A stretch of DNA of 64,000 bases from an uncultured Verrucomicrobiae bacterium (lineage in GTDB: Bacteria; Verrucomicrobiota; Verrucomicrobiia; Chthoniobacterales; UBA10450), in the NCBI GenBank assembly GCA_963742295.1, contig CAVULI010000007.1, forward strand, positions 213,372 through 277,371, in the 5' to 3' direction. How positions within the stretch are numbered: position 1 is the first letter of the stretch; each line of letters starts with the position of its first letter. Of this stretch, positions 1-64,000 are shown piece after piece. The notes below the pieces were generated by a model, which saw only the letters and a program-made list of their open reading frames with translations, had not been told where the DNA came from and made no database searches. The position numbers and the translations under genes were made by a program.

Positions 1-579
1 CCCGCGGCTGATGCGCAATTGCAGTCGGGCGATGTGATCAAGAAATTCGACGGGCACGAGGTGCGTTCGTTTCCGGAATTGCGCAGCCTGGTGGCGCAAA
101 CGGAGTTGAACAAAAAGATCAATTTGGAAATCACGCGCAATGGCAAGCCCATGACGCTTTCGACTGCGATCAAGGAACAGCCGGCCAATTATTTGAGCGC
201 GCGCGCTAATCCGCAGCAACCTAGCCAGCCGGCGCCGCAACAGCCGCAACAGCCGCGACCGCCGCAGCAGCAACAGCCGGACGAGGATGATTTGCAGGAC
301 CAGGCGCCGCTAGCCGGGGTGGACGTGCAGACACTTACGCCGGAACTGGCGCAATCGCTCGATGTGCCGAGCGGCGTGCGCGGCGTCGTCGTCACGAAAG
401 TGGACGATCCATCCGGCGAATTGCGCAAGGGCGATGTGATCGAGGAGGTCAATCAACAGCCGGTCACGAACGTGGATGAATATCGCAAGGTGGTCGGCTC
501 GCTCGATCCGGAGGGAACGCATGTCCTTTCCGTTTGCCGCAAACGCACGCGTTCGTTTGTGGTCCTTCGCGCTCGTTAG
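1..579 (+). CDS. HtrA/DegP-family serine protease, C-terminal PDZ region (5' end cut by window edge)
   Basis: The frame is open from base 1. Two PDZ-like segments (QSGDVIKKFDGHEVRSFPELR..., KGDVIEEVNQQPVTNVDEYRKV) are separated by a Pro/Gln-rich linker. The TAG stop lies inside a CTCGTTAGG motif copy. Confidence 0.7.
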   Translation, partial: PAADAQLQSGDVIKKFDGHEVRSFPELRSLVAQTELNKKINLEITRNGKPMTLSTAIKEQPANYLSARANPQQPSQPAPQQPQQPRPPQQQQPDEDDLQDQAPLAGVDVQTLTPELAQSLDVPSGVRGVVVTKVDDPSGELRKGDVIEEVNQQPVTNVDEYRKVVGSLDPEGTHVLSVCRKRTRSFVVLRAR

Positions 580-656
580 GATTTTTCCTGCGTTTCGAAT
601 TACCTTCGCGGGTGAATAACCGATCGTCGTGATCGGTCTAACTCCGAAACAAAATC

Positions 657-2198
657 ATGAAACGGATCACTCTTGGCTTGGCAGTCGTGGCTCTGGTTTT
701 CGGCGCGGCACCGCGCGCGAAAGCTCAAACAGAAGTCTCGATCAATTTCTTTTACGACAATCTCGCCAACGAAGGCGACTGGATTGAAGTGGGCGATTAC
801 GGCTACTGCTGGCAGCCGCGCATCGCCGTGAGTGACCACAGTTGGCGACCGTATGCCGATGGTTACTGGGCTTACACCGATGTCGGCTGGACTTGGGTTT
901 CCTACGAAGATTTCGGCTGGGCCACCTATCATTACGGACGCTGGGCGCGACTGCGCGATCGCGGTTGGATTTGGGTTCCGGGAACGGAATGGGGACCAGC
1001 GTGGGTTTCGTGGCGCACCGGCGGTGACTACGTTGGCTGGGCGCCGCTGCCGCCGCGTTACGGAGGCGGTGAGCCTATTTACGAAGGCCGGCCGGTTAGC
1101 AGTAACGTCGACATCGAGTTCGATATCGGACCGGAATATTACAACTTTGTCGATGTGCGTTACATCGGTGAACCGGTTCTGCGTCGTCGCATCTTCAATC
1201 CGATTCAGAACATCACCTGCATCAATTACACGGTGAATGTGACCAACATTACCTACAACAACTCGGTCGTTTACAATTACGGTCCTGATTACTCCCGCTT
1301 GAGCGCGTATTCCACGCGGCGGATTCCGCGCCTGCAATTGCAACGCGAATCGAATGTCGATTTGAACGCGGCGGTAAGAAACAGGCAGCTCACCAAGGTG
1401 CAAGGCAACCAGCTCTTGGTCGCGTCGCCGATGAAGATGGAGAAGCCAGCGCAAATCATTGCTCCCAAAGTGGTGAAGACGAAGATCGATAAACCAAATA
1501 TCGTGACCGGCTGGAGCGGTGTGAACGATCCGAAGAAGAAAGCGGATTTGCAGGCGAAGTTTAAGGCGGAAGACGCCACGTCAATTCCGGAGCCGAAAGT
1601 GAAGCCGGTTCATCTGGAAGACTTGAAGAATGCAGGCGGCGTATCGCCGGCCGCGACCGCGGCTCCTGAGGAAAACACGCCGTTGCAATCCGGCACGCCG
1701 GTTCGCAACTTTCCAGACAGGAAGAGACAAAGGGACGATTTGTCGATGCCGCTCAACACAGCGTCACCTACGCCTTCGGTTTTGCCTAACGAGAGGAAGA
1801 ACAAGATCAGCGAATTACGCGGCGTCAAACCCTCCTCGAGCCCGGTGTCTCAGGTCAATCCTGTGCCGGAAAGCACGATTGTGCCTAACGAGAACAAGAA
1901 CAAAGACCTCCGAAAAAGCCGGACGATGCAGCAATTGTTAAGCACGCCCGCGCCAACCGCTACTCCGGCCGGAGCAGTCGGAGAAACGAAAATGACTCCG
2001 CACAATTTGCGGCCGCAGCGGCCGGTCTATGCACCGGGCGATGGCGAACTTCGCACCACAAATAAGTTGAAGAGTGAAGGAGCGGCTGCCGCCGGTGGCG
2101 CGCAAAACGTGCAGCAATCCGGGCGAGCAGCAGCTAAGGCAGCACAAACAACAGTTGCAACAGCAGGGCCAGAGAATGCAGCAGGTGGCACCGAATAA
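657..2198 (+). CDS. Secreted protein with a Trp/Gly/Tyr-rich N-terminal domain (possibly DUF6600-like) and a long low-complexity Pro/Lys/Ala tail
   Basis: Signal peptide MKRITLGLAVVALVFGAAPRAKAQ. Repeated GW-x-WV / GYW motifs (YGYCWQPR...GYWAYTDVGWTWVSYEDFGWATYHYGRW...GWIWVPG). The family name is from memory only. Confidence 0.5.
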   Translation: MKRITLGLAVVALVFGAAPRAKAQTEVSINFFYDNLANEGDWIEVGDYGYCWQPRIAVSDHSWRPYADGYWAYTDVGWTWVSYEDFGWATYHYGRWARLRDRGWIWVPGTEWGPAWVSWRTGGDYVGWAPLPPRYGGGEPIYEGRPVSSNVDIEFDIGPEYYNFVDVRYIGEPVLRRRIFNPIQNITCINYTVNVTNITYNNSVVYNYGPDYSRLSAYSTRRIPRLQLQRESNVDLNAAVRNRQLTKVQGNQLLVASPMKMEKPAQIIAPKVVKTKIDKPNIVTGWSGVNDPKKKADLQAKFKAEDATSIPEPKVKPVHLEDLKNAGGVSPAATAAPEENTPLQSGTPVRNFPDRKRQRDDLSMPLNTASPTPSVLPNERKNKISELRGVKPSSSPVSQVNPVPESTIVPNENKNKDLRKSRTMQQLLSTPAPTATPAGAVGETKMTPHNLRPQRPVYAPGDGELRTTNKLKSEGAAAAGGAQNVQQSGRAAAKAAQTTVATAGPENAAGGTE

Positions 2199-2304
2199 TG
2201 CGGCGGGTGGTCAGCCTAACGAGTCGTCGCAAGGCGGTGGAAAGAAGGACAAGGGCAACCGAGGGAAACCAACGCCGACACCGGCGCCGAACCAGTAAAG
2301 GAAT

Positions 2305-3303
2305 CTAAAGAAGCTCAGCGATCTGCACGGCGTTGAGTGCCGCGCCCTTGAGCAGTTGGTCGCCGGAAACCCAGAAGGCCAGGCCGTTCTCCAGCGCGCA
2401 ATCCAGCCGCACCCGGCCGACCTGGCAATTGTCTTTGCCCGCGGCGTCGAGTGGCATCGGATAAACATTGCGATGCGGTTCGTCGAGTAGATCGAGACCA
2501 GGCGCCTTGGCCAGAACTTCGCGCGCTTCATCCACTGAAACAGCGCGTTCGAATTCGGCGCTGACTGCGACAGAATGGGCCCGATAAACCGGAACGCGCA
2601 CACAAGTGACCGAGGCACGAAACTCGGGCAGGTGCATGATGCGCCGGCCTTCGTTTTGCATTTTCATTTCCTCCTTCGTGTAGCCATCGGAAAGAAATGA
2701 ATCGACGTGCGGCAGGACGTTGAAGGCGATGGGATGCGGATAAACTTCGGCCGCGGCGGTTTGGTTCTCAGCGGACGCTTTCACTTGTTTCTTGAGTTCG
2801 GCGATTGCGCGCGCGCCGCTGCCGGAGACTGCCTGGTAACTGGAGGCAAAAACGCGCTTCACCCCAAACCTGAGATGCAATGGATATAGCGCCATCAGCG
2901 CAACGGCGGTGGTGCAATTGGGATTGGCGATGATTCCGCGGTGTTGCGCGGCGTCTGGGCCGTTGATTTCCGGAATGACCAGCGGCACGTCCGGTTCCAT
3001 CCGGAAGGTGGAAGAGTTATCGATTACAACGGCGCCGGCATCGCGGGCGATGGGAACGAACTCGCGCGAAATGCTTCCGCCGGCGGAAAAAAAAGCGATG
3101 TCGATTCCGGTGAATGAATCTTTGCGCAATTCGACGACGGGAATTTTCTCTCCGCGAAATTCCAGGCTCTTGCCGGCCGATTTCGCCGAAGCGAGCAGAC
3201 GCAATTTTCCGACCGGAAACGTGCGACGATGCATGACATCGAGCAATTCCGCGCCGACCGCGCCGGTCGCGCCGACGATGGCGACATTGTAGCTTTTTCC
3301 CAT
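2305..3303 (-). CDS. asd: Aspartate-semialdehyde dehydrogenase
   Basis: 332 aa. N-terminal dinucleotide fold VAIVGATGAVG, active-site Cys region IIANPNCTT, and full-length Asd-like architecture. Confidence 0.93.
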   Translation of the reverse strand: MGKSYNVAIVGATGAVGAELLDVMHRRTFPVGKLRLLASAKSAGKSLEFRGEKIPVVELRKDSFTGIDIAFFSAGGSISREFVPIARDAGAVVIDNSSTFRMEPDVPLVIPEINGPDAAQHRGIIANPNCTTAVALMALYPLHLRFGVKRVFASSYQAVSGSGARAIAELKKQVKASAENQTAAAEVYPHPIAFNVLPHVDSFLSDGYTKEEMKMQNEGRRIMHLPEFRASVTCVRVPVYRAHSVAVSAEFERAVSVDEAREVLAKAPGLDLLDEPHRNVYPMPLDAAGKDNCQVGRVRLDCALENGLAFWVSGDQLLKGAALNAVQIAELL

Positions 3304-3328
3304 GAGCGGTGCACTCTAGTGGCGGTCC

Positions 3329-3853
3329 ATGGCGAAGAAAAGTGTCACCATCTCAATTTCGAAGCAGCAGCTGGCCTTGAAAGACGGCGCGAAAACGGTG
3401 CGCACATTTCCCATTTCGAGTTCGCGCTTCGGCCTTGGCGCAGAAGAAGGAAGCAAGAAGACGCCGCTCGGCCGATTCCGCATCGCCGAAAAAATCGGCG
3501 CCGGTTTGCCGTATAACACCGCCTTCAAGAGCCGCGAGCCGGTCCGCCTGACGAAGGCAATGCTACAAGCCGACGACCTGATCATGTCGCGAATCCTGTG
3601 GCTGGACGGCTTGGGTCGGACCAACGCCAACAGCCATTCCCGCTACATATATATACACGGCACCAACCACGAGGATGAGATTGGCCGGCCGGCCAGTCAT
3701 GGCTGTATCCGGATGAAAAATGCGGACGTGGCCGAGCTGTTCGAGATGGTCGAGGTCGATACGCCGGTCGTTATTACCGGACGAGAGCGAAAAGTAGGGT
3801 CGCGGAAAAAGGCGAGAAAAGGATTGCGCAGACGAAGCAGCTTGCCTAAATGA
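3329..3853 (+). CDS. L,D-transpeptidase (YkuD domain)
   Basis: 174 aa with the catalytic motif HGTNHEDEIGRPASHGCIRMKNADV. Confidence 0.85.
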   Translation: MAKKSVTISISKQQLALKDGAKTVRTFPISSSRFGLGAEEGSKKTPLGRFRIAEKIGAGLPYNTAFKSREPVRLTKAMLQADDLIMSRILWLDGLGRTNANSHSRYIYIHGTNHEDEIGRPASHGCIRMKNADVAELFEMVEVDTPVVITGRERKVGSRKKARKGLRRRSSLPK

Positions 3854-3910
3854 CGGCAGCAACTTGCTCGGAAAGGGGGCGAAACTATAGTGAAATTTTT
3901 AAAAGCGATC

Positions 3911-4003
3911 ATGATTTTGGCCATTGCGGCCTCAGCGTTGAGCCTGGGAGCGTGCTCTCAGCACAAGGAGCCCGCACCGGCTCCAGCACCATACTCAAAG
4001 TAG
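3911..4003 (+). CDS. Putative 30-aa lipoprotein
   Basis: ATG at 3911 encodes MILAIAASALSLGAC-SQHKEPAPAPAPYSK with a lipobox-like LGAC. A strong intrinsic terminator follows directly. Not in the ORF track because it is under 60 aa. Confidence 0.35.
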   Translation: MILAIAASALSLGACSQHKEPAPAPAPYSK

Positions 4004-4042
4004 TCTCATTCCGAGTTGTCCGGCTCCGGATAGCTTCAATTT

Positions 4043-4084
4043 AAAAGGTCAGGCCGTTTCGGCGGTCTGACCTTTTCTTTTTTT
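4043..4084 (+). terminator. Rho-independent terminator (A-tract / 10-bp GC stem / T-tract; possibly bidirectional)
   Basis: aaaaGGTCAGGCCGtttcggCGGTCTGACCttttcttttttt. The stem has one G.U pair and is followed by a T-run. Confidence 0.8.
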
Positions 4085-4151
4085 GACCGCGGTTCCGCTG
4101 GCGAATTGGTGAGGCGGAATCCTGTTTGTCGAAGCGGGCGCACTCACTAAG

Positions 4152-5672
4152 ATGCCGCCAATGGAACTGAGCGGAGAGCCATTATCCCTGAGCGCAATTG
4201 CCGCCGTCGCACTGGGACGCGAGCCGGTCAGCATCGCTCCCGTTGCTCATGCCCGCATCAAGGCTTCGCGCAGCGTGATCGAAAAAATCACGAACTCCGA
4301 TGCGGTGGTTTATGGCGTGAACACTGGCTTCGGAAAACTCTCCGAGGTTCACATCGCGCGCAAGGAACTCGCGCAGCTCCAGCTTAATCTGGTGCGCAGC
4401 CACGCCTGCGGCATCGGGCAGCCGCTGAGCGAGCCGGAGGTTCGCGCGATGATGCTGTTACGCGCCAATGTTCTCGCGCTCGGCCTCAGTGGCATTCGAC
4501 TCGAGGTTATCGAGCTGCTGACGCAAATGTTGAATCGCGGCGTGCATCCAGTTATTCCGGAAAAAGGATCGGTCGGCGCCAGTGGCGACCTGGCCCCGCT
4601 CGCGCACCTTTCGTTGGGCTTGATCGGCGAAGGCGAGGTGTTTTACGAAGGCAAGCGGGCGGAAAGCAAAACCGCCCTGAAGCGGGCCGGTCTTTCACCG
4701 GTGAAGTTGCAGGCGAAGGAAGGTCTCGCGCTTTTGAATGGCACCCAGGCCATGCACGCGGTGGGCGCACTGGCCCTCATGCGCGCAAAGCGCTTATCGC
4801 GCGTGGCCGATGTCATTGGCGCCATGAGTCTGGAAGCGCTAAAGGGCACGCCGACCGCGTTCGATGCGCGCGTGCACGATGCCCGTCCGCACGCGGGCCA
4901 ACGCGCCGTCGCGCAACATTTGCTCGCCCTCCTCGCCGAAAGCGAAATTCGCGAGTCACATCGGACGGGCGATCCGCGCGTGCAGGACGCCTACAGTCTG
5001 CGTTGCATGCCGCAGGTGCACGGCGCGGTGCGCGACGCGCTCACGCATTGCGAAAGTGTTCTCGAAATCGAATCCGGTTCTGCCACCGACAATCCGCTTG
5101 TCTTCGCCGATAACGGCGATGTCATTTCCGGCGGAAATTTCCACGGCGCGCCGCTCGCTCTTGCTCTTGATTACGCCGCAATCGCGCTGACCGATTTGAT
5201 GAGCATCAGCGAGCGCCGCACCGATCGGCTGGTGAATCCGGATTTGAACGAAGGGCTGCCGCCCTTCCTCGCCCCGCACGCCGGCACGCATTCCGGTTTC
5301 ATGATTTTGCACGTCGCTTCGGTCGCGCTTTTGAACCACGCGAAGATTCTCGCGCATCCGGCCAGCATCGATAATTTGCCGACCTCAGGTGGCAAAGAAG
5401 ATCATGTTTCGATGGGAATGACCGCGGCTTTGAAATTCCGTGAGATCGCGGATGACGCGGAGCATTTGCTCGCGATCGAATTGCTGGCCGCGGCGGAAGG
5501 CCTGGAGTTTCGTCATCCGCTCAAGGCCGGCGCCGGTGTCGAAGCCGCCTATCAAAAGGTGCGCAAGATTTCTCCGGCGGTGGAGAAGGACCGCTCCCTC
5601 TCGCGCGACATCGAGGAGGTTGCGAAGGCGATTCGCGCCGGAGAGTTCGACAGCGATTACGATCGAATATGA
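4152..5672 (+). CDS. hutH: Histidine ammonia-lyase
   Basis: 506 aa with the MIO-forming Ala-Ser-Gly in [15 protein letters not shown]. Overlaps hutU by 4 nt. Confidence 0.95.
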
Positions 5673-7336
5673 GCGGGAAGCGAACCATACGCGCCCCGCG
5701 CGGGGCGCAGCTGAGCTGCAAGGGCTGGCACCAGGAAGCCGCGTTGCGCATGCTCATGAACAACCTCGATCCCGAGGTGGCGGAGAATCCCGACAAGCTG
5801 ATCGTTTACGGCGGAACGGGACGGGCCGCGCGCAGTTGGGAAGCGTTCGATGCCATCGTGCATTCTCTGCGCGCTCTGAAAAACGACGAGACGCTGCTCG
5901 TGCAATCCGGAAAACCGGTCGGAAAATTTCGCACGCACGACGAAGCGCCGCGCGTTCTGATCGCGAATTCAAACCTCGTCGGGCAATGGTCGAACTACCC
6001 GGAGTTCAATCGTCTCGAACAACTTGGTCTGACCATGTACGGCCAGATGACGGCCGGTTCGTGGATTTACATCGGCAGCCAGGGGATCGTGCAGGGAACG
6101 TTCGAGACGTTCAGCGCCGCCGGGCAAAAACATTTCGGCGGCTCGCTCGAAGGCAAACTTGTCGTTAGCGGCGGCCTCGGCGGCATGGGCGGCGCGCAAC
6201 CGCTTGCGGCTACGATGGCCGGCGCTGTTTTTCTCGGAGTGGACGTCGATCCGGCGCGCATCGAAAAACGCCTAACGAGTGGTTATTGCGACAAGATGGT
6301 GTCGTCGCTCGATGAAGCGATGAAGTTGATCGATGCCGCGCGCGAAAAAGGCGAGGCGATTTCCATCGGGCTGGTGGGCAATTGCGCCGATGTCCTGCCG
6401 GAAATGTTGCAGCGCGGAATCGTGCCCGATGTTTTGACCGATCAGACCAGCGCGCATGACGCGCTTAACGGTTACGTCCCGCACGGAATGAATTTGCAGG
6501 AGGCCCTGCAGTTGCGCGTGGCCAAGCCGGACGAATACGTCGCATGCTCGATGCGTTCCATGGCCGTGCACGTGCAAGCCATGCTCGATCTGCAAAAGAA
6601 AGGCGCGATCACGTTCGATTACGGCAACAACATCCGCACCCAGGCGAAGAAAGCCGGCGTGGAAAACGCCTTCGACATTCCGGGCTTCGTGCCGGAATAC
6701 ATTCGCCCGCTTTTTTGCGAGGGGAAAGGGCCGTTTCGCTGGGTGGCGTTGAGCGGCGAAGCCGATGACATCGCGCGCACTGATCGCCTTGCGCTCGAAA
6801 TGTTTCCCGACAACGCGATTCTCGATCGCTGGATGAAACTGGCGCAGAAGCGCATCCAATTCCAAGGACTGCCCGCGCGCATCTGCTGGTTAGGCTACGG
6901 CGAGCGCGCCGAGTTCGGCGTGGCCATGAATGAACTCGTTAGGCGTGGCGAGGTGAAGGCGCCGATTGTCATCGGACGCGATCATCTCGATACCGGTTCG
7001 GTCGCGTCGCCTTATCGCGAAACGGAAGGAATGCTCGACGGCAGCGACGCGATTTCCGATTGGGCGTTGCTCAATGCGCTGGTTAACACCGCCGCGGGCG
7101 CGTCGTGGATTTCCATTCACAACGGCGGCGGTGTTGGCATCGGCTATTCGCAACACGCCGGTATGGTCGTGGTGGCGGATGGAACTGATAATTCCAAGCG
7201 CCGGTTGGAACGCGTCCTAACGAGTGATCCGGGCATGGGTGTTTTGCGCCATGCCGACGCGGGTTATTCGCGCGCGATCAAGTTTGCCCGCGAACACGAC
7301 ATCGATATTCCAATCGAACCGCAGGCGCGCGACTAA
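5669..7336 (+). CDS. hutU: Urocanate hydratase
   Basis: 555 aa. Contains [13 protein letters not shown] and the C-terminal [19 protein letters not shown] block typical of HutU. Confidence 0.95.
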
Positions 7337-7343
7337 TTCGATC

Positions 7344-9030
7344 ATGCAAAAGATCATCGAATGCGTGCCGAATTTTTCCGAGGGTCGCGACCTGGAAGTG
7401 ATTCGCCAGATCACGGCCGCGATTGAATCAGTCGATGGAATTTCGCTGCTTGAATGTCGATCCGGGCGCCAGCACCAATCGCACGGTCGTAACTTTTGCC
7501 GGCGACCCGAAGGCAGCGGTGGAAGCGGCGTTTCGCGGAATTCAAAAAGCGGCCGAACTGATCGACATGCGCAAACATTCGGGCGCGCATCCGCGCATGG
7601 GTGCGACCGACGTTTGTCCTTTCATTCCGATCAGCAATGTGAGCTGGGACGAAGCGATCGACTGCGCGAAGCAATTGGGACAACGCGTCGGCGCGGAGTT
7701 GAAGATTCCCGTTTATCTTTACGAAAGAGCGGCGACCAATCCGGCGCGGTCCAATCTCTCCATCATTCGCGCGGGCGAGTACGAGGGTTTCTCGAAAAAG
7801 ATCAAACAACCGGAATGGAAACCGGATTTTGGGCCTAACGAGTTCAACGAAAAGTCCGGCGCTACCGTTATCGGCGCGCGTGAATTTCTCGTCGCTTATA
7901 ACGTGAACCTGAATACGAAAGCGGTGCGTCGTGCCAATTCTGTCGCGTTTGATATCAGGGAAAACGGTCGCGTGAAAACGGACGACGGCACGCCGACGGG
8001 CAAGCCGGTTCTTGATGAAAAGGGCGAGCCGGTGCGCGTGCCCGGAATGTTGAAGCACGTGAAAGCGATTGGCTGGTTCGTCGAGGAATACGGCATGGCG
8101 CAGGTCTCGATCAATCTGACCAATATCGATGAAACGCCGTTGCATGCCGCGTTCGACGCATGCTGCGAATCGGCGAGTAAACGTGGGTTGCGTGTGACCG
8201 GTTCGGAAATCGTCGGGATGGTGCCGAAGAAATGTCTGCTTGAAGCTGGCCGACATTTTTTGCGCAAACAGAAGTGGTCGGAAGGCGCGGCGGAAGAGGA
8301 ACTGGTCGATGTTGCAGTTCGCTCGTTAGGCTTGAATGAGCTAAAGCCGTTCGATCCGAAGGAAAGGATTATTGAATTCAAAATGGAATCGGCCGCGAAG
8401 AAATCGCTCGTGAAAATGAACCTGCGCCAGTTCTGCAACGAAACCCTGAGCGATTCGCCCGCGCCGGGTGGCGGGTCGGTCGCGGCCCTGATGGGCGCGC
8501 TTGGCGTCTCGTTAGGCGGAATGGTGGCGAATCTCTCCGCGGGCAAACGCGGCTGGGACGACAAGATCGGCTTCTTCAGTGACTGGGCAGTGAAGGCGCA
8601 GCAACTGAAGGACGAATTGCTTTTCCTGGTGGATGAAGACACCGCGGCCTTCAACAAAGTGATGGAGGCATTCGCGCTTCCGAAAAATTCAGACGCCGAA
8701 AAATCTGCGCGCTCCGCTGCTATTCAATCGGCTAACAAATATGCGGCGGAAATTCCGTTGCGCGTCATGGAGACGACGGCCAAAGCCTACGCGTTGCTCG
8801 GGGATATGGCGGAGAAAGGGAATCCCGCTTCGATTTCAGATGTGGGCGTCGGTTTGCTCGCGGTGCGTGCTTGTATCGAAGGCGCGGGCATGAACGTCCG
8901 GATCAACCTGGCCGGACTGAAAGATGAAAAATTGAAAACAGATTTGCGGGCACGGCTCGCCAGGGTCCGCGCCGAGTCGGAAGCAGAATTCGCGAAGATA
9001 ACCCAAACCGTTGAAGGCAAGCTCGGGTAA
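7344..9030 (+). CDS. ftcD: Bifunctional glutamate formimidoyltransferase / formimidoyl-THF cyclodeaminase; reading frame interrupted near 7450
   Basis: The canonical N-terminus MQKIIECVPNFSEGRDLEVIRQITAAIESVDGISLL is in frame 0 from ATG 7344. The continuation NVDPGASTNRTVVTFAGDP... through the cyclodeaminase domain (SPAPGGGSVAALMGALG) is in frame +1, which is the ORF-track entry 7423..9030. Confidence 0.85.
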
Positions 9031-9045
9031 GTCCGGCAGAGACGA

Positions 9046-9960
9046 TTGATGCGGGAAGATCCAAATTGGCCGCGCGCCTCACAATGGCTGGCGGCGAGCG
9101 CGAAGAAGGGCGGCCACGGCGCGGCCCTCGCCGTTCTTGGTGTGCCAATGAATTGCTCCGGCACATCGGGTCAGTGCGAGCTGGCGCCGGTGGCGATCCG
9201 CGAAGCTCTCTCCAATTACAGCCTGCATGACGGCGAGATCGGCATCGATCTTGGCCAGTTAAGCGTGCGCGATTTCGGAGATGTCGCTCTGGTGGGAAAT
9301 TCGATGGAGAAAAATTTCTTCCGCTGCGTCGAAACGATGCGCCGCGCGCATGTCGGGCAGAGCACGATTCTGCTCGGCGGCGACAACAGCATCACGCGGC
9401 CGGGTGTGCACTCGTTAGGCTTTCCGCTCCATCGCTGTGGTTTGCTCACCTTCGATGCGCATCATGATTTGCGTGATCTCGAACAGGGCCTAACGAATGG
9501 TAATCCTGTCCGTGCTTTGCTGCGCGATGGCCTTCCGGGATCGAATATTTTCCAGGTCGGCATTCAGCCGTTCACGAATTCCGCCGTTTACGCGGGCGTG
9601 GCCCACGACGCTGGCATCAATGTCGTGACGGTTGATCAGGTTTACGCACAGGGAATTGACGTTGTCGTGCGCGATGCGCTCGGGACGCTGAGCCGACAGA
9701 CGGATGCCATTTATGTGGACCTCGATGTCGATGTGCTTGATCGCGCTTTTGCGCCCGCGTGTTCGGGTGCGCGACCGGGCGGACTGCAGCCGTGGATGGT
9801 GCGGCAGGCGGCGCGGATTTGCGGGCAGCACGACAAAGTCCTGATCATGGACATCGTCGAAGTCGATCCGACCAAGGACATCGCGGACGTCACGAAAATG
9901 GCGGCTGCGTCGTTCCTGCTCGCGTTTGCCGCCGGCGTGGGGCAATGCACGCTGAAGTGA
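9046..9960 (+). CDS. hutG: Arginase-fold ureohydrolase, probable formimidoylglutamase
   Basis: 304 aa. Family motifs [10 protein letters not shown] (Asn where His is usual), DAHHDLRD and VDLDVDVLD. Sits between ftcD and hutI. Confidence 0.7.
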
Positions 9961-11210
9961 AGACGCTCGCTGTCCTCAACGCGTCGCAGTTGGTTACGCT
10001 GGCCGGCCCGGCGCGGCCGCGCATCGGCTTGGAAATGCGCGAACTCGCCGTCATCCGCGATGGCGGTCTGCTCGTGCGCGATGGTGTGATTACGGCGATC
10101 GGCAGTGCCGAAGAAATCGAACGTGCGGTGCCAAGTGATGCCGTCGTGGTGGACGCCGGTGATCGCGTGGTCCTGCCCGGATTTGTCGACGCACACACGC
10201 ATCCGGTTTTCGCCGGAAATCGGGTCGAGGAATTCGAACAGCGCTCGTTAGGCAGGAGCTACGAGGAGATCGCAGCCGCGGGCGGCGGAATTCGTTCGAC
10301 TGTGCGCAAGACGCGCGCGGCGACGGACGAACAACTGGCCGCGCAGGCTTTGCAACATGCGCGCTGGTTCCTTGAATGCGGAACGACGACAGTGGAGGCA
10401 AAGTCAGGTTACGGCCTGACAACGGAAGACGAACTTAGGATTTTGCGCGTGATTCGCGATGTCGGAACGCGCACGACTCTCGAGTTTGTCCCGACATTCC
10501 TCGGCGCCCATGCGATTCCAGAAGGATTCGAGCTGCGGCGCTACGCAGACCTGGTGATCGATGAAATGCTGCCGCGGGTGATGGCGGAGAAGCTGGCGGA
10601 ATACTGCGATATCTTTTGCGAAGGTGGTTACTTTGATGTCGAGACAACGCGTCGAGTCTTGAGCGCGGCGAAACAAAAAGGTCTGGGCCTGCGCATGCAC
10701 GTGGACCAGCTATCGAATTGCGGTGGCGCGGCGCTCGCCGCTGAACTGGGCGCAGTGACGGCGGATCACCTGGAGCAGACGGAACGTGACGGCATCGCCG
10801 CAATGGTGAAGGCGAAAGTGCAGCCGGTTTTGCTGCCCGGTTCGGTCTACTCGTTAGGCAAAACGCGTTATCCAAAAGCGCGTGAAATGATTGATACCGG
10901 CTTGGCCGTGGTTCTTGCGACCGACTTCAATCCGGGTTCCTCGCCCACGCCATCGATGCCGATGATGCTCTCGCTGGCCGCAACGCAAATGAAGATGACC
11001 CCGACGGAAAGCATGACCGCGGCGACGATCAATGCGGCCTACAGTTTGAATCGCGGCGGCAAGATCGGGTCGCTCGAAGTCGGGAAGCTGGCGAATTTCT
11101 CCATCTTCGATTGCGAGGATTACCGCGAGATTGCCTATTACTTTGGGATGCCACACGTCCATTCGGTTTTTGTGCGCGGGCAAAAAGCGTTTACTGTCGC
11201 TGCTTCATGA
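9945..11210 (+). CDS. hutI: Imidazolonepropionase
   Basis: Amidohydrolase-fold motifs ([30 protein letters not shown]). I chose ATG 9945 ([10 protein letters not shown]...). The longer track ORF from 9759 overlaps hutG in an implausible frame. Confidence 0.9.
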
Positions 11211-12554
11211 AAGTTGAAGTGGAACAGCAGCCGCAGAGCACCGCGACTCTGCGGATTGAATTGCCGCCGGACGAGGTGCGCAAGGAATGGGACGCGATTA
11301 CGCAGAATTATGCGCGTTACGCACGCATCCCGGGTTATCGGCCGGGCAAAGCACCGAAGCCGGTGATCGAGAAGAAATTTCGCAAAGAGATCCAGGAAGA
11401 GGTGACGAAGAAGCTCGTCTCGAAGAGTTATCACGAAGCCGTCGCGCAACAGCACCTGCGCGTGGTGAGCCTGACGAATCTGGAAGACGTTGAGTTCGGC
11501 GACGATCGCTCAATGCGTTTTCGCGCCACGGTTGTGACCGCGCCGGAATTCGAGCTGCCGGATTACAAGAGCATTCCGGTCGAGGTGCCGTCGGCGGAAG
11601 TGAAGAGCGAAGAAGTGGACGCGAGCTTGGAGCGTTTGCGCGAACAGTCCGCCGATTTCGTGGATGCGCCGGAGCGTCCGCTGGCGATGGAAGATTTCGC
11701 CGTGCTCGATTTTGAGGGCGCGGTGGACGGCGTTGCCATCGCCGAGTTAGCGCCGCAGGCGAGCAAGAACCTGCATGGCGGAAAGAAATTCTGGCTGCGC
11801 GTCGCGCCGGGAAATTTTATGCCGCAATTCTGCGAGCAGCTCGTGGGCATGAATCGCGGCGACACGCGCAGCGTGCAAGTTGAGTTTCCCGCAGATTTCC
11901 AGGTGGCGGAACTGGCGGGCAGGAAAGCCGATTACGCCGTCACGCTTGAATGAAATCAAAGACAAGGTGTTGCCGGAATTGAATGATGCTTTCGCGGCGA
12001 AACTACTGCCGGAGAAAACGCTGGCCGATCTTCGTCACGAGATGGAACACAATCTCGAGCACGAAAAAGAACACGAGATCGAACGGGCGAAGGAATCAGG
12101 CATCGTGCGCTATCTGCACGAACGGATCAGTTTTGATCTGCCGCCGGTGCTTTTGAAAAATGAAACACGACGCGCCTTGAATGAACTGGTGCATCGCAAC
12201 CGTGAACGCGGCGTGCCGGACGAAATGTTGAAGGGCAAGGAGAAGGAATTAATCGAAGGCGCGGGATCACTGGCGGCGCATCGATTGAAAACGAACTTCA
12301 TTCTTCATCGCATCGCGGAGAAGGAAAAAATCACGGTGACGCGCGAGGAAATCGACGAGCGCATTCGCGAACAGGCCCGCGCCTACAACATTTCCGTGGA
12401 GAAAATGCGCAAGGAATTGGAGGAGCATGATCGATTGGATGGCCTCGCGGAAGAGATCCTGCTGGGTAAGACTCTTGATTTGTTAAAGTCGAATGTTAGC
12501 GTCCAGCCGCTTACGGAAACGGCGACGCCAAGTGTTCCGTTGCCTAACGAATGA
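11207..12554 (+). CDS. tig: Trigger factor; reading frame interrupted at about 11946
   Basis: The N-terminal part [20 protein letters not shown]...[18 protein letters not shown] ends at TGA 11951-11953. The C-terminal part [20 protein letters not shown]... continues in frame +1 to 12554. ATGA overlaps with the hutI stop and the clpP start. Confidence 0.9.
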
Positions 12555-13246
12555 ATTTTAGAAACGAAAATCGCTCACAGTCCGTGCTGGTTCCGATGGT
12601 GGTGGAACAGACCGGGCGAGGGGAACGCAGTTACGATATCTATTCGCGCCTGCTCAAGGACCGCATCGTTTTCATCGGTACGCCGATCGACGATCACATC
12701 GCCAATCTCGTCATTGCGCAGTTGCTCTTCCTGCAAATGGAAGACGGCAAGAAGGACATCAACGTTTACATCAATTCGCCGGGCGGATCGGTTTCGGCAG
12801 GGCTGGCTATTTATGACACCATGCAGTTCCTGACCTGCGACGTTACGACCTACTGCATCGGTCTTGCGGCCAGCATGGGCGCAGTTTTGCTTTGCGCAGG
12901 AACGAAAGGGAAACGGTTCGCGTTGCCCAATTCCGACATCATGATCCACCAGGTCTCCGGCGGCGCGCAGGGCCAGGCGAGCGATGTGGAGCGGACGGTC
13001 GAATACATGTTCAAGCTCAAGAAACGCCTGATCAAGATCATCTCCTCCCACACCGGGCAGCCGGAGGAAAAGGTCCGGCTCGACTCGGACCGCGATTACT
13101 TTTTGTCCGCGGCCGAGGCAAGGGAGTACGGCCTGGTGGACGAGGTGATCAAGTCGCGCAAAGAGGCGAGATTGATCGAGGGCACAGTTGGGAAAGAGGC
13201 AGTTGCGATCGCTGAAGCAGCCCTGCCGCACAAAATAGAGGAATAA
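12551..13246 (+). CDS. clpP: ATP-dependent Clp protease proteolytic subunit
   Basis: 231 aa with [17 protein letters not shown], active-site Ser context [11 protein letters not shown] and His context IMIHQVSGG. Confidence 0.95.
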
Positions 13247-13274
13247 AAGTTGCTCTAAAAAGCGCCGGAACCCC

Positions 13275-14555
13275 ATGGCACGCGCTTCAAATCTGACGAT
13301 GTGCTCCTTCTGTGGCAAAAGCCACGCGGAGGTGCGCAAGCTCATCGCCGGCCCCGGCGTCTACATTTGCGACAGTTGCATCAACGTCTGCAAGAGCATC
13401 CTCGACAAAGAACTGAACGAAGACGCCAGGCGCCAATCCTCCAATATAACTGTGCCGAAGCCGGCGGAAATTCGCCGCTCGTTAGACCAGTATGTCATCG
13501 GCCAGGATATCGCGAAAAAGACGCTCTCGGTTGCGGTCCATAATCACTTCAAACGCGTCCTGCAAAGTGCCCCGACCACCGACGGATCGACCGCATTTCA
13601 GCCCGATCCGTTCGCGGACGTCGAAATCGAAAAGAGCAACATTTTGTTAATAGGTCCGACAGGTTCGGGCAAAACGCTGCTGGCGAAAACGCTGGCAAAA
13701 ATATTAGATGTGCCTTTTTGCATCGCCGATGCGACGACTCTGACCGAGGCCGGATATGTCGGAGAAGACGTCGAAAATATCATTCTGCGGCTGCTGCAAA
13801 ATGCCGATTACGATGTCAAGCGTGCCGAAATTGGGATCGTCTACATTGACGAAATCGACAAGATCGGACGCAAGACCGACAACGTCTCCATCACGCGCGA
13901 CGTTTCCGGCGAAGGCGTGCAGCAGGCATTGCTGAAGATTCTCGAAGGCAGCACCTGCAATGTTCCGCCGCAGGGCGGACGCAAACATCCGCATCAGGAA
14001 TACATTCAGGTCAACACCGAGAAGATTCTCTTCATCTGCGGCGGTGCCTTTGTCGGACTGGACAAGATTGTGCAGAAGCGCATCGGCAAAAAGACCATGG
14101 GCTTTGGCAGTCCGTCGCTGGAAGTCGAGGAAGCACTCGCCAAGGTCGCGGTACGCCAGACTGAGCCGGAAGATTTGTTGAGTTTCGGAATGATTCCGGA
14201 ATTCATCGGTCGTCTGCCGGTTGTGACTGCGCTCGACGCGTTGACCGAAGACGAGATGGTGCAGATTCTGACCGAAACGAAGAACGCAATGATCAAGCAA
14301 TACACCAAGCTCTTCGCCATGGAAGGCGTGCGCTTGAGTGTGACCAAGGATGCGTTGCGTGCGCTGGCTGCTCAGGCGGTGACGAAAGGAACCGGCGCGC
14401 GTGCGTTGCGATCGATGCTCGAGCGTATCATGCTCGACATCATGTACGACGTGCCCAGCCGCGAGGATATTGCGGAAGTCACGATCAATCGTGCAGTGGT
14501 CGACGGGAAGAAACAGCCGCTCATTCGCAAGAAGCAGGACAAAGACGCCGCTTAA
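13275..14555 (+). CDS. clpX: ATP-dependent Clp protease ATP-binding subunit ClpX
   Basis: Zinc ribbon CSFCGK...YICDSC, Walker [12 protein letters not shown]-like loop region. 426 aa. Confidence 0.96.
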
Positions 14556-14576
14556 GCCTACGTTCGTCGCCTCGCG

Positions 14577-15800
14577 ATGAACGTGGTCGTGATCAATACC
14601 GGGACCGAGCTGTTGCTCGGCAGCGTGCTCAACACGCATCTCAACTTTATCGCCCGACAACTTTTTCCCTTCGGTTTGCGGGTCGGCAAACAGCTGACCG
14701 TTCCGGATGGCGACGCAATTCGCGAAACGTTGCAGGAGAATTTCCCGCGGGCCGACTTGATTTTCGTCACCGGTGGACTCGGGCCGACGACCGACGACAT
14801 CACGCGGGAAATAACAGCGGAATTGCTTGGGCTCAGGTTGCGGCGCGATGAAGAAATCGCCGCGGGCATAACGAAGCGACTGCGCTCGCGCGGATTTCCA
14901 ATGACCAACCGCATTCTTCGCCAGGCAAATGTGCCGGAGGGAGCAATCGCCTTACCTAACGAGAATGGAACGGCCCCGGGCTTATATCTGGCCGCGACCG
15001 CGAGCAGTCCGCACCTTTTTCTCCTGCCGGGGCCGCCGCGCGAACTGGAGCCGATGTTTCGCGAATCGGTGGTGCCAATCCTGCGCGCCATCGCGGCGGA
15101 AAGTGCGGCGCTGGATTGCCGGACGTTTCGTATCACCGGTGTTGGCGAATCGATTGTTGAGGCGGCCGTTGGCGAAAAAATTCTCGCGCTTTCTCAAATT
15201 GAACTTGGTTATTGCGCACGACCGGGCGAGGTCGATGTGCGTTTGCTTGGAGTAAGCGCGATCCTCGACGAAGCCGAAGCGCTGATCAGGAACGCGTTCC
15301 CGACCAAAATCTACACCACCAACGATGAGCACCTCGAAGAAGTCGTGATTCGTTTGCTTGCCGGGAAGAGCCAGACGGTGGCGACAGCGGAATCGTGCAC
15401 CGGCGGTTATCTGGGTCATCGCCTGACCAATGTTCCCGGCGCCTCCGCCGTTTATCTCGGCGGGTTCATCAGCTACGCGAACGAACTGAAAATTGCCGAA
15501 CTCGGCGTTTCCGAAAATTTGATTGCGGAGAATGGTGCGGTCAGTCGAGTGGTCGCGAGCGCAATGGCGGAAGGGGCGCGAAAAAGAACAAATGCGACGC
15601 ACGCGTTGGCCACAACGGGAATCGCCGGTCCAAGTGGCGGCTCGGAAGAAAAACCAGTCGGCACTGTTTTCATCGGGCTGGCTTCCGCCGGCGCGGAGAC
15701 AGAAGTGCAACGCTTCCGTTATTTCACCGACCGAAAAAGCTTCAAACGCCTAACGACGCAAACCGCGCTGGAAATGTTGCGGCAGCGCTTGATCGCCTAG
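14577..15800 (+). CDS. cinA: CinA family protein (MoCF-binding domain plus nicotinamide-nucleotide amidohydrolase PncC domain)
   Basis: 407 aa. N-terminal VINTGTELLLG...VTGGLGPTTDDIT and C-terminal TAESCTGGYLGHRLT. Confidence 0.88.
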   Translation: MNVVVINTGTELLLGSVLNTHLNFIARQLFPFGLRVGKQLTVPDGDAIRETLQENFPRADLIFVTGGLGPTTDDITREITAELLGLRLRRDEEIAAGITKRLRSRGFPMTNRILRQANVPEGAIALPNENGTAPGLYLAATASSPHLFLLPGPPRELEPMFRESVVPILRAIAAESAALDCRTFRITGVGESIVEAAVGEKILALSQIELGYCARPGEVDVRLLGVSAILDEAEALIRNAFPTKIYTTNDEHLEEVVIRLLAGKSQTVATAESCTGGYLGHRLTNVPGASAVYLGGFISYANELKIAELGVSENLIAENGAVSRVVASAMAEGARKRTNATHALATTGIAGPSGGSEEKPVGTVFIGLASAGAETEVQRFRYFTDRKSFKRLTTQTALEMLRQRLIA

Positions 15801-16480
15801 TCGTACTTCACCGTGACAGGTGTGCCGATTTTGACCTTGGCGTAAAACATCTCGGCGCCTTGCGGCGGCATACGGATGCAACCATGCGAGGCCGGGTAGC
15901 CTGGCAGAATGCCGACGTGCATTCCGACGCCTTCGCCGGTCAGGCGCATGAACCACAACATCGGCGCGCCGACGTAATGCGTGCCACTGGGCGCTGAGTC
16001 GATTTTCAGGCTAACCCCTCCGCGCACCACTCGTCCTGAATTGTCGACGAAATCGCCGTAAATACTCGAGCGATGATCTTTGTCCTTCTCCATGACCGAG
16101 AAGCTTCCGGTGGGCGTCATGCCGGCACGTTTGCCGGACGAAATCGGCGATTCGATCGCAACTTGATCGCCGTTCAACAAATAGGCGCGCTGTTTACTTA
16201 GATTCACAACCACGCGCGCCGAATCCGGTGAAAGGTTTTCGTAAGCCGATTTGTTAACCGAGACCGGCGGCGGCTTGATGATCAACTGCGAAGCTTTTTT
16301 CATCGGCTGCGCCGGCACGGGCGTAAAGCCGGGGCGTAACGTCGGCGGGCGCGACGAGCGAGTCAGCTGGGCAGAAGAGATTAGCGCCAGCCCGAGGAAG
16401 AGCAGCGCTGCGAGGAAAAGGCGAAGAATTCTGGGCGTCACGCGGTTCAATGTGCGTAGCTGTTGACGCGCTGCAACCAT
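15797..16480 (-). CDS. L,D-transpeptidase (YkuD domain), secreted or membrane-anchored
   Basis: 227 aa with an N-terminal hydrophobic anchor and the catalytic HGCIRMPPQGAEMFY near the C-terminus. Confidence 0.85.
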   Translation of the reverse strand: MVAARQQLRTLNRVTPRILRLFLAALLFLGLALISSAQLTRSSRPPTLRPGFTPVPAQPMKKASQLIIKPPPVSVNKSAYENLSPDSARVVVNLSKQRAYLLNGDQVAIESPISSGKRAGMTPTGSFSVMEKDKDHRSSIYGDFVDNSGRVVRGGVSLKIDSAPSGTHYVGAPMLWFMRLTGEGVGMHVGILPGYPASHGCIRMPPQGAEMFYAKVKIGTPVTVKYD

Positions 16481-17313
16481 CCGGGCAACCAGCGGGCCTC
16501 ATTTCGCTCCGGGGGAGCGTTCTCTACCCGCTGTTTCAGGACGCGTCCGGCGGAGGCGGCGAATTCCGCAACAGCGCTGTGATCATTTTCATTCATACCA
16601 ATTAGGACTTGGAGCAGCCCCCATCCTTGCCCGTGATACCGCTCCGTGTCGAGCACACCTTCACCTTTAAAGTTAACATAATCTACCAAAGCGTAGCAGC
16701 CGGCGGGTGAGCCTGCCACCCGGTCGAACTGCCGCTGCACCCGGTCGCGCTCGCCCGCCGCTGCGGCCGCGAGCATCTTCGGGAGCGCCTTTTGCAGGCG
16801 TTGCACCAGGAAATCGGTCTGCAAATCAACTGTTTCGGAGAGAAATCGGCGGAGTTCTTTCATCGGCGCGCCGTTCGACGCGGCCAGAAATTGGGCTCGA
16901 TTGACCCAGGGGCAGCCGGAATCGCGGTTCTCGGCTACAACGGACGGAAGTTTCACGCCGCGGCCCGAAGCGTAGCTGGCGAATTCCGGAAAACTTTCGT
17001 CAAACGGTCCGCGAACGCCTTTGGGATACCAGATAAAATGGCCGATGCCGAGCGACGCGAAATTCTCCCCGGCATTCCACGACGTGAGACCGGCGACGGT
17101 CCCGCCGCATTCGTTTTGCCAAACCTTGTGTCCGATGCGCTGGGCTTCGGCGCGGGAAAGGGTGATCGCTTCCGCAGGTGACACCGTCGCGAGCAGCGCC
17201 ACGAAAAGGCTGGCCGCCCAGCGTCTTGACGTGCCGAGCTTCGCCGCTAGCGTGCAATCCCTCGTCGGGCGGCTGCATCGTGCGGGCGCCTGTTTCGTCG
17301 GACCATTTTTCAT
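16447..17313 (-). CDS. Conserved hypothetical secreted protein
   Basis: Long ORF with signal-like RRWAASLFVALLATVSPAEA. The start is uncertain because the track ORF extends to 17385 and would overlap fkpA. I recognise no family. Confidence 0.45.
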   Translation of the reverse strand: MKNGPTKQAPARCSRPTRDCTLAAKLGTSRRWAASLFVALLATVSPAEAITLSRAEAQRIGHKVWQNECGGTVAGLTSWNAGENFASLGIGHFIWYPKGVRGPFDESFPEFASYASGRGVKLPSVVAENRDSGCPWVNRAQFLAASNGAPMKELRRFLSETVDLQTDFLVQRLQKALPKMLAAAAAGERDRVQRQFDRVAGSPAGCYALVDYVNFKGEGVLDTERYHGQGWGLLQVLIGMNENDHSAVAEFAASAGRVLKQRVENAPPERNEARWLPGWLQRVNSYAH

Positions 17314-18082
17314 GAAAAAACTTTGCACCATCTTGCCCGCCATCCTGCTCGCGCTCCCCGCCTGGGCCGAGGATTCACCGCTCAAGGACGAACGCGACCG
17401 GGTCAGTTACAGCATGGGCGTCGATATCGGAACCACGTTCAAAAAGCAAGGCGTGGACGTTAACCCCGAAATCCTGATGCGTGGCTTGAAGGACGGAGTC
17501 AGCGGCGCGACGCCACTCATGACCGAGGAACAACGAGAGACGACCATGCGGCAGTATACCAAGGCCATGATTGAAAAGCAGAACTCGATCAACCAGGAGC
17601 TGGCAGTCAAGAACAGCGCCGCCGGGGAAAAATTTCTGGCCGAGAACAAGGCGAAGGACGGAGTCAAAACCACCGCGAGCGGCCTGCAGTACAAGGTGCT
17701 AAAGGAAGGCAGCGGGCCGATGCCGAAGGAGACCGATACCGTGGTGACACATTATCGCGGCACGCTGCTCAACGGCACGGAGTTCGACAGCTCCTACAAG
17801 CGCAACGAACCGACGAGCTTTCCGGTTAATCGCGTCATCAAAGGCTGGACCGAGGCGCTGCAAATGATGAAGGCCGGCTCGAAGTATCAGCTCTTCATTC
17901 CGGCGAGTCTCGCCTACGGCGAACGCGGCGCACAAAGCGGCGGAATCGGGCCTAACGAGACGTTGATCTTCGAAGTCGAGTTGCTCGAGGTAAAGCCTGC
18001 GCCAGGCCAGGATGCACTGGGGGCAGGCCGTCCAGCTCCGGCCGCAACACCGGCGGCCTCGGCCAAGCCGGACAAAAAGTAA
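17312..18082 (+). CDS. fkpA: FKBP-type peptidyl-prolyl isomerase (FkpA/Mip-like)
   Basis: Signal peptide MKKLCTILPAILLALPAWA, an N-terminal dimerisation-type helix region, and the FKBP domain YRGTLLNGTEFDSSY...LFIPASLAYGERG. Confidence 0.88.
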   Translation: MKKLCTILPAILLALPAWAEDSPLKDERDRVSYSMGVDIGTTFKKQGVDVNPEILMRGLKDGVSGATPLMTEEQRETTMRQYTKAMIEKQNSINQELAVKNSAAGEKFLAENKAKDGVKTTASGLQYKVLKEGSGPMPKETDTVVTHYRGTLLNGTEFDSSYKRNEPTSFPVNRVIKGWTEALQMMKAGSKYQLFIPASLAYGERGAQSGGIGPNETLIFEVELLEVKPAPGQDALGAGRPAPAATPAASAKPDKK

Positions 18083-18127
18083 CCACTCGTTAGGCCACGC
18101 CTGCATCGCTATGCGAAGCATTGCGGG

Positions 18128-18481
18128 CTAGGCGGCTTTTTCCCAGGCGAGCCGCGGCGCGTCGCCCCACAAATCTTCCAGGCTGTAGAAAGCGCGCTTT
18201 TCGGCGTGAAAGATGTGGACGATCACCTGCATGTAGTCGAGCACGATCCATTGGCTGGCGGGAAATCCATCCACCGCCACCGGCCGCGTGGCGTGCTCCT
18301 GTTTTAGTTGCACCTCGATCTCGCCCGCGATCGCTTTCAATTGCGGCTCCGAGCTGGCCGAGCAGATGACAAAAAAATCGGTGAAGGTGGAGATGTCGCG
18401 CAAATCCAGCACGACGATGTCCTCCGCCTTCTTGTTCGAGGCCAGCTCAGCGCAGAGTTTCGCTAGTTCTTCCGAGCTTAT
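18128..18481 (-). CDS. rsfS: Ribosome silencing factor RsfS (iojap family); start codon unclear
   Basis: Contains AEDIVVLDLRDISTFTDFFVICSASSEPQLKAIAGEI...IVHIFHAEKRAFYSLEDLW. The conserved N-terminal helix (SSEELAKLCAELASNKK) lies upstream of the first GTG (18412) and has no canonical start. Only an ATA at 18481-18479 is available, and it overlaps the nadD stop. Confidence 0.75.
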   Translation of the reverse strand: MSSEELAKLCAELASNKKAEDIVVLDLRDISTFTDFFVICSASSEPQLKAIAGEIEVQLKQEHATRPVAVDGFPASQWIVLDYMQVIVHIFHAEKRAFYSLEDLWGDAPRLAWEKAA

Positions 18482-19092
18482 TTTTGCGGCTCCCGGTAAA
18501 GCTGTTCGCGCGTAATGATTTCTTCCACCGCTGCCGGTACGAGATAACGAATCGACCGGCCAGTGGCAACTCTCTTTCTGATTTCCGTCGCCGAAATATC
18601 GATGTGCCTTGCGATCATCGGCAGGTCACAACGCACGGGCGCGAAGCCGCGATGCAGGACGACAAATTGGACGAGCGCGCGCAGTTCTTGAATGCGATGC
18701 CACGTTTCCAATTTGGAGAGGTTGTCCGCGCCGATCAGGTAGAAAAACTGATCTTCCGGCGCACGGCGTTTCAATTCCGTCATCGTATCAAAAGTGTAGG
18801 ACGGCGGCGGACGGTTGAGTTCCAATTCGTCGAGACAGAATCGCGCTTCGCCTGCGATCGCGGCCCGCAACATTTCCACGCGCACGGGACCGGGCGCGGA
18901 TGTTTGCGACAGTTTGTGCGGCGAAGCGGCCGCGGGCACGAAAACAATTTCATCCAACTCCAGTTTTTCCAACGCCTCGCGCGCCAGGATCAAGTGAGCG
19001 TGATGAACCGGATCGAAGGTTCCGCCGTAGACGCCGATCTTTTTCAAGCGCGCCAAGGTAGCGCAAACCTTCCCGCTTGCACGAACGACCAT
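18478..19092 (-). CDS. nadD: Nicotinate-nucleotide adenylyltransferase
   Basis: Contains IGVYGGTFDPVHHAHL and the SATEIRKRV-type C-terminal motif. The start is placed at Met16 of the track ORF (MVVRASGK...). Confidence 0.88.
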   Translation of the reverse strand: MVVRASGKVCATLARLKKIGVYGGTFDPVHHAHLILAREALEKLELDEIVFVPAAASPHKLSQTSAPGPVRVEMLRAAIAGEARFCLDELELNRPPPSYTFDTMTELKRRAPEDQFFYLIGADNLSKLETWHRIQELRALVQFVVLHRGFAPVRCDLPMIARHIDISATEIRKRVATGRSIRYLVPAAVEEIITREQLYREPQK

Positions 19093-19111
19093 GCAACCTA
19101 GAAGGTGGCGC

Positions 19112-20200
19112 ATGCATCCCGGCCAGCTTCTTCTCACCGGCGTTCCCGGTCCGGAACTCGACGCCGGGACCGCCGCGCTCTTCCGCCGGGTTCAACCGGG
19201 CGGCTTCATTCTCTTCGGCCGCAACATCAAGAGCGCGCCGCAACTGCGGAAGCTCATCGACGATCTGCGCGAGTTGACCGAAAACCCGATCATCACCATC
19301 GACCAGGAAGGCGGGCGCGTTTCGCGCTTGCGCCTGATCGGCAACGAACCGCCCAACGCGCAGCAATTGCGCGACCGGGATGATCCAGAACTCGTTAGGC
19401 AACACGGCCAGATCACAGGGCGTTTGCTGCGACTTTTCGGCTTCAATCTCGATCTTTGTCCGGTGCTCGACATTTCCTTCGACGACGATGCGGACAATTC
19501 CCTGCGCGGCCGTTGTTACGGAAGAGATGTCGAACAAGTCGTTAGGCTGGCCGGTGCTTTCAACGATGCCCTGCGCGCAGAAGGAATCGCGAGCTGCGGT
19601 AAACATTTCCCCGGTTACTCCGCCGCCCGCCTCGATGCGCATCATGATTTGCCGAAGATCGAGCGCACACGCGCGGAATTGGAAGCGAACGAACTCGCGG
19701 TCTTCCGTCAGTTCGCAAATCGCGTCGACAGTATGATGATTTGCCACGGCTGGTATCCGACCTTTGATCCCGAAAAACTTCCGGCATCGCTTTCGCCGCG
19801 CGTCGTCACCGAACTTCTGCGCGACGAGATGGCCTTTAAGGGTCTCATCATGACCGACGATCTCGACATGGGTGCGATCTACAACGAGTACGGATTGGAA
19901 GAAACAATCCGGCGGGCCATCGCGGCCGGGAATGATCTCGCCATGATTTGCCATCGCGTCGATCAAATCGGCGAAGCGCTGGCTGTTCTGAAAAAACTAC
20001 CACCACCCCAGACAAATCGCGCCTTGGAGAGTGTCACGCGTTTCAAGAAAAGGCTCGCGCCGGCGGAAAAATTTTCAGAAGAGAAATTTCGCGCGATCGA
20101 CTCCGAGATTTGGGATTTGCGGGTCGCGGTCCTCGGCGAAGAGCGTGCGGCAGAACGCAGCCCGGAAGACGGCGCGCGTTCACCGGTCGAGACTTACTAA
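19112..20200 (+). CDS. nagZ: Beta-N-acetylhexosaminidase (GH3, NagZ)
   Basis: Contains GQLLLTGVPG, GGFILFGRN and IDQEGGRVSRL. An alternative start is at 19091. Confidence 0.85.
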   Translation: MHPGQLLLTGVPGPELDAGTAALFRRVQPGGFILFGRNIKSAPQLRKLIDDLRELTENPIITIDQEGGRVSRLRLIGNEPPNAQQLRDRDDPELVRQHGQITGRLLRLFGFNLDLCPVLDISFDDDADNSLRGRCYGRDVEQVVRLAGAFNDALRAEGIASCGKHFPGYSAARLDAHHDLPKIERTRAELEANELAVFRQFANRVDSMMICHGWYPTFDPEKLPASLSPRVVTELLRDEMAFKGLIMTDDLDMGAIYNEYGLEETIRRAIAAGNDLAMICHRVDQIGEALAVLKKLPPPQTNRALESVTRFKKRLAPAEKFSEEKFRAIDSEIWDLRVAVLGEERAAERSPEDGARSPVETY

Positions 20201-20408
20201 GCGCGATTTTCACTCGGCGCCGCCGATCCTTTTGGCTAGCCTTCGGCCATTAGCCCGGCCGTTCGATTCTGCCAAGCCTGCGCGATTCTGGTCGCGCTCG
20301 TGTTGCCCATGCGCGCGGGAACAAATCCATACGCGTGGGACATCGCGGTTTGGGATCGGCTCCTGAATTCCGCGCCGCCGGAGCAGCGTTTGTTGCGCGC
20401 CCGGGGAC

Positions 20409-21097
20409 ATGATTGTGACGCGCGATTACATCCAAAAGGTGCGCGATTGGCTGGCCGCGCGCGCGAATACTCCGGAAACAGAATTGGCTTTCGATGGCAG
20501 TGCGGTTCTTTGGCCTAACGGAATCATTCCGTATTCGTTTCGACCCGACATCACGCCGCAGCATCAACAGGCCTTCAAGGGTTCGGCCGCGGAATGGGCC
20601 TCGGTCGCGCATCTCACTTTTGTCGCGCGCACCACGGAAACCAATTACCTCGACATCCAAAACGACAGCGGCAATTCCGCCGCGCTCGGCATGATCGGCG
20701 GGCCGCAGGATTTCACGATGAACGCGTGGGTGCACGAAGTGATCTGCCACGAACTCGGCCACTCGTTAGGCTTGGTGCACGAACATCAACGTTCCGATCG
20801 GGAGACCTACGTCACGATTCTGGAAGAGAACATCCAGTCCGGTCTCGAGTTCGCCTTTTGCGATCTTGCCCGATTCAAACAACCGCGGCGCCTACGATTT
20901 CTCCGCACCAGCGGAATTCAGTTTAGTTTTCCGAGCGTGGCCGGGCGCATTTACCGGCTGGAGGCGCGAGGCAGCCTAACGAGTGGTAGCTGGCAACGCT
21001 GCTCGATGGAATCATCGGCACAGGCGCTTCGATTCAATTAAGCGATGCGTCCGGCCTGACCCAGCGTTTCTAACGCGTGTGCGTTCTGCCGCCGTAG
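20409..21097 (+). pseudogene. Decayed astacin-family (M12A) zinc metalloprotease fused to a C-terminal beta-sandwich module
   Basis: The astacin signature HELGHSLGLVHEHQRSDRETYV is intact. Downstream the astacin fold breaks off: the YDF-type motif NNRGAYDFS is only in another frame. The C-terminal module (FSFPSVAGRIYRLEARGSLTSGSW / ATLLDGIIGTGASIQLSDASGLTQRF*RVCVLPP) needs a frame change and carries an in-frame TAA at 21071-21073. There is no signal peptide. Confidence 0.7.
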
Positions 21098-21149
21098 ACG
21101 CGCGCGGCGTTGACGCATTCCCAGGCAGCCCGCAAGATCGCGCGCGCCC

Positions 21150-22229
21150 ATGAAGATTCTCATCACCAACAATCGTCTCGACCTGCGTGGCGGCGCGGAG
21201 ATGTGGGTGCGCGATCTGGCGCGGGCGTTGCAGGCGCGCGGGCATTTGGTTTTCGCCTACAGCAGCGATCCGGGCGAAGGCGAACGTTTGCTTGAAAGCG
21301 ATCCGGTGGCGGTGAGCACGAACCTGGAAGACCTGCCTTTCCAGCCGGACATCATTCATGCGCAACATCATCTCGATGCCATGAGCGCGCTGGCGGCGCT
21401 GCCGGATGTGCCGGCGTTGTATCATTGCCACGGCGCCGTCTGGCGTGAATGTCCGCCGCGTCATCCGCGCATCTATCGGTATCTCGCGATTTCGCGCACG
21501 GCGGCGGAGCGGATGATGGTGGAATCAAACATCACACCCGCGGAAATTACCGTCTGGCCAAACGTCATCGACACCACGCGGTTTCGCACGGTGCGAACTC
21601 TGTCCGCTCGTCCTGCGCGCGCCTTGTTCTTCAATGGCCATCATCGACCGGAAAGTGAAACGGTCGCTGCGGTGCGGGCTGCGGCGGAAGAATGCGGTCT
21701 CGCGCTCGATTTCGCTGGATTCCATTTTCACAAACGGATCGAACGCCCGGAGACTTCGCTGCCGAATTACGACATCGTTTTTGCTTCGGGAAAATCAGCC
21801 CTCGACGCGATGGCCTGCGGTTGCGCGGTGATCGTGCTTGGTCGCACCAGTTGCGGCCCGATGGTGTTACCGGAGAATTTTGCTGCATTGCGCGACGTGA
21901 ATTTTTCCATCGCGGTGAATTCGGCGCCGCCATCCAAGGAAAGAATCGTGTCCGAGATCAGAAAATTTTCTGCAACGGAAAGTGCACGCGCAACCGAACA
22001 GGTGCGACGGGAGGCCGACATCACACCAGCCGTTGAAACCCTGCTTGGGATTTACCAGGCGATCATCACGCAACACCGCGCCCGTCCGGTCGATTTCACC
22101 GCTGAAATGCACGCCGTATCGCGTTATCTGCGGCGACTAGTGCCGTTGATTAAGGCGCTCGACGCCGAGAAGAAGCTCGGCCATTCGGCCACCGCCGGCG
22201 TCGCTGCCGAAGAAGACGGCAATGCCTAA
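21150..22229 (+). CDS. Glycosyltransferase, GT-B fold (family 1/4-like)
   Basis: 359 aa. The N-terminus MKILITNNRLDLRGGAEMWVRDLARAL is typical of GT4-type enzymes. The TAA stop lies inside a motif copy. Confidence 0.7.
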   Translation: MKILITNNRLDLRGGAEMWVRDLARALQARGHLVFAYSSDPGEGERLLESDPVAVSTNLEDLPFQPDIIHAQHHLDAMSALAALPDVPALYHCHGAVWRECPPRHPRIYRYLAISRTAAERMMVESNITPAEITVWPNVIDTTRFRTVRTLSARPARALFFNGHHRPESETVAAVRAAAEECGLALDFAGFHFHKRIERPETSLPNYDIVFASGKSALDAMACGCAVIVLGRTSCGPMVLPENFAALRDVNFSIAVNSAPPSKERIVSEIRKFSATESARATEQVRREADITPAVETLLGIYQAIITQHRARPVDFTAEMHAVSRYLRRLVPLIKALDAEKKLGHSATAGVAAEEDGNA

Positions 22230-22232
22230 CGA

Positions 22233-23726
22233 GTGCTGATGTCACACGCGTCGAAATCCGCCGAGTGGCTCGAATTGCTGGAGTGCGCCCGCGCCGCGCA
22301 ACATCGCGTGAGCATGCTGCCGGGGCTGGGCCGCATGGCCATCGGCTTGCGTCGCTGGGATACCGCCTTGTTGCGCATGGGGCGCGAGTGGCTGGCGGAT
22401 CATCCGAATCCTGATCCGCCTAACGAGTCGTCGGCCGCAGGTGACGTTTATCTGGCGACACAGATATTTCCGGCCGGCGGGCACACGGCGCTGATCGGCG
22501 ATTTTGTCCGCGCTCTCGCTTCGCCGCGCGCGCCGCACCTTATCCTGACGAATCTGAATGCCGCGAACTCAGCCCCGCTCGAGGAAAGAATCTGGCGCCG
22601 CACCGAGATTCCGCCGGAGAACATCACATTGCTCCTTGGACCTTCCATTTTCGATCGAATGGAAGAGCTCTTCGCCCGGCTGCGGCAATTGCGGCCGAAA
22701 CGGCTTTTCCTCTTTCACCATCCGGAAGATCCGCTCGCCGGCGCGGTGGCTCAGCCGGAAATCGCGCCCGCCTGCGTCTTCGTTCATCATGCCGATAGTA
22801 CGCCGAGCCTGGGTTTGCATCTGCCGGGGATCGAGCTCATCGACCTCAATCCCGGCGCGGTCGCGACCAGTCGCCTGCTCGGCCTAACGAGTAGTTGCCT
22901 GCCATTGACTGCGCCTGATCCCGGGCCGCGCCCGCACGGTTTTCTCCGCCGCGGCTCATTAGTCACGGCCACGAGCGGAAGCGCCCCGAAATTCAACCGC
23001 GCTTACGCTTATTCGTATCCCGAAACGGTCGGCGTGATTTTGGATGCGACGCGTGGCTGGCATCTGCACATCGGACCGCTCGATGAAAACATGCAGCATG
23101 AAATCAGCGAGGCGCTGAGGCGCCGCAACATCGTGGCGGAGCGGTTCATTTATTTGCCCTGGAGCGAATCGGTCGCTAAGGCGCTTTGGCAACATGAGGT
23201 CGATCTCTATTGCGCTTCCTTTCCGGTCGACGGCGCGCGGGCAAGGGTCGAGGTGCTTGCGTCGGCCACGCCCTACCTGGCGCATTCCACCCGCGCGCTG
23301 CCAGCGAATCGCGCCACCAATTCGGAAATGCTTTGGGACAATTGGGCAGTGCTGACGTCCATTTTGCACCGCGCGGCCGACCAGGCATTCCTGGCCGAGC
23401 AATCCCGCGCTGCGCGCGCGCAGTACGACGAGGCGCATCATCCGCGCGTTTTCCGCTCGCAGTTGGAAAATATTCTCGCGGGCCGCGGCGGACGCGGCGA
23501 AGGAACACCCGACGATCGCGACCTGAATGCAATCCGCGGCATGTTGCGGTCCGTCGTTGAGGCAGTTTCCGATAATAAAGATCTCGAACGGAAATCGTTT
23601 GCGGCCCTGCGCGATAAGAACGCAAAGTTACAAGCGCGCATCAACGAGCTGGAGCGCAGGCAGAAGAAATTGAGCGAGGGTTCGTCCTGGCGCGCGCGCT
23701 TGCGCCACTGGCTTTTACGCAGCTAG
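22233..23726 (+). CDS. Hypothetical protein with a C-terminal coiled coil (possibly a distant GT-B-like domain)
   Basis: 497-aa ORF directly after the glycosyltransferase, with the coiled-coil tail KDLERKSFAALRDKNAKLQARINELERRQKKL. No family assigned with confidence. Confidence 0.45.
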   Translation: MLMSHASKSAEWLELLECARAAQHRVSMLPGLGRMAIGLRRWDTALLRMGREWLADHPNPDPPNESSAAGDVYLATQIFPAGGHTALIGDFVRALASPRAPHLILTNLNAANSAPLEERIWRRTEIPPENITLLLGPSIFDRMEELFARLRQLRPKRLFLFHHPEDPLAGAVAQPEIAPACVFVHHADSTPSLGLHLPGIELIDLNPGAVATSRLLGLTSSCLPLTAPDPGPRPHGFLRRGSLVTATSGSAPKFNRAYAYSYPETVGVILDATRGWHLHIGPLDENMQHEISEALRRRNIVAERFIYLPWSESVAKALWQHEVDLYCASFPVDGARARVEVLASATPYLAHSTRALPANRATNSEMLWDNWAVLTSILHRAADQAFLAEQSRAARAQYDEAHHPRVFRSQLENILAGRGGRGEGTPDDRDLNAIRGMLRSVVEAVSDNKDLERKSFAALRDKNAKLQARINELERRQKKLSEGSSWRARLRHWLLRS

Positions 23727-23728
23727 GC

Positions 23729-25177
23729 CTAGGCGGCAGACAACATCGCTTCTTCCGCGAGCGATGCCTGAGCTTTCGCGCGCAGACCGCGCGCGACTAG
23801 CCTAACGAGACCTTCTGATTGCTCGAGCACCGTGAGCAGGACGACATCGTCGCGTTGAATGTTCGCCGAAATAGCCGCGCGCATTTCCGACGAGGCGCGC
23901 GCGATCACGACCTCCGTGCCGCGGTCCCGCAGAGTGAACGCGAGCGAATGCAGACAGAAAGGCGCGTTGGCCCAGGCGCGACCCGGCGCCGGCTTGTGTT
24001 CGCGCGCGCTAGTCAAAATCACCTGATCGAAATGGGCCAGTGCCAGCGGCAAATCGCGTTGATAAATCCAGTCGCGTCCGCCGGTGGCGCGCGGTTGGAT
24101 CACAGAAACGATACGGCGTGCGGGAAAGCGCTGGCGTAAGGCCTGGCCCAGCTCGGTCAGCGCGCGGGGATGCGAAGCTTTATCCAGCACCATCACACAA
24201 TTGCCGATCGATTTTTCTTCCTGGCGTTTGCGCACGCCGCGAAAACAACGCAGCGCCGCCGCGGAATCGCGCAGTGAAATTCCGAATTGGTGGGCAGCGG
24301 TCGCGGCCATGGCCGCATTGCGCACATTCATCCAGCCGCACATTGGAATGGTGAAATCTTCACCGCCGTGTCGGAAGGATGACGCTTCCGGCGAAAAATC
24401 GACGCGCAAAATCTGATGGTCCGCCCGCCCGGTCGCACCGACGGCGATCGTCTTGCATTTGGCGCGCGACGCGAGCCGCAGGGCCGCTTCATCATCATCC
24501 GGCAGGACCAGGCATCCGTTGGCCGGCAAGCCATCGACGAAGGCGGCGAAGGCGGAGCACAGCTCATCGAACGATCGATAAACATCCGGGTGATCTTCGA
24601 GAATGTTGGTGATGATGCCGACCTCCGCCGGGTAATGCAGAAATTTCGGACGGCGATCATCGAAACAGGAGGGATATTCGTCGCCCTCGATCACGGCGAA
24701 TTCGCTTTGCCCGAAGCGCGCCACGTCGTGGAAATTTCGCGCCGTGCCACCGATGAGATAATTCGGACGGCGTTGATTGAATTCGAGAATCCACGCGAGC
24801 ATCGCGGTCGTCGTCGTCTTGCCGATGCCACCGGTGACGACGGCGTTGCGCGAGCGGTGCAAAAATTCTTCCCGGAGAAAATGCGGAAACGAGCGCAGGA
24901 CCAGTCCACGTTTTTTCGCTTCCATCAGCTCCGGCGTCTCGTGCGCAATACGTTTGCCGACGATGACGACGCCGACGTCGGCCGGAATGTTGTCCGCGTC
25001 ATGCCTGGTGGAAAACGCGATCGAGCGCGCACAGACATAGCTCCGCATCGGCTCGTAACATTGCTCGTCCGAACCGCTGACCCGCCAGCCTTCTGTGGCG
25101 AGCGCACCCGCAATGCCGCCCATGGCCTTGCCGCAAATTCCGATAAAGTGCGCGTGCCTTCGATCGCGATTGCTCAT
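23729..25177 (-). CDS. mpl: UDP-N-acetylmuramate:L-alanyl-gamma-D-glutamyl-meso-DAP ligase (Mur ligase family, Mpl-like)
   Basis: Contains HAHFIGICGKAMGGIAGALA and the ATP-binding VTGGIGKTTTTAMLAWIL. Start placed at MSNRDRRHAHF. Confidence 0.8.
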   Translation of the reverse strand: MSNRDRRHAHFIGICGKAMGGIAGALATEGWRVSGSDEQCYEPMRSYVCARSIAFSTRHDADNIPADVGVVIVGKRIAHETPELMEAKKRGLVLRSFPHFLREEFLHRSRNAVVTGGIGKTTTTAMLAWILEFNQRRPNYLIGGTARNFHDVARFGQSEFAVIEGDEYPSCFDDRRPKFLHYPAEVGIITNILEDHPDVYRSFDELCSAFAAFVDGLPANGCLVLPDDDEAALRLASRAKCKTIAVGATGRADHQILRVDFSPEASSFRHGGEDFTIPMCGWMNVRNAAMAATAAHQFGISLRDSAAALRCFRGVRKRQEEKSIGNCVMVLDKASHPRALTELGQALRQRFPARRIVSVIQPRATGGRDWIYQRDLPLALAHFDQVILTSAREHKPAPGRAWANAPFCLHSLAFTLRDRGTEVVIARASSEMRAAISANIQRDDVVLLTVLEQSEGLVRLVARGLRAKAQASLAEEAMLSAA

Positions 25178-25283
25178 GGATTTTGCGGGTGTTTCTAGCG
25201 GATTGCCGCCGCATGTCCAGTCTGCCCTTCGCGCCATGCAGCGTCACATTGACGGGATTTCGCACAGCCCATAATCTTCGCGC

Positions 25284-25989
25284 GTGCAGCCTGAGCTCGA
25301 GCAACTGTTGATCCTGCAGGATCGCGACCAGAAAATCCGGCAGATTCGCGCCGAGGTGAAATCGTTGCCGCTGCAACGCGCCCAGCTCGACAGTCAGATC
25401 GCGGCCAGCGCCGCGGCGCTTGAAGCGCTCAAACTCAAGGCGAAGCAGGCCGAAGTTGAGCGCAAGAAAATGGAACTCGATGTCGGCACGCGCACAGATT
25501 CGATCAACCGGCTCAAGACGCAGCAATACGAGACGCGCAAGAACGACGAGTTCCAGGCCATTGGTCATGAGATTGAGCGCTACGCAAAGGAAATCCAGCA
25601 GATCGAGGATCAGGAACTGGAGCTGATGGAGCAGCTCGACAAGATGAAGGTGGAGGTCGCCGACCGAAGAGAAGAACTCGGCCTCGGCTAACGAATCCTT
25701 CGCGCGGCAGAAGACTGATTTGGAGAGCAAAGACAAGGCGCTCGACGCGCGTCTGGCCGAGCTAACGAAGGAACGCGAAGAAATTGCCGCGAAAATCGAT
25801 GAAGATTTGCTCAGCCGTTTCGAGCGGCTCATGGCCAGCAAAGGCGACGCCGCCGTCGTCGCGCTCGAGCACGAAGTCTGCACCGGCTGTCACATGAAAA
25901 TCACCACGCAAACCGTCCATCGGGTGAAGAGCGGCAAAGAAATCGTGAGCTGCGAGCAGTGCGGCCGGATTCTATATTCGGCGGAGTAG
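25284..25989 (+). CDS. COG1579-type coiled-coil / C4 zinc-ribbon protein; reading frame interrupted at about 25664
   Basis: The N-terminal coiled coil (25284..25691) and the C-terminal zinc ribbon CTGCHMKI...CEQCGRILY (track ORF 25720..25989) are normally a single polypeptide of about 240 aa. The second half is in frame +1. Confidence 0.7.
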
Positions 25990-26013
25990 TTTGCCTAACG
26001 ACTGGTTGCGCGG

Positions 26014-26472
26014 TTACAGCTCCATCGTCAGGAAAACGCTGTTCGGATCCAGTTTGTAGTCGGCAAACGGCGCACAGGGTCTGAATCCGAATTTCGTGTA
26101 AAGACGTCGCGCTGGTTCGAAAAAGGGCAGCGCGCCAGTTTCCAGGCTGAGACGTCGATAACGCCGCCTTTTCGCCACGTCGATCATGTGTGCCAGCATG
26201 GTGGAGGCGATGCCGTTCCGTTTGCAGGAGGCGTGGGTGCGCATCGATTTGATTTCGCCATGTTCCGCGTCCAGCTCTTTGAGCGCGCCGCAACCAACGA
26301 GTTGGCCATCGTCCCACACCGTCCAGAACGTGATCTCAGGTTTGCGCAAACCGTCGAGGTCCAGCGCATGTTTGCTTTCGGGCGGCGAGACCGATTTCAT
26401 CTCGCGAATGTGTTCCTGCAGAAACTCGGCGATCTCCGGCCCGGACAGGTCGTCGATTATTATCTCTGGCAT
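26014..26472 (-). CDS. GNAT-family N-acetyltransferase
   Basis: 152 aa with a GNAT core (GQLVGCGALKELDAEHGEIKSMRTHASCKRNGIASTMLAHMI). Confidence 0.8.
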   Translation of the reverse strand: MPEIIIDDLSGPEIAEFLQEHIREMKSVSPPESKHALDLDGLRKPEITFWTVWDDGQLVGCGALKELDAEHGEIKSMRTHASCKRNGIASTMLAHMIDVAKRRRYRRLSLETGALPFFEPARRLYTKFGFRPCAPFADYKLDPNSVFLTMEL

Positions 26473-26513
26473 TCAACTAATGACGAATGACGATCGCGTC
26501 GAAAGTAGAAAAA

Positions 26514-26630
26514 CGAATCAGGAAAACATGAAGGCAGGAAAAAGGCAGAGACGCGACGCTCATTCTCTTCCCTGCTTTCCTTCTTTCTTGATTCGTTCCT
26601 CTTTTTTCTGGTTTTCTGGCTTCCAAATTA
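26514..26630. repeat. Purine/pyrimidine-asymmetric intergenic element with an imperfect 25-nt inverted repeat; a partial relative sits at 63284-63325
   Basis: cgaatcaggaaaacatgaaggcagg ... cctgctttccttctttcttgattcg, followed by ttctggttttctggcttccaaatt. Compare tttcttccctcctgatttctggttttatggctttgaaattt at about 63284. Confidence 0.5.
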
Positions 26631-26641
26631 TTCCTTCTTCT

Positions 26642-27745
26642 TCAGACGTTGAAACGGAACTCGACCACGTCGCCGTCTTTGACCACGTATTCTTTTCCTT
26701 CGATGCGCAGCTTGCCGTGCTCGCGCGCCTTGGCGAAAGAGCCTAACGAGACCAGATCGTCGTAATGCACAACTTCCGCGGCGATGAAGCCGCGCTCGAA
26801 ATCGGTGTGAATCACACCCGCTGCCGCCGGCGCCTTGTCGCCTTCATGAATTGTCCAGGCGCGCGTTTCTTTTTCGCCGGTCGTCAGGTAGGTGCGCAGG
26901 CCTAACAAGTGGTAGACCGCGCGAATCAGCGCGCTCACTCCGCTGCCGGCCACGCCGAGGTCGCGCAGATATTCCTGCGCTTCCGTTTCGCTCAGGTCGA
27001 CCAGCTCGCTTTCGATTTGTGCGCTGATCACCACCGCTTCGCTGCCGAAGTGGTTCCGCGCATAATCTTCCACCGCGCGCACGTGCGGATGATTCTCGGC
27101 CCCGGCCAAATCGGATTCGGCGACATTGCAGGCGAAGATGGTTGGCTTGGACGTCAGCAGGAAAAACTCGCGCGCGATCAATTTCTCTTCCGGCACGAGC
27201 TCAGCGGTAATGGCTGGTTTTCCAGCGTTGAGATGGGGCAGCAATTTCTCGATGACCGCGTTTTCCGCTTTGGCCGTCTTCGATCCGGCGCGCACTTCCT
27301 TTTGCAATCGATCGTGCCGCTTTTGCAGCGACGCCAGATCGGCCAGCACGAGTTCGGTGTTGATGACTTCGATGTCACGGATCGGATCGATCGAACCGCT
27401 GACGTGATGAATGTCGCCGCTCTCAAAACAGCGCACGACCTGCACGATCGCGTCCACTTCGCGGATGTGACTGAGAAATTGATTGCCGAGTCCTTCGCCC
27501 GCGCTCGCGCCTTTGACCAAGCCGGCGATATCGACGAACTCGATCGCCGCGGAAATGATTTTTTGCGAATGCGACAACTTCGCCAGCGCGTCGAGCCGCA
27601 CGTCCGGCACCGTGACGACGCCGAGATTCGGGTCGATCGTGCAGAAGGGATAATTCGCTGCCTGCGCTTTGCGTGTGCGCGTGACCGCGTTGAAGAGCGT
27701 GGACTTTCCCACGTTCGGCAGACCAACGATTCCAGCGCTCAACAT
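26642..27745 (-). CDS. ychF: Redox-regulated ATPase YchF (Obg-like)
   Basis: 367 aa with [16 protein letters not shown] and the C-terminal TGS-like [19 protein letters not shown]. Confidence 0.95.
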
Positions 27746-27768
27746 AAGGCGCGGACGTTAATGCAATT

Positions 27769-27830
27769 TGTAGCGGCGGTCTATGACCGCCGAAAATCAG
27801 CGGCGTCGGCGGTCATAGACCGCCACTACA
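27769..27830. repeat. REP-like 24-bp inverted repeat (one mismatch) with a 14-nt loop; probable terminator of the ATPase gene
   Basis: tgtagcggcggtctatgaccgccg-aaaatcagcggcgt-cggcggtcatagaccgccactaca. The right arm overlaps the ATPase stop codon (27826-27828). Confidence 0.75.
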
Positions 27831-30195
27831 ACGGCGCCGTGCGCAGTTTGACGAAGAGCAGGCGCAGACTGTTGAGCACGACCACCACGGTGCTGCCTTC
27901 GTGCGCGATTACGCCTAACGAAAGTGGAATTCCTTTGAAGAGTGCAAGCAGGGCCATGACGACGACCGTCCCGAGCGCGATCGTAATATTTTGACCAATG
28001 ATGCGTTTGGCGCGCCGGCTCAACTCGTAGGCGGTCACGAAATTTTCCAGTCGGTCATTCATCAGGACAACTTCCGCCTGTTCCATCGCCGCATCGGAGG
28101 CGCGCGCTCCCATCGCCACGCCAACGTCGGCCGCCGCGAGTGAGGGCGCGTCGTTCACACCGTCTCCGATCATCGCGACTTTGCCGCCGTTCTTTTTCAA
28201 CTCCTGCACCGCCGTGACTTTTTCGTCGGGCGACAAATGCGACTTCACTTCGTCCACGCCGGCTTCGCGCGCGATCAATTCGGCCGTGGTCGCGCGATCG
28301 CCCGTCAGCATCACGCTGCGGATGTGCGCATCACGCAATTCGTCCAGCATGAGGCGCGCTTCCGCGCGAAGTTGATCGCGGAGGAGAAATCGTCCGCACA
28401 AGCCCGGACCGCCGATCCATACTTCCGCGACGTCGTGTTCTTCCGCGCGTATCGCGTCGCAGACGGCCGTTGCAATGATGGATTGGACAAACTCGCGACT
28501 ACCCAGCGCGTAAAGCTGACCGCGATAACGCGCGTTGATTCCTTTGCCGGAAATCGATTCGATGCTCGTCATCTCGAAATGCGGTGCGCCACGTTGCGCG
28601 CCGATTTTTTGCAGGGCACGCGAGAGCGGATGATTGGAAAGCCGCGCGAGATTGTAAGCAGCCGCGAGCAGATCAGATTCATTTCCGCCTAACGAGTCGA
28701 TGCGCGCCAGCACCGGTGTGCCGTGCGTCAGGGTCCCGGTTTTATCGAGGGCGACGGTGCGCACGTCGGCCAGTGTTTCGATGGCCGCGCCACCGCGGAA
28801 AAGCACACCGCGCCGCGCGCCGGAAGCGATCGCGGAAAGAATGGCCGACGGTACGCTGAGCACGAGCGCGCACGGCGACATGACCACGAGCAAGGTCATG
28901 GCGCGATAGAACGCGCTGGCGCGTCCGGCATTGACGAGGAATGGCGGCCACTGAAAGACGAGCCAGCCGACAAGAAAAAATGCGGCGCAGAAAAGAAGAA
29001 CGAAATACGTGTAGCCCGTGCCGAACCGGTCGCTGAAGCGTTGCGATGGCGCTTTCAAATGTTGCGCCTGCTCGATCAGGTTGACGATTTTTTGCAGCGA
29101 ACTTTCGCTCGCTGGCCTAACAACTACTCCATCGAGCACGCCCCATTCGTTCAATGTTCCAGCCAGCGCGACATCGCCCGGTTGCTTCGGCATCGGGCGC
29201 GCTTCACCGGTGAGATTCGATTCGTCGCACGCGCTTTCCCCATCGGTCACGCGCATGTCGACGGGAATTTGTTCGCCGGCACGCACGCGCAGCATCATAC
29301 CCGGCACGAGCGCATCGACCGGTCGCTCCACTTCCTGATCATTCTCCAGCACGGTCGCCACCTTGGGTGCGCCGCGCAGCAGGGCGCCAATTTCCTTTTG
29401 CGTGCGCGCGTTGGCGAAATGCTCCATCGCGCCGGCGGCCGAAAACAAAAAGAGCAGGAGCGCGCCTTCGCTCCAGGCACCGACCAAGGCTGCGCCGAAC
29501 GCGACCGCGAGCATAAGAAAATGAATTTCCAATTCGCCATGCCGCAGGCGCTGGAACGATTCGATCGCCGCGTCCCACGCGCCGCAAGTGTAACTGAGAG
29601 CGAAGAGCGCGAGCACAATCGCCGGCGATGCCTCGCTGCGTTGCGCGATCCAACCACACAGACCGAAGAACAGGCAAAGCCCGGCGAGCAGGGCCAGGTG
29701 CTTCCACTCGTTAGACGAATGATGCGACACTGAAACCGGCGGGCTGTCACAGGAAACGCGCGGCCAGCGCAGCTTGTTCCATTGCCAGAAATGCGTGGCG
29801 GTGCGGCAGGTCAGTTTTTCGATCACCGTGCTGCCGAGCACATCTTTCACCACCACGTTGGCGTCGCCGACCTTGCGCGCGGGCGCTTCGCCGCATTGCG
29901 CGCAGATGCCGCTGGCATCGAGAATGCCACATTGCCGTTCACGCTCCGCCACCGCCTCGGTCACCCGTCCGGCCAGCCGATTTCCGCGGTCCGTGCCCAG
30001 GGTGGCGATGGAGAGGAGCTGGTTCTTCGGTTGAAACGCGACCGCTTCGAGCTGCGGTTCTTCTTCGAGCAAACGGGCGACGTCGCGGTAAACGCAATGC
30101 TCATCCTGGCGCGACGACTCGTTAGGCGATTTGCCGTCCTTCGAGTTGTCGTCACGCATTCTGCGAGAGGATACGCGTGCTGGATAGCGGGGCAA
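27826..30195 (-). CDS. Heavy-metal-translocating P1B-type ATPase (SPC / HEGST motifs, P1B-4-like)
   Basis: Contains DKTGTLT, the TM motif MSPCALV, GDGVNDAP, and HEGSTVVVVLNSLRLL in the last TM. The start is uncertain; Met13 (30159) is possible. Confidence 0.88.
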   Translation of the reverse strand: MPRYPARVSSRRMRDDNSKDGKSPNESSRQDEHCVYRDVARLLEEEPQLEAVAFQPKNQLLSIATLGTDRGNRLAGRVTEAVAERERQCGILDASGICAQCGEAPARKVGDANVVVKDVLGSTVIEKLTCRTATHFWQWNKLRWPRVSCDSPPVSVSHHSSNEWKHLALLAGLCLFFGLCGWIAQRSEASPAIVLALFALSYTCGAWDAAIESFQRLRHGELEIHFLMLAVAFGAALVGAWSEGALLLFLFSAAGAMEHFANARTQKEIGALLRGAPKVATVLENDQEVERPVDALVPGMMLRVRAGEQIPVDMRVTDGESACDESNLTGEARPMPKQPGDVALAGTLNEWGVLDGVVVRPASESSLQKIVNLIEQAQHLKAPSQRFSDRFGTGYTYFVLLFCAAFFLVGWLVFQWPPFLVNAGRASAFYRAMTLLVVMSPCALVLSVPSAILSAIASGARRGVLFRGGAAIETLADVRTVALDKTGTLTHGTPVLARIDSLGGNESDLLAAAYNLARLSNHPLSRALQKIGAQRGAPHFEMTSIESISGKGINARYRGQLYALGSREFVQSIIATAVCDAIRAEEHDVAEVWIGGPGLCGRFLLRDQLRAEARLMLDELRDAHIRSVMLTGDRATTAELIAREAGVDEVKSHLSPDEKVTAVQELKKNGGKVAMIGDGVNDAPSLAAADVGVAMGARASDAAMEQAEVVLMNDRLENFVTAYELSRRAKRIIGQNITIALGTVVVMALLALFKGIPLSLGVIAHEGSTVVVVLNSLRLLFVKLRTAPL

Positions 30196-30249
30196 TCGGG
30201 ACGACAGGATTTGAACCTGCGACTTGTCGCCGCGGCGACCGCGCTACCA
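30196..30249 (-). pseudogene. tRNA-Pro-derived 3' fragment (acceptor-3', T arm, variable loop) with the anticodon arm replaced by the palindrome GTCGCCGCGGCGAC
   Basis: 32 nt are identical to the 3' part of the intact tRNA-Pro (aatcgggacgacaggatttgaacctgcgactt). Next comes the palindrome at 30226-30239, then a partial D-arm remnant. Confidence 0.75.
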
Positions 30250-30483
30250 TTTCAGTCGATCAAGCTCGTCGCGACCTTTTCCGGTTTTGTAATAACGCTC
30301 TTTTCCCATCGCATCGGCGCGACTCGAAAAACTCTCACTGTGCAACAGAACCCACGGAACGCCGTGACGTGTAGATTTGGAATGACCCGCATTGTGTCGT
30401 CGGAGCCGTTCCGCCACATCTTCACACGATCCGACATACCGCCGTCCGGTTTTCGCGCTCCGCAAAACGTACACGTGAAACAT
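30244..30483 (-). CDS. GIY-YIG nuclease family protein (small, COG2827/URI-like)
   Basis: 79 aa: MFHVYVLRSAKTGRRYVGSCEDVAERLRRHNAGHSKSTRHGVPWVLLHSESF...E..YK. The track ORF extends to 30540, but that extension runs through the tRNA-Pro gene. Confidence 0.8.
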   Translation of the reverse strand: MFHVYVLRSAKTGRRYVGSCEDVAERLRRHNAGHSKSTRHGVPWVLLHSESFSSRADAMGKERYYKTGKGRDELDRLKW

Positions 30484-30498
30484 GAGAGGGAGCGGAAA

Positions 30499-30572
30499 TC
30501 GGGACGACAGGATTTGAACCTGCGACTTCCTGGACCCCATCCAGGCGTTCTACCAAGCTGAACTACGTCCCG
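30499..30572 (-). tRNA. tRNA-Pro (anticodon GGG)
   Basis: Cloverleaf folded by hand: CGGGACG-TA-GTTC-AGCTTGGTA-GAAC-G-CCTGG-ATGGGGT-CCAGG-AAGTC-GCAGG-TTCAAAT-CCTGT-CGTCCCG-A. CCA is not encoded. Confidence 0.9.
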
Positions 30573-30627
30573 TTCGCCGGTGACTATGAACTAACGTTGG
30601 GAAAAAACCAGCAGCGCGAAAGAGCAA

Positions 30628-30705
30628 CGACTTGTCGCCGCGGCGACCGTTCTACCAAGGCTCGCCACGGCGAGTCCGTCCTTCGGCGGACTGAACTACG
30701 TCCCG
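30628..30705 (-). pseudogene. tRNA-Pro-derived 5' fragment (acceptor-5', D arm with a 31-nt hairpin insertion) ending in the same palindrome GTCGCCGCGGCGAC
   Basis: On the minus strand: CGGGACGTAGTTCAG-[tccgccgaaggacggactcgccgtggcgagc]-CTTGGTAGAACG-GTCGCCGCGGCGAC-AAGTCG. No T arm follows. Confidence 0.7.
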
Positions 30706-30789
30706 TGATTGCGGCAGCTACGGCCCGACGTGCGCGGAATATCGGCGGCGGAAAAGCGGGTGCAAGCGCGGAACTGAGTTCGAGGGATG

Positions 30790-30877
30790 GAAACGTCCAA
30801 CGTCCAACGTTCAACGTTTTAATGGACGCTTCGGAAGTTGAAACGTTGGACGTTGGACGTTGAACGTTGGACGTTTC
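30790..30877. repeat. Long hairpin built from inverted arrays of 7-bp tandem repeats (AACGTCC / GGACGTT) with a CTTCGG-containing loop
   Basis: gaaACGTCCAACGTCCAACGTTCAACGTTTT-aatggacgcttcggaagtt-GAAACGTTGGACGTTGGACGTTGAACGTTGGACGTTTC. Confidence 0.8.
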
Positions 30878-30893
30878 TGGAATGCGCAATTAA

Positions 30894-31760
30894 CTAGCCG
30901 TCCCACGCCGTCAGGAACGCATCGATCAACTCCGGCAGATCGTCGCTGTAACCGCCTTCCAGGATGGCGCCGCTTGGGATGCCGGATTCGCGCAGCCACT
31001 TTCCGCAAGTGGCGAAATCTTCCTTCTCCAGTGTCATCTCCGTGATCGGATCGCCGGCATAGGCATCGAACCCGGCCGAGACCAGGATCAGATCGGGCTT
31101 GAATTCGGCTAACGAGTGCAAGGCCCGCTCGATCTCCGCCATGTGCTGCGCGCGCGGCGTGAGCGGGCGCACGGGGAAATTGTGAATGTTGGCGAATGAA
31201 TGCAGGCCGGTGCCGGGATAACCGGGCGATTGATGGATGGAAGCGAAGGCGATTTGCGCATGGTTGGCCACGATCGCTTCCGTGCCGTTGCCATGATGGG
31301 CATCGAAATCCCAAATGGCGACGCGCTCGGCTCCACTCGTTAGGCTATCGAGCGCGGCAATCGCGATGTGACTGAAGTAACAAAAACCCATCGCCTGGTT
31401 GCGCGTGGCGTGATGACCCGGCGGACGCATGAGACTGAAGGCCTTCTCGCCGCGCAGCGCCGCTTGCGCCACTTCCACCGCCGCACCGCTGGCCCGCGCC
31501 GCGTGCGCGAAGATGTCCGGGTAGGCCGGCGAATCGGTGTCGAAATCCTGCCGGCCATTCTCGATCGCATCGACGTGTGGCGCGGAATGCGCGCGCAACA
31601 GCATCTCCCGCGTCGCCGCCTGCGGCACGCGCCACGTCCAACCGGCGTGACGTTCCTTGAGCAACGACACTGTCGCAGTGATCCGCTGCGGACGTTCCGG
31701 ATGCCCAGGTCTCGAATATTCGACGCAACGTGGATCGTGAAGAAGTATCATACGCGCCAA
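30894..31760 (-). CDS. Histone deacetylase-family (class II / AcuC-like) deacetylase
   Basis: 288 aa with HPERPQR, RPPGHHA, DFDAHHGNGT and GGY near the C-terminus. Confidence 0.85.
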   Translation of the reverse strand: MARMILLHDPRCVEYSRPGHPERPQRITATVSLLKERHAGWTWRVPQAATREMLLRAHSAPHVDAIENGRQDFDTDSPAYPDIFAHAARASGAAVEVAQAALRGEKAFSLMRPPGHHATRNQAMGFCYFSHIAIAALDSLTSGAERVAIWDFDAHHGNGTEAIVANHAQIAFASIHQSPGYPGTGLHSFANIHNFPVRPLTPRAQHMAEIERALHSLAEFKPDLILVSAGFDAYAGDPITEMTLEKEDFATCGKWLRESGIPSGAILEGGYSDDLPELIDAFLTAWDG

Positions 31761-31842
31761 CGGCTAAAATGTGCGCGACGCACCTGCCAAATCTTGTAGC
31801 TCGTTGTGCTTCTTCGTTACTCGGCTTCTAACCTGACAAGGC

Positions 31843-34053
31843 TCAGGATTTCGGTTTCTCCGGCGCAGCATCTCCGGAGGCTTCACTCGTTAGGCCGCGG
31901 CGTTCCAGGAGCGGCTTGATGTCGGGCGGGCCGCCGGTGAAGTTGCGGAATTGTTCGAGTGCGTCCTGGCTGCCGCCGCGGGAGAGCAGGGTCTGGCGGA
32001 AGCGGTCGCCGTTCTCGCGTTTCAAGCCACCGTTGTTTTTGATCCATTGCACGGTATCGGCGTCGAGCACTTCGCTCCAGATGTAGGAGTAGTAGCCGGC
32101 GGAGTAATCACCGGAGAAGGAATGGGAGAAGTAAGGCGAGCGATAACGCGGCGGGACGGGCGCGAAGTCGACACCGTAACGTTTCAAGGCATCGGCTTCG
32201 AAAGCCATGGCGTCTTTCGGAATTTCGCTCGGCTTAAGTTGGTGCCAGGCCTGGTCGAGTAACGTCGCGGCGAGGTATTCGGTCGTCTTGAAACCTTGAT
32301 CGAATTTTTCCGCGGCCACCACCTTGTCGAGTAACTCCTGCGGCATTGGTTCGCCGGTCTGGTAATGCTTGGCGTAGTTCTTGAGGATAGCAGGCCAGGT
32401 CGCCCACATCTCATTCACCTGCGAAGGGAACTCGACGAAATCACGCGGCACGTTGGTTCCGGCAAAGCGCGGATATTTCACATTGGAGAACATGCCATGC
32501 AGCGCGTGACCGAATTCGTGAAACATGGTGCGCGCTTCATCGAAGGTCAGCAGCGTCGGCTCGCCCGCGGGCGGCTTGGGAATGTTAAGATGATTTGCGA
32601 CCACAGGCCGAGTACCTAACAAGTCGCTTTGCGAAACGTATTCGTTCATCCAGGCGCCGCCGCGTTTCGAGGGACGCGCATACATGTCGGAGATAAAGAA
32701 GGCGAGCGATTTGCCATCGGCATCGAAGACTTCAAAGACGCGCACGTCTTCCTGGTAAACCGGCAGGTCCTTGCGTTCCTTGAAGGTCAGGCCGTAGAGC
32801 TGGTTGGCGGCGAAGAAGACGCCGTCCTGCTGGACGTGATTAAGCTCAAAGTAAGGTTTCACCTGCGATTCATCGAAGGCGTATTTGGCCTTGCGCACTT
32901 TCTCCGAGTAGAAGGCCCAATCCCATGAGGCGAGCGGGAACTTGCCGCCTTCCTGGTCGATCACGGCCTGCATGTCGGCCGCTTCACGTTTCGCATTGGC
33001 GACCGCGGGCGGCGCGAGTTCGCCTAACAACTTGTTGACCGTGGCGACGTCCCTGGCGGTTTGATCTTCCAGTTGGTAATCGGCGTGGGTCTTGTAGCCG
33101 AGCAACGCGGCGCGTTCCGCGCGCAGACGCGCGATCTTCATGATGGTATCGCGCGTGTCGAAGCCACCGCCTTTGCTATTGCGCGTGAGCGAAGCGTTCA
33201 TGATCCGCTCGCGCAGGGTGCGATTTTCCAGCGAGCTTAAGGCCGGCTGACCAGTGGTGTTTTGCAAGGGGATGAGAAACTGGCCGTCCTTCTTTTGGTC
33301 CTTGGCCGCTTTGGCCGCGGCGGCGATCTCGTTGTCGGCGAAGCCGGCTAGCTCTTCTTTCTTATCCACCCAAACACCGTTGGCGTTCTTCTCCTTCAAG
33401 ACATCCTGGGTAAACTTTGTCTGCAAGGTGGCGAGCTCGGCGTTCATCGCCTTGAGCTTCTTCTTATCGGCATCGGAAAGCTTGGCCCCGGCCCGGATGA
33501 AATCCTTCTGGTAACGCTCGAGCAGATACTTCGATTCGGCATCGAGACCTAGCTGCTCGCGCTGGTCGTAAAGCTTCTGCACGCGCGCGAACAATTTGCT
33601 ATTAAGCAGAATCTCATCGGCATGCGCGGACAGCTTCGGCGCCATCTCCGCTTCCACTTTCTGCAAGACCGGATTGGTGTTGGCGCCGGCGAGGTTACCA
33701 AAGATGGCGTTGACCCGCGTCAGGGTGCGGCCGGATTTTTCCAGCGCAACCATGGTGTTATCGAAGGTGGGCGGCTCGGGATTGTTCGCGATCGCTTCGA
33801 CTTCCTTCAACTGCTCCGCCATGGATTGTGTGAAAGCCGGCGCGTAATCCTCGTTCTTGATCTGGTCGAACGGCGGGAATTGGAATTGGAGCGAGCTTGC
33901 GACCAGCAGGGGATTAGCGTGGGCCGCAGGTTTTGTTTCCTTGGCCGGAGCAGGTGAGGTAGTGGCGGCGAACATGATCGAGATAGGCGCGCAAACGAGT
34001 GCCACGAATCCGAGGTTTGTAAACGCAGCGAAGAAGGGATGTCGGTGTTTCAT
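31843..34053 (-). CDS. dcp: M3-family metallopeptidase (peptidyl-dipeptidase Dcp-like), secreted
   Basis: 736 aa with an N-terminal hydrophobic signal and the zinc motif HEFGHALHG. Length and layout match Dcp/oligopeptidase A. Confidence 0.88.
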   Translation of the reverse strand: MKHRHPFFAAFTNLGFVALVCAPISIMFAATTSPAPAKETKPAAHANPLLVASSLQFQFPPFDQIKNEDYAPAFTQSMAEQLKEVEAIANNPEPPTFDNTMVALEKSGRTLTRVNAIFGNLAGANTNPVLQKVEAEMAPKLSAHADEILLNSKLFARVQKLYDQREQLGLDAESKYLLERYQKDFIRAGAKLSDADKKKLKAMNAELATLQTKFTQDVLKEKNANGVWVDKKEELAGFADNEIAAAAKAAKDQKKDGQFLIPLQNTTGQPALSSLENRTLRERIMNASLTRNSKGGGFDTRDTIMKIARLRAERAALLGYKTHADYQLEDQTARDVATVNKLLGELAPPAVANAKREAADMQAVIDQEGGKFPLASWDWAFYSEKVRKAKYAFDESQVKPYFELNHVQQDGVFFAANQLYGLTFKERKDLPVYQEDVRVFEVFDADGKSLAFFISDMYARPSKRGGAWMNEYVSQSDLLGTRPVVANHLNIPKPPAGEPTLLTFDEARTMFHEFGHALHGMFSNVKYPRFAGTNVPRDFVEFPSQVNEMWATWPAILKNYAKHYQTGEPMPQELLDKVVAAEKFDQGFKTTEYLAATLLDQAWHQLKPSEIPKDAMAFEADALKRYGVDFAPVPPRYRSPYFSHSFSGDYSAGYYSYIWSEVLDADTVQWIKNNGGLKRENGDRFRQTLLSRGGSQDALEQFRNFTGGPPDIKPLLERRGLTSEASGDAAPEKPKS

Positions 34054-34153
34054 AAGGTGCGAGGTGGTGAAGGGGAAAGACGATAGCCGATTCGCGTGCG
34101 GAAGAAAGAGATCGCACGCGAATTATTCGGCGATTGTGTATAATGCCCGACCC

Positions 34154-35668
34154 GTGAAATTGCTCCGCCTGCTGCTCCTGATTGGTTGCGTCGCCTCGGC
34201 GCGCGGGCAGAGCATTGCCATTCCCTGGAGCGGACACGGGCACGATCCGCAGCACAGCAGCATCTCGAAGACTGCGGGGCAGCCGTTATCGCAGATCAAA
34301 TGGCAGCAGCTGATCGATCTGAACCGCGTCTATTCCGGCACTTCGCTGCTCATTCACTACGGCGTGCCGCTGGTCACACGGCAAAACACCATCGTCATTC
34401 CGGTGAAGACGGGGGCGGACGGCGGGTTTCAAGTCGAAGGACATGATGCCACCAACGGCGCGATCAAGTGGACGCTGGTTTCGGATTACATTTTGCCGAC
34501 GCACGATTGGGTGCCGGAATTCGGCATCTGCCTGACGCCGAAAAACCGCGTCTATTATCCGGGAATCGGCGGCACGGTTTATTACCGCGATAATCCCGAC
34601 GCGGCCAGCGGACCGACTGGCCAGCTGGCTTTCTTCGGACTATCGAACTACCAGGCGAACCCGGCCGACTTCAACAGCAAGATCAAGATCAACACGCCGA
34701 TCGTTTCGGATCGCTACGGCAACATCTACTTTGGTTATGACGTCCTAGGCACAACTAACCCGGTCATAGCGCCGGGCATCGCGCGCATCGCCGAGGATGG
34801 AACCGGTAGCTGGGTCGCGGGAGCCGCGGCGGCCAACGACGTCACTACTAGTCGCACGGTCGTGAACTGCGCGCCGGCCTTAAGTAACGACGGCAAGACC
34901 TTGTATGGAGTCGTTAGGTTCAATAGCTCACCGGCCGGTTACCTGGTCTCAGTCGATGCCCGGACGATGACGCCGATCTCGCGGGTTCGATTGAAGGACG
35001 TAGCTAACCCGACGAGCGATGCCTTTGTTTTCGATAGCGGTAGCGCTTCGCCAGCGGTGGGGCCGGACGGCGATGTTTACATAGGTGTGCTGGAAAGCGC
35101 GATCCCCGCCCACAACGGCCGTGGCTGGATGTTGCACTACGATTCTACTCTCACGCAGTCGAAAACGCCCGGCTCTTTCGGCTGGGACGACACGCCCTCG
35201 ATTGTGCCGGCGTCGTTAGTTCCGTCCTACCACGGCAACTCGAGTTACCTGCTGCTTTGCAAATACAATAACTACGCCGGCTACGGGACCGGCGATGGCG
35301 TCAACAAGGTGGCGATCCTTGATCCGAACGACACTCAATCGGATCCGATCACGCCGAGTGTGACCACCATGAAGGAAATCCTGACCGTGGTTAGTCCGAC
35401 CCACGTGGATGAGGGATCGGGTTATCCCAATGCCGTGAGCGAATGGTGCATCAACGCCGCGGCGGTGGATCCGTTCGCCAAAGCCGCTTTCCTTAGCTGC
35501 GAGGATGGCAAGACTTATCGCTGGGATTTCACCACTAACACGCTGTCGCAGTCGATTGTCCTGACCGATGGGCTGGGCGAAGCCTACACACCTACCTTCA
35601 TCGGGGTGGATGGGACCGTTTACGCCATTGCCAACGGCATCCTTTTCGCGATCGGAGCAGCGCCATGA
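34154..35668 (+). CDS. Secreted beta-propeller-like repeat protein (PQQ-like repeats)
   Basis: GTG 34154 gives MKLLRLLLLIGCVASARG-QS.... The protein has repeated G-x-VY / DG-x-Y strands. The long N-terminal extension in the track ORF (from 33857) is antisense to dcp. Confidence 0.55.
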   Translation: MKLLRLLLLIGCVASARGQSIAIPWSGHGHDPQHSSISKTAGQPLSQIKWQQLIDLNRVYSGTSLLIHYGVPLVTRQNTIVIPVKTGADGGFQVEGHDATNGAIKWTLVSDYILPTHDWVPEFGICLTPKNRVYYPGIGGTVYYRDNPDAASGPTGQLAFFGLSNYQANPADFNSKIKINTPIVSDRYGNIYFGYDVLGTTNPVIAPGIARIAEDGTGSWVAGAAAANDVTTSRTVVNCAPALSNDGKTLYGVVRFNSSPAGYLVSVDARTMTPISRVRLKDVANPTSDAFVFDSGSASPAVGPDGDVYIGVLESAIPAHNGRGWMLHYDSTLTQSKTPGSFGWDDTPSIVPASLVPSYHGNSSYLLLCKYNNYAGYGTGDGVNKVAILDPNDTQSDPITPSVTTMKEILTVVSPTHVDEGSGYPNAVSEWCINAAAVDPFAKAAFLSCEDGKTYRWDFTTNTLSQSIVLTDGLGEAYTPTFIGVDGTVYAIANGILFAIGAAP

Positions 35669-36797
35669 AGAAGTGGTGCTTGCTCGCGCTGTCTACCACT
35701 CGTTAGGTATCATGGCCTATGCGGGACTGAGCATGTCGCTCTCCGCCTCCGTGCAAAACAGCGCGCGTGGTCGCGAACTGGTTTTCAGTGGGACCCTCAC
35801 CAACACCAGCTCGACCGACAAGTTATTCCTGAACGATATCGCTCCGACCTTGAGTGGAGCTTCGGCGACGAATCTGTCTTTCCAGCCGAATAGCTTCTTC
35901 TCCAACGTGCCGGGTGTCCTATTGCCGAGCGAGAGCTATAGCAACGACGAGGTCTTTCGTGTTTCACTCAAAGGCACGGCCCCGGCTGGAGACTATGGTG
36001 GAACAGTTACCGTGCGCGGCGGCGCTGATATCTTCGCTAACGGCGACCTGGCCAGCGCGGGTTTCACCATCCTGTCCCCGGACGTGAACCTGGCGGCGAC
36101 TGATGCGAACGCCTCGGAGCAAGGTCCCGATCCCGGCGTCTTTACCATCTCGCGCACAGGCAGCACGACGATCGACCTTCCTGTCTTCTTCGCCATTAGC
36201 GGAACGGCCGTGAATGGCTCGGCCTACAATGCCATTGCGCCGGCGGGAACGATCCCGGCTGGTAGTAGCTCGACGACGATCACTATTACGCCTATTCCCA
36301 ATAACGTCGCCGAAGGGGATAGGAGCGTGAATCTCCTGCTCACTTCCTCCAGCGCCTACAACCTTGGACTAACTATTACTGACACAGTTACCATTCACGA
36401 CAAACCAGCCGACGCCTGGCGCTTCCAGGAATTTGGCGCCAATGCCAACGATCCCGCGGCCGCGGACGCGAGTGACTGGGACCACGATGGCATCCAGAAT
36501 CTGCTCGAGTTCGCGCTCGATCTTAACCCGAAGGCATCCGACACGACCGCCTTGCCTGCGGCTGTGATCACGAATGATTACCTGACGATTTCGTTTGTGC
36601 CTAACACGGACGCGACTGATGTGAATTTCATCGTTGAAGCTTCGACTGACCTGACGAGCTGGAACACCACCGACGTGGAAGACATCACCGGGCCAAACCC
36701 GAATCCGCCGGGCCTGCGGACGTTTCGTTACAAATTCGCTGTCGGACCGACGAGCAAGGCATTCCTGCGGCTGCGCGTCGCGCGCACGGATCTGTAA
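35665..36797 (+). CDS. Secreted protein with a Calx-beta-like domain and a DxDxDG / beta-sandwich C-terminal module; 5' end ambiguous
   Basis: ATG 35665 (ATGA overlap with the upstream stop) encodes MKKWCLLALSTT and then hits the TAG of a motif copy. The body of the gene (..SLGIMAYAGLSMSLSASVQ...) is in another frame. Alternative in-frame starts are GTG at about 35674 or ATG 35712. The C-terminus is DWDHDGIQNLLEFALDLNP...EASTDLTSWN...AFLRLRVARTDL. Confidence 0.6.
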
Positions 36798-36831
36798 CTC
36801 CGGCGATCGTGCGCCGAGAAGAAGTCGCGAT

Positions 36832-36958
36832 GTCATCCTGAGCCCGCGAAGACGGCGAAGGATCTCACGATCGCACTGTCGACGAACGCGCAGCAAAATG
36901 CATCGCCCGGATACCGGCTGTGAGATCCTTCGGCGCGCTCCGCCAGCCTCAGGATGAC
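36832..36958. mobile_element. MITE/REP-like palindromic element (termini GTCATCCTGAG...CGAAGGATCTCAC / GTGAGATCCTTCG...CTCAGGATGAC)
   Basis: 127-bp intergenic element with matching inverted ends of 11 + 13 nt and a divergent interior. The spurious ORF 36369..37070 runs through it. Confidence 0.55.
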
Positions 36959-37078
36959 CCTGTAAGTTCTTCACGCAGCGACCGCGCGGCGCGGCCGTAA
37001 TCATCTGAGAAAAGTTTGCCCACGACGGAGCTTGCTTAAGCTCGTTCCGATCAGCAAATTGTGCGGTCACTTAATCAG

Positions 37079-38893
37079 ATGGCACAAATTACCAGGATAG
37101 ATTTTGCAATCGGCATCGGCGGCGAGAACGGCCAGGGCATCGCTTCCACCGGGGACATTCTCGCTCGCATCTTTGCGCGGCGCGGGCTCCATCTCAATGC
37201 CTACAACGCCTACCAATCGATCATTCGTGGCGGGCACACTTTCCTGACCATTCGCGCGAGCGACGGGCCCGTGCGCAACATGGGGGACAAGATCGATGTC
37301 TTCATTCCGCTCAATCAGGACACGATGGATCGCCATCTGCATTTGTTGAAGGCGGGCGCGTGCGCCATTTACGACAGCGAGAAAATCACCCCGGGGCAGA
37401 CGGCCGACGGCGTGCAGCTTTGCCCGATGCCGATGAAGGAATTGACGCAGGGCAACAAGCTGGCCATCAACACCGCCGCGCTCGGCGCCACGCTTCAGTT
37501 GCTCGGCATCGAATCGGAGCCGCTCGAATCGGTCGTTACCCGACAGTTCAAAAAGAAAGGCGACGCAGTCGTGGCCCAGAACATTGCGGTGGCGCGGGCC
37601 GGTTACGATTACGCGGCGAAAAATTTCAAGGCGTTTCCGTGGAAGACGCCGGTAGGGGCGAAGCCGTTAGGCGTCGTCACAGGCAACCAGGCGACCGCCA
37701 TGGGCGGAGCGGCCGCGGGCGTAAAATTCTACGCGGCCTATCCGATGAGCCCGTCGACCGGCGTGCTGATGTGGATGGCGGCGCACGCGCGGCAGCTCGG
37801 CATCATGGTGCGGCAGGTCGAAGACGAGATCGGCGTGATGAACATGGTCATCGGCGCGGCCCATGCCGGTTGCCGTTCCATGTGCGCGACCAGCGGCGGC
37901 GGCTTTGCCTTAATGTCGGAAGCCATTGGCATGGCGGGCATGATCGAAACGCCCATCGTCTGCGTCGATGTGCAACGCGCCGGACCGGCCACAGGTGTGC
38001 CGACCAAGACCGAGCAAGGCGATCTCTGGCAGATACTCGGTGCGGGCCAGGGCGATTATCCGAAGTTGGTCGTGGCTCCGTCGAGCCAGCTCGATTTATT
38101 CCGGACGATTCCGGAGCTGTTCAACCTCTGCGACAAATACCAATGCCCGGGCTTGGTCCTGGCTGACCTGCTCATCTCCGAAGGAACATCGAGCATTGAT
38201 CCCGACGACCTCGACTTCAACGTGAAGATCGATCGCGGCGAATTGATTCTGCCTAACGAGACCAATAATGGCGCCAATTCCGCCAGCGGCTACAACGACA
38301 AGGCTTACCTCCGTTTCAAGAACACCGAGAGCGGTATCTCGCCGCGCGCCGTGCCCGGCGTGCCTGGTCACATCTTCACCGCGGCCACCGATGAGCACGA
38401 CGAAGACGGCACGCTCGTCAGCGACGAATTTACCAACCCGAACATTCGCCGAATGATGGTGGAGAAACGCGGCCGCAAAATGCAGGCGGCGATTAACGAC
38501 ATCGCTCCGCCGAAACTTTTCGGCCCGGACAACGCCGCCGTCACGCTGGTCGGCTGGGGTTCGACTGATGGCGTGATTCGCGAAGCGGTCGAGAAGCTCG
38601 CCGGCGAAGAAGGCATCGTGGCCAACCACCTTCCGATCAAATGGATCATTCCATTCCACGCCGCCGAGATCAGCCGCATCCTTTCGCAGAGCAAGCATGT
38701 CATCATTGTCGAGAACAGCTACAGCGGCCAGTTCGCCCGATACCTCCGGAGCGAGACCGGCTTCGACGCGCACGGCCACATTCGCAAGTACGACGGCGAA
38801 CCGTTCATGCCACATCACATTGTCGAAGCGGTCAAAGCACAACTGGCCGGCAAGACAAAACTGTCGGTCCCAGTCCACGAAGTCCTAGCCTAA
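37079..38893 (+). CDS. korA: 2-oxoacid:ferredoxin (acceptor) oxidoreductase, alpha subunit
   Basis: About 605 aa with N-terminal IGGENGQGIASTGDILARIF...IRGGH and pyruvate:ferredoxin oxidoreductase core domains. The TAA stop lies inside a motif copy. Confidence 0.88.
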   Translation: MAQITRIDFAIGIGGENGQGIASTGDILARIFARRGLHLNAYNAYQSIIRGGHTFLTIRASDGPVRNMGDKIDVFIPLNQDTMDRHLHLLKAGACAIYDSEKITPGQTADGVQLCPMPMKELTQGNKLAINTAALGATLQLLGIESEPLESVVTRQFKKKGDAVVAQNIAVARAGYDYAAKNFKAFPWKTPVGAKPLGVVTGNQATAMGGAAAGVKFYAAYPMSPSTGVLMWMAAHARQLGIMVRQVEDEIGVMNMVIGAAHAGCRSMCATSGGGFALMSEAIGMAGMIETPIVCVDVQRAGPATGVPTKTEQGDLWQILGAGQGDYPKLVVAPSSQLDLFRTIPELFNLCDKYQCPGLVLADLLISEGTSSIDPDDLDFNVKIDRGELILPNETNNGANSASGYNDKAYLRFKNTESGISPRAVPGVPGHIFTAATDEHDEDGTLVSDEFTNPNIRRMMVEKRGRKMQAAINDIAPPKLFGPDNAAVTLVGWGSTDGVIREAVEKLAGEEGIVANHLPIKWIIPFHAAEISRILSQSKHVIIVENSYSGQFARYLRSETGFDAHGHIRKYDGEPFMPHHIVEAVKAQLAGKTKLSVPVHEVLA

Positions 38894-38899
38894 CGAATC

Positions 38900-39823
38900 A
38901 TGAGCGCAACAGTTGAACCAGTAGTTAGTCCAACCACTGAGCCCGGTCAGTTAACCAAGGATACTTACCGCGGCCGGATCCATCCTGATTGGTGTCCCGG
39001 CTGCGGCGATTTCTCCGTGCTCGCCGCGCTCCAAACCGCGATGTTCGAGCTAGGTCTCCAGCCGCATCAAGTCTGCGTCGTTAGCGGCATCGGCTGCTCC
39101 TCGAACCTGCCAGGCTACGTCAACACCTATGGCATGCACACGCTGCACGGCCGCTCGCTCGCCGTGGCCACCGGCCTCAAGCTCGGCAATCACGAATTGA
39201 AAGTCATCTGCACCGGCGGCGATGGCGACGGTTACGGCATCGGCGGCAACCATTTCGTTCACACCATGCGCCGCAACGTCGACCTGACCTACATCGTGAT
39301 GGACAACCAGATTTATGGCCTAACGACCGGTCAATGCTCGCCTACCAGCGTCAAAGGCATGAAGACCAAGAGCACGCCTTACGGCAACGTGGAAAACCCG
39401 ATCAACCCGATCCCGATGGCCATCGTCGGTGGTGCGACCTACGTAGCCCGCGCCTTCAGCGGCAAACAGAAACACATGGTCGAAATGATTAAGGGCGCTA
39501 TTCAACACAAAGGCTTCGCACTGGTGGACGTGTTCAGTCCCTGCGTCACCTACAATAAGGACAACACCTACCAGTGGTTCAATCCGCGCGTAAAGATATT
39601 GGAGGAACAAGGCCACGACCCGACCGATCTGCACAAGGCGATCGACCGCGGCTATCAATGGGGCGAAGAAATCCCGATCGGCCTCTTCTGGCGCCGCACT
39701 GACTTGCCGACCTTGGAAGAGTTAGAGCCCGTCCTGCACACCGGCGAAGGTCCGCTTGGCTATCGCAGCAACATCGGCATCGCTGCGGAACAGGCGAAAG
39801 CGCTCGTTAACGAGTTGCTCTAA
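38900..39823 (+). CDS. korB: 2-oxoacid:ferredoxin (acceptor) oxidoreductase, beta subunit (TPP-binding)
   Basis: 307 aa with WCPGCGDFSVL and GGDGDGYGIGGNH. Confidence 0.9.
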   Translation: MSATVEPVVSPTTEPGQLTKDTYRGRIHPDWCPGCGDFSVLAALQTAMFELGLQPHQVCVVSGIGCSSNLPGYVNTYGMHTLHGRSLAVATGLKLGNHELKVICTGGDGDGYGIGGNHFVHTMRRNVDLTYIVMDNQIYGLTTGQCSPTSVKGMKTKSTPYGNVENPINPIPMAIVGGATYVARAFSGKQKHMVEMIKGAIQHKGFALVDVFSPCVTYNKDNTYQWFNPRVKILEEQGHDPTDLHKAIDRGYQWGEEIPIGLFWRRTDLPTLEELEPVLHTGEGPLGYRSNIGIAAEQAKALVNELL

Positions 39824-39888
39824 TTTAGTTGCGACGAGGCTCCCGTTTAGGACCGGCCTCCAGTTGAAATCGAGCTAATCCGAGCTGC

Positions 39889-41328
39889 TCAGAACGACAG
39901 ATTGGACCACGGATTCGTCGTCCCGACTCCCGCTCCGCCGGTGTCACCAAGGATAGCGACGCTGTCCGGGGCGAGGACGATTGGGCCGACCTTGTTACCG
40001 GCGACAATATCATAGTTGTTGGTCGTGTTGCCGCTCGCGCTGTTGCGGATGATCAAGCTTCCGGCGATGTCCACATCGATGCCAATATCGTTGTCCGTCA
40101 CGTTGTTGCCTTCGATGCGGCAATCGGAGCTGGTGACGTGAATGCCAGCGCCGACGCCCGCCCCTGCACCGTTGCCATCGCAGGTGTTATCGGCGACGCG
40201 GCAATCGGACGAGGTGGAGATGCCGTCTCCCGTGTTCGCCCGCGACGTGCAATGCGTGACGATACAGCCAAAGCCAGCCGCAATGCCGTCATCGCCGTTG
40301 GCGGCCGCGGCGCAACCGTTCACGACCGATCCATCGGATGCGGCGATACCATCGCCACCATTTTCGCGAGCGGTCGAACTGGTAACGGTGCCCGCAATCA
40401 CATTGATCCCGACGGTATCGTTACTCCAGGCGGAGCACGCATCGACGGTGGACGTCGCGCCGGCGTTGATCCCGATTCCATGATTATCGTTGGCGGTGCA
40501 GTGGGCAATGACCCCGCCCTCACCGACGACGATGCCGGTGGTGTTGTCGTTGGCGTGACAATGCGAAACGTTGCCGCCATCGCCGGCGCTGATACCCGTT
40601 CCTGTATTAAGTGTCGCATTGCAATTGGAGACCGTGCCACGGCCACCCGTGACCACAATTCCTCCACCACCATTGGTCTCAGCTTCGCAGTTGGAAATGG
40701 TCGAGTTCGTTCCGGCGGCAATGCCACTCCCAGTGTTCACGCTGGTGACGGTATTCTGGATGACCACGTCGTTGCTGGTGGTGATGCCATTGAGTGTGCA
40801 GCTGCTGATGATGCAGTGGTCAATCACCGTTCCCGAGTTGACCTTGATGCCGGAGCCCGTGATCGAATTGATGTGGAGATTGACGAAGCGATCGAAGGCA
40901 CTCAGGTCGCCCTTGATGCCGTCAGAGGCCCAGCTGCGGAGGCTGCCGTCCTTGATCGTGATCCCGGTCAATCCACCGGCACCACCATTGTTGAGATCGA
41001 TGCCCGCGAGAGAACCGGCCACGCCCAGCATCTGAAAACCGTTGAGATCGATCGTGACGTTATTGGCGGTCACTTCAATTCCCGATTTGCCGACGACACC
41101 CTGCACGTTCTGCACGAGGTAATACGAGCCTGATTGCGTGATCTTGAAGACCGAATCAGCGTCGCCGGGCGTGTTGGTCGAGTTGATGGGGATGCGTGGT
41201 TCCACCTGATCGAGCGTTTTCATCGTTGGCGCGGGCGCGCCCGGTGGAGTTAGAGAACCTTGTGCCAGGATTGATACCGTTGAGGCCAGGAGGATGAGAG
41301 CAGTAGCCAGTGGGAGATTTTGTTTCAT
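39889..41328 (-). CDS. Secreted right-handed parallel beta-helix repeat protein
   Basis: Signal peptide MKQNLPLATALILLASTVSILAQG, followed by many repeats of about 22 aa of the type N-x-x-x-GI-x-x-x-x-x-x-x-V-x-x-C-x-A-x-x-N. Confidence 0.65.
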   Translation of the reverse strand: MKQNLPLATALILLASTVSILAQGSLTPPGAPAPTMKTLDQVEPRIPINSTNTPGDADSVFKITQSGSYYLVQNVQGVVGKSGIEVTANNVTIDLNGFQMLGVAGSLAGIDLNNGGAGGLTGITIKDGSLRSWASDGIKGDLSAFDRFVNLHINSITGSGIKVNSGTVIDHCIISSCTLNGITTSNDVVIQNTVTSVNTGSGIAAGTNSTISNCEAETNGGGGIVVTGGRGTVSNCNATLNTGTGISAGDGGNVSHCHANDNTTGIVVGEGGVIAHCTANDNHGIGINAGATSTVDACSAWSNDTVGINVIAGTVTSSTARENGGDGIAASDGSVVNGCAAAANGDDGIAAGFGCIVTHCTSRANTGDGISTSSDCRVADNTCDGNGAGAGVGAGIHVTSSDCRIEGNNVTDNDIGIDVDIAGSLIIRNSASGNTTNNYDIVAGNKVGPIVLAPDSVAILGDTGGAGVGTTNPWSNLSF

Positions 41329-41467
41329 AACGGGACAAATCTTGACAGTTTCCGGGAGCAAAGTGGAGCCTGATCTTCACTTCTAAGGTTAACGAAAACG
41401 TAATTCGGCGGTTAGGAACCAGCTGCATTCGAAGGTGGCTAACGTTGCCTCGTTACTGGACTTGTAT

Positions 41468-41914
41468 ATGAGAAAATTAGTGATTCTCGTTCTCTTCGCG
41501 ATGTCGCTTTCCTCGGCGTTTGCGAAGGGAGGGGGAATCCTAAACTCTTCATATGAAGACGTCGCGGCCCTTCTGGGTGAGCCATCCAGCCACGATCAGG
41601 GAAAAGTGTCGAAGGTGGAATACGATCGATGCCACTTCGAGACGAAGGGGTGGAAAACGGCGGTCCTGTTCATCGACGGCCGAGCACAAAAATTCGAGAC
41701 CGAAAAAGCTGACGGTTCACCGCTAAACGCCGAGGAGCAGACGGCAATCCTCGACACCTATGACTTGCCTAACACAACGCAGAACTCGGGAGTGCGTGGC
41801 TGGCGTGAATTAGGCGAGAATCATCTCATCCGTCGCGATGGCCGCGTGCACGTCATGAAGCATCTCGGTTCCATGACTGTTTTCCTGGACGACCTTCCTC
41901 GCGACTTCTGGTGA
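41468..41914 (+). CDS. Hypothetical secreted protein
   Basis: Signal peptide MRKLVILVLFAMSLSSAFA. Lies in a stretch that looks lower in GC by eye. No family recognised. Confidence 0.4.
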   Translation: MRKLVILVLFAMSLSSAFAKGGGILNSSYEDVAALLGEPSSHDQGKVSKVEYDRCHFETKGWKTAVLFIDGRAQKFETEKADGSPLNAEEQTAILDTYDLPNTTQNSGVRGWRELGENHLIRRDGRVHVMKHLGSMTVFLDDLPRDFW

Positions 41915-41935
41915 GAGTTCCCTATTCCGTATTCG

Positions 41936-42502
41936 CTAGTTCTTCTTGAGAATATGTAACAGCTCTGAAACCTCATACGGCAGTCCGGTTTCGTACATTT
42001 TCTTCTCTTGCTCAGCATGAGTGGCCGGCTCATCGCTCCGGTCTTCAATCTTGATGATCTTGTCATCATGAAAGTACAACTCTTTGCCCGGCTGGCCCCT
42101 GTCCTGGCCTTCCTGCTTTAGACCTTTGTTTTGAATGAAGGCAAACACGAGCTTGTTATCCATCAAGTAGAACTCTTCCGATCTTCCACTGTAGCCGAGG
42201 TGAGGGTAGAGCTGAATTCTGACGAGCTTTGATCCTTCGTAGTAGGCAGCCATTTTCTCCCACTTCTGCTTGATCGTTTCTTTTACGTTATCGCCCGTAA
42301 GTGCCACTTCTTTCCTGGTGAACTTGTTATCTACAAGCTTCTGCTCTCCCTCTTCCCGGTATTTCGCAATCTTAGCAATTATCTCATCCTTGTTAACCGT
42401 GGTCTCTGTTTTCTGCTTCGGATCGGCCTTCTTCTCCTGAGCATAAGTCACCGATGGTGCCGCTACGAATACTAGCAATATCACGCCAAGAATCCTCTTC
42501 AT
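41936..42502 (-). CDS. Hypothetical secreted protein
   Basis: Signal peptide MKRILGVILLVFVAAPSVTYA. Lys/Glu-rich, in the lower-GC stretch. No family recognised. Confidence 0.4.
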   Translation of the reverse strand: MKRILGVILLVFVAAPSVTYAQEKKADPKQKTETTVNKDEIIAKIAKYREEGEQKLVDNKFTRKEVALTGDNVKETIKQKWEKMAAYYEGSKLVRIQLYPHLGYSGRSEEFYLMDNKLVFAFIQNKGLKQEGQDRGQPGKELYFHDDKIIKIEDRSDEPATHAEQEKKMYETGLPYEVSELLHILKKN

Positions 42503-42740
42503 GATAATCCTTTAGTTAATAGTGGAGGATACTGCGCGTCATGTTCCGTCCTATTGCGCCTTAGCTCCAAGTGAATCCTTATGGAACGAATACCATGGAT
42601 TTCCCCAAATGCACTACTGGTTATCCGCCTTGATCGAGAGCTTCGGCAAAGATATCGGTCCTGCCCGTAATCACGGATGCGCGGGCGGACCCGGAAAAGC
42701 CTTCCTGCGCGTGCGCGTCACGCGCACGGATCTTTGGCGA

Positions 42741-44151
42741 CTAGAATTGGAAGTAAACGAACGGAATCTTTTCCGTCACGGAGAATAGCTCCAATGCGAG
42801 GAGAGCAGTCGCGTAGGCTGGAACTTTGATCCAGGCCGGCGCAAAGCTGATGCGCTCGATGACGGAGTTGCGTTCTTCCACGACAGCTATGACGAAAGCA
42901 ATAGCCGCGAGCGTGAGAATGCCGGAACCAAATATCAGCTTCGCCCGCTGGTCCGCGCAGGTCGAACATTGTGCGTATGATGACAGTGGTATCGGAAAAC
43001 GTGCGGGCGCGAAAGAAAGCGGTGCCGATTGGCAACAGGACAAAAGTCGTGGCGATATTGATGGGTGCGAAGTAACGGCTGGTCATGATGCGATCGAGCG
43101 TGGTGCCCTGGCTGGCGCGCTCGAAGGATTGCCACGCGATCATGCGCATTCCCCAGTAGGCGCCCCACAGGACAAAGGTCCAACTCGCGCCGTGCCACAA
43201 GCCGGCCAGCACCATGGTGACGAAAAGCGCACGATAAGCAGCGAAAGGTCCGCGCCATAACCTCGCGAGTGGAAAGAAAAGATAATCGCGCAGCCAGTGT
43301 GAAAGCGTGATGTGCCAGCGCTGCCAGAATTCCGCCGCGTTCTGCGCCAGGTAAGGCCGGGTGAAGTTTTGCGGGAACTCGAAGCCGAGAAGTTTGGCGC
43401 AGCCGCGGGCGATATCGGTGTAGCCGGAAAAATCAAAGTAGATTTGCATCCCAAAGGCAAAGGTGCCCGACCAGGCAGCGAGATATCCCGGGTGCGCGGC
43501 GATGTTGCCAAAGTAGGCATCGGAGACGAGCGCGAAGTGATCGGCAAAGACCATCTTCTTGACCAGGCCCAGCAGGATTAACGTGATGCCTTGTTGAACG
43601 ACGAGTCCGGAAGGTGATTTCCAGTCCTGCACCTGACCCATGAACTGCCGCGCGCGAATAATCGGTCCGGAGATAAGGTGGGGAAAGAATGCAATGAAGA
43701 AGGCATAGTCGATCAAGCTCCGCACCGCCGGAATTCTCCGTCGATAGACGTCGATGGTGTAGGAGAGGCTGGCGAAGGTGTAGAAGCTAATCCCGATCGG
43801 CAGGACAATGCGAAGCAGGAATGAGTCTTCCGGGAGACCTAGCAGGGTAGCTAACGAGGCCGCGAAGAAGTTGTAGTACTTGAAGAAGCCAAGCAGTCCA
43901 AGGTTCAGAACCAAACTAAGAACGAGAAGTAGTTTGCGGCGCGATGGCTTGGCGTTTTCGAGGGCAAGGCCGAGCAAGTAGTCCACGATCGTGGAAGCCA
44001 GAATGAGAATGATGAGGCGAGGATTCCAACTGGCGTAGAAGTAGTAGCTGGCTGCCAGGACAAAGATTTTGCCGTAACGGAAAGGCAGCGAGTAGAAGCC
44101 GATCAGCACAACGACGAAGAAGATCCAATATCCGATCGTGTTGAAGAGCAT
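42741..44151 (-). CDS. MBOAT-family O-acyltransferase (AlgI/DltB-like); reading frame interrupted at about 42950
   Basis: Multi-pass membrane protein with MBOAT His-region motifs. The canonical C-terminus ...KIPFVYFQF is only reached in frame +1 (track ORF 42741..43043). The main ORF (42718..44151) ends in an Arg/His/Cys-rich out-of-frame tail. Confidence 0.82.
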
Positions 44152-44158
44152 GGCAGGT

Positions 44159-45373
44159 TTAGGGCGGTGTAACTGCGTCGGCCGTTTCGACTTTGCTCGA
44201 AAACTGGAAACGGCCCAGTAGTTCGTCGGTCAGGATCTCGGTGAAGATGGCGCGACCGCTTGCGTTCAAGTGCGAGCGGTCGAAAAAGAATTCCGGACGT
44301 TCGAGGCGATCGAACAGGTGAGAATCGAGCGCGACCGAGCCGTCGCCGCGGGCAAACGTGCCGATCGAGTTTTCTCTCGTTAGGCTATCGTTCGGCGCGC
44401 CCAGCGGCCCGCGCGGCATCTGCACAAAAACAATGGTGGTGTCGCTCCGCTCGTAACGATCAAGAATGCGGCGCAGCCATTTGCTGCGGTACTTCTTGAA
44501 CAGGCCGCGCTCCTTGCCCGGCTTGATGCTGGCCAGGAGCGAAGGTCGCAGTTCGGCCAGTTGTTCCGGCACGAAGACTTCCTTCGTTGCTGGATCAACC
44601 GAAACGCCGACGAGGTTCTTCTCGCTGCCCGCGTATTCGTAGCGCGCCTTTAGAAAATCGGAATCGGCCCGCTGCAATTGGAAGCGCGCGCTCGAATTGT
44701 TCAGTAGATCATGCAGGTCATCGCGAAAGGCATAACCACGCAGGATGCACGAGACGAAAGCACGACATTGGGCGGGCCATTTCGTGAATGAGCGCGCGAA
44801 ATCGAAAGCGTCCGTGTAACGGAGGAACGGTGCGGCGAGGGAAATGTCGTCGGCGTTGTTGATCAGAGCATTTCCGCGGTCCACATCGGCGTAACGGATC
44901 GGAATGACAATGGCATGGTAACGGTCGGCGTGCGGATCCAATTCGCGCAGGATGTAATACCAGACGCGCAGCTCACATTGAAACGCAGCCAGGTTAATGA
45001 ATCTAAGATTGGCTTTCGTGGCCCGCGCATCGGCCGCCTTGGCCGAGAAGGCCTCGAACATTTGCGAATCGCCGAGCAGCGCGATTTCTCGCGTCGTCTC
45101 CGACCTGGGCCGCGCGCGCTCCTGCGCGACCAGAAGGGCGATGTTGCCGGCAAAGGAATCCCGTTTCAAAAACGCGGTGTAGAAACCGCTATGAAAGACG
45201 GCGCCGTCAATGACGAAGAGCGCGGTCAAGCCAAGGAAGAAATGAAGGAGAATTGTGCCTAACGAGTAATCGCGTTGGCGTGGGGGACTGGCCACCGTTG
45301 CCTTCGGTCCGGCGCTGTAGTAGAGGCCCGCGTAAAGCGCGACACCGACGACAGCGAAAATAAGAGCTTGCAT
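44159..45373 (-). CDS. Membrane-anchored hypothetical protein, upstream partner of the MBOAT gene
   Basis: 404 aa with two N-terminal TM segments and an 8-nt gap to the MBOAT start. MBOAT operons commonly carry such accessory proteins. No family assigned with confidence. Confidence 0.5.
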   Translation of the reverse strand: MQALIFAVVGVALYAGLYYSAGPKATVASPPRQRDYSLGTILLHFFLGLTALFVIDGAVFHSGFYTAFLKRDSFAGNIALLVAQERARPRSETTREIALLGDSQMFEAFSAKAADARATKANLRFINLAAFQCELRVWYYILRELDPHADRYHAIVIPIRYADVDRGNALINNADDISLAAPFLRYTDAFDFARSFTKWPAQCRAFVSCILRGYAFRDDLHDLLNNSSARFQLQRADSDFLKARYEYAGSEKNLVGVSVDPATKEVFVPEQLAELRPSLLASIKPGKERGLFKKYRSKWLRRILDRYERSDTTIVFVQMPRGPLGAPNDSLTRENSIGTFARGDGSVALDSHLFDRLERPEFFFDRSHLNASGRAIFTEILTDELLGRFQFSSKVETADAVTPP

Positions 45374-45434
45374 ACCACCAGAGAGATAGGGGACGACAGT
45401 TAGCCGCGTTTCGCTTCAGTTCCTTTTCAATTCC

Positions 45435-46664
45435 ATGTCGAGGCTTGTTTCTCTCCTGCGCGAAAATCCCATCGTCATTACGGGCATGGGTGCATTCTCA
45501 GCCGGTGGTGCCACGGTCGACAAGCTTTGGCAATCGGCACTTGGCGGAAAGGGAACCGCGCGCACCATTTCCTTTCAGAATGTCGAACGCTCCTATCCCG
45601 CCTGCGTTGCGCCCGAGATCGATTTCTCCCGCGAGGCGGTGCGCCGGCTGCGCCGCCTCGATCGTTGCGTGCAAATGGGATGGGTCGCAGCGAAGGAGGC
45701 GATCGATCAAGCGCACCTGCTCGATGCCTATGGCGCGAATCGCGTTGGCGTAATTGTCGGCACGGCGCGCGGGCCGGCCTCGAAAATTTTTGCGGCGGCA
45801 AATTTGCCGGCGAATCAAAAGCCGCTGCCGTCTGTCGTGGCCGACAATTCTTTTACGTCGCTCAGTGGAGCGCTGGCGCGTTCCTTCGGCTTTCATGGGC
45901 CATGCGTTACACTCGCCGCGACCTGCGCTTCCGCCGCAGTCGCGATCGCGCAAGGCGCCGAACAAATCCTGCTCGACCGCGCCGATGCCGTGCTTGTCGG
46001 CGGCACCGAGGCGCCTTTGCAATGGCAGAGTCTGCGGCAATTTGAAGCGGCCGATGTTATCGCAACGCACGAAGATCCCGCGCAGGCCTGCCGGCCTTTC
46101 GATACGCATCGCAGCGGTCTGGTCCTGGGCGAGGGGAGCGCCTTTCTGGTTCTGGAGTCGTTAGACTCCGCGCGGCAAAGAGGAGCTGCGGCTCTGGCGC
46201 GATTAGTAGGCTGGGCCTACGGTTGTGATGTCTCCAGTCGAACCGCGACGGCCGGTGATGGTGTCGTTCGCGTAGTAGAACAAGCTTTACGCACAGCAGA
46301 GCTAGGTCCCGAGAAGATTGATTACGTAAACCTTCATGGGACCGGCACACTGCTCGGTGACGTCTCCGAAGCGGAAGCGATGCGCCGCGTCTTTGCTGGC
46401 GAAGCTGCGGAAGTGCCTTGTAGCTCGACAAAACCCATCACTGGTCATTGCCTTGGTGCTACACCCGCCTTGGAGGCTGTCATATCCATTGAGGCTTTGC
46501 GTGAACAGAGGGTTCCGCCGAACGCTAATTGTCCGCACCCCGATCCTTCCTGTCACCTCAACCTGGTGCAAACAGCGCAATCCATGCGGCTGGAAACAGT
46601 CATGTCCAATTCGTTAGGTTTCTGGGGCCAGTATGCTTCGCTTCTATTTGCCAAGGCGAGCTAG
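45435..46664 (+). CDS. Beta-ketoacyl-[ACP] synthase family protein (KAS I/II-like)
   Basis: 409 aa with active-site Cys in ATCASAAVAIAQG and His motifs in HGTGTLLGD and KPITGHCLGA. Confidence 0.85.
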   Translation: MSRLVSLLRENPIVITGMGAFSAGGATVDKLWQSALGGKGTARTISFQNVERSYPACVAPEIDFSREAVRRLRRLDRCVQMGWVAAKEAIDQAHLLDAYGANRVGVIVGTARGPASKIFAAANLPANQKPLPSVVADNSFTSLSGALARSFGFHGPCVTLAATCASAAVAIAQGAEQILLDRADAVLVGGTEAPLQWQSLRQFEAADVIATHEDPAQACRPFDTHRSGLVLGEGSAFLVLESLDSARQRGAAALARLVGWAYGCDVSSRTATAGDGVVRVVEQALRTAELGPEKIDYVNLHGTGTLLGDVSEAEAMRRVFAGEAAEVPCSSTKPITGHCLGATPALEAVISIEALREQRVPPNANCPHPDPSCHLNLVQTAQSMRLETVMSNSLGFWGQYASLLFAKAS

Positions 46665-46701
46665 GGTGACGGGATGGATGCGTTCGCGCAAATAGCGCGC
46701 A

Positions 46702-46776
46702 ATGGTGCGCGCTACAGGGTTCGAACCTGTGACTTCTTGCGTGTGAAGCAAGCGCTCTACCACTGAGCTAAGCGCG
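46702..46776 (-). tRNA. tRNA-Val (anticodon CAC), CCA encoded
   Basis: GCGCGCT-TA-GCTC-AGTGGTA-GAGC-G-CTTGC-TTCACAC-GCAAG-AAGTC-ACAGG-TTCGAAC-CCTGT-AGCGCGC-A-CCA. Confidence 0.9.
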
Positions 46777-46837
46777 CGAAAGAGCGATTAAGTTAGTTGC
46801 ACTCGTGCCCGATGCCAGAAAAAATGCAGGAGAAATC

Positions 46838-48916
46838 ATGTCCGCGAAGAGAAAAGAGAAAAAGAATTGGCTCGGTGATGTTTTGCTCGGGCTGTTCCTG
46901 GTCATTATCACCGTGGCCGCGTATCAAAGCGTCTGGCACGCCGGCTACATCTGGGACGACGACGTTTACGTTACGACGAACCCGCTCCTGACCGCGCCCG
47001 ATGGATTGAAGCGCATTTGGTTTTCGCTCGATTCGCCGTCGCAATACTTTCCGCTCGTTTACACTACCTTCCGTCTCGAGCACGCGCTCTGGGGATTGAA
47101 CGCGGTGGGATATCACTGGGTAAACATTTTCCTGCACGCGGCGAACGCGCTGCTCGTCTGGATTCTTCTGCGCACGCTCCGCATCCCCGGCGCTTGGTTG
47201 GCCGCCGCCCTCTTTGCCTTGCATCCGGTGCAGGTGGAATCGGTCGCCTGGATCACCGAGCGCAAGAACGTGCTCATGGGATTTTTCTTTTTGCTCGCAC
47301 TCATTTGCTGGGCGCGTTTTATCCGGAAGGAACAACAAGGACGCTGGTGGCTTTACGGCGCGGCGCTTGTTCTCTACGTGCTGTCTCTGGCGAGCAAGAC
47401 GACCGCCTGCACCATGCCGGCGGCGCTGCTTCTGATTCTCTGGCTCAAACACAAACCGATCACGCTCGCGCGCATCGCGCAGGTAACGCCGTTTGTTCTA
47501 CTCGGCATCGCGATGGGTTTGGTCACGATCTGGTGGGAGCGTTACCATCAGGGGACACAAGGTCAGACCTTCGCCATCGGTTTTGGCGATCGCATCCTGG
47601 TCGCGAGCCGCGCCATCTGGTTTTATCTGGGAAAGCTGGTTTGGCCTAACGAGTTGTCATTCAGCTATCCGCGCTGGCCCGTCTCGCTGGCCAATCCGCT
47701 CGATTTCATCTGGGTAGGCATGACCATTGCCGCCATTCTGCTCATCTGGTTCCTGCGGCGTTACACGGGTCGCAGCGTCGAAGTCGCGTTCGCATTTTTC
47801 GTGGCCACGCTCACGCCGGTTCTTGGTTTCATCATGCTTTACACCTTCCGCTATTCGTGGGTGGCGGATCATTACCAATACCTGGCCTGTCTCGGGCCGC
47901 TGGCGCTGGCGGCGGCAGGAATCGATCTCGTTTCGCAAAAGTACGGGCGAGCGGTGAATTGGGTCGTGGCGATTGGTGGTGCGGCGCTCTTGTTCTCGTT
48001 AGGCAGGCTTACTTGGAAACAAGGAGCCATCTATGCCGATGAGGAAACACTCTGGCGCGCCACGCTGGTGACCAATCCGAACAGCTGGCTGGCGCACAAT
48101 AATCTGGGGATTCGTTACGCGCAGACCGGGCGGATGGAAGAGGAACTGGCTGAATACCGCAGAGCGGTTGAACTCGACCCCGATTACGCCGAGGCGCATA
48201 ACAACCTTGGCAATGCCTATGCGCGTCGTGGCCAGGCGGAAGAAGCTATCGCTGAGTATGACAAAGCGCTCAAGTTGCATCCACGCATGTCCACCGCGCA
48301 TGCCAATGCTGCTACCTTGCTGCTCAAGCTCGGCCGCACCAGCGAAGCGATCGATCATCTGCAAAAGCAACTCGTGCTTGAACCGCGTAACGCCGAACTC
48401 AAGCGCTCGTTAGGCGATTTGCTCGCGCGTGAAAACAAGCCGGCCGAAGCGATTGAAAATTGGAAACAGGCGCTCGAATCCAACCCGAAGGATGCCGAGG
48501 CCGCGGCCAATCTGGGTCGCGCGCTCGCCGAGTCCGGGCAGGTGCAGGAGGGTCTGGTCTATCTGCGCCAAGCGGCGGAGTTGACGCCCGACAGCGCCGA
48601 AGCGCATTACAATTACGCCACGGCGCTTCTGCAACTTGGTCGAATAACTGAAGCCATCACGGAATACCGCGCGGCCTTGAAAATTCGGGACGATTATCCC
48701 GCCGCGCATTTGAATCTGGCCAATTCCTATCTGCAAAGCGATCGTGCGGAAGAAGCAATCGCCGAATACAACCGCGCCTTGGAATTGCGGCCTGACTACA
48801 TCGCCGCGCACAAGAACCTGGCCCGCGTCCTGCACGACATGGGCCGCGAAGACGAGGCGCGGTCGCATGCGGAACGCGCGGCGCAGCTTGAAACACAGCC
48901 GGGCGACGGCAGGTAG
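46838..48916 (+). CDS. Membrane glycosyltransferase (PMT/ArnT-like, GT-C) fused to C-terminal TPR repeats
   Basis: About 692 aa with roughly 11 TM segments (YIWDDDVYV..., DUF1736-like region), then at least 7 TPR units (AHNNLG..Y...G...EAI..Y..AL.L.P). Confidence 0.75.
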   Translation: MSAKRKEKKNWLGDVLLGLFLVIITVAAYQSVWHAGYIWDDDVYVTTNPLLTAPDGLKRIWFSLDSPSQYFPLVYTTFRLEHALWGLNAVGYHWVNIFLHAANALLVWILLRTLRIPGAWLAAALFALHPVQVESVAWITERKNVLMGFFFLLALICWARFIRKEQQGRWWLYGAALVLYVLSLASKTTACTMPAALLLILWLKHKPITLARIAQVTPFVLLGIAMGLVTIWWERYHQGTQGQTFAIGFGDRILVASRAIWFYLGKLVWPNELSFSYPRWPVSLANPLDFIWVGMTIAAILLIWFLRRYTGRSVEVAFAFFVATLTPVLGFIMLYTFRYSWVADHYQYLACLGPLALAAAGIDLVSQKYGRAVNWVVAIGGAALLFSLGRLTWKQGAIYADEETLWRATLVTNPNSWLAHNNLGIRYAQTGRMEEELAEYRRAVELDPDYAEAHNNLGNAYARRGQAEEAIAEYDKALKLHPRMSTAHANAATLLLKLGRTSEAIDHLQKQLVLEPRNAELKRSLGDLLARENKPAEAIENWKQALESNPKDAEAAANLGRALAESGQVQEGLVYLRQAAELTPDSAEAHYNYATALLQLGRITEAITEYRAALKIRDDYPAAHLNLANSYLQSDRAEEAIAEYNRALELRPDYIAAHKNLARVLHDMGREDEARSHAERAAQLETQPGDGR

Positions 48917-49070
48917 CACTCTTCGTTTCCGCGGCAAGAGCCTCGCGCAACGGACGCAAAGGACGCAACGGAATCTCTCGTCGGTGAACCTACGCGAACC
49001 GAGGGCTTCTGTCCTGAATGTGAAGCCAGCGCTTGCTAGTCGCGCGCCGGGTAGCTACAAGGCATCGACC

Positions 49071-49709
49071 ATGCGAAAGATTCTTGGCGCGGCGTTGATT
49101 TTTGGAGCGATTCTTTTCGCTCAACCGCGCGCCATTGCTACCACCAAAGGTCTTAGCCAGATCGTCACGCCCGAACTGGAGGATCCGGGCGATCTTTCCG
49201 TGAGCCTTCAGCTTCAGAATAAATACATCGGCAATCCTTACCAACTCCAGGCCGAGATGGGCCTGACCAGTTTTGCCGAGGTCGCGGTCTTTCGCGGCTT
49301 TGAGCCTAACGAATGGATTTTCGGCACAGAGTTCGGAATCCTGCGCAAAGAACCCGTCCTGCTCTCGATCGGTTTCATTAACTGGTCGCCGAAAGAGCAT
49401 GTCGATCCGCAACCGTACATCGAACTCGGTTATTACACCGAGCATCACAAACTAATCGTCGGCGGGATTCACGCCGGTTATCACAACGAAGTCATCCTTG
49501 GTTACGCCTACGACTTCAACAAAACCTGGCGCGCCCAGGTCGATTTCCAGAGCGGCCCGGGCAATTCCGTGACTTTCGGCGTGACCTGCAACATCACGCG
49601 CGACCTGCAGATGAATCCCGCGCTCTACATCAAGAATGATTATCCGCACGACATCCTCGGCTACGTCGTCTTTACCTATACCTTCCATCTTTGGGGCGAT
49701 CACAAGTAG
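49071..49709 (+). CDS. Hypothetical secreted protein, possible small outer-membrane beta-barrel
   Basis: Signal peptide MRKILGAALIFGAILFAQPRAIA, alternating hydrophobic strands and an aromatic-rich C-terminus. The track ORF extension from 48744 overlaps the previous gene. Confidence 0.45.
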   Translation: MRKILGAALIFGAILFAQPRAIATTKGLSQIVTPELEDPGDLSVSLQLQNKYIGNPYQLQAEMGLTSFAEVAVFRGFEPNEWIFGTEFGILRKEPVLLSIGFINWSPKEHVDPQPYIELGYYTEHHKLIVGGIHAGYHNEVILGYAYDFNKTWRAQVDFQSGPGNSVTFGVTCNITRDLQMNPALYIKNDYPHDILGYVVFTYTFHLWGDHK

Positions 49710-49717
49710 GACAAGCT

Positions 49718-49924
49718 ATGAAGGCGATGGAGTTCAAGTTTGAGTTTCACGACGGTCAGCTAACCAATCGCTACTCTTTCGATCCGCAGTCGGACGCGTG
49801 GACATCGACAATCCGGCAGAACGACAAAGGCGAGTGGAAGCTTTTCTGCGAAGGCAAGTTCACCCGCGCCAAGGAAAGTAAGAACCAGGGGATGAAAGAA
49901 GAGAGCAATCCTAGCTCTCGTTAG
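49718..49924 (+). CDS. Small hypothetical protein (68 aa)
   Basis: ATG 49718 encodes MKAMEFKFEFHDGQL.... The TAG stop lies inside a motif copy that forms the left arm of the 49917-49975 hairpin. Confidence 0.35.
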   Translation: MKAMEFKFEFHDGQLTNRYSFDPQSDAWTSTIRQNDKGEWKLFCEGKFTRAKESKNQGMKEESNPSSR

Positions 49925-49975
49925 GCATAAGCAGGTCTGAGCGCGAGGCAGAGGCGAGTCTCTCTGCCTAACGAG
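49917..49975. terminator. Hairpin formed by an inverted pair of the abundant motif (CTCGTTAGGCA ... TGCCTAACGAG); no T-tract
   Basis: Perfect 11-bp arms at 49917-49927 and 49965-49975, between two convergent genes (49718..49924 on + and 50009..51364 on -). Confidence 0.5.
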
Positions 49976-50008
49976 TAGTTACGTTGCCAAGCTTGCGCCG
50001 GTCAATCG

Positions 50009-51364
50009 TCAGGCGCGTTTGCGGCGCAGGAACAAGAGCAGCGGCGTGCCGAGCGCGAGCAAAGCAAATGACTGCGGTTCGGGCACGACGTTGATCGCAC
50101 CGGTGCCGGTGATTTGCCCGGAGAGGTTGGCCGCATTGTAAACACCGGGTGCCTGCGCGACGCCGTCGATAACGAGCGCGGCCACAGTGTCGCTGCCGGT
50201 GAAATTCAAATTGAGCGTATCGGTGCTGAGCAGGCTGAGAGTCGCCGTGTCGGCGATATAATTGTTCAGCACGCCAGTCTGGAGGGTGAGCTTCACGCTC
50301 GCAGCGGTGAGGCTGACGTTACCGGTCCCGAGAGCTCCATCGGCCGCCACGATCAACGTTCCCGTCGCGATGGTCGTTCCGCCCTGATAGGAGTTTGTGG
50401 TGTTATTGAGTCGAGCAACGGTCGTGGTAGGAGTTCCGCTTCCTGACGCAAAGGTGAGACCACCGACTCCGGAGATCGCGCCCGATAAGGTGATGCCGGT
50501 CGTGCCAGTGCTGAAGCTGTTGACGGTTAGATTCCCATTTAACGTGACCGGGCTGGACCACGTTACGTTGCCTGTGCTGGCCGTCCCCATCATGGTGGTT
50601 CCACCGGTGCCAGCCGCGACGGTGATGGGATTATTCAAAGTGCCTGATGAGGAGGTCGTCATCAGCGTCACGCTGCCCTGGCCGGCCTGCCCCAGAGTGA
50701 GGACGTTGCCTCCAGTTCCATTGAAAGCGTCGGGGTTGTTGAAAGTGACCGCACCCTTTTGCAGCAAAACACTACCTACAAAGGTGTTTGAATTACTAAT
50801 ACGGATCGCGCCCGGAAAAGCAGTCGCGCTTGTCACGGTGTTGCCGACGCTGCTGAAGGTAATGTTGCCCGTACCTTGAATCTGGGCGCCGATCAGAATC
50901 GCGCCGTTGTTACTGGAGCCCCCGCCTGTATTGATGATGTGCAGATCGTCCGCAAGGACCAGGTTGCCGCCACCGATACCGGTCGCAATGGACAAAAAAT
51001 TAGTCGTCCCGGTGTTCGGATTCGAATTACTGATCGTGGCAAAGCCAGCGCCAGCGTCGTCCTGGTCCATCGTGAGATTGGCGTTCAAGGTGACCGTGCG
51101 ATTAAAATTGCCGGTCCCGTTCAGGTTCAGTGTGCCGAGAATTATGCCGGGCGCAGCGACATCCATGGTGGTGGTCCCTCCGACTGTTGCATCCGGGAAG
51201 TTCGCGACTGCGCCGACTGCGTTAGGTACTCCGGTCCCGTTCCAGCCGGGGCTGGCGTTGCTACTCCAGTTTCCGGCGCCACCCGCCCAGTCCGATGCGG
51301 AGGCGTTGAGGGTGAGCGCAATTGAGATTGCGACGAGGACAATGACTCTGGGGAGAGTTTTCAT
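50009..51364 (-). CDS. PEP-CTERM-anchored protein with autotransporter-associated beta-strand repeats
   Basis: Signal peptide, then repeats of the type N-x-YxGxTxIxxGTL, and the C-terminal VPEPQSFALLALGTPLLLFLRRKRA. Confidence 0.8.
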   Translation of the reverse strand: MKTLPRVIVLVAISIALTLNASASDWAGGAGNWSSNASPGWNGTGVPNAVGAVANFPDATVGGTTTMDVAAPGIILGTLNLNGTGNFNRTVTLNANLTMDQDDAGAGFATISNSNPNTGTTNFLSIATGIGGGNLVLADDLHIINTGGGSSNNGAILIGAQIQGTGNITFSSVGNTVTSATAFPGAIRISNSNTFVGSVLLQKGAVTFNNPDAFNGTGGNVLTLGQAGQGSVTLMTTSSSGTLNNPITVAAGTGGTTMMGTASTGNVTWSSPVTLNGNLTVNSFSTGTTGITLSGAISGVGGLTFASGSGTPTTTVARLNNTTNSYQGGTTIATGTLIVAADGALGTGNVSLTAASVKLTLQTGVLNNYIADTATLSLLSTDTLNLNFTGSDTVAALVIDGVAQAPGVYNAANLSGQITGTGAINVVPEPQSFALLALGTPLLLFLRRKRA

Positions 51365-51512
51365 ATCTTGTTCGACTTGGGGGGTAGGGGGTTAGGAAAC
51401 TTCTGGTGAATACGAGCGTTTCAAAAAACCTAGACGCTGGCAATTCTTTTTTGAGAGAAAATGGCGCTAGCACGAACCGGCACCTGGCCGGAGCAAGGCA
51501 TAAGTCCGCGGC

Positions 51513-54500
51513 TCAGGCGCGGCGGCGACGAATCCGAGGAAGCACAACTAGCAGCACGCCACCGAGGACAAGCAGTGCGTACGTTTGCGGTTCGGGAACT
51601 ATATTAACCGCAAGATCGTTCCCGGTTCCCACTCTGCCTAACGAGTCGGTGCCCGTGAAGTTGTAAATGGCCGTGGCAGTGAATCCGGCCGGCACGCCAG
51701 TAATGTTAATAAAGGTTCCACTGATCGCATCCGCGGCGTCATTGGCCACGAGCAGGTAGGTCCCATTAAAGGCACCCGCTGGAATATTACTGAGCTGGAG
51801 CGCGAGAATTCCGCCGGTGATACCGAAGGTGCCAGTGAGGTTAAGCAGATCGGCGGAAGCCGCGCCGCCGTTGTTCAAGTTGATCTCGGCCAGGAAGGTG
51901 CCAGAGAGAGTTAGCTGGCGGGCGGTCCCGGCGCCGATCGCGAATGTGCCGATGCTGCTGCCGGGCGAAAGCGTGCCGCCGGGTTGAACAGTCACGGCGC
52001 TGGTCAAGCTGCCGGTGCCGCCCAGGGTGCCGCCGCTGTTGACTATAGTGGTTCCGCTAGCAGAGCCGTTCACGAGCAGGGTGCCAGCGTTGACCGTGTT
52101 GCCGCTGGTTGCGGCATTCGAGCCGTTGAAGACCAGGGTGCCACCGTTGATCACGTTCTGGGTTGAGGCACTCGAGCTGTTGAAGGTCATGGTGCCAGCG
52201 TTGATCACGTTCTGGGTTGCGGCATTCGAGCCGTTGATGACCATGGTGCCAGCGTTCATCACGTTCGCTCCTGTGTAGGTATTTGCAGCGGCACCCAGGG
52301 TCAAGGTGCCAGGGCCCGCCTTTGTTAGCGTAGACGGGCCGTTGCCGTTCGCGATCACTGAATTAATTGTCAGGTTGCCCGCGCCGTATTGTTGAACAAT
52401 CAGCTCGGAGTTTGCCGCAGTGTTGCTTTTCAACGTGCCATTATTGATCTGATAATCTTGCGCACCGACGAACAGCAACCCACCGGTGTTGAGAGTTAAT
52501 GTCTGCCCGCTCACAACATCCAACGACTGGCCTGCGCCAGAAGTATTGATTTTCAGCGAGTTCGTCGTGAGGCTGCCGGTGAGCGCGCTGCTACCGGTTA
52601 GCAACGGATTGTTGTTGTCAGAGCCGCTCGTAACAAAAGAATCATAAGTGGTGAAAGCGGTGATCGCTGTATCGGCGGCGCCCGAATTGGTGCTCTTCGC
52701 CCAGTCGGCTGAACCCGTAGTGCCACCGACGGTGGCATAGCCGCCCAGAATTCCGAAACCTCCAAGATTATTCGTATCGGTGTCGGCAATGTTTGAGGCT
52801 CCGAAGTTCAAGGTCGAACCGGTATTGCGGGTGATGGCGTTCATCCGAAGAACAGAAGTGCCGGAGTCCCTTGTGACGGACGAAGCACCCGCGTTAAGGG
52901 TTGTTGAGGCGACCACTTCCGTGTGCGATCCGCCGGAAAGGTTCAGCGTACCGCCGCCAAGGATTAACGCAGCCCCATCCGCGAGCTTGGTTGTATTATT
53001 CGTGCTGTAATCCAAAGTCAGGGTCCCGGCGTTACACGCTCGTCGCGCCGGCGTAAGTCTCCATGCCCGACAACGTCAACGTGCCCGTGCCAGTGACCTT
53101 GATGAGTCCGCCGGCGCCGCTAATCGGGCCAGCCCAGTTTGCGGTCACGCCGTTGGCGACGTTGGCGAGGACGGTGCCCGGGCTGATGGCGTCACCCAGA
53201 AAAATGGCGTTGTTGATGGTCGAATTCTGCAGCGGATTAATGGACGCGGAAGTTCCAATCCCTGAAGCGTTAGTACCCTCGACCGTAATCAGACCTGTCG
53301 GGAGCGACCCGGAATTGTAGGCGATGAAAGTACTGTTCCCGCCTTCCATTACGATCGGTGCATAGCCGATCGGCGTGCCCAAAAACGACACCTGGGCGGT
53401 GAAGCCGCCCTCGCCGATGCGGAATCCACCGGCGTTGCTGTAGTTGCCGGTGAGAAGGTCGCGGCCATTGCTGAGGAAGAATTGCGCGGGGCCGGAAATG
53501 TTGCCGCTCAAAGTGGTCGAGCCCATGCCGCTGCCGCTGCCGCCTTGCAGACGGGCAGGGCTGTTCAGAGTGATGTTACCACTCAGGGTCTGCGAGCCGA
53601 GGTTGTTATTTACGGGCGAGATCGATGGAATGAAGCCAAACGTCGGCGCCAGGCCCGCGGCATCGAGCCATCCGTTGTCGACGATGATGTCGCGCCCCAT
53701 GATCGCTCCGTTCCCCGCGCCGGCAATGCTGAGCGAAAAGAGATTGTTGATCAGGTGGGCATCGTTGGCGGACACTCCCATCGTGATCGCGCCCTGGCCG
53801 GCGAGGGTCTGGCTGGTATTGATGTTGAAGGTTCCGCCGCGGACTTCGATCGCGCCCACAAAGGTGTTCGTGGCCAGCGTCGTGATGGTGAAACCGAGAC
53901 CATTCGTTATGGTTCCGCTCAGTCCGGAAAGATCTCCATTGAGGAGGAGCGTGGCGCTGTTGGTGTTGATCAGCCCGTCCGTGCCCGTGATCGCGCTGTT
54001 GATCGTGGTGCCGCCGGCGCCGGAGCTTCCGGCGAAGAAGATGCCGGGGTTGGCGCCGAAGGCGATCGTGCCGCCGTTGTAGGTCCGCGTGCCGGTAATG
54101 TTCAGCATCATTCCCGAGTTAACGCCAGCGTCTGACCGCGCCGCAATGGTCGTGATAAACGTGCCCGTGCTCTTGATCGCGTTGACGTGACGGAGGACGG
54201 CACACTGGCCGCCGCAGTCGTGAAGACATTCGTCCCGGCGGTGTTGAAGTCAGTGGCGTAGCTGGTGTAAGTTCGTCAGGCCGGTCGCGCCGTTGTAAGT
54301 CACAAAATCAGTCGAGCTGACGACGCGCGGCAGAATTCCGGTCGCGTCTGGGGTCGGCATCGTGCCGTTGATAAACATCTTGCTCGCGGCGCCGAGTGTA
54401 GAGGAGGTGACCTGAAGCGTGGCCCGCGGTGCCAGCGTCAGATTACCATTCGCGGTTACGGTGACGGTGCCGCCCGCGCCATTCGGGGTCAGGGTGACGT

Positions 54501-55895
54501 TGTTATAACCGCCGAGCGATGTTCAGGTTCCCGAAAGTCTCGCTCGCCTGCGGCCGTGGCCAGGCCTCGATAGACGAAAGCACCATCGCGCAGCAGGATC
54601 TCCGCATCGTCGCGGATGCGGTTGTTGTTCTGCGCCGCCGCAATCGTCGGTGTGTCGCCGCCCGCGGCGAAAGCGAGGTTGTTATCGATAATGAATTGCG
54701 AACCCGCGACCGCCTGGATCGACGCCGCCCCGCCCAGGGAGCCGTTCGCGCCAAAGAGGGTCAAATTACTACCATTCGGGGCGCCCAGACCCCGATCCCC
54801 TACCAGCCTGACCAGGCTGGTGGCGTTCGTCCCCGAGATGAAATTGTTTCCCCCATTGAGGGTGGTGGTACCGGTGTAGGTATTGTTCCCGTGCATGGCG
54901 AAGCCATCCGGATTCCCCATGATGCCATTCTCCGTCAGGCCAAAGGTCTTGAGGAGCGAACCGTTGGAAAGAACGCCGTTCAATTGGAGCGCACGCCCCT
55001 GGCTCATGAAGGTGCCATTTATGGCGGTGCGGATAACCTGAGTGCCACCGCCCAGATCCAGATTACTCCCGATGCTGTTGCTTTGGAAGTTTCCGTTGTT
55101 GACGCCCATGACGGTGATGTCGCCCGTGACATGCAGCGAGCCGGTGCCGAAGACGCCGGCTCCGCCCACACCCGTCACTGGATTAAATCCCGCCGTATTG
55201 TTTGCCTGATTGACGAAGGTTAGCGCCGCGATCGTGATGTTGTTGTTGCCCAAATCGAAGAGGCCGTTCGAAACCCCGAGGCGCGTCGTCGCCGGCAGCA
55301 CGCTGGTGTTCATGATCTGGATGGTGCCGCCGAAAATGGGGTTGAAGCTAAAGTCGCTCCCGCCGCCAACGATGAGGTCGGCCCGAAGCACACCGCGAGC
55401 ATCGATGCCGAGGCCATTGCCGCTGAAATTCATCGGGCCGGCGAGTTGCAGTGTGCCCGCGCCAAGTTTGATGATGCCTAACGAGCCGTTGATCCCCGCG
55501 TTGATCGTGGCGGTGGCGCCCGGGGCCACGCTGATTAAACCCTGGCCGAGGGTGCTCGTGCCGGCCACAAAGGTGAGAGTATTCGCGCCCGATCCGTTCA
55601 GGGTGTAGCCGTCCACGGTAAAGTTCAGGCTGCTCACGTTGATTGGTGTCGTTAGGCTGATCGCGCCCACGCCCTTTGTACCGAAGATCGCGCCATCGCC
55701 ATTCGCGTTGTTCCACGCGCCGATGTCCCAATTCATATCGGTCGTGTTCCAGAGGAAGGTGCCGTCATCGTTGTTCCAGGTGACATCGGCGGCGCGGAGC
55801 GGGCTATGCATCGCGCCGGCTAAAAAGATTGTGGCCGCGAGCGCGAAAACGGCGCGGCGCGGAAAGGTCTGAAGCGGGGTGAATATTTGTTTCAT
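51513..55895 (-). CDS. Giant (about 1450 aa) PEP-CTERM adhesin-like protein of autotransporter-associated beta-strand repeats, broken into at least 3 ORFs by at least 5 frame disruptions
   Basis: The signal peptide is at 55895 (MKQIFT...AGAMHSPLRA) and the PEP-CTERM tail at 51513 (VPEPQTYALLVLGGVLLVVLPRIRRRRA). Repeat continuity across the breaks at about 53033, 54185, 54268, 54514 and 54543 is only restored by changing frame. Confidence 0.7.
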
Positions 55896-56072
55896 GGGGG
55901 TCTCCTTATGGGTCTTGCTTCGCCAGTTGTAATTGAGCGAAAGAAAAAAGAACAGTGTTTATTTCGGCGTTCGATGTCGGACTTTAGTCCTACTGTAATT
56001 GTCTCGACTTATCCTGTTTTCCTCTACACATTTTTCGCTTGATCTAACCCCTGTCCCCGTCCGTTCTATCTC

Positions 56073-59000
56073 GTGAAGAAGTCCGTACGTACCCAAGCTG
56101 GATTCTTTAGAATCCGCCTTGTTCTCGCTCTCTTGCTTTGTTGCTGCGGCGCCTTTCTCGCCCTCGTCGCGGCCCCGGTTTCCAGTCAGGATAAGCAAGG
56201 CGGCGGGCCGGTGGTGATCAGGGCATCCGGCTTCAGCGAATCCATGGCGGTGCGCGATCTCCCGCCAGCGGTAGCCGGTAGCAAATCCGCGCGCAGAGAA
56301 GAAGAGGAAGAAAACGAGATCAACCCGCAAAATCGCGAACTCATCCGTCACGTTGATCCCAACGCCCCCAGGACGAGCGACGCCGCCCTTTCCTCAAAGC
56401 AAACGCTGCAACGCCCCAATGCGGTCACACCTCGTGCCCTGCCGACGCCGTCCGTGAGCTTCGAGGGGATGTCCTCTGCCGACACGGTCGCCCTCGGCCA
56501 GGGCTATCTGCCGCCGGATACCAATGGTGCGGTCGGGCCGACCCAATACGTGCAGACGGTCAACGTCACTTTCCGTGTTTGGGACAAGGCGGGAAATCCC
56601 CTAACGAACACGGCTACTATGGGCAGCCTTTTCGCAACGTTGGGCACCCCTTGTGCGAATACGAACGATGGCGACCCCGTCGTGTTCTACGACCAATTGG
56701 CTGACCGCTGGATCATCAGTGAGTTCTGCATCAGCGTGGCCAATCCGAACATGCATGAGATCATCGCCGTCTCGAAAACCGGCGACGCAACGGGCGCATA
56801 TTATCTTTACGATTTCATGATGCCCAACAGCGACTTTAACGATTACCCGCATTTTGGCCTCTGGGGCGATGCCTACTACATGACGGACAACCAGTTCCAA
56901 GGAAACACCTACCTGAACGTAGGCGTGTTCGCTTTCGATCGCGCCAAAATGCTGGCCGGTGATCCGACCGCGAGCTTCGTTTACTTCGATACCCATGTCT
57001 TGTTCCCGCCCGGGACCGGCATCAATGGCAATGGCACGGGCGGCATGCTCCCGGCCAGCGTCGATGGATTCGTCGCACCACCCGTCGGCGCGCCCTGTCC
57101 CTTCGTTTACTTCCAGGCAAATGAATTCGAAGACCCCGGCGACCAGTTGCGCATTTTCGATTTCCACACCGATTTCACAACTCCGGCAAACTCCACCTTC
57201 ACCGAGCGCGTCGGTAGTCCGCTTCCCGTGGCCGCCTTTGATCCTGTCACTGTCCCGGATGCGCGCAACGCCATCCCCCAACCCCCCCCGGCTACCAGCA
57301 GCACCTATCTCGACGCGATTCAGGATCGCATTATGTTCCGCCTCGCCTACCGAAACTTCGGCAGCAGTGAGGCGCTCGTCCTCAATCACACGGTTAACGC
57401 GGCAACCAACCCGGCCTACCGCGCCGCGGTTCGCTGGTATGAACTCACGCGCGCCACACCGAGCAGTGCCTTCACCGTTGCGGAGCAGCAGACTTTCGAC
57501 GGGACCGCGGCCAATACGGACAATCGTTGGATGGGCAGCATCGCCATGAATTTCCAAGGCGACATTGCCCTGGGCTACAGCGTCTCCAGCACGAGCGTTT
57601 TTCCGTCCATCCGTTATGCCGCCAAACTCGGCACCGATCCTGCCGGCAGTGGACTGGCCCAGGGCGAACAGACAATCGTGGCCGGCGGCGGCTCGCAAAC
57701 GAGCAATAGCAGCCGCTGGGGCGACTACAGTGACATGACCGTCGATCCTTCCGACGATTGTACTTTTTGGTACACGCAGGAATATTATTCTGCCACGAGC
57801 GGCGGAAGCTGGCGCACGCGCATCGCGAAATTCACTCCCGGCACGCAAGCCGTTTCCCCGCGCGGTACCATTTCCGGCACGATTACGAACTGCTCCTCTG
57901 GCCAGCCGCTCCCGAATGCCGTGGTCACAGTTTCTGGCGGATTCACCCGAACGACCGCGGTCGATGGCACCTTCAGCATGACGGTTGCCCCCGGGACCTA
58001 CAGCGCCACCATCACAGCGCCGGGAGCGACGCCCGTGACGCAAAACAATATCGTCGTCACGGACGGCAACACTGCGACCGTGAATGCCTGTCTCACTGGT
58101 CCGCCGATCGTGTCGGCCGACGACCGCGCCCATCACGGCTGATTCGTGTAACACGAACGGAGTCATCGACCCTAACGAGACGGTCACGGTCAATTTCGGC
58201 ATCAAGAATACCGGGCTAGTCAGCACCACCAATCTCGTGGCCACGCTGCAGACCTCGGGCGGCGTCACGAACCCGAGTGGTCCGCAGACCTACGGAGCGA
58301 TCGCCTCCGGCGGCGGCACCGCCGTGAAATCCTTCACCTTCACCGCCGGGGGTGTAACGTGCGGTTCGGTTGTCACCGCCACACTCCAACTCCAGGATGG
58401 CGCGACCAATTTCGGAACCATCACCTACAACTTCCAAATCGGCACCCAGACCGTCGCGTTGAGCGAGAGTTTCGATGCTGTGAGCGCACCGGCTCTGCCC
58501 AGCGGCTGGACCGCGACGAACGTGGTCGGTGGTCCGCCGCTCTGGGCCACATCGACTACCGTACCTGACACTGCGCCTAACGAGGTGTCCGTTGCTGATC
58601 CCCCGACTGTATCCGACAAGGTTCTCACCACCCCTTCGATTAACATCACCTCCACCGCCGCCCAGGTGACTTTCCGTCATGAGTACGACTTCGAGAACTC
58701 GTATGACGGCGGTGTTCTCGAGGTCTCCTCTCCGAATATCAACGGCGGCATGTTCACAGACATTACAAACCCGGGAGTCGGCGGCAGCTTCGTGGACGGC
58801 GGATACAATTCCACTATCAGTCCTTTGTACGATAATCCGTTAGCCGGACGACCGGCCTGGTCCGGGACGTTGTTCGGATATTCAACGGTCACGGCCAATC
58901 TCGGCCCGAATGTGGCAGGACACGCCATCAAGCTGCGGTTCCGCCTCGGCTCCGATACCGGCACCAGCGGCGGCGGTTGGCGGATTGACGGCGTGAAAGT

Positions 59001-60672
59001 TTCAAACGGCTATCAGTGTTGCGGCCTTCTCATGACGGCGAGCGGACCGGCCGTGTTAACCGCGGAAGGATTCGCTCCCGCCGATGGAGCGCCTGATCCG
59101 GGTGAACCGGTCACGGTTAACCTGCCTCTGTCGAACGTGGGAACCGTGAATAGCAGCAATCTCGTCGCAACGTTGCAGGCTACCGGCGGCGTCACTTCAC
59201 CGAGCGCGCCGCAGAACTACGGCGCCGTGGTCGCGGCCGGCCCCAGTGTCAGCCGATCGTTCACGTTTACCGCCGCGGGCAATTGCGGCGATAACATTAC
59301 CCTGACCCTCGCCTTGCAGGATGGTGCCACGAATCTTGGCACGGCGACGTTCACCATGAGATTGGGAACGCGCAACACGCTCTTCAGTGAAGCGTTTGAC
59401 GGCGTTAGTGCCCCGGCCTTACCGGCCGGTTGGACCACCGCCGTCTCCGGCGCTGAATCGGCCTGGGTCACGTCAATCACCACACCAAGCAATGCGCCTA
59501 ACGACGCATTCGCCCCTGACGCGACCAATATCGGCAATACAGAATTAATCACACCGACTATCGCAGTCCCCGCTGGCGGTGGACAACTCACCTTTAGGAA
59601 CCTGTTCAATATGGAAGGCGATGCCACCAGCGGCTATGACGGCATGGTGTTGGAAATCAGCATCAACGGCGGGGCCTTCGCTGACATAACGAACGGTGGC
59701 AACGCCTTCACCACCGGCGGCTACACCCGCACCATCGCGTCAATATACGGCAGCCCAATTGCCGGCCGCCCGGCCTGGAGCGGCCTTTCCGGCGGGACGA
59801 CAGCCGCGCCGGCTTACATCACCTCTACGATTAATCTTCCGGCCGCCGCGGCAGGACAGAACATCAAGTTGAAATGGCGCGCCGCCACCGACAACAGCGC
59901 CGCCGCCGCCGGCGCCGCCGGAGTCCGCATCGACGATATCAAGATCACGGGTGTAGCGAATGTGTGTATTGGCACGCAGGCGCCGGCGATCACAAATGGG
60001 CCTCCTCCGTCACTCGCCGTTGTGGGAACGCCTTATAACTTCGCCTTCACCGCGACAGGAAACCCTGCGCCGACGTTCAGCCTGAAAGACGGCACGCTGC
60101 CGCCGGGCCTCAACCTCTCGTCCGCCGGTGTTCTCTCCGGCAATACTTCAGGCGGCACTGGCAGTTATCCGAACATCACCGTGGCCGCGACCAACGGCAT
60201 CATGCCGGACGTTAGCCAGACGTTCAGCATGACGACGGCGACAACCTCGGGGAACTACCTTGCATCGTTCGGCCTAACCGGTGGCAATGCCGCGCTGCTC
60301 TTTGATTACGACGGCGACGGTATCGCCAACCTGCTCGAGTATGCCCTCGGTCTGAATCCGACCATAAACAGCCAAAGCGGTCTGCCGGTCGTGACGTTGA
60401 AAGATTACAGCGGCACAAAATATCTCTCGATGACCTTCAACCGCTCATCGCTCGCCACCGATCTGACCTACAACGTCCAGGTCTCGGGCGATCTCGGTTC
60501 ATGGACCACGGTCGGCTCGAGCACGGGAGGTGGCGTCACCACCGGTCTCGGCTTCGTCGGTGAAATCGGTGGAATCCCTGCAGGTGCAAGCTTCTCCGTC
60601 GAAGTCCGCGACATCGTTCCCTTCAATCCGGACGTGAAGCGCTTCATCCGCCTCCAAGTCACCACGCCGTAA
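56073..60672 (+). CDS. Large (about 1530 aa) secreted multidomain protein; reading frame interrupted at about 58118
   Basis: GTG start with a signal-like MKKSVRTQAGFFRIRLVLALLLCCCGAFLALVAAP. Domains in order: N-terminal propeller-like domain (SSRWGDYSDMTVDP), a CarboxypepD_reg-like domain, two tandem modules of about 300 aa, a putative Ig domain, and a DYDGDGIANLLEYALGLNP C-terminal module. The track splits it into 56073..58142 and 58084..60672. Confidence 0.7.
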
Positions 60673-60830
60673 CCGCATACTCAATGCGTAGTGCAGGGCG
60701 CAGGTATGGACGCCTTCTTCTCAACGTTCAGCTCAAATCCGCGCCGTCTGAGCCTGAGATTGCCACTGTGTTTGCTTCTCGGCGACTGATCGACAGGCCG
60801 GGCAAAAAAGGTTAGGTCGTCAGGCAAGTA

Positions 60831-61598
60831 ATGACTGAACGCGACGAAGAGATCTCGAGCGCCATGCCGGCGAATCTCGACGCCTTGCCGCGTCGGGGCG
60901 GGTTTCGCCTGCGCGGGATGGATATGACGAGGCTGGAAGGTTTCGTCGATGCCGCGTTCGCCTTTGCCGTTACCATGCTGGTTATCGCCGGACAACAAGT
61001 GCCGGACGATCTCGATACTTTGCTGCATGCTTTCGGCAATGTGCCGGCGTTCGCGGCCTCGATCGCGGTGCTGGCGATCTTCTGGCGCGGTCACTGGCTG
61101 TGGAGCCGGCGCTACGGATTGGAAGACAGCGTCTCTATCTGGATCAGCTGGGCCATCATCTTCACCATGCTGATCTATGTCTATCCCTTGAAAATTGTTT
61201 TTGGCGGAATGTTTGCCGGTTTGAGTAATGGCCGCATCGGCCAGGGGATCAGGATTCATTCTTTTGCCCAGGGGCGCGCGCTCTTTGCAAATTATGCTCT
61301 CGGTTTTGCCGCGATCTCATTTGAAATGGTTTTGCTTTACCTGCATGCCTGGCGCCTGCGCGAACCGTTACGATTAAACGAAGCGGAGAAATTCATGACG
61401 CGCGGCGCGATCATCGGCTGGTGTATCCCGGGTAGCACGGGACTGCTTTCACTCCTGCTCGCGGTCACTCTGCCGAACGGACAGATATCGTGGAGCGGCT
61501 GGATATATTTCCTAATGTTCCTCATCCTGCCCGGTTATCGTCGCGCACGGCGGCGCAGCTTCGCGCGGATGCAAGAAATGCAGGCCGCATCGGCATGA
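60831..61598 (+). CDS. TMEM175/DUF1211-family membrane protein (putative K+ channel)
   Basis: 255 aa with the hallmark RLEGFVDAAFAFAVTMLVI in the first TM and about 6 TM segments. Confidence 0.65.
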   Translation: MTERDEEISSAMPANLDALPRRGGFRLRGMDMTRLEGFVDAAFAFAVTMLVIAGQQVPDDLDTLLHAFGNVPAFAASIAVLAIFWRGHWLWSRRYGLEDSVSIWISWAIIFTMLIYVYPLKIVFGGMFAGLSNGRIGQGIRIHSFAQGRALFANYALGFAAISFEMVLLYLHAWRLREPLRLNEAEKFMTRGAIIGWCIPGSTGLLSLLLAVTLPNGQISWSGWIYFLMFLILPGYRRARRRSFARMQEMQAASA

Positions 61599-61748
61599 TT
61601 TTGTCTGTGAGGAGACACCGTTAAATCGTGCCGGAGAAATTCCCAAAAGTACCTAACGAGAAGAAGACCTCGGTGGCGGACGAATCGCGGATGTCCTGCG
61701 CACAAGTGTCGCGTTGCCGGGCGATTTCGCTATAGTGCCGGGAGTCGT

Positions 61749-63206
61749 ATGAAGTTAGCTCGCAGTCTAATTCTTGCCGTGGCGCTTTCCCTCCTTGCCT
61801 TTGCCGCCGCGGACGCGAGCACGCTCCGCATTGTATCCTATAACGTCGATAGCTTCGATGAAGGGAGCGACAACAACATCATCGGCCCGACCTACAGCAT
61901 TCCGACCGTGATTCAGGCGATCGGGCTGCATCATCTGGGCAGTAATGCGCAGCCCGTGGATGTGCTGGGTGTGGAGGAACTTCTTGCGACCACGCTTTCG
62001 AACCTAACGAATCAGCTCAATGCCATTTATGGCGCAGGCACCTATGCTTTCGACACTACCAAAGGTAAGACTACGGGTGGCGGGGCGGACGGACTTATCT
62101 ACAACACGCATACCGTGCAGGTCGTATCGGCACGGGCGCTGCCCACCGGGCAGACCGTGCTTCTCCAGCCGGATGGTACCTATACCGCGGCCTATTCTGC
62201 CGGCGGCGGGATGAACGGCGCCACGCGTGGGCCCTTGGTCTATCAACTGCGGCCGGTCGGCTATGGGGCGAGTGAAGATTTCTACCTTTACGTCGATCAC
62301 GCGCGCAGCTCGACCGATAACTCGTTAGGCGACGCGCGCTATGCCGAGGCGCAGGAAGTCCGCAGCGACGCGAAGTATAACCTGCCCGCGGGCGCACATA
62401 TCATTTACTCTGGCGATTGGAACCTCTTTAGCGGAAGCAACGAGAACGCCTATAAGTGTCTTACCGGCCAGGTTACTTCCGATGGGATCGACTGGAGCGA
62501 TGGCAGCGTCATCTGGGCGAATGCCAACCAGACACAGGTCTACGATCCGGTGTCCAAGACTGCGCCCGCGACTACGTCTACTTGGCGAAATGTTACTGCC
62601 GATCACGCCCTGTATCTGTATAACAGTTCTACTACCTCACTCGCGTCGCGTCTCGATGTCCAACTGGTGAACGCGCCCATGCTTGCTGCTTACAACAAGC
62701 AAGGCGGGGTGCAATTAGCTTCCGATACCTCCGATCCTTACGATAGCTCGAACTTTCCCTCTTCCCAGTATCCCTATGCCTTCGAGACCTTCGGTAACAA
62801 TGGCTCAACTGCGCGTAGCCGGGCCGCTACCGACTCCGCTAACCATTCTTTGGATGACCTGGCCAATACCACACCTAATGCCGCTACCGTCTATGCTGCC
62901 CTGAAGCAAACCGGTAGCGGAGAAACGTCTACCGGAAGCGACCATTATCCGGTCGTCGGAGATTACGTTGTTGTGCCAACTCCGGTTGTCCTGACAGCAC
63001 AAGGCCTGGGGACAAACGGATCCTTCCAGCTCAAGCTAACCTCGACGCCGAACAGCGGTTTTGAAATACAAGCTTCGACCGACTTGAGTAGCTGGAACAA
63101 CCTGGGCCCGGGCTACACCGACGCAAACGGCTTGCTGATTTTTCAGGATACAAACGCCGGTGCTTTTACCCGCCGCTTCTATCGCGCGATCTGGCCCTTG
63201 CCGTAA
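61749..63206 (+). CDS. Secreted endonuclease/exonuclease/phosphatase (EEP) family protein with a C-terminal beta-sandwich module
   Basis: Signal peptide, then LRIVSYNV...GSDHYPVVGDY, and the C-terminus GFEIQASTDLSSWNNLG...RRFYRAIWPLP. Confidence 0.7.
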   Translation: MKLARSLILAVALSLLAFAAADASTLRIVSYNVDSFDEGSDNNIIGPTYSIPTVIQAIGLHHLGSNAQPVDVLGVEELLATTLSNLTNQLNAIYGAGTYAFDTTKGKTTGGGADGLIYNTHTVQVVSARALPTGQTVLLQPDGTYTAAYSAGGGMNGATRGPLVYQLRPVGYGASEDFYLYVDHARSSTDNSLGDARYAEAQEVRSDAKYNLPAGAHIIYSGDWNLFSGSNENAYKCLTGQVTSDGIDWSDGSVIWANANQTQVYDPVSKTAPATTSTWRNVTADHALYLYNSSTTSLASRLDVQLVNAPMLAAYNKQGGVQLASDTSDPYDSSNFPSSQYPYAFETFGNNGSTARSRAATDSANHSLDDLANTTPNAATVYAALKQTGSGETSTGSDHYPVVGDYVVVPTPVVLTAQGLGTNGSFQLKLTSTPNSGFEIQASTDLSSWNNLGPGYTDANGLLIFQDTNAGAFTRRFYRAIWPLP

Positions 63207-63395
63207 GCAGAGAGCTACTTCAAACTTCCAAAAGCGGTTGCAGTCTCGAAAGTAAGCGAAGCCGGGCTTTCAAAGGAACCTTATTTCTTCCCTCCTGATT
63301 TCTGGTTTTATGGCTTTGAAATTTCCCTTATTCATCTTTCTGCGGGTGAGACACCCGCCTCTACACACGAGAAAACGGATAGAAACAAAGATCAT

Positions 63396-64000
63396 ATGAG
63401 CGATTTTCTCTCTGAATTCCTTCCGCCGGAGTGGGCGGTGTGCCTTTCGATCGCGGCCTTGCTGCTCCTGCTCGCAGAAGCGGGATTTCGGTCTGGCTTC
63501 CGACTTTACGCGAAGAAGGATGATTCACATACAAGACAGATCGCCGGCATCCAGGGCGCAGTCCTCGCCCTGCTCGGATTGCTGCTCGGCTTCACCATGG
63601 CGATGGCGGTGAACCGCTATGACACGCGCCGGAACCTTATCGTGAAGGAAGCCAACGCCATCAACACCACCTACCTCCGGGCCTCACTTCTGTCCGAGCC
63701 GCATCAGATGCCGATCCGCGACCTGCTGCGCCGATATGTCGATATCCGGGTCAAGTATGCGGCCCTCGCGGTTGACCCAGCCAAGCTCGCCGAGGGACTA
63801 CGCGCCAGCGCGGAGATCGAAGGCGAACTCTGGAATCACGCCGTCGCCGCAGCGAAAGAAGCACCCAATAACATTACCGGTACGTTTATCACGTCGGTCA
63901 ACGAATTGATCGCCACCGACGCCGAACGTCTCGCGGCCGGGCGGGCCTACATTCCTGGTGGCGTCTGGCTGTTGCTAATCATTGTGGCCGGGTTCGGTTG
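63396..64000 (+). CDS. DUF4239-like membrane protein (3' end cut by window edge)
   Basis: ATG 63396. The frame stays open to the window end: MSDFLSEFLPPEWAVCLSIAALLLLLAEAGF...LLGFTMAMAVNRYDTRRNLIVKEANAINTTYLRA. It is absent from the ORF track because no stop is reached. Confidence 0.55.
   Translation, partial: MSDFLSEFLPPEWAVCLSIAALLLLLAEAGFRSGFRLYAKKDDSHTRQIAGIQGAVLALLGLLLGFTMAMAVNRYDTRRNLIVKEANAINTTYLRASLLSEPHQMPIRDLLRRYVDIRVKYAALAVDPAKLAEGLRASAEIEGELWNHAVAAAKEAPNNITGTFITSVNELIATDAERLAAGRAYIPGGVWLLLIIVAGFG

What the first reader, a model, noticed from the sequence alone, without database searches (positions are those of the whole stretch)
1..64000. Hyper-abundant 11-mer GCCTAACGAGT (core CCTAACGA) at about 1 per kb on both strands: an uptake-sequence-like genomic word with no function known to me
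Reading the sequence by eye, I find 58 exact copies of the 8-mer core. Thirty-five are CCTAACGA on the + strand, starting at 1785, 1884, 2215, 6271, 7216, 7834, 9489, 12543, 14955, 15749, 17951, 20975, 22225, 22429, 22883, 23801, 25994, 26742, 27914, 28688, 38252, 38889, 39319, 45258, 47645, 49305, 49967, 51647, 55487, 56610, 58171, 58576, 59507, 61652 and 62003. Twenty-three are TCGTTAGG, starting at 573, 6936, 8323, 8509, 9412, 10245, 10851, 18087, 19392, 19539, 20763, 30119, 31337, 31887, 34911, 35700, 44387, 46611, 47996, 48407, 49918, 55649 and 62332. A composition-only estimate at about 60% GC predicts roughly 1-2 copies for both strands combined. The flanks are also biased: G precedes most copies and G-T follow, which extends the consensus to GCCTAACGAGT. 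At least 15 one-mismatch relatives (CCTAACAA, GCTAACGA, CTCGTTAGA, CCTAACGG) are also present. The copies are stand-alone words, not parts of a longer dispersed repeat. They occur in both orientations relative to the strand and to the coding direction, inside conserved housekeeping genes, and at gene ends. Length, density, orientation-independence and intragenic location match the statistical profile of the Neisseria DUS and Pasteurellaceae USS uptake sequences, which are also about one per kb. The word is not palindromic and shows no clear strand polarity here (35:23), which argues against a Type II restriction site or a KOPS/Chi-type polar signal.
Basis: partly seen in the sequence, partly recalled or inferred. 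Interest (0 to 1): 0.85.

Follow-up and report, generated by a model that had tools for sequence, protein, structure and literature searches.

The report
Hyper-abundant genomic word in soil Verrucomicrobia
A 9-11 base word, GCCTAACGA(GT), is written about once per kilobase into the genes of an uncultured soil bacterium (Chthoniobacterales) and some of its relatives; it behaves like the 'uptake sequences' that a few pathogens use to recognise their own DNA, which nothing I found reports outside two proteobacterial families.

Summary
CCTAACGA occurs 58 times (35 on +, 23 on -) against about 1 expected, and 22 copies are the exact 11-mer GCCTAACGAGT. Codon-aware nulls give 0.7-1.8 copies where called genes hold 45.

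The word acts at the DNA level:
- It sits in all four stop-free reading frames on both strands.
- It supplies stop codons.
- It forces rare codons (CCT, CTA, TTA).
- It replaces amino acids in conserved enzymes.
- It is not part of a longer repeat or a hairpin.
- It shows no strand polarity.
- It is enriched about 4-fold at gene 3' ends.

The window comes from soil Chthoniobacterales (Verrucomicrobiota). The word is the top outlier in several related MAG lineages and has decayed in others. A sister clade carries a different word, AAGATCGACAT.

Word copies persist at orthologous sites 3 times better than control 8-mers, but only between word-rich genomes.

The best explanation is a DUS/USS-like uptake sequence kept up by biased transformation (confidence about 0.45). 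Uptake, a receptor and methylation could not be tested. Rivals are a HIP1-like repair or methylation drive, or a non-polar protein-binding signal. I found no prior report.

The parts
573..580 (-). word copy TCCTAACGAGC; its TAG is the stop codon of the HtrA-like PDZ protease gene
1785..1792 (+). GCCTAACGAGA in the DUF6600 gene, coding strand, read P-N-E
1884..1891 (+). GCCTAACGAGA in the DUF6600 gene, coding strand, read P-N-E
2215..2222 (+). exact GCCTAACGAGT, 17 nt after the DUF6600 stop codon, between convergent genes
6271..6278 (+). exact 11-mer in hutU, coding strand, read L-T-S; relatives have K or Q where T stands
6936..6943 (-). exact 11-mer in hutU, template strand, read L-V-R; relatives have L-V-K
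7216..7223 (+). TCCTAACGAGT in hutU, coding strand, read L-T-S (a synonymous change only)
7834..7841 (+). exact 11-mer in the FTCD gene, read P-N-E; relatives have P-A-V; the same change is seen in L022
8323..8330 (-). GCCTAACGAGC in FTCD, template strand, read S-L-G; relatives have S-M-G
8509..8516 (-). GCCTAACGAGA in FTCD, template strand, read S-L-G; an old site shared with 15 other genomes
9412..9419 (-). exact 11-mer in the hutG-like gene, template strand, read S-L-G
9489..9496 (+). GCCTAACGAAT in the hutG-like gene, coding strand, read L-T
10245..10252 (-). GCCTAACGAGC in hutI, template strand, read S-L-G; relatives have A-R-G
10851..10858 (-). exact 11-mer in hutI, template strand, read S-L-G
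12543..12550 (+). GCCTAACGAAT in tig, read P-N-E immediately before the stop codon
14955..14962 (+). ACCTAACGAGA in cinA, read P-N-E
15749..15756 (+). GCCTAACGACG in cinA, read L-T-T, 44 nt before the stop codon
17951..17958 (+). GCCTAACGAGA in the FKBP isomerase gene, read P-N-E
18087..18094 (-). exact 11-mer, 5 nt after the FKBP stop codon, between convergent genes
19392..19399 (-). exact 11-mer in the GH3 glycosidase gene, template strand, read L-V-R
19539..19546 (-). GCCTAACGACT in the GH3 glycosidase gene, template strand, read V-V-R
20763..20770 (-). exact 11-mer in the astacin-like peptidase gene, template strand, read S-L-G
20975..20982 (+). exact 11-mer in the astacin-like peptidase gene, coding strand, read L-T-S
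22225..22232 (+). exact 11-mer; its TAA is the stop codon of the GT4 glycosyltransferase gene
22419..22426 (+). exact 11-mer in the unknown 497-aa gene, read P-N-E
22883..22890 (+). exact 11-mer in the unknown 497-aa gene, read L-T-S
23801..23808 (+). GCCTAACGAGA in the Mur ligase gene, template strand, read L-V-R
25994..26001 (+). GCCTAACGACT, 5 nt after the Zn-ribbon gene stop codon, between convergent genes
26742..26749 (+). GCCTAACGAGA in ychF, template strand, read S-L-G
27914..27921 (+). GCCTAACGAAA in the P-type ATPase gene, template strand, read S-L-G
28688..28695 (+). exact 11-mer in the P-type ATPase gene, template strand, read S-L-G
30119..30126 (-). exact 11-mer in the P-type ATPase gene, coding strand, read P-N-E
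31337..31344 (-). exact 11-mer in the deacetylase gene, coding strand, read L-T-S
31887..31894 (-). exact 11-mer in dcp, coding strand, read L-T-S, 44 nt before the stop codon
34911..34918 (-). ACCTAACGACT in a stretch with no called gene (34054-35567)
35700..35707 (-). ACCTAACGAGT in the unknown 409-aa gene, template strand, read S-L-G
38252..38259 (+). GCCTAACGAGA in the 2-oxoacid oxidoreductase alpha gene, read P-N-E
38889..38896 (+). GCCTAACGAAT; its TAA is the stop codon of the oxidoreductase alpha gene
39319..39326 (+). GCCTAACGACC in the oxidoreductase beta gene, read L-T-T
44377..44384 (-). GCCTAACGAGA in the unknown 404-aa gene, coding strand, read L-T-R
45258..45265 (+). exact 11-mer in the unknown 404-aa gene, template strand, read S-L-G
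46611..46618 (-). ACCTAACGAAT in the ketoacyl synthase gene, template strand, read S-L-G, 46 nt before the stop codon
47645..47652 (+). exact 11-mer in the TPR protein gene, read P-N-E
47996..48003 (-). GCCTAACGAGA in the TPR protein gene, template strand, read S-L-G
48407..48414 (-). GCCTAACGAGC in the TPR protein gene, template strand, read S-L-G
49305..49312 (+). GCCTAACGAAT in a stretch with no called gene (48917-50008)
49918..49925 (-). GCCTAACGAGA, intergenic; inverted partner of the copy at 49967, 49 nt away, with no strong hairpin
49967..49974 (+). exact 11-mer, intergenic, 35 nt beyond the 3' end of the gene 50009-51364(-)
51637..51644 (+). exact 11-mer in the PATR-repeat protein gene, template strand, read S-L-G
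55477..55484 (+). GCCTAACGAGC in the unknown 468-aa gene, template strand, read S-L-G
55649..55656 (-). GCCTAACGACA in the unknown 468-aa gene, coding strand, read L-T-T
56600..56607 (+). CCCTAACGAAC in the CarboxypepD_reg protein gene, read L-T-N
58171..58178 (+). CCCTAACGAGA in the M36-like 862-aa gene, read P-N-E
58576..58583 (+). GCCTAACGAGG in the M36-like gene, read P-N-E
59497..59504 (+). GCCTAACGACG in the M36-like gene, read P-N-D
61652..61659 (+). ACCTAACGAGA, intergenic between the genes 60831-61598 and 61749-63206
62003..62010 (+). ACCTAACGAAT in the unknown 485-aa gene, read L-T-N
62322..62329 (-). exact 11-mer in the unknown 485-aa gene, template strand, read S-L-G

Best explanation
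GCCTAACGA is a lineage-specific DNA-level tag. In this lineage it extends to GCCTAACGAGT, with an AT-rich patch 2-6 nt upstream. The tag is spread and held in place by a sequence-biased process acting on the DNA itself, not by the needs of the genes it lies in.

The most likely process is the one known for the Neisseria DUS and the Pasteurellaceae USS. A competence (DNA-uptake) machinery binds fragments carrying the word and takes them up preferentially. Homologous recombination then puts them into the chromosome. Point mutations that create the word are thereby over-transmitted, and mutations that destroy it are under-transmitted (molecular drive). The word piles up wherever proteins tolerate it, and conspecific DNA becomes recognisable.

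Shown here:
- the hyper-abundance;
- its independence from coding, composition and repeats;
- the absence of polarity;
- the bias towards gene 3' ends;
- the distortion of codons and amino acids;
- preservation at orthologous sites in word-rich lineages only;
- turnover by single-base changes;
- a different word in the sister clade.

Inferred, not shown:
- that the biased process is DNA uptake;
- that a receptor exists;
- that these bacteria are transformable.
For: Abundance.
- 58 copies against about 1 expected.
- 45 copies in called genes against 1.8 (synonymous shuffle) and 0.7 (codon-order shuffle).
- It is the only outlier among all 8-mers in the window.

DNA-level behaviour.
- The word is present in all four stop-free frames: P-N-E 13, L-T 13, S-L-G 17, L-V-R 4. 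It provides three stop codons.
- 13 of 14 PN[ED] tripeptides and 16 of 19 SLG tripeptides are spelled with the word, although CCT is 11% of Pro codons and CTA and TTA are about 4% each of Leu codons.
- Amino acids are replaced in hutU, FTCD, hutI and cinA relative to all word-poor relatives.

Motif shape.
- A sharp core, a weaker 3' GT..G(T/A) extension seen in every frame class, and an upstream AT patch (0.59 against 0.41, p=2e-9).

Orientation and position.
- 35:23 in the window, and 19 sense to 16 antisense among independent orthologous sites.
- 15 of 46 gene 3' ends have a copy within 50 nt against 4.0 expected. Gene 5' ends are not enriched. USS and DUS share a bias to gene termini (PMC2346458).

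Phylogenetic pattern.
- The same word is the top outlier in L009, L011, L014, L016, L029, L032, L040 and L241 at 0.6-1.2 per kb.
- The flanks differ between lineages.
- The sister clade has AAGATCGACAT instead, 102 copies against 16.7 expected.

Conservation.
- Words are retained at orthologous sites in 54% of cases against 18% for control 8-mers between word-rich genomes.
- Retention from rich to poor genomes is 7.8% against 10.5%.
- Within the L040 clade retention is 73-100% against 26-30%.
- Against the nearest relative L241 it is 9 of 13 against 21%.
- Gains and losses are single-base changes (CCTGACGA, CCTAATGA, TCGTTGGG).

Precedent. DUS and USS are 9-12 nt, number in the thousands per genome and come in dialects (bioRxiv 10.1101/2025.10.24.684340). 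Temperate phages of USS hosts pick up USS (PMC6776037). Here one phage-like contig carries four copies.
Against: - No uptake, binding or transformation data exist for any Chthoniobacterales, as far as my literature searches found.
- Only 64 kb of this genome was available, and it holds no competence, pilus or pilin gene apart from the ubiquitous cinA. The presence of the machinery is therefore unknown.
- Copies near gene ends do not form hairpins or terminator-type inverted pairs. [quoted passage not shown]
- Spacing is random rather than even (CV 0.95).
- Word sites are not significantly less conserved than the rest of their proteins (difference -0.05, p=0.18, n=22).
- Every sequence-level property found here is also shown by cyanobacterial HIP1, whose function is unknown and is probably not uptake (PMC4390886).
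- In the phage-like contig the four copies form a tight intergenic cluster. That looks more like a protein-binding site array than like drift under an uptake drive.
Confidence: 0.45

Rival explanations
1. HIP1-like word. The motif is created and maintained inside the cell by a sequence-specific DNA methyltransferase, a mismatch nuclease or another biased repair or gene-conversion activity. Alternatively it serves an unknown essential function tied to such a modification, as proposed for the cyanobacterial GCGATCGC.
For: - HIP1 shows the same hyper-abundance, intragenic location and lineage-specific loss (PMC4390886).
- The patchy presence and absence of the word among close relatives is what a gained-and-lost modification or repair gene would give.
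- The sister-clade word contains GATC.
- The phage-like contig carrying four copies also encodes a C5 DNA methyltransferase (PF00145, E=3.7e-53).
Against: - The word is asymmetric. HIP1 and the recognition sites of the methyltransferases linked to it are palindromes.
- No methyltransferase or Vsr-like gene lies in the 64 kb.
- An intracellular drive should load any resident DNA evenly, yet the one phage-like contig has a 230-bp cluster and nothing in the other 7.5 kb.
- I know of no repair bias that specifies 9-11 bases.
Confidence: 0.2
2. Cis-acting recognition site for a chromosomal protein. The word would be a self-marker read on the DNA molecule, for example a non-polar recombination or repair hotspot, a nuclease-attenuating signal of the Chi type without orientation bias, a defence-system 'self' tag or a nucleoid-organising site. 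It would be kept by selection on each copy or on overall density.
For: - Copies are conserved far above background only in genomes where the word is abundant, as expected if a lineage-specific reader protein exists.
- A phage-like contig has four copies in alternating orientation within 230 bp of an AT-rich intergenic region, next to an inverted repeat. This looks like a binding-site array, and a single cluster per molecule is enough for a Chi-like or self-tag function.
- Chi, uptake sequences and HIP1 are the three recognised classes of over-represented oligomers (PMC4390886).
Against: - Known Chi and KOPS sites are strongly co-oriented with replication. Here 35:23 rejects a 75% skew (p=0.01), and independent sites split 19:16.
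- From my own knowledge, Chi is only a few-fold over-represented, not about 60-fold.
- No known nucleoid or defence protein uses thousands of exact 9-11-mers inside coding sequence.
- Spacing is random.
Confidence: 0.2
3. By-product of codon usage, amino-acid composition or oligonucleotide bias, or fragments of a dispersed repeat or mobile element, or an assembly artefact.
For: - The word sits mostly in coding DNA.
- Four tripeptide classes account for most copies.
Against: - Dinucleotide, Markov, synonymous-codon and codon-order nulls all give 3 or fewer copies against 45-58 observed.
- The word uses the rarest Pro and Leu codons.
- Flanks are unrelated beyond about 14 nt, and no repeat family contains the copies.
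- The same word appears in independent MAGs from different studies and in many soil metagenome contigs.
Confidence: 0.02

Closest known systems
DNA uptake sequence (DUS) of Neisseriaceae, AT-GCCGTCTGAA and its dialects, read by the minor pilin ComP
   Same: - Asymmetric core of 10-12 nt with weaker flanks.
- About 1 copy per kb, on both strands.
- Found within genes as well as between them.
- Lineage-specific 'dialects'.
- Enriched at gene ends.
- Conserved in genomes that use it.
   Different: - Unrelated sequence and a different phylum.
- No terminator-forming inverted pairs here.
- About 80% of copies are intragenic, whereas from my own knowledge DUS are more often intergenic.
- The sister clade has an unrelated word rather than a 1-3 base dialect.
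- Uptake preference and a receptor are unknown.
Uptake signal sequence (USS) of Pasteurellaceae, AAGTGCGGT / ACAAGCGGT with AT-rich flanks
   Same: - 9-nt core plus an AT-rich flanking patch.
- Mostly intragenic, in every usable reading frame.
- Distorts codon and amino-acid choice (Findlay and Redfield, PMC2817400, listed).
- Biased to gene termini (PMC2346458).
- Accumulates in temperate phages (PMC6776037).
   Different: - Unrelated sequence.
- The AT patch is upstream and short.
- No preference for poorly conserved protein positions could be shown.
- Function is untested.
HIP1 (GCGATCGC) of cyanobacteria
   Same: - An octamer present at about one per kb.
- Found inside genes.
- Maintained by an unknown force.
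- Lost in some lineages.
- Its function is unresolved.
   Different: - HIP1 is a perfect palindrome tied to GATC and CGATCG methyltransferases.
- This word is asymmetric, and no methyltransferase link could be examined.
Chi (RecBCD/AddAB) and KOPS (FtsK) polar motifs
   Same: - Short, asymmetric, over-represented words read by a DNA-tracking machine.
- A few copies suffice on a phage or plasmid.
   Different: - Those motifs are strongly skewed to one replication strand and, from my own knowledge, only modestly over-represented.
- This word is not skewed and is about 60-fold over-represented.

Membership tests
DNA uptake sequences (DUS/USS) | Short word (9-12 nt) hyper-abundant relative to composition, hundreds to thousands of copies per genome (about 1 per kb) | tested here: met
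   58 copies in 64 kb against 0.93 expected. Density is 0.6-1.2 per kb in eight related loci.
DNA uptake sequences (DUS/USS) | Both orientations, no replication or transcription polarity | tested here: met
   35:23 in the window (p=0.15 against 50%). 26 copies on the coding strand and 21 on the template strand. 19:16 among independent orthologous sites.
DNA uptake sequences (DUS/USS) | Copies inside genes occupy the usable reading frames and distort codon and amino-acid usage | tested here: met
   All four stop-free frames are used. Rare codons are forced, and K/Q>T, K>R, M>L and AV>NE replacements are seen.
DNA uptake sequences (DUS/USS) | Lineage-specific, with variants (dialects) among relatives | tested here: met
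   The core GCCTAACGA is shared. The GT extension occurs only in the window and L241 lineage. A different word marks the sister clade, and several lineages have lost the word.
DNA uptake sequences (DUS/USS) | Closely spaced inverted pairs that form transcription terminators | tested here: not met
   Only two inverted pairs lie within 100 nt. Folding around the 15 gene-end copies gives z-scores from -2.2 to +1.5 and no shared hairpin.
DNA uptake sequences (DUS/USS) | Competent cells take up DNA with the word in preference to DNA without it | not testable with these tools
   This needs an uptake or transformation experiment. No cultured host is known to me.
DNA uptake sequences (DUS/USS) | The genome encodes a DNA-uptake apparatus and a word-specific receptor (ComP-type pilin or equivalent) | not tested
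   Only 64 kb of the genome was available, and it holds none apart from cinA. The source contig could not be retrieved.
HIP1-type iterated palindromes | Palindromic word | tested here: not met
   GCCTAACGAGT and its reverse complement ACTCGTTAGGC differ. This follows directly from the sequence.
HIP1-type iterated palindromes | Cognate orphan methyltransferases recognising the core | not testable with these tools
   No methylation data and no whole genome were available. There is no methyltransferase in the window.
Chi / KOPS polar motifs | Strong co-orientation with replication (75% or more on one strand) | tested here: not met
   35 of 58 rejects 75% (p=0.0098). The same mix of orientations is seen in + and - genes.
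REP / MITE-type dispersed repeats | Copies share a longer unit, usually with secondary structure, and lie between genes | tested here: not met
   Similarity falls to chance beyond about 14 nt. About 80% of copies are in frame inside genes.

The most novel reading that the evidence does not exclude
Chthoniobacterales are among the most abundant and least cultured soil bacteria. On this reading they carry genome-wide self-recognition words. There are at least two unrelated words, GCCTAACGA and AAGATCGACAT, in sister clades, possibly more, and the words have been lost repeatedly. They would be a third, independent invention of DNA uptake sequences and the first outside Proteobacteria. That would imply sequence-selective natural transformation in dominant soil Verrucomicrobiota, and would give a bioinformatic handle on who exchanges DNA with whom in soil.
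Probability: 0.4. Interest if true: 0.88.

Novelty: new member of a known kind. Interest (0 to 1): 0.76.

Why it matters
According to a 2025 survey, uptake sequences are known from only two proteobacterial families. Whether sequence-specific self-recognition in transformation exists elsewhere is an open question.

This word, and its counterpart in the Udaeobacter-like sister clade, have every sequence signature of such a system, in a phylum where I found no report of transformation. The pattern of repeated loss among close relatives would allow the responsible gene, whether a receptor or some other reader, to be found by phylogenetic profiling of existing MAGs.

The word is useful even if it is not an uptake signal:
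- It is a strong, easily scored marker for binning.
- It can help assign hosts to phages and mobile elements.
- It can help detect recent gene transfer in soil metagenomes.
- It is a second HIP1-type puzzle, with an asymmetric motif.

Tried and rejected
- Codon and composition artefact. Rejected by dinucleotide, Markov and two codon-aware shuffles.
- Longer dispersed repeat. Rejected: the repeat finder and flank logos show no similarity beyond about 14 nt.
- Terminator or hairpin role at gene ends. Rejected by folding.
- Even spacing. Not seen (CV 0.95).
- Polarity. Not seen.
- Preference for poorly conserved protein positions. Inconclusive.
- Recombination tract behind the identical GPNEFN word site in the window and L022. 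None found, since the flanks are as diverged as elsewhere.
- Literature search for the word itself, for uptake sequences or competence in Verrucomicrobia or Udaeobacter. Nothing relevant.
- Retrieving the source contig. A 100% identical FTCD protein sits on a 920-kb contig, but exact look-ups failed.
- Viral scans with three 14-15-mers. These gave chance single hits, except one contig.
- Extending that contig. Only 7.7 of 24 kb is stored.
- Metagenome scan.
- Annotation of the window's called genes. Of the 47 called genes, 46 were scanned against Pfam and/or NCBIfam, and none was a candidate reader or machinery gene.

Full report
**1. The observation**

CCTAACGA occurs exactly 58 times, 35 on the + strand and 23 on the - strand. 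Dinucleotide-preserving shuffles give 0.93 (maximum 4). The 11-mer GCCTAACGAGT occurs 22 times against 0.00 expected.

Among all 8-mers in the window, the only strong outliers are this word and its overlapping sub-words. The next unrelated 8-mer has z of about 6, against 34 for the word.

I called 47 genes with a simple codon-score caller. Annotation and synteny later added a hutG-like gene. Two codon-aware nulls were run on the 45 copies in called genes:
- Shuffling synonymous codons within each gene leaves 1.77 +/- 1.22 copies (maximum 6).
- Shuffling codon order leaves 0.70 +/- 0.85 copies.

**2. The word acts at the DNA level**

Copies lie in all four reading frames that contain no stop codon:

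| Strand of gene | Read as | Copies |
|---|---|---|
| coding | P-N-E/D | 13 |
| coding | L-T | 13 |
| template | S-L-G | 17 |
| template | L-V-R | 4 |

- Three further copies supply the stop codon of a gene (TAA at 22225 and 38889, TAG at 573).
- Eight copies lie outside called genes.
- The split between coding and template strand is 26:21.

The word is built from the rarest codons. CCT is 11% of Pro codons, and CTA and TTA are about 4% each of Leu codons. Even so, 13 of 14 PN[ED] tripeptides and 16 of 19 SLG tripeptides are spelled with it.

Codon alignments with relatives show synonymous take-overs at RVLTSD, LGLTMY and VSLGGM. They also show amino-acid replacements in conserved enzymes:
- hutU: KRL(K/Q)SG becomes KRLTSG.
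- hutU: ELVKRG becomes ELVRRG.
- FTCD: RSMGLS becomes RSLGLN.
- FTCD: GPAVFN becomes GPNEFN.
- hutI: RARGAS becomes RSLGRS.

**3. Anatomy of the motif**

- **Flanks.** G precedes 48 of 58 copies. The following bases are G (43), T (33), then S, G/C and T/A.
- **GT extension.** By my own tally of the flanks listed, roughly 30-50% of copies in every frame class and in non-coding copies carry the GT extension. It is therefore not a codon effect.
- **Upstream patch.** Positions -6 to -2 are AT-rich, 0.59 against 0.41 (p=2e-9).
- **Sharpness.** One-mismatch 8-mers number 41 against 31.7 expected. The excess lies in CCTGACGA, GCTAACGA and CCTAACAA.
- **No longer repeat.** Similarity between copies vanishes beyond about 14 nt.
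- **Spacing.** Spacing is random (CV 0.95).
- **Gene ends.** 15 of 46 gene 3' ends have a copy within 50 nt, against 4.0 expected (0 of 2000 randomisations reach this). Gene 5' ends are not enriched.
- **No hairpins.** The gene-end copies are not in hairpins.
- **No polarity.** 35:23 is compatible with 50% (p=0.15) and rejects a 75% skew (p=0.01).

**4. Whose genome it is, and who else has the word**

- **Organism.** A hutU-seeded scan of GTDB species representatives puts the window in Chthoniobacterales (Verrucomicrobiota), among soil MAGs. The best hit has 87% amino-acid identity.
- **Synteny.** The hut-tig-clpPX-cinA region is conserved across these loci.
- **Word-rich relatives.** The same 8-mer is the top outlier in L009, L011, L014, L016, L029, L032 and L040 at 0.6-1.2 per kb. 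Across these seven loci, genes hold 85 copies against 2.9 after a synonymous shuffle.
- **Intermediate relatives.** The word is weaker but still the top outlier in L001, L002, L010 and L031.
- **Word-poor relatives.** It is essentially absent from L003, L004, L008, L018, L022, L038 and others.
- **Tree.** A neighbour-joining tree of seven proteins shows the rich lineages interleaved with poor ones inside one clade (GC 0.57-0.62).
- **Fossil copies.** Poor genomes keep a few copies at exactly the oldest shared positions. The FTCD VSLGGM site, for example, is shared by 16 genomes. Absence is therefore secondary decay.
- **Nearest relative.** L241 has 88% FTCD identity and sits on a 700-kb ENA contig. 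It has 17 copies in 21.7 kb with the same GT dialect.
- **Lineage-specific flanks.** The L040 clade lacks the GT extension and prefers T at -4/-3.
- **Sister clade.** This clade has GC about 0.55 and includes MAGs named Ca. Udaeobacter. It lacks the word but has its own, AAGATCGACAT. That word is found on both strands and in five frames, with 102 copies against 16.7 after a synonymous shuffle.

**5. Evolutionary dynamics**

Four-fold degenerate sites are only 46-50% identical between the window and each of the other word-rich genomes, so any preservation of words is meaningful.

| Comparison | Words retained at orthologous position | Control 8-mers identical |
|---|---|---|
| word-rich to word-rich, pooled | 54% (228/425) | 18% |
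| word-rich to word-poor, pooled | 7.8% | 10.5% |
| within the L040/L009/L011/L014 clade | 73-100% | 26-30% |
| window to L241 | 9 of 13 | 21% |

The preserving force is therefore present only in genomes where the word is abundant. It is not a property of the proteins.

Differences between lineages are single-base changes, such as CCTAACGA versus CCTGACGA, CCTAATGA or TCGTTGGG. Each lineage also has private copies.

The same GGGCCTAACGAGTT replacement in FTCD appears in the window and in the otherwise word-free L022. No recombination tract surrounds it.

**6. Phages and metagenomes**

Three viral-collection scans with 14-15-mers gave 131 loci (1.1 Mb). Apart from the seeding hit, their word density is at chance level, 0.015 per kb.

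The exception is a phage-like contig, L322/L333. It has a PHROG hit, a C5 methyltransferase and a chorismate mutase. Four full GCCTAACGA copies in +,-,+,- order lie within 230 bp of an AT-rich intergenic region, and the remaining 7.5 kb has none.

It returned mostly chance hits plus about 14 short word-dense soil contigs with GC 0.53-0.65, mostly 0.55-0.62.

**7. What it most likely is**

Elhai lists three recognised classes of highly over-represented oligomers: Chi, uptake sequences and HIP1.

- **Chi/KOPS-type signals** are excluded by the lack of polarity and, from my own knowledge, by the scale of the enrichment.
- **Uptake sequences** fit on every sequence-level criterion I could test: length, asymmetry, density, both strands, all frames, proteome distortion, gene-end bias, dialects, conservation only in users, and presence in a phage. 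I therefore rank a DUS/USS-like uptake sequence driven by biased transformation first, at about 0.45.
- **Points against uptake** are that the terminator-forming pairs typical of DUS/USS are absent and that no competence gene could be examined.
- **HIP1-like drive.** HIP1 shares most of the statistics, and its function is unknown. A repair- or methylation-linked drive stays at about 0.2.
- **Non-polar binding or self-marker site.** This also stays at about 0.2. The tight phage cluster fits it best.

The remaining 0.15 or so is spread over two possibilities: about 0.02 for the artefact and codon-bias rival, and the rest for explanations I have not thought of.

**8. Novelty**

A 2025 survey states that uptake sequences are known only in Neisseriaceae and Pasteurellaceae. 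My searches found no report of this word, or of any uptake sequence or competence, in Verrucomicrobia.

One study infers that natural competence is common among abundant soil bacteria, from ComEC homologues and linkage decay (PMC7305173). That makes the hypothesis plausible but does not test it.

I file the word as a new member of the class of hyper-abundant lineage-specific genomic words. Membership in the uptake-sequence family proper is unproven, because the defining functional feature could not be tested.

**9. Limits**

- Only 64 kb of the genome and about 20-kb syntenic samples of relatives were available.
- My gene calls are approximate.
- The tree is a distance tree without support values.
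- Comparisons between loci share ancestry, so pooled counts are not independent. The 19:16 count of distinct sites avoids this problem.

Noticed in passing
L006, L007, L012, L013, L017, L020, L024, L048 (whole loci): The sister clade of Chthoniobacterales has GC about 0.55 and includes MAGs named Ca. Udaeobacter. It carries a different hyper-abundant word, AAGATCGACAT (core GATCGACA). The word lies on both strands and in five reading frames, with 102 copies in genes against 16.7 after a synonymous shuffle.
   Followed up: partly
L333 3683-3910 (= L322; contig IMGVR_UViG_3300010366_000067): A phage-like contig has four full GCCTAACGA copies in +,-,+,- order within 230 bp of an AT-rich intergenic region, next to the inverted repeat TGTTACgttcctGTAACA. 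The other 7.5 kb held has none. The contig also encodes a C5 DNA methyltransferase (5964-7118, -) and a type II chorismate mutase. The hexamer TAACGA occurs 20 times against 8.3 expected.
   Followed up: partly
L038, L022, L047 (whole loci): Relatives that lack the word show weaker dispersed candidate words of their own, on both strands. L038 has ATGTGCTC 8 times (0.5 expected), L022 has GAAGGCAC 9 times (1.1 expected), and L047 has GGTGTCGA 10 times (1.3 expected). The last two are borderline after multiple testing.
   Followed up: partly
window 11207-12554: The trigger factor gene (tig) is split between two reading frames near 11946. The L241 orthologue aligns with residues 1-247 in frame 2 and residues 247-443 in frame 3. 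This is either a real frameshift or an indel error of a long-read assembly.
   Followed up: partly
window 30191-30225, 30494-30528, 30627-30700: The 3' part of tRNA-Pro(GGG) (30499-30572, -) is repeated 300 bp away with 97% identity over 35 nt, overlapping the start of the P-type ATPase gene. A further degenerate tRNA-like piece lies at about 30627-30700. These may be scars of integration events or of a decayed tRNA duplication.
   Followed up: no
window 30790-30877: A long near-perfect palindrome built from AACGT/CCAACGT pentamer-like units (arms of 28-31 nt, 90-93% complementary) lies just beyond the start (5' end) of the deacetylase gene on the - strand, in the intergenic stretch between that gene and the tRNA-Pro. 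Another 26-nt hairpin (96% complementary) lies at 27768-27831, between ychF and the ATPase gene.
   Followed up: no
window 52050-52266: Four tandem 54-57-nt repeats (73-92% identical) lie inside the PATR-repeat, autotransporter-like gene. The region 51.6-55.5 kb has no word copy.
   Followed up: no
L022, FTCD gene (alignment column 414); window 7834: L022 has the word only once in 21.7 kb. That single copy is at the same place and with the same AV>NE replacement as the window copy at 7834, while all other relatives have GPAVFN. The flanks are not unusually similar, so the choice between convergence and an old relic is unresolved.
   Followed up: partly
L008 19817-19880; L019 5549-6211 and 15571: L008 has a tandem octamer array (ACGCTCCA, about 8 units). 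L019 has a dispersed element of about 20 nt, CCGCTGAGGACAGCG, partly in inverted pairs. Neither is related to the word.
   Followed up: no
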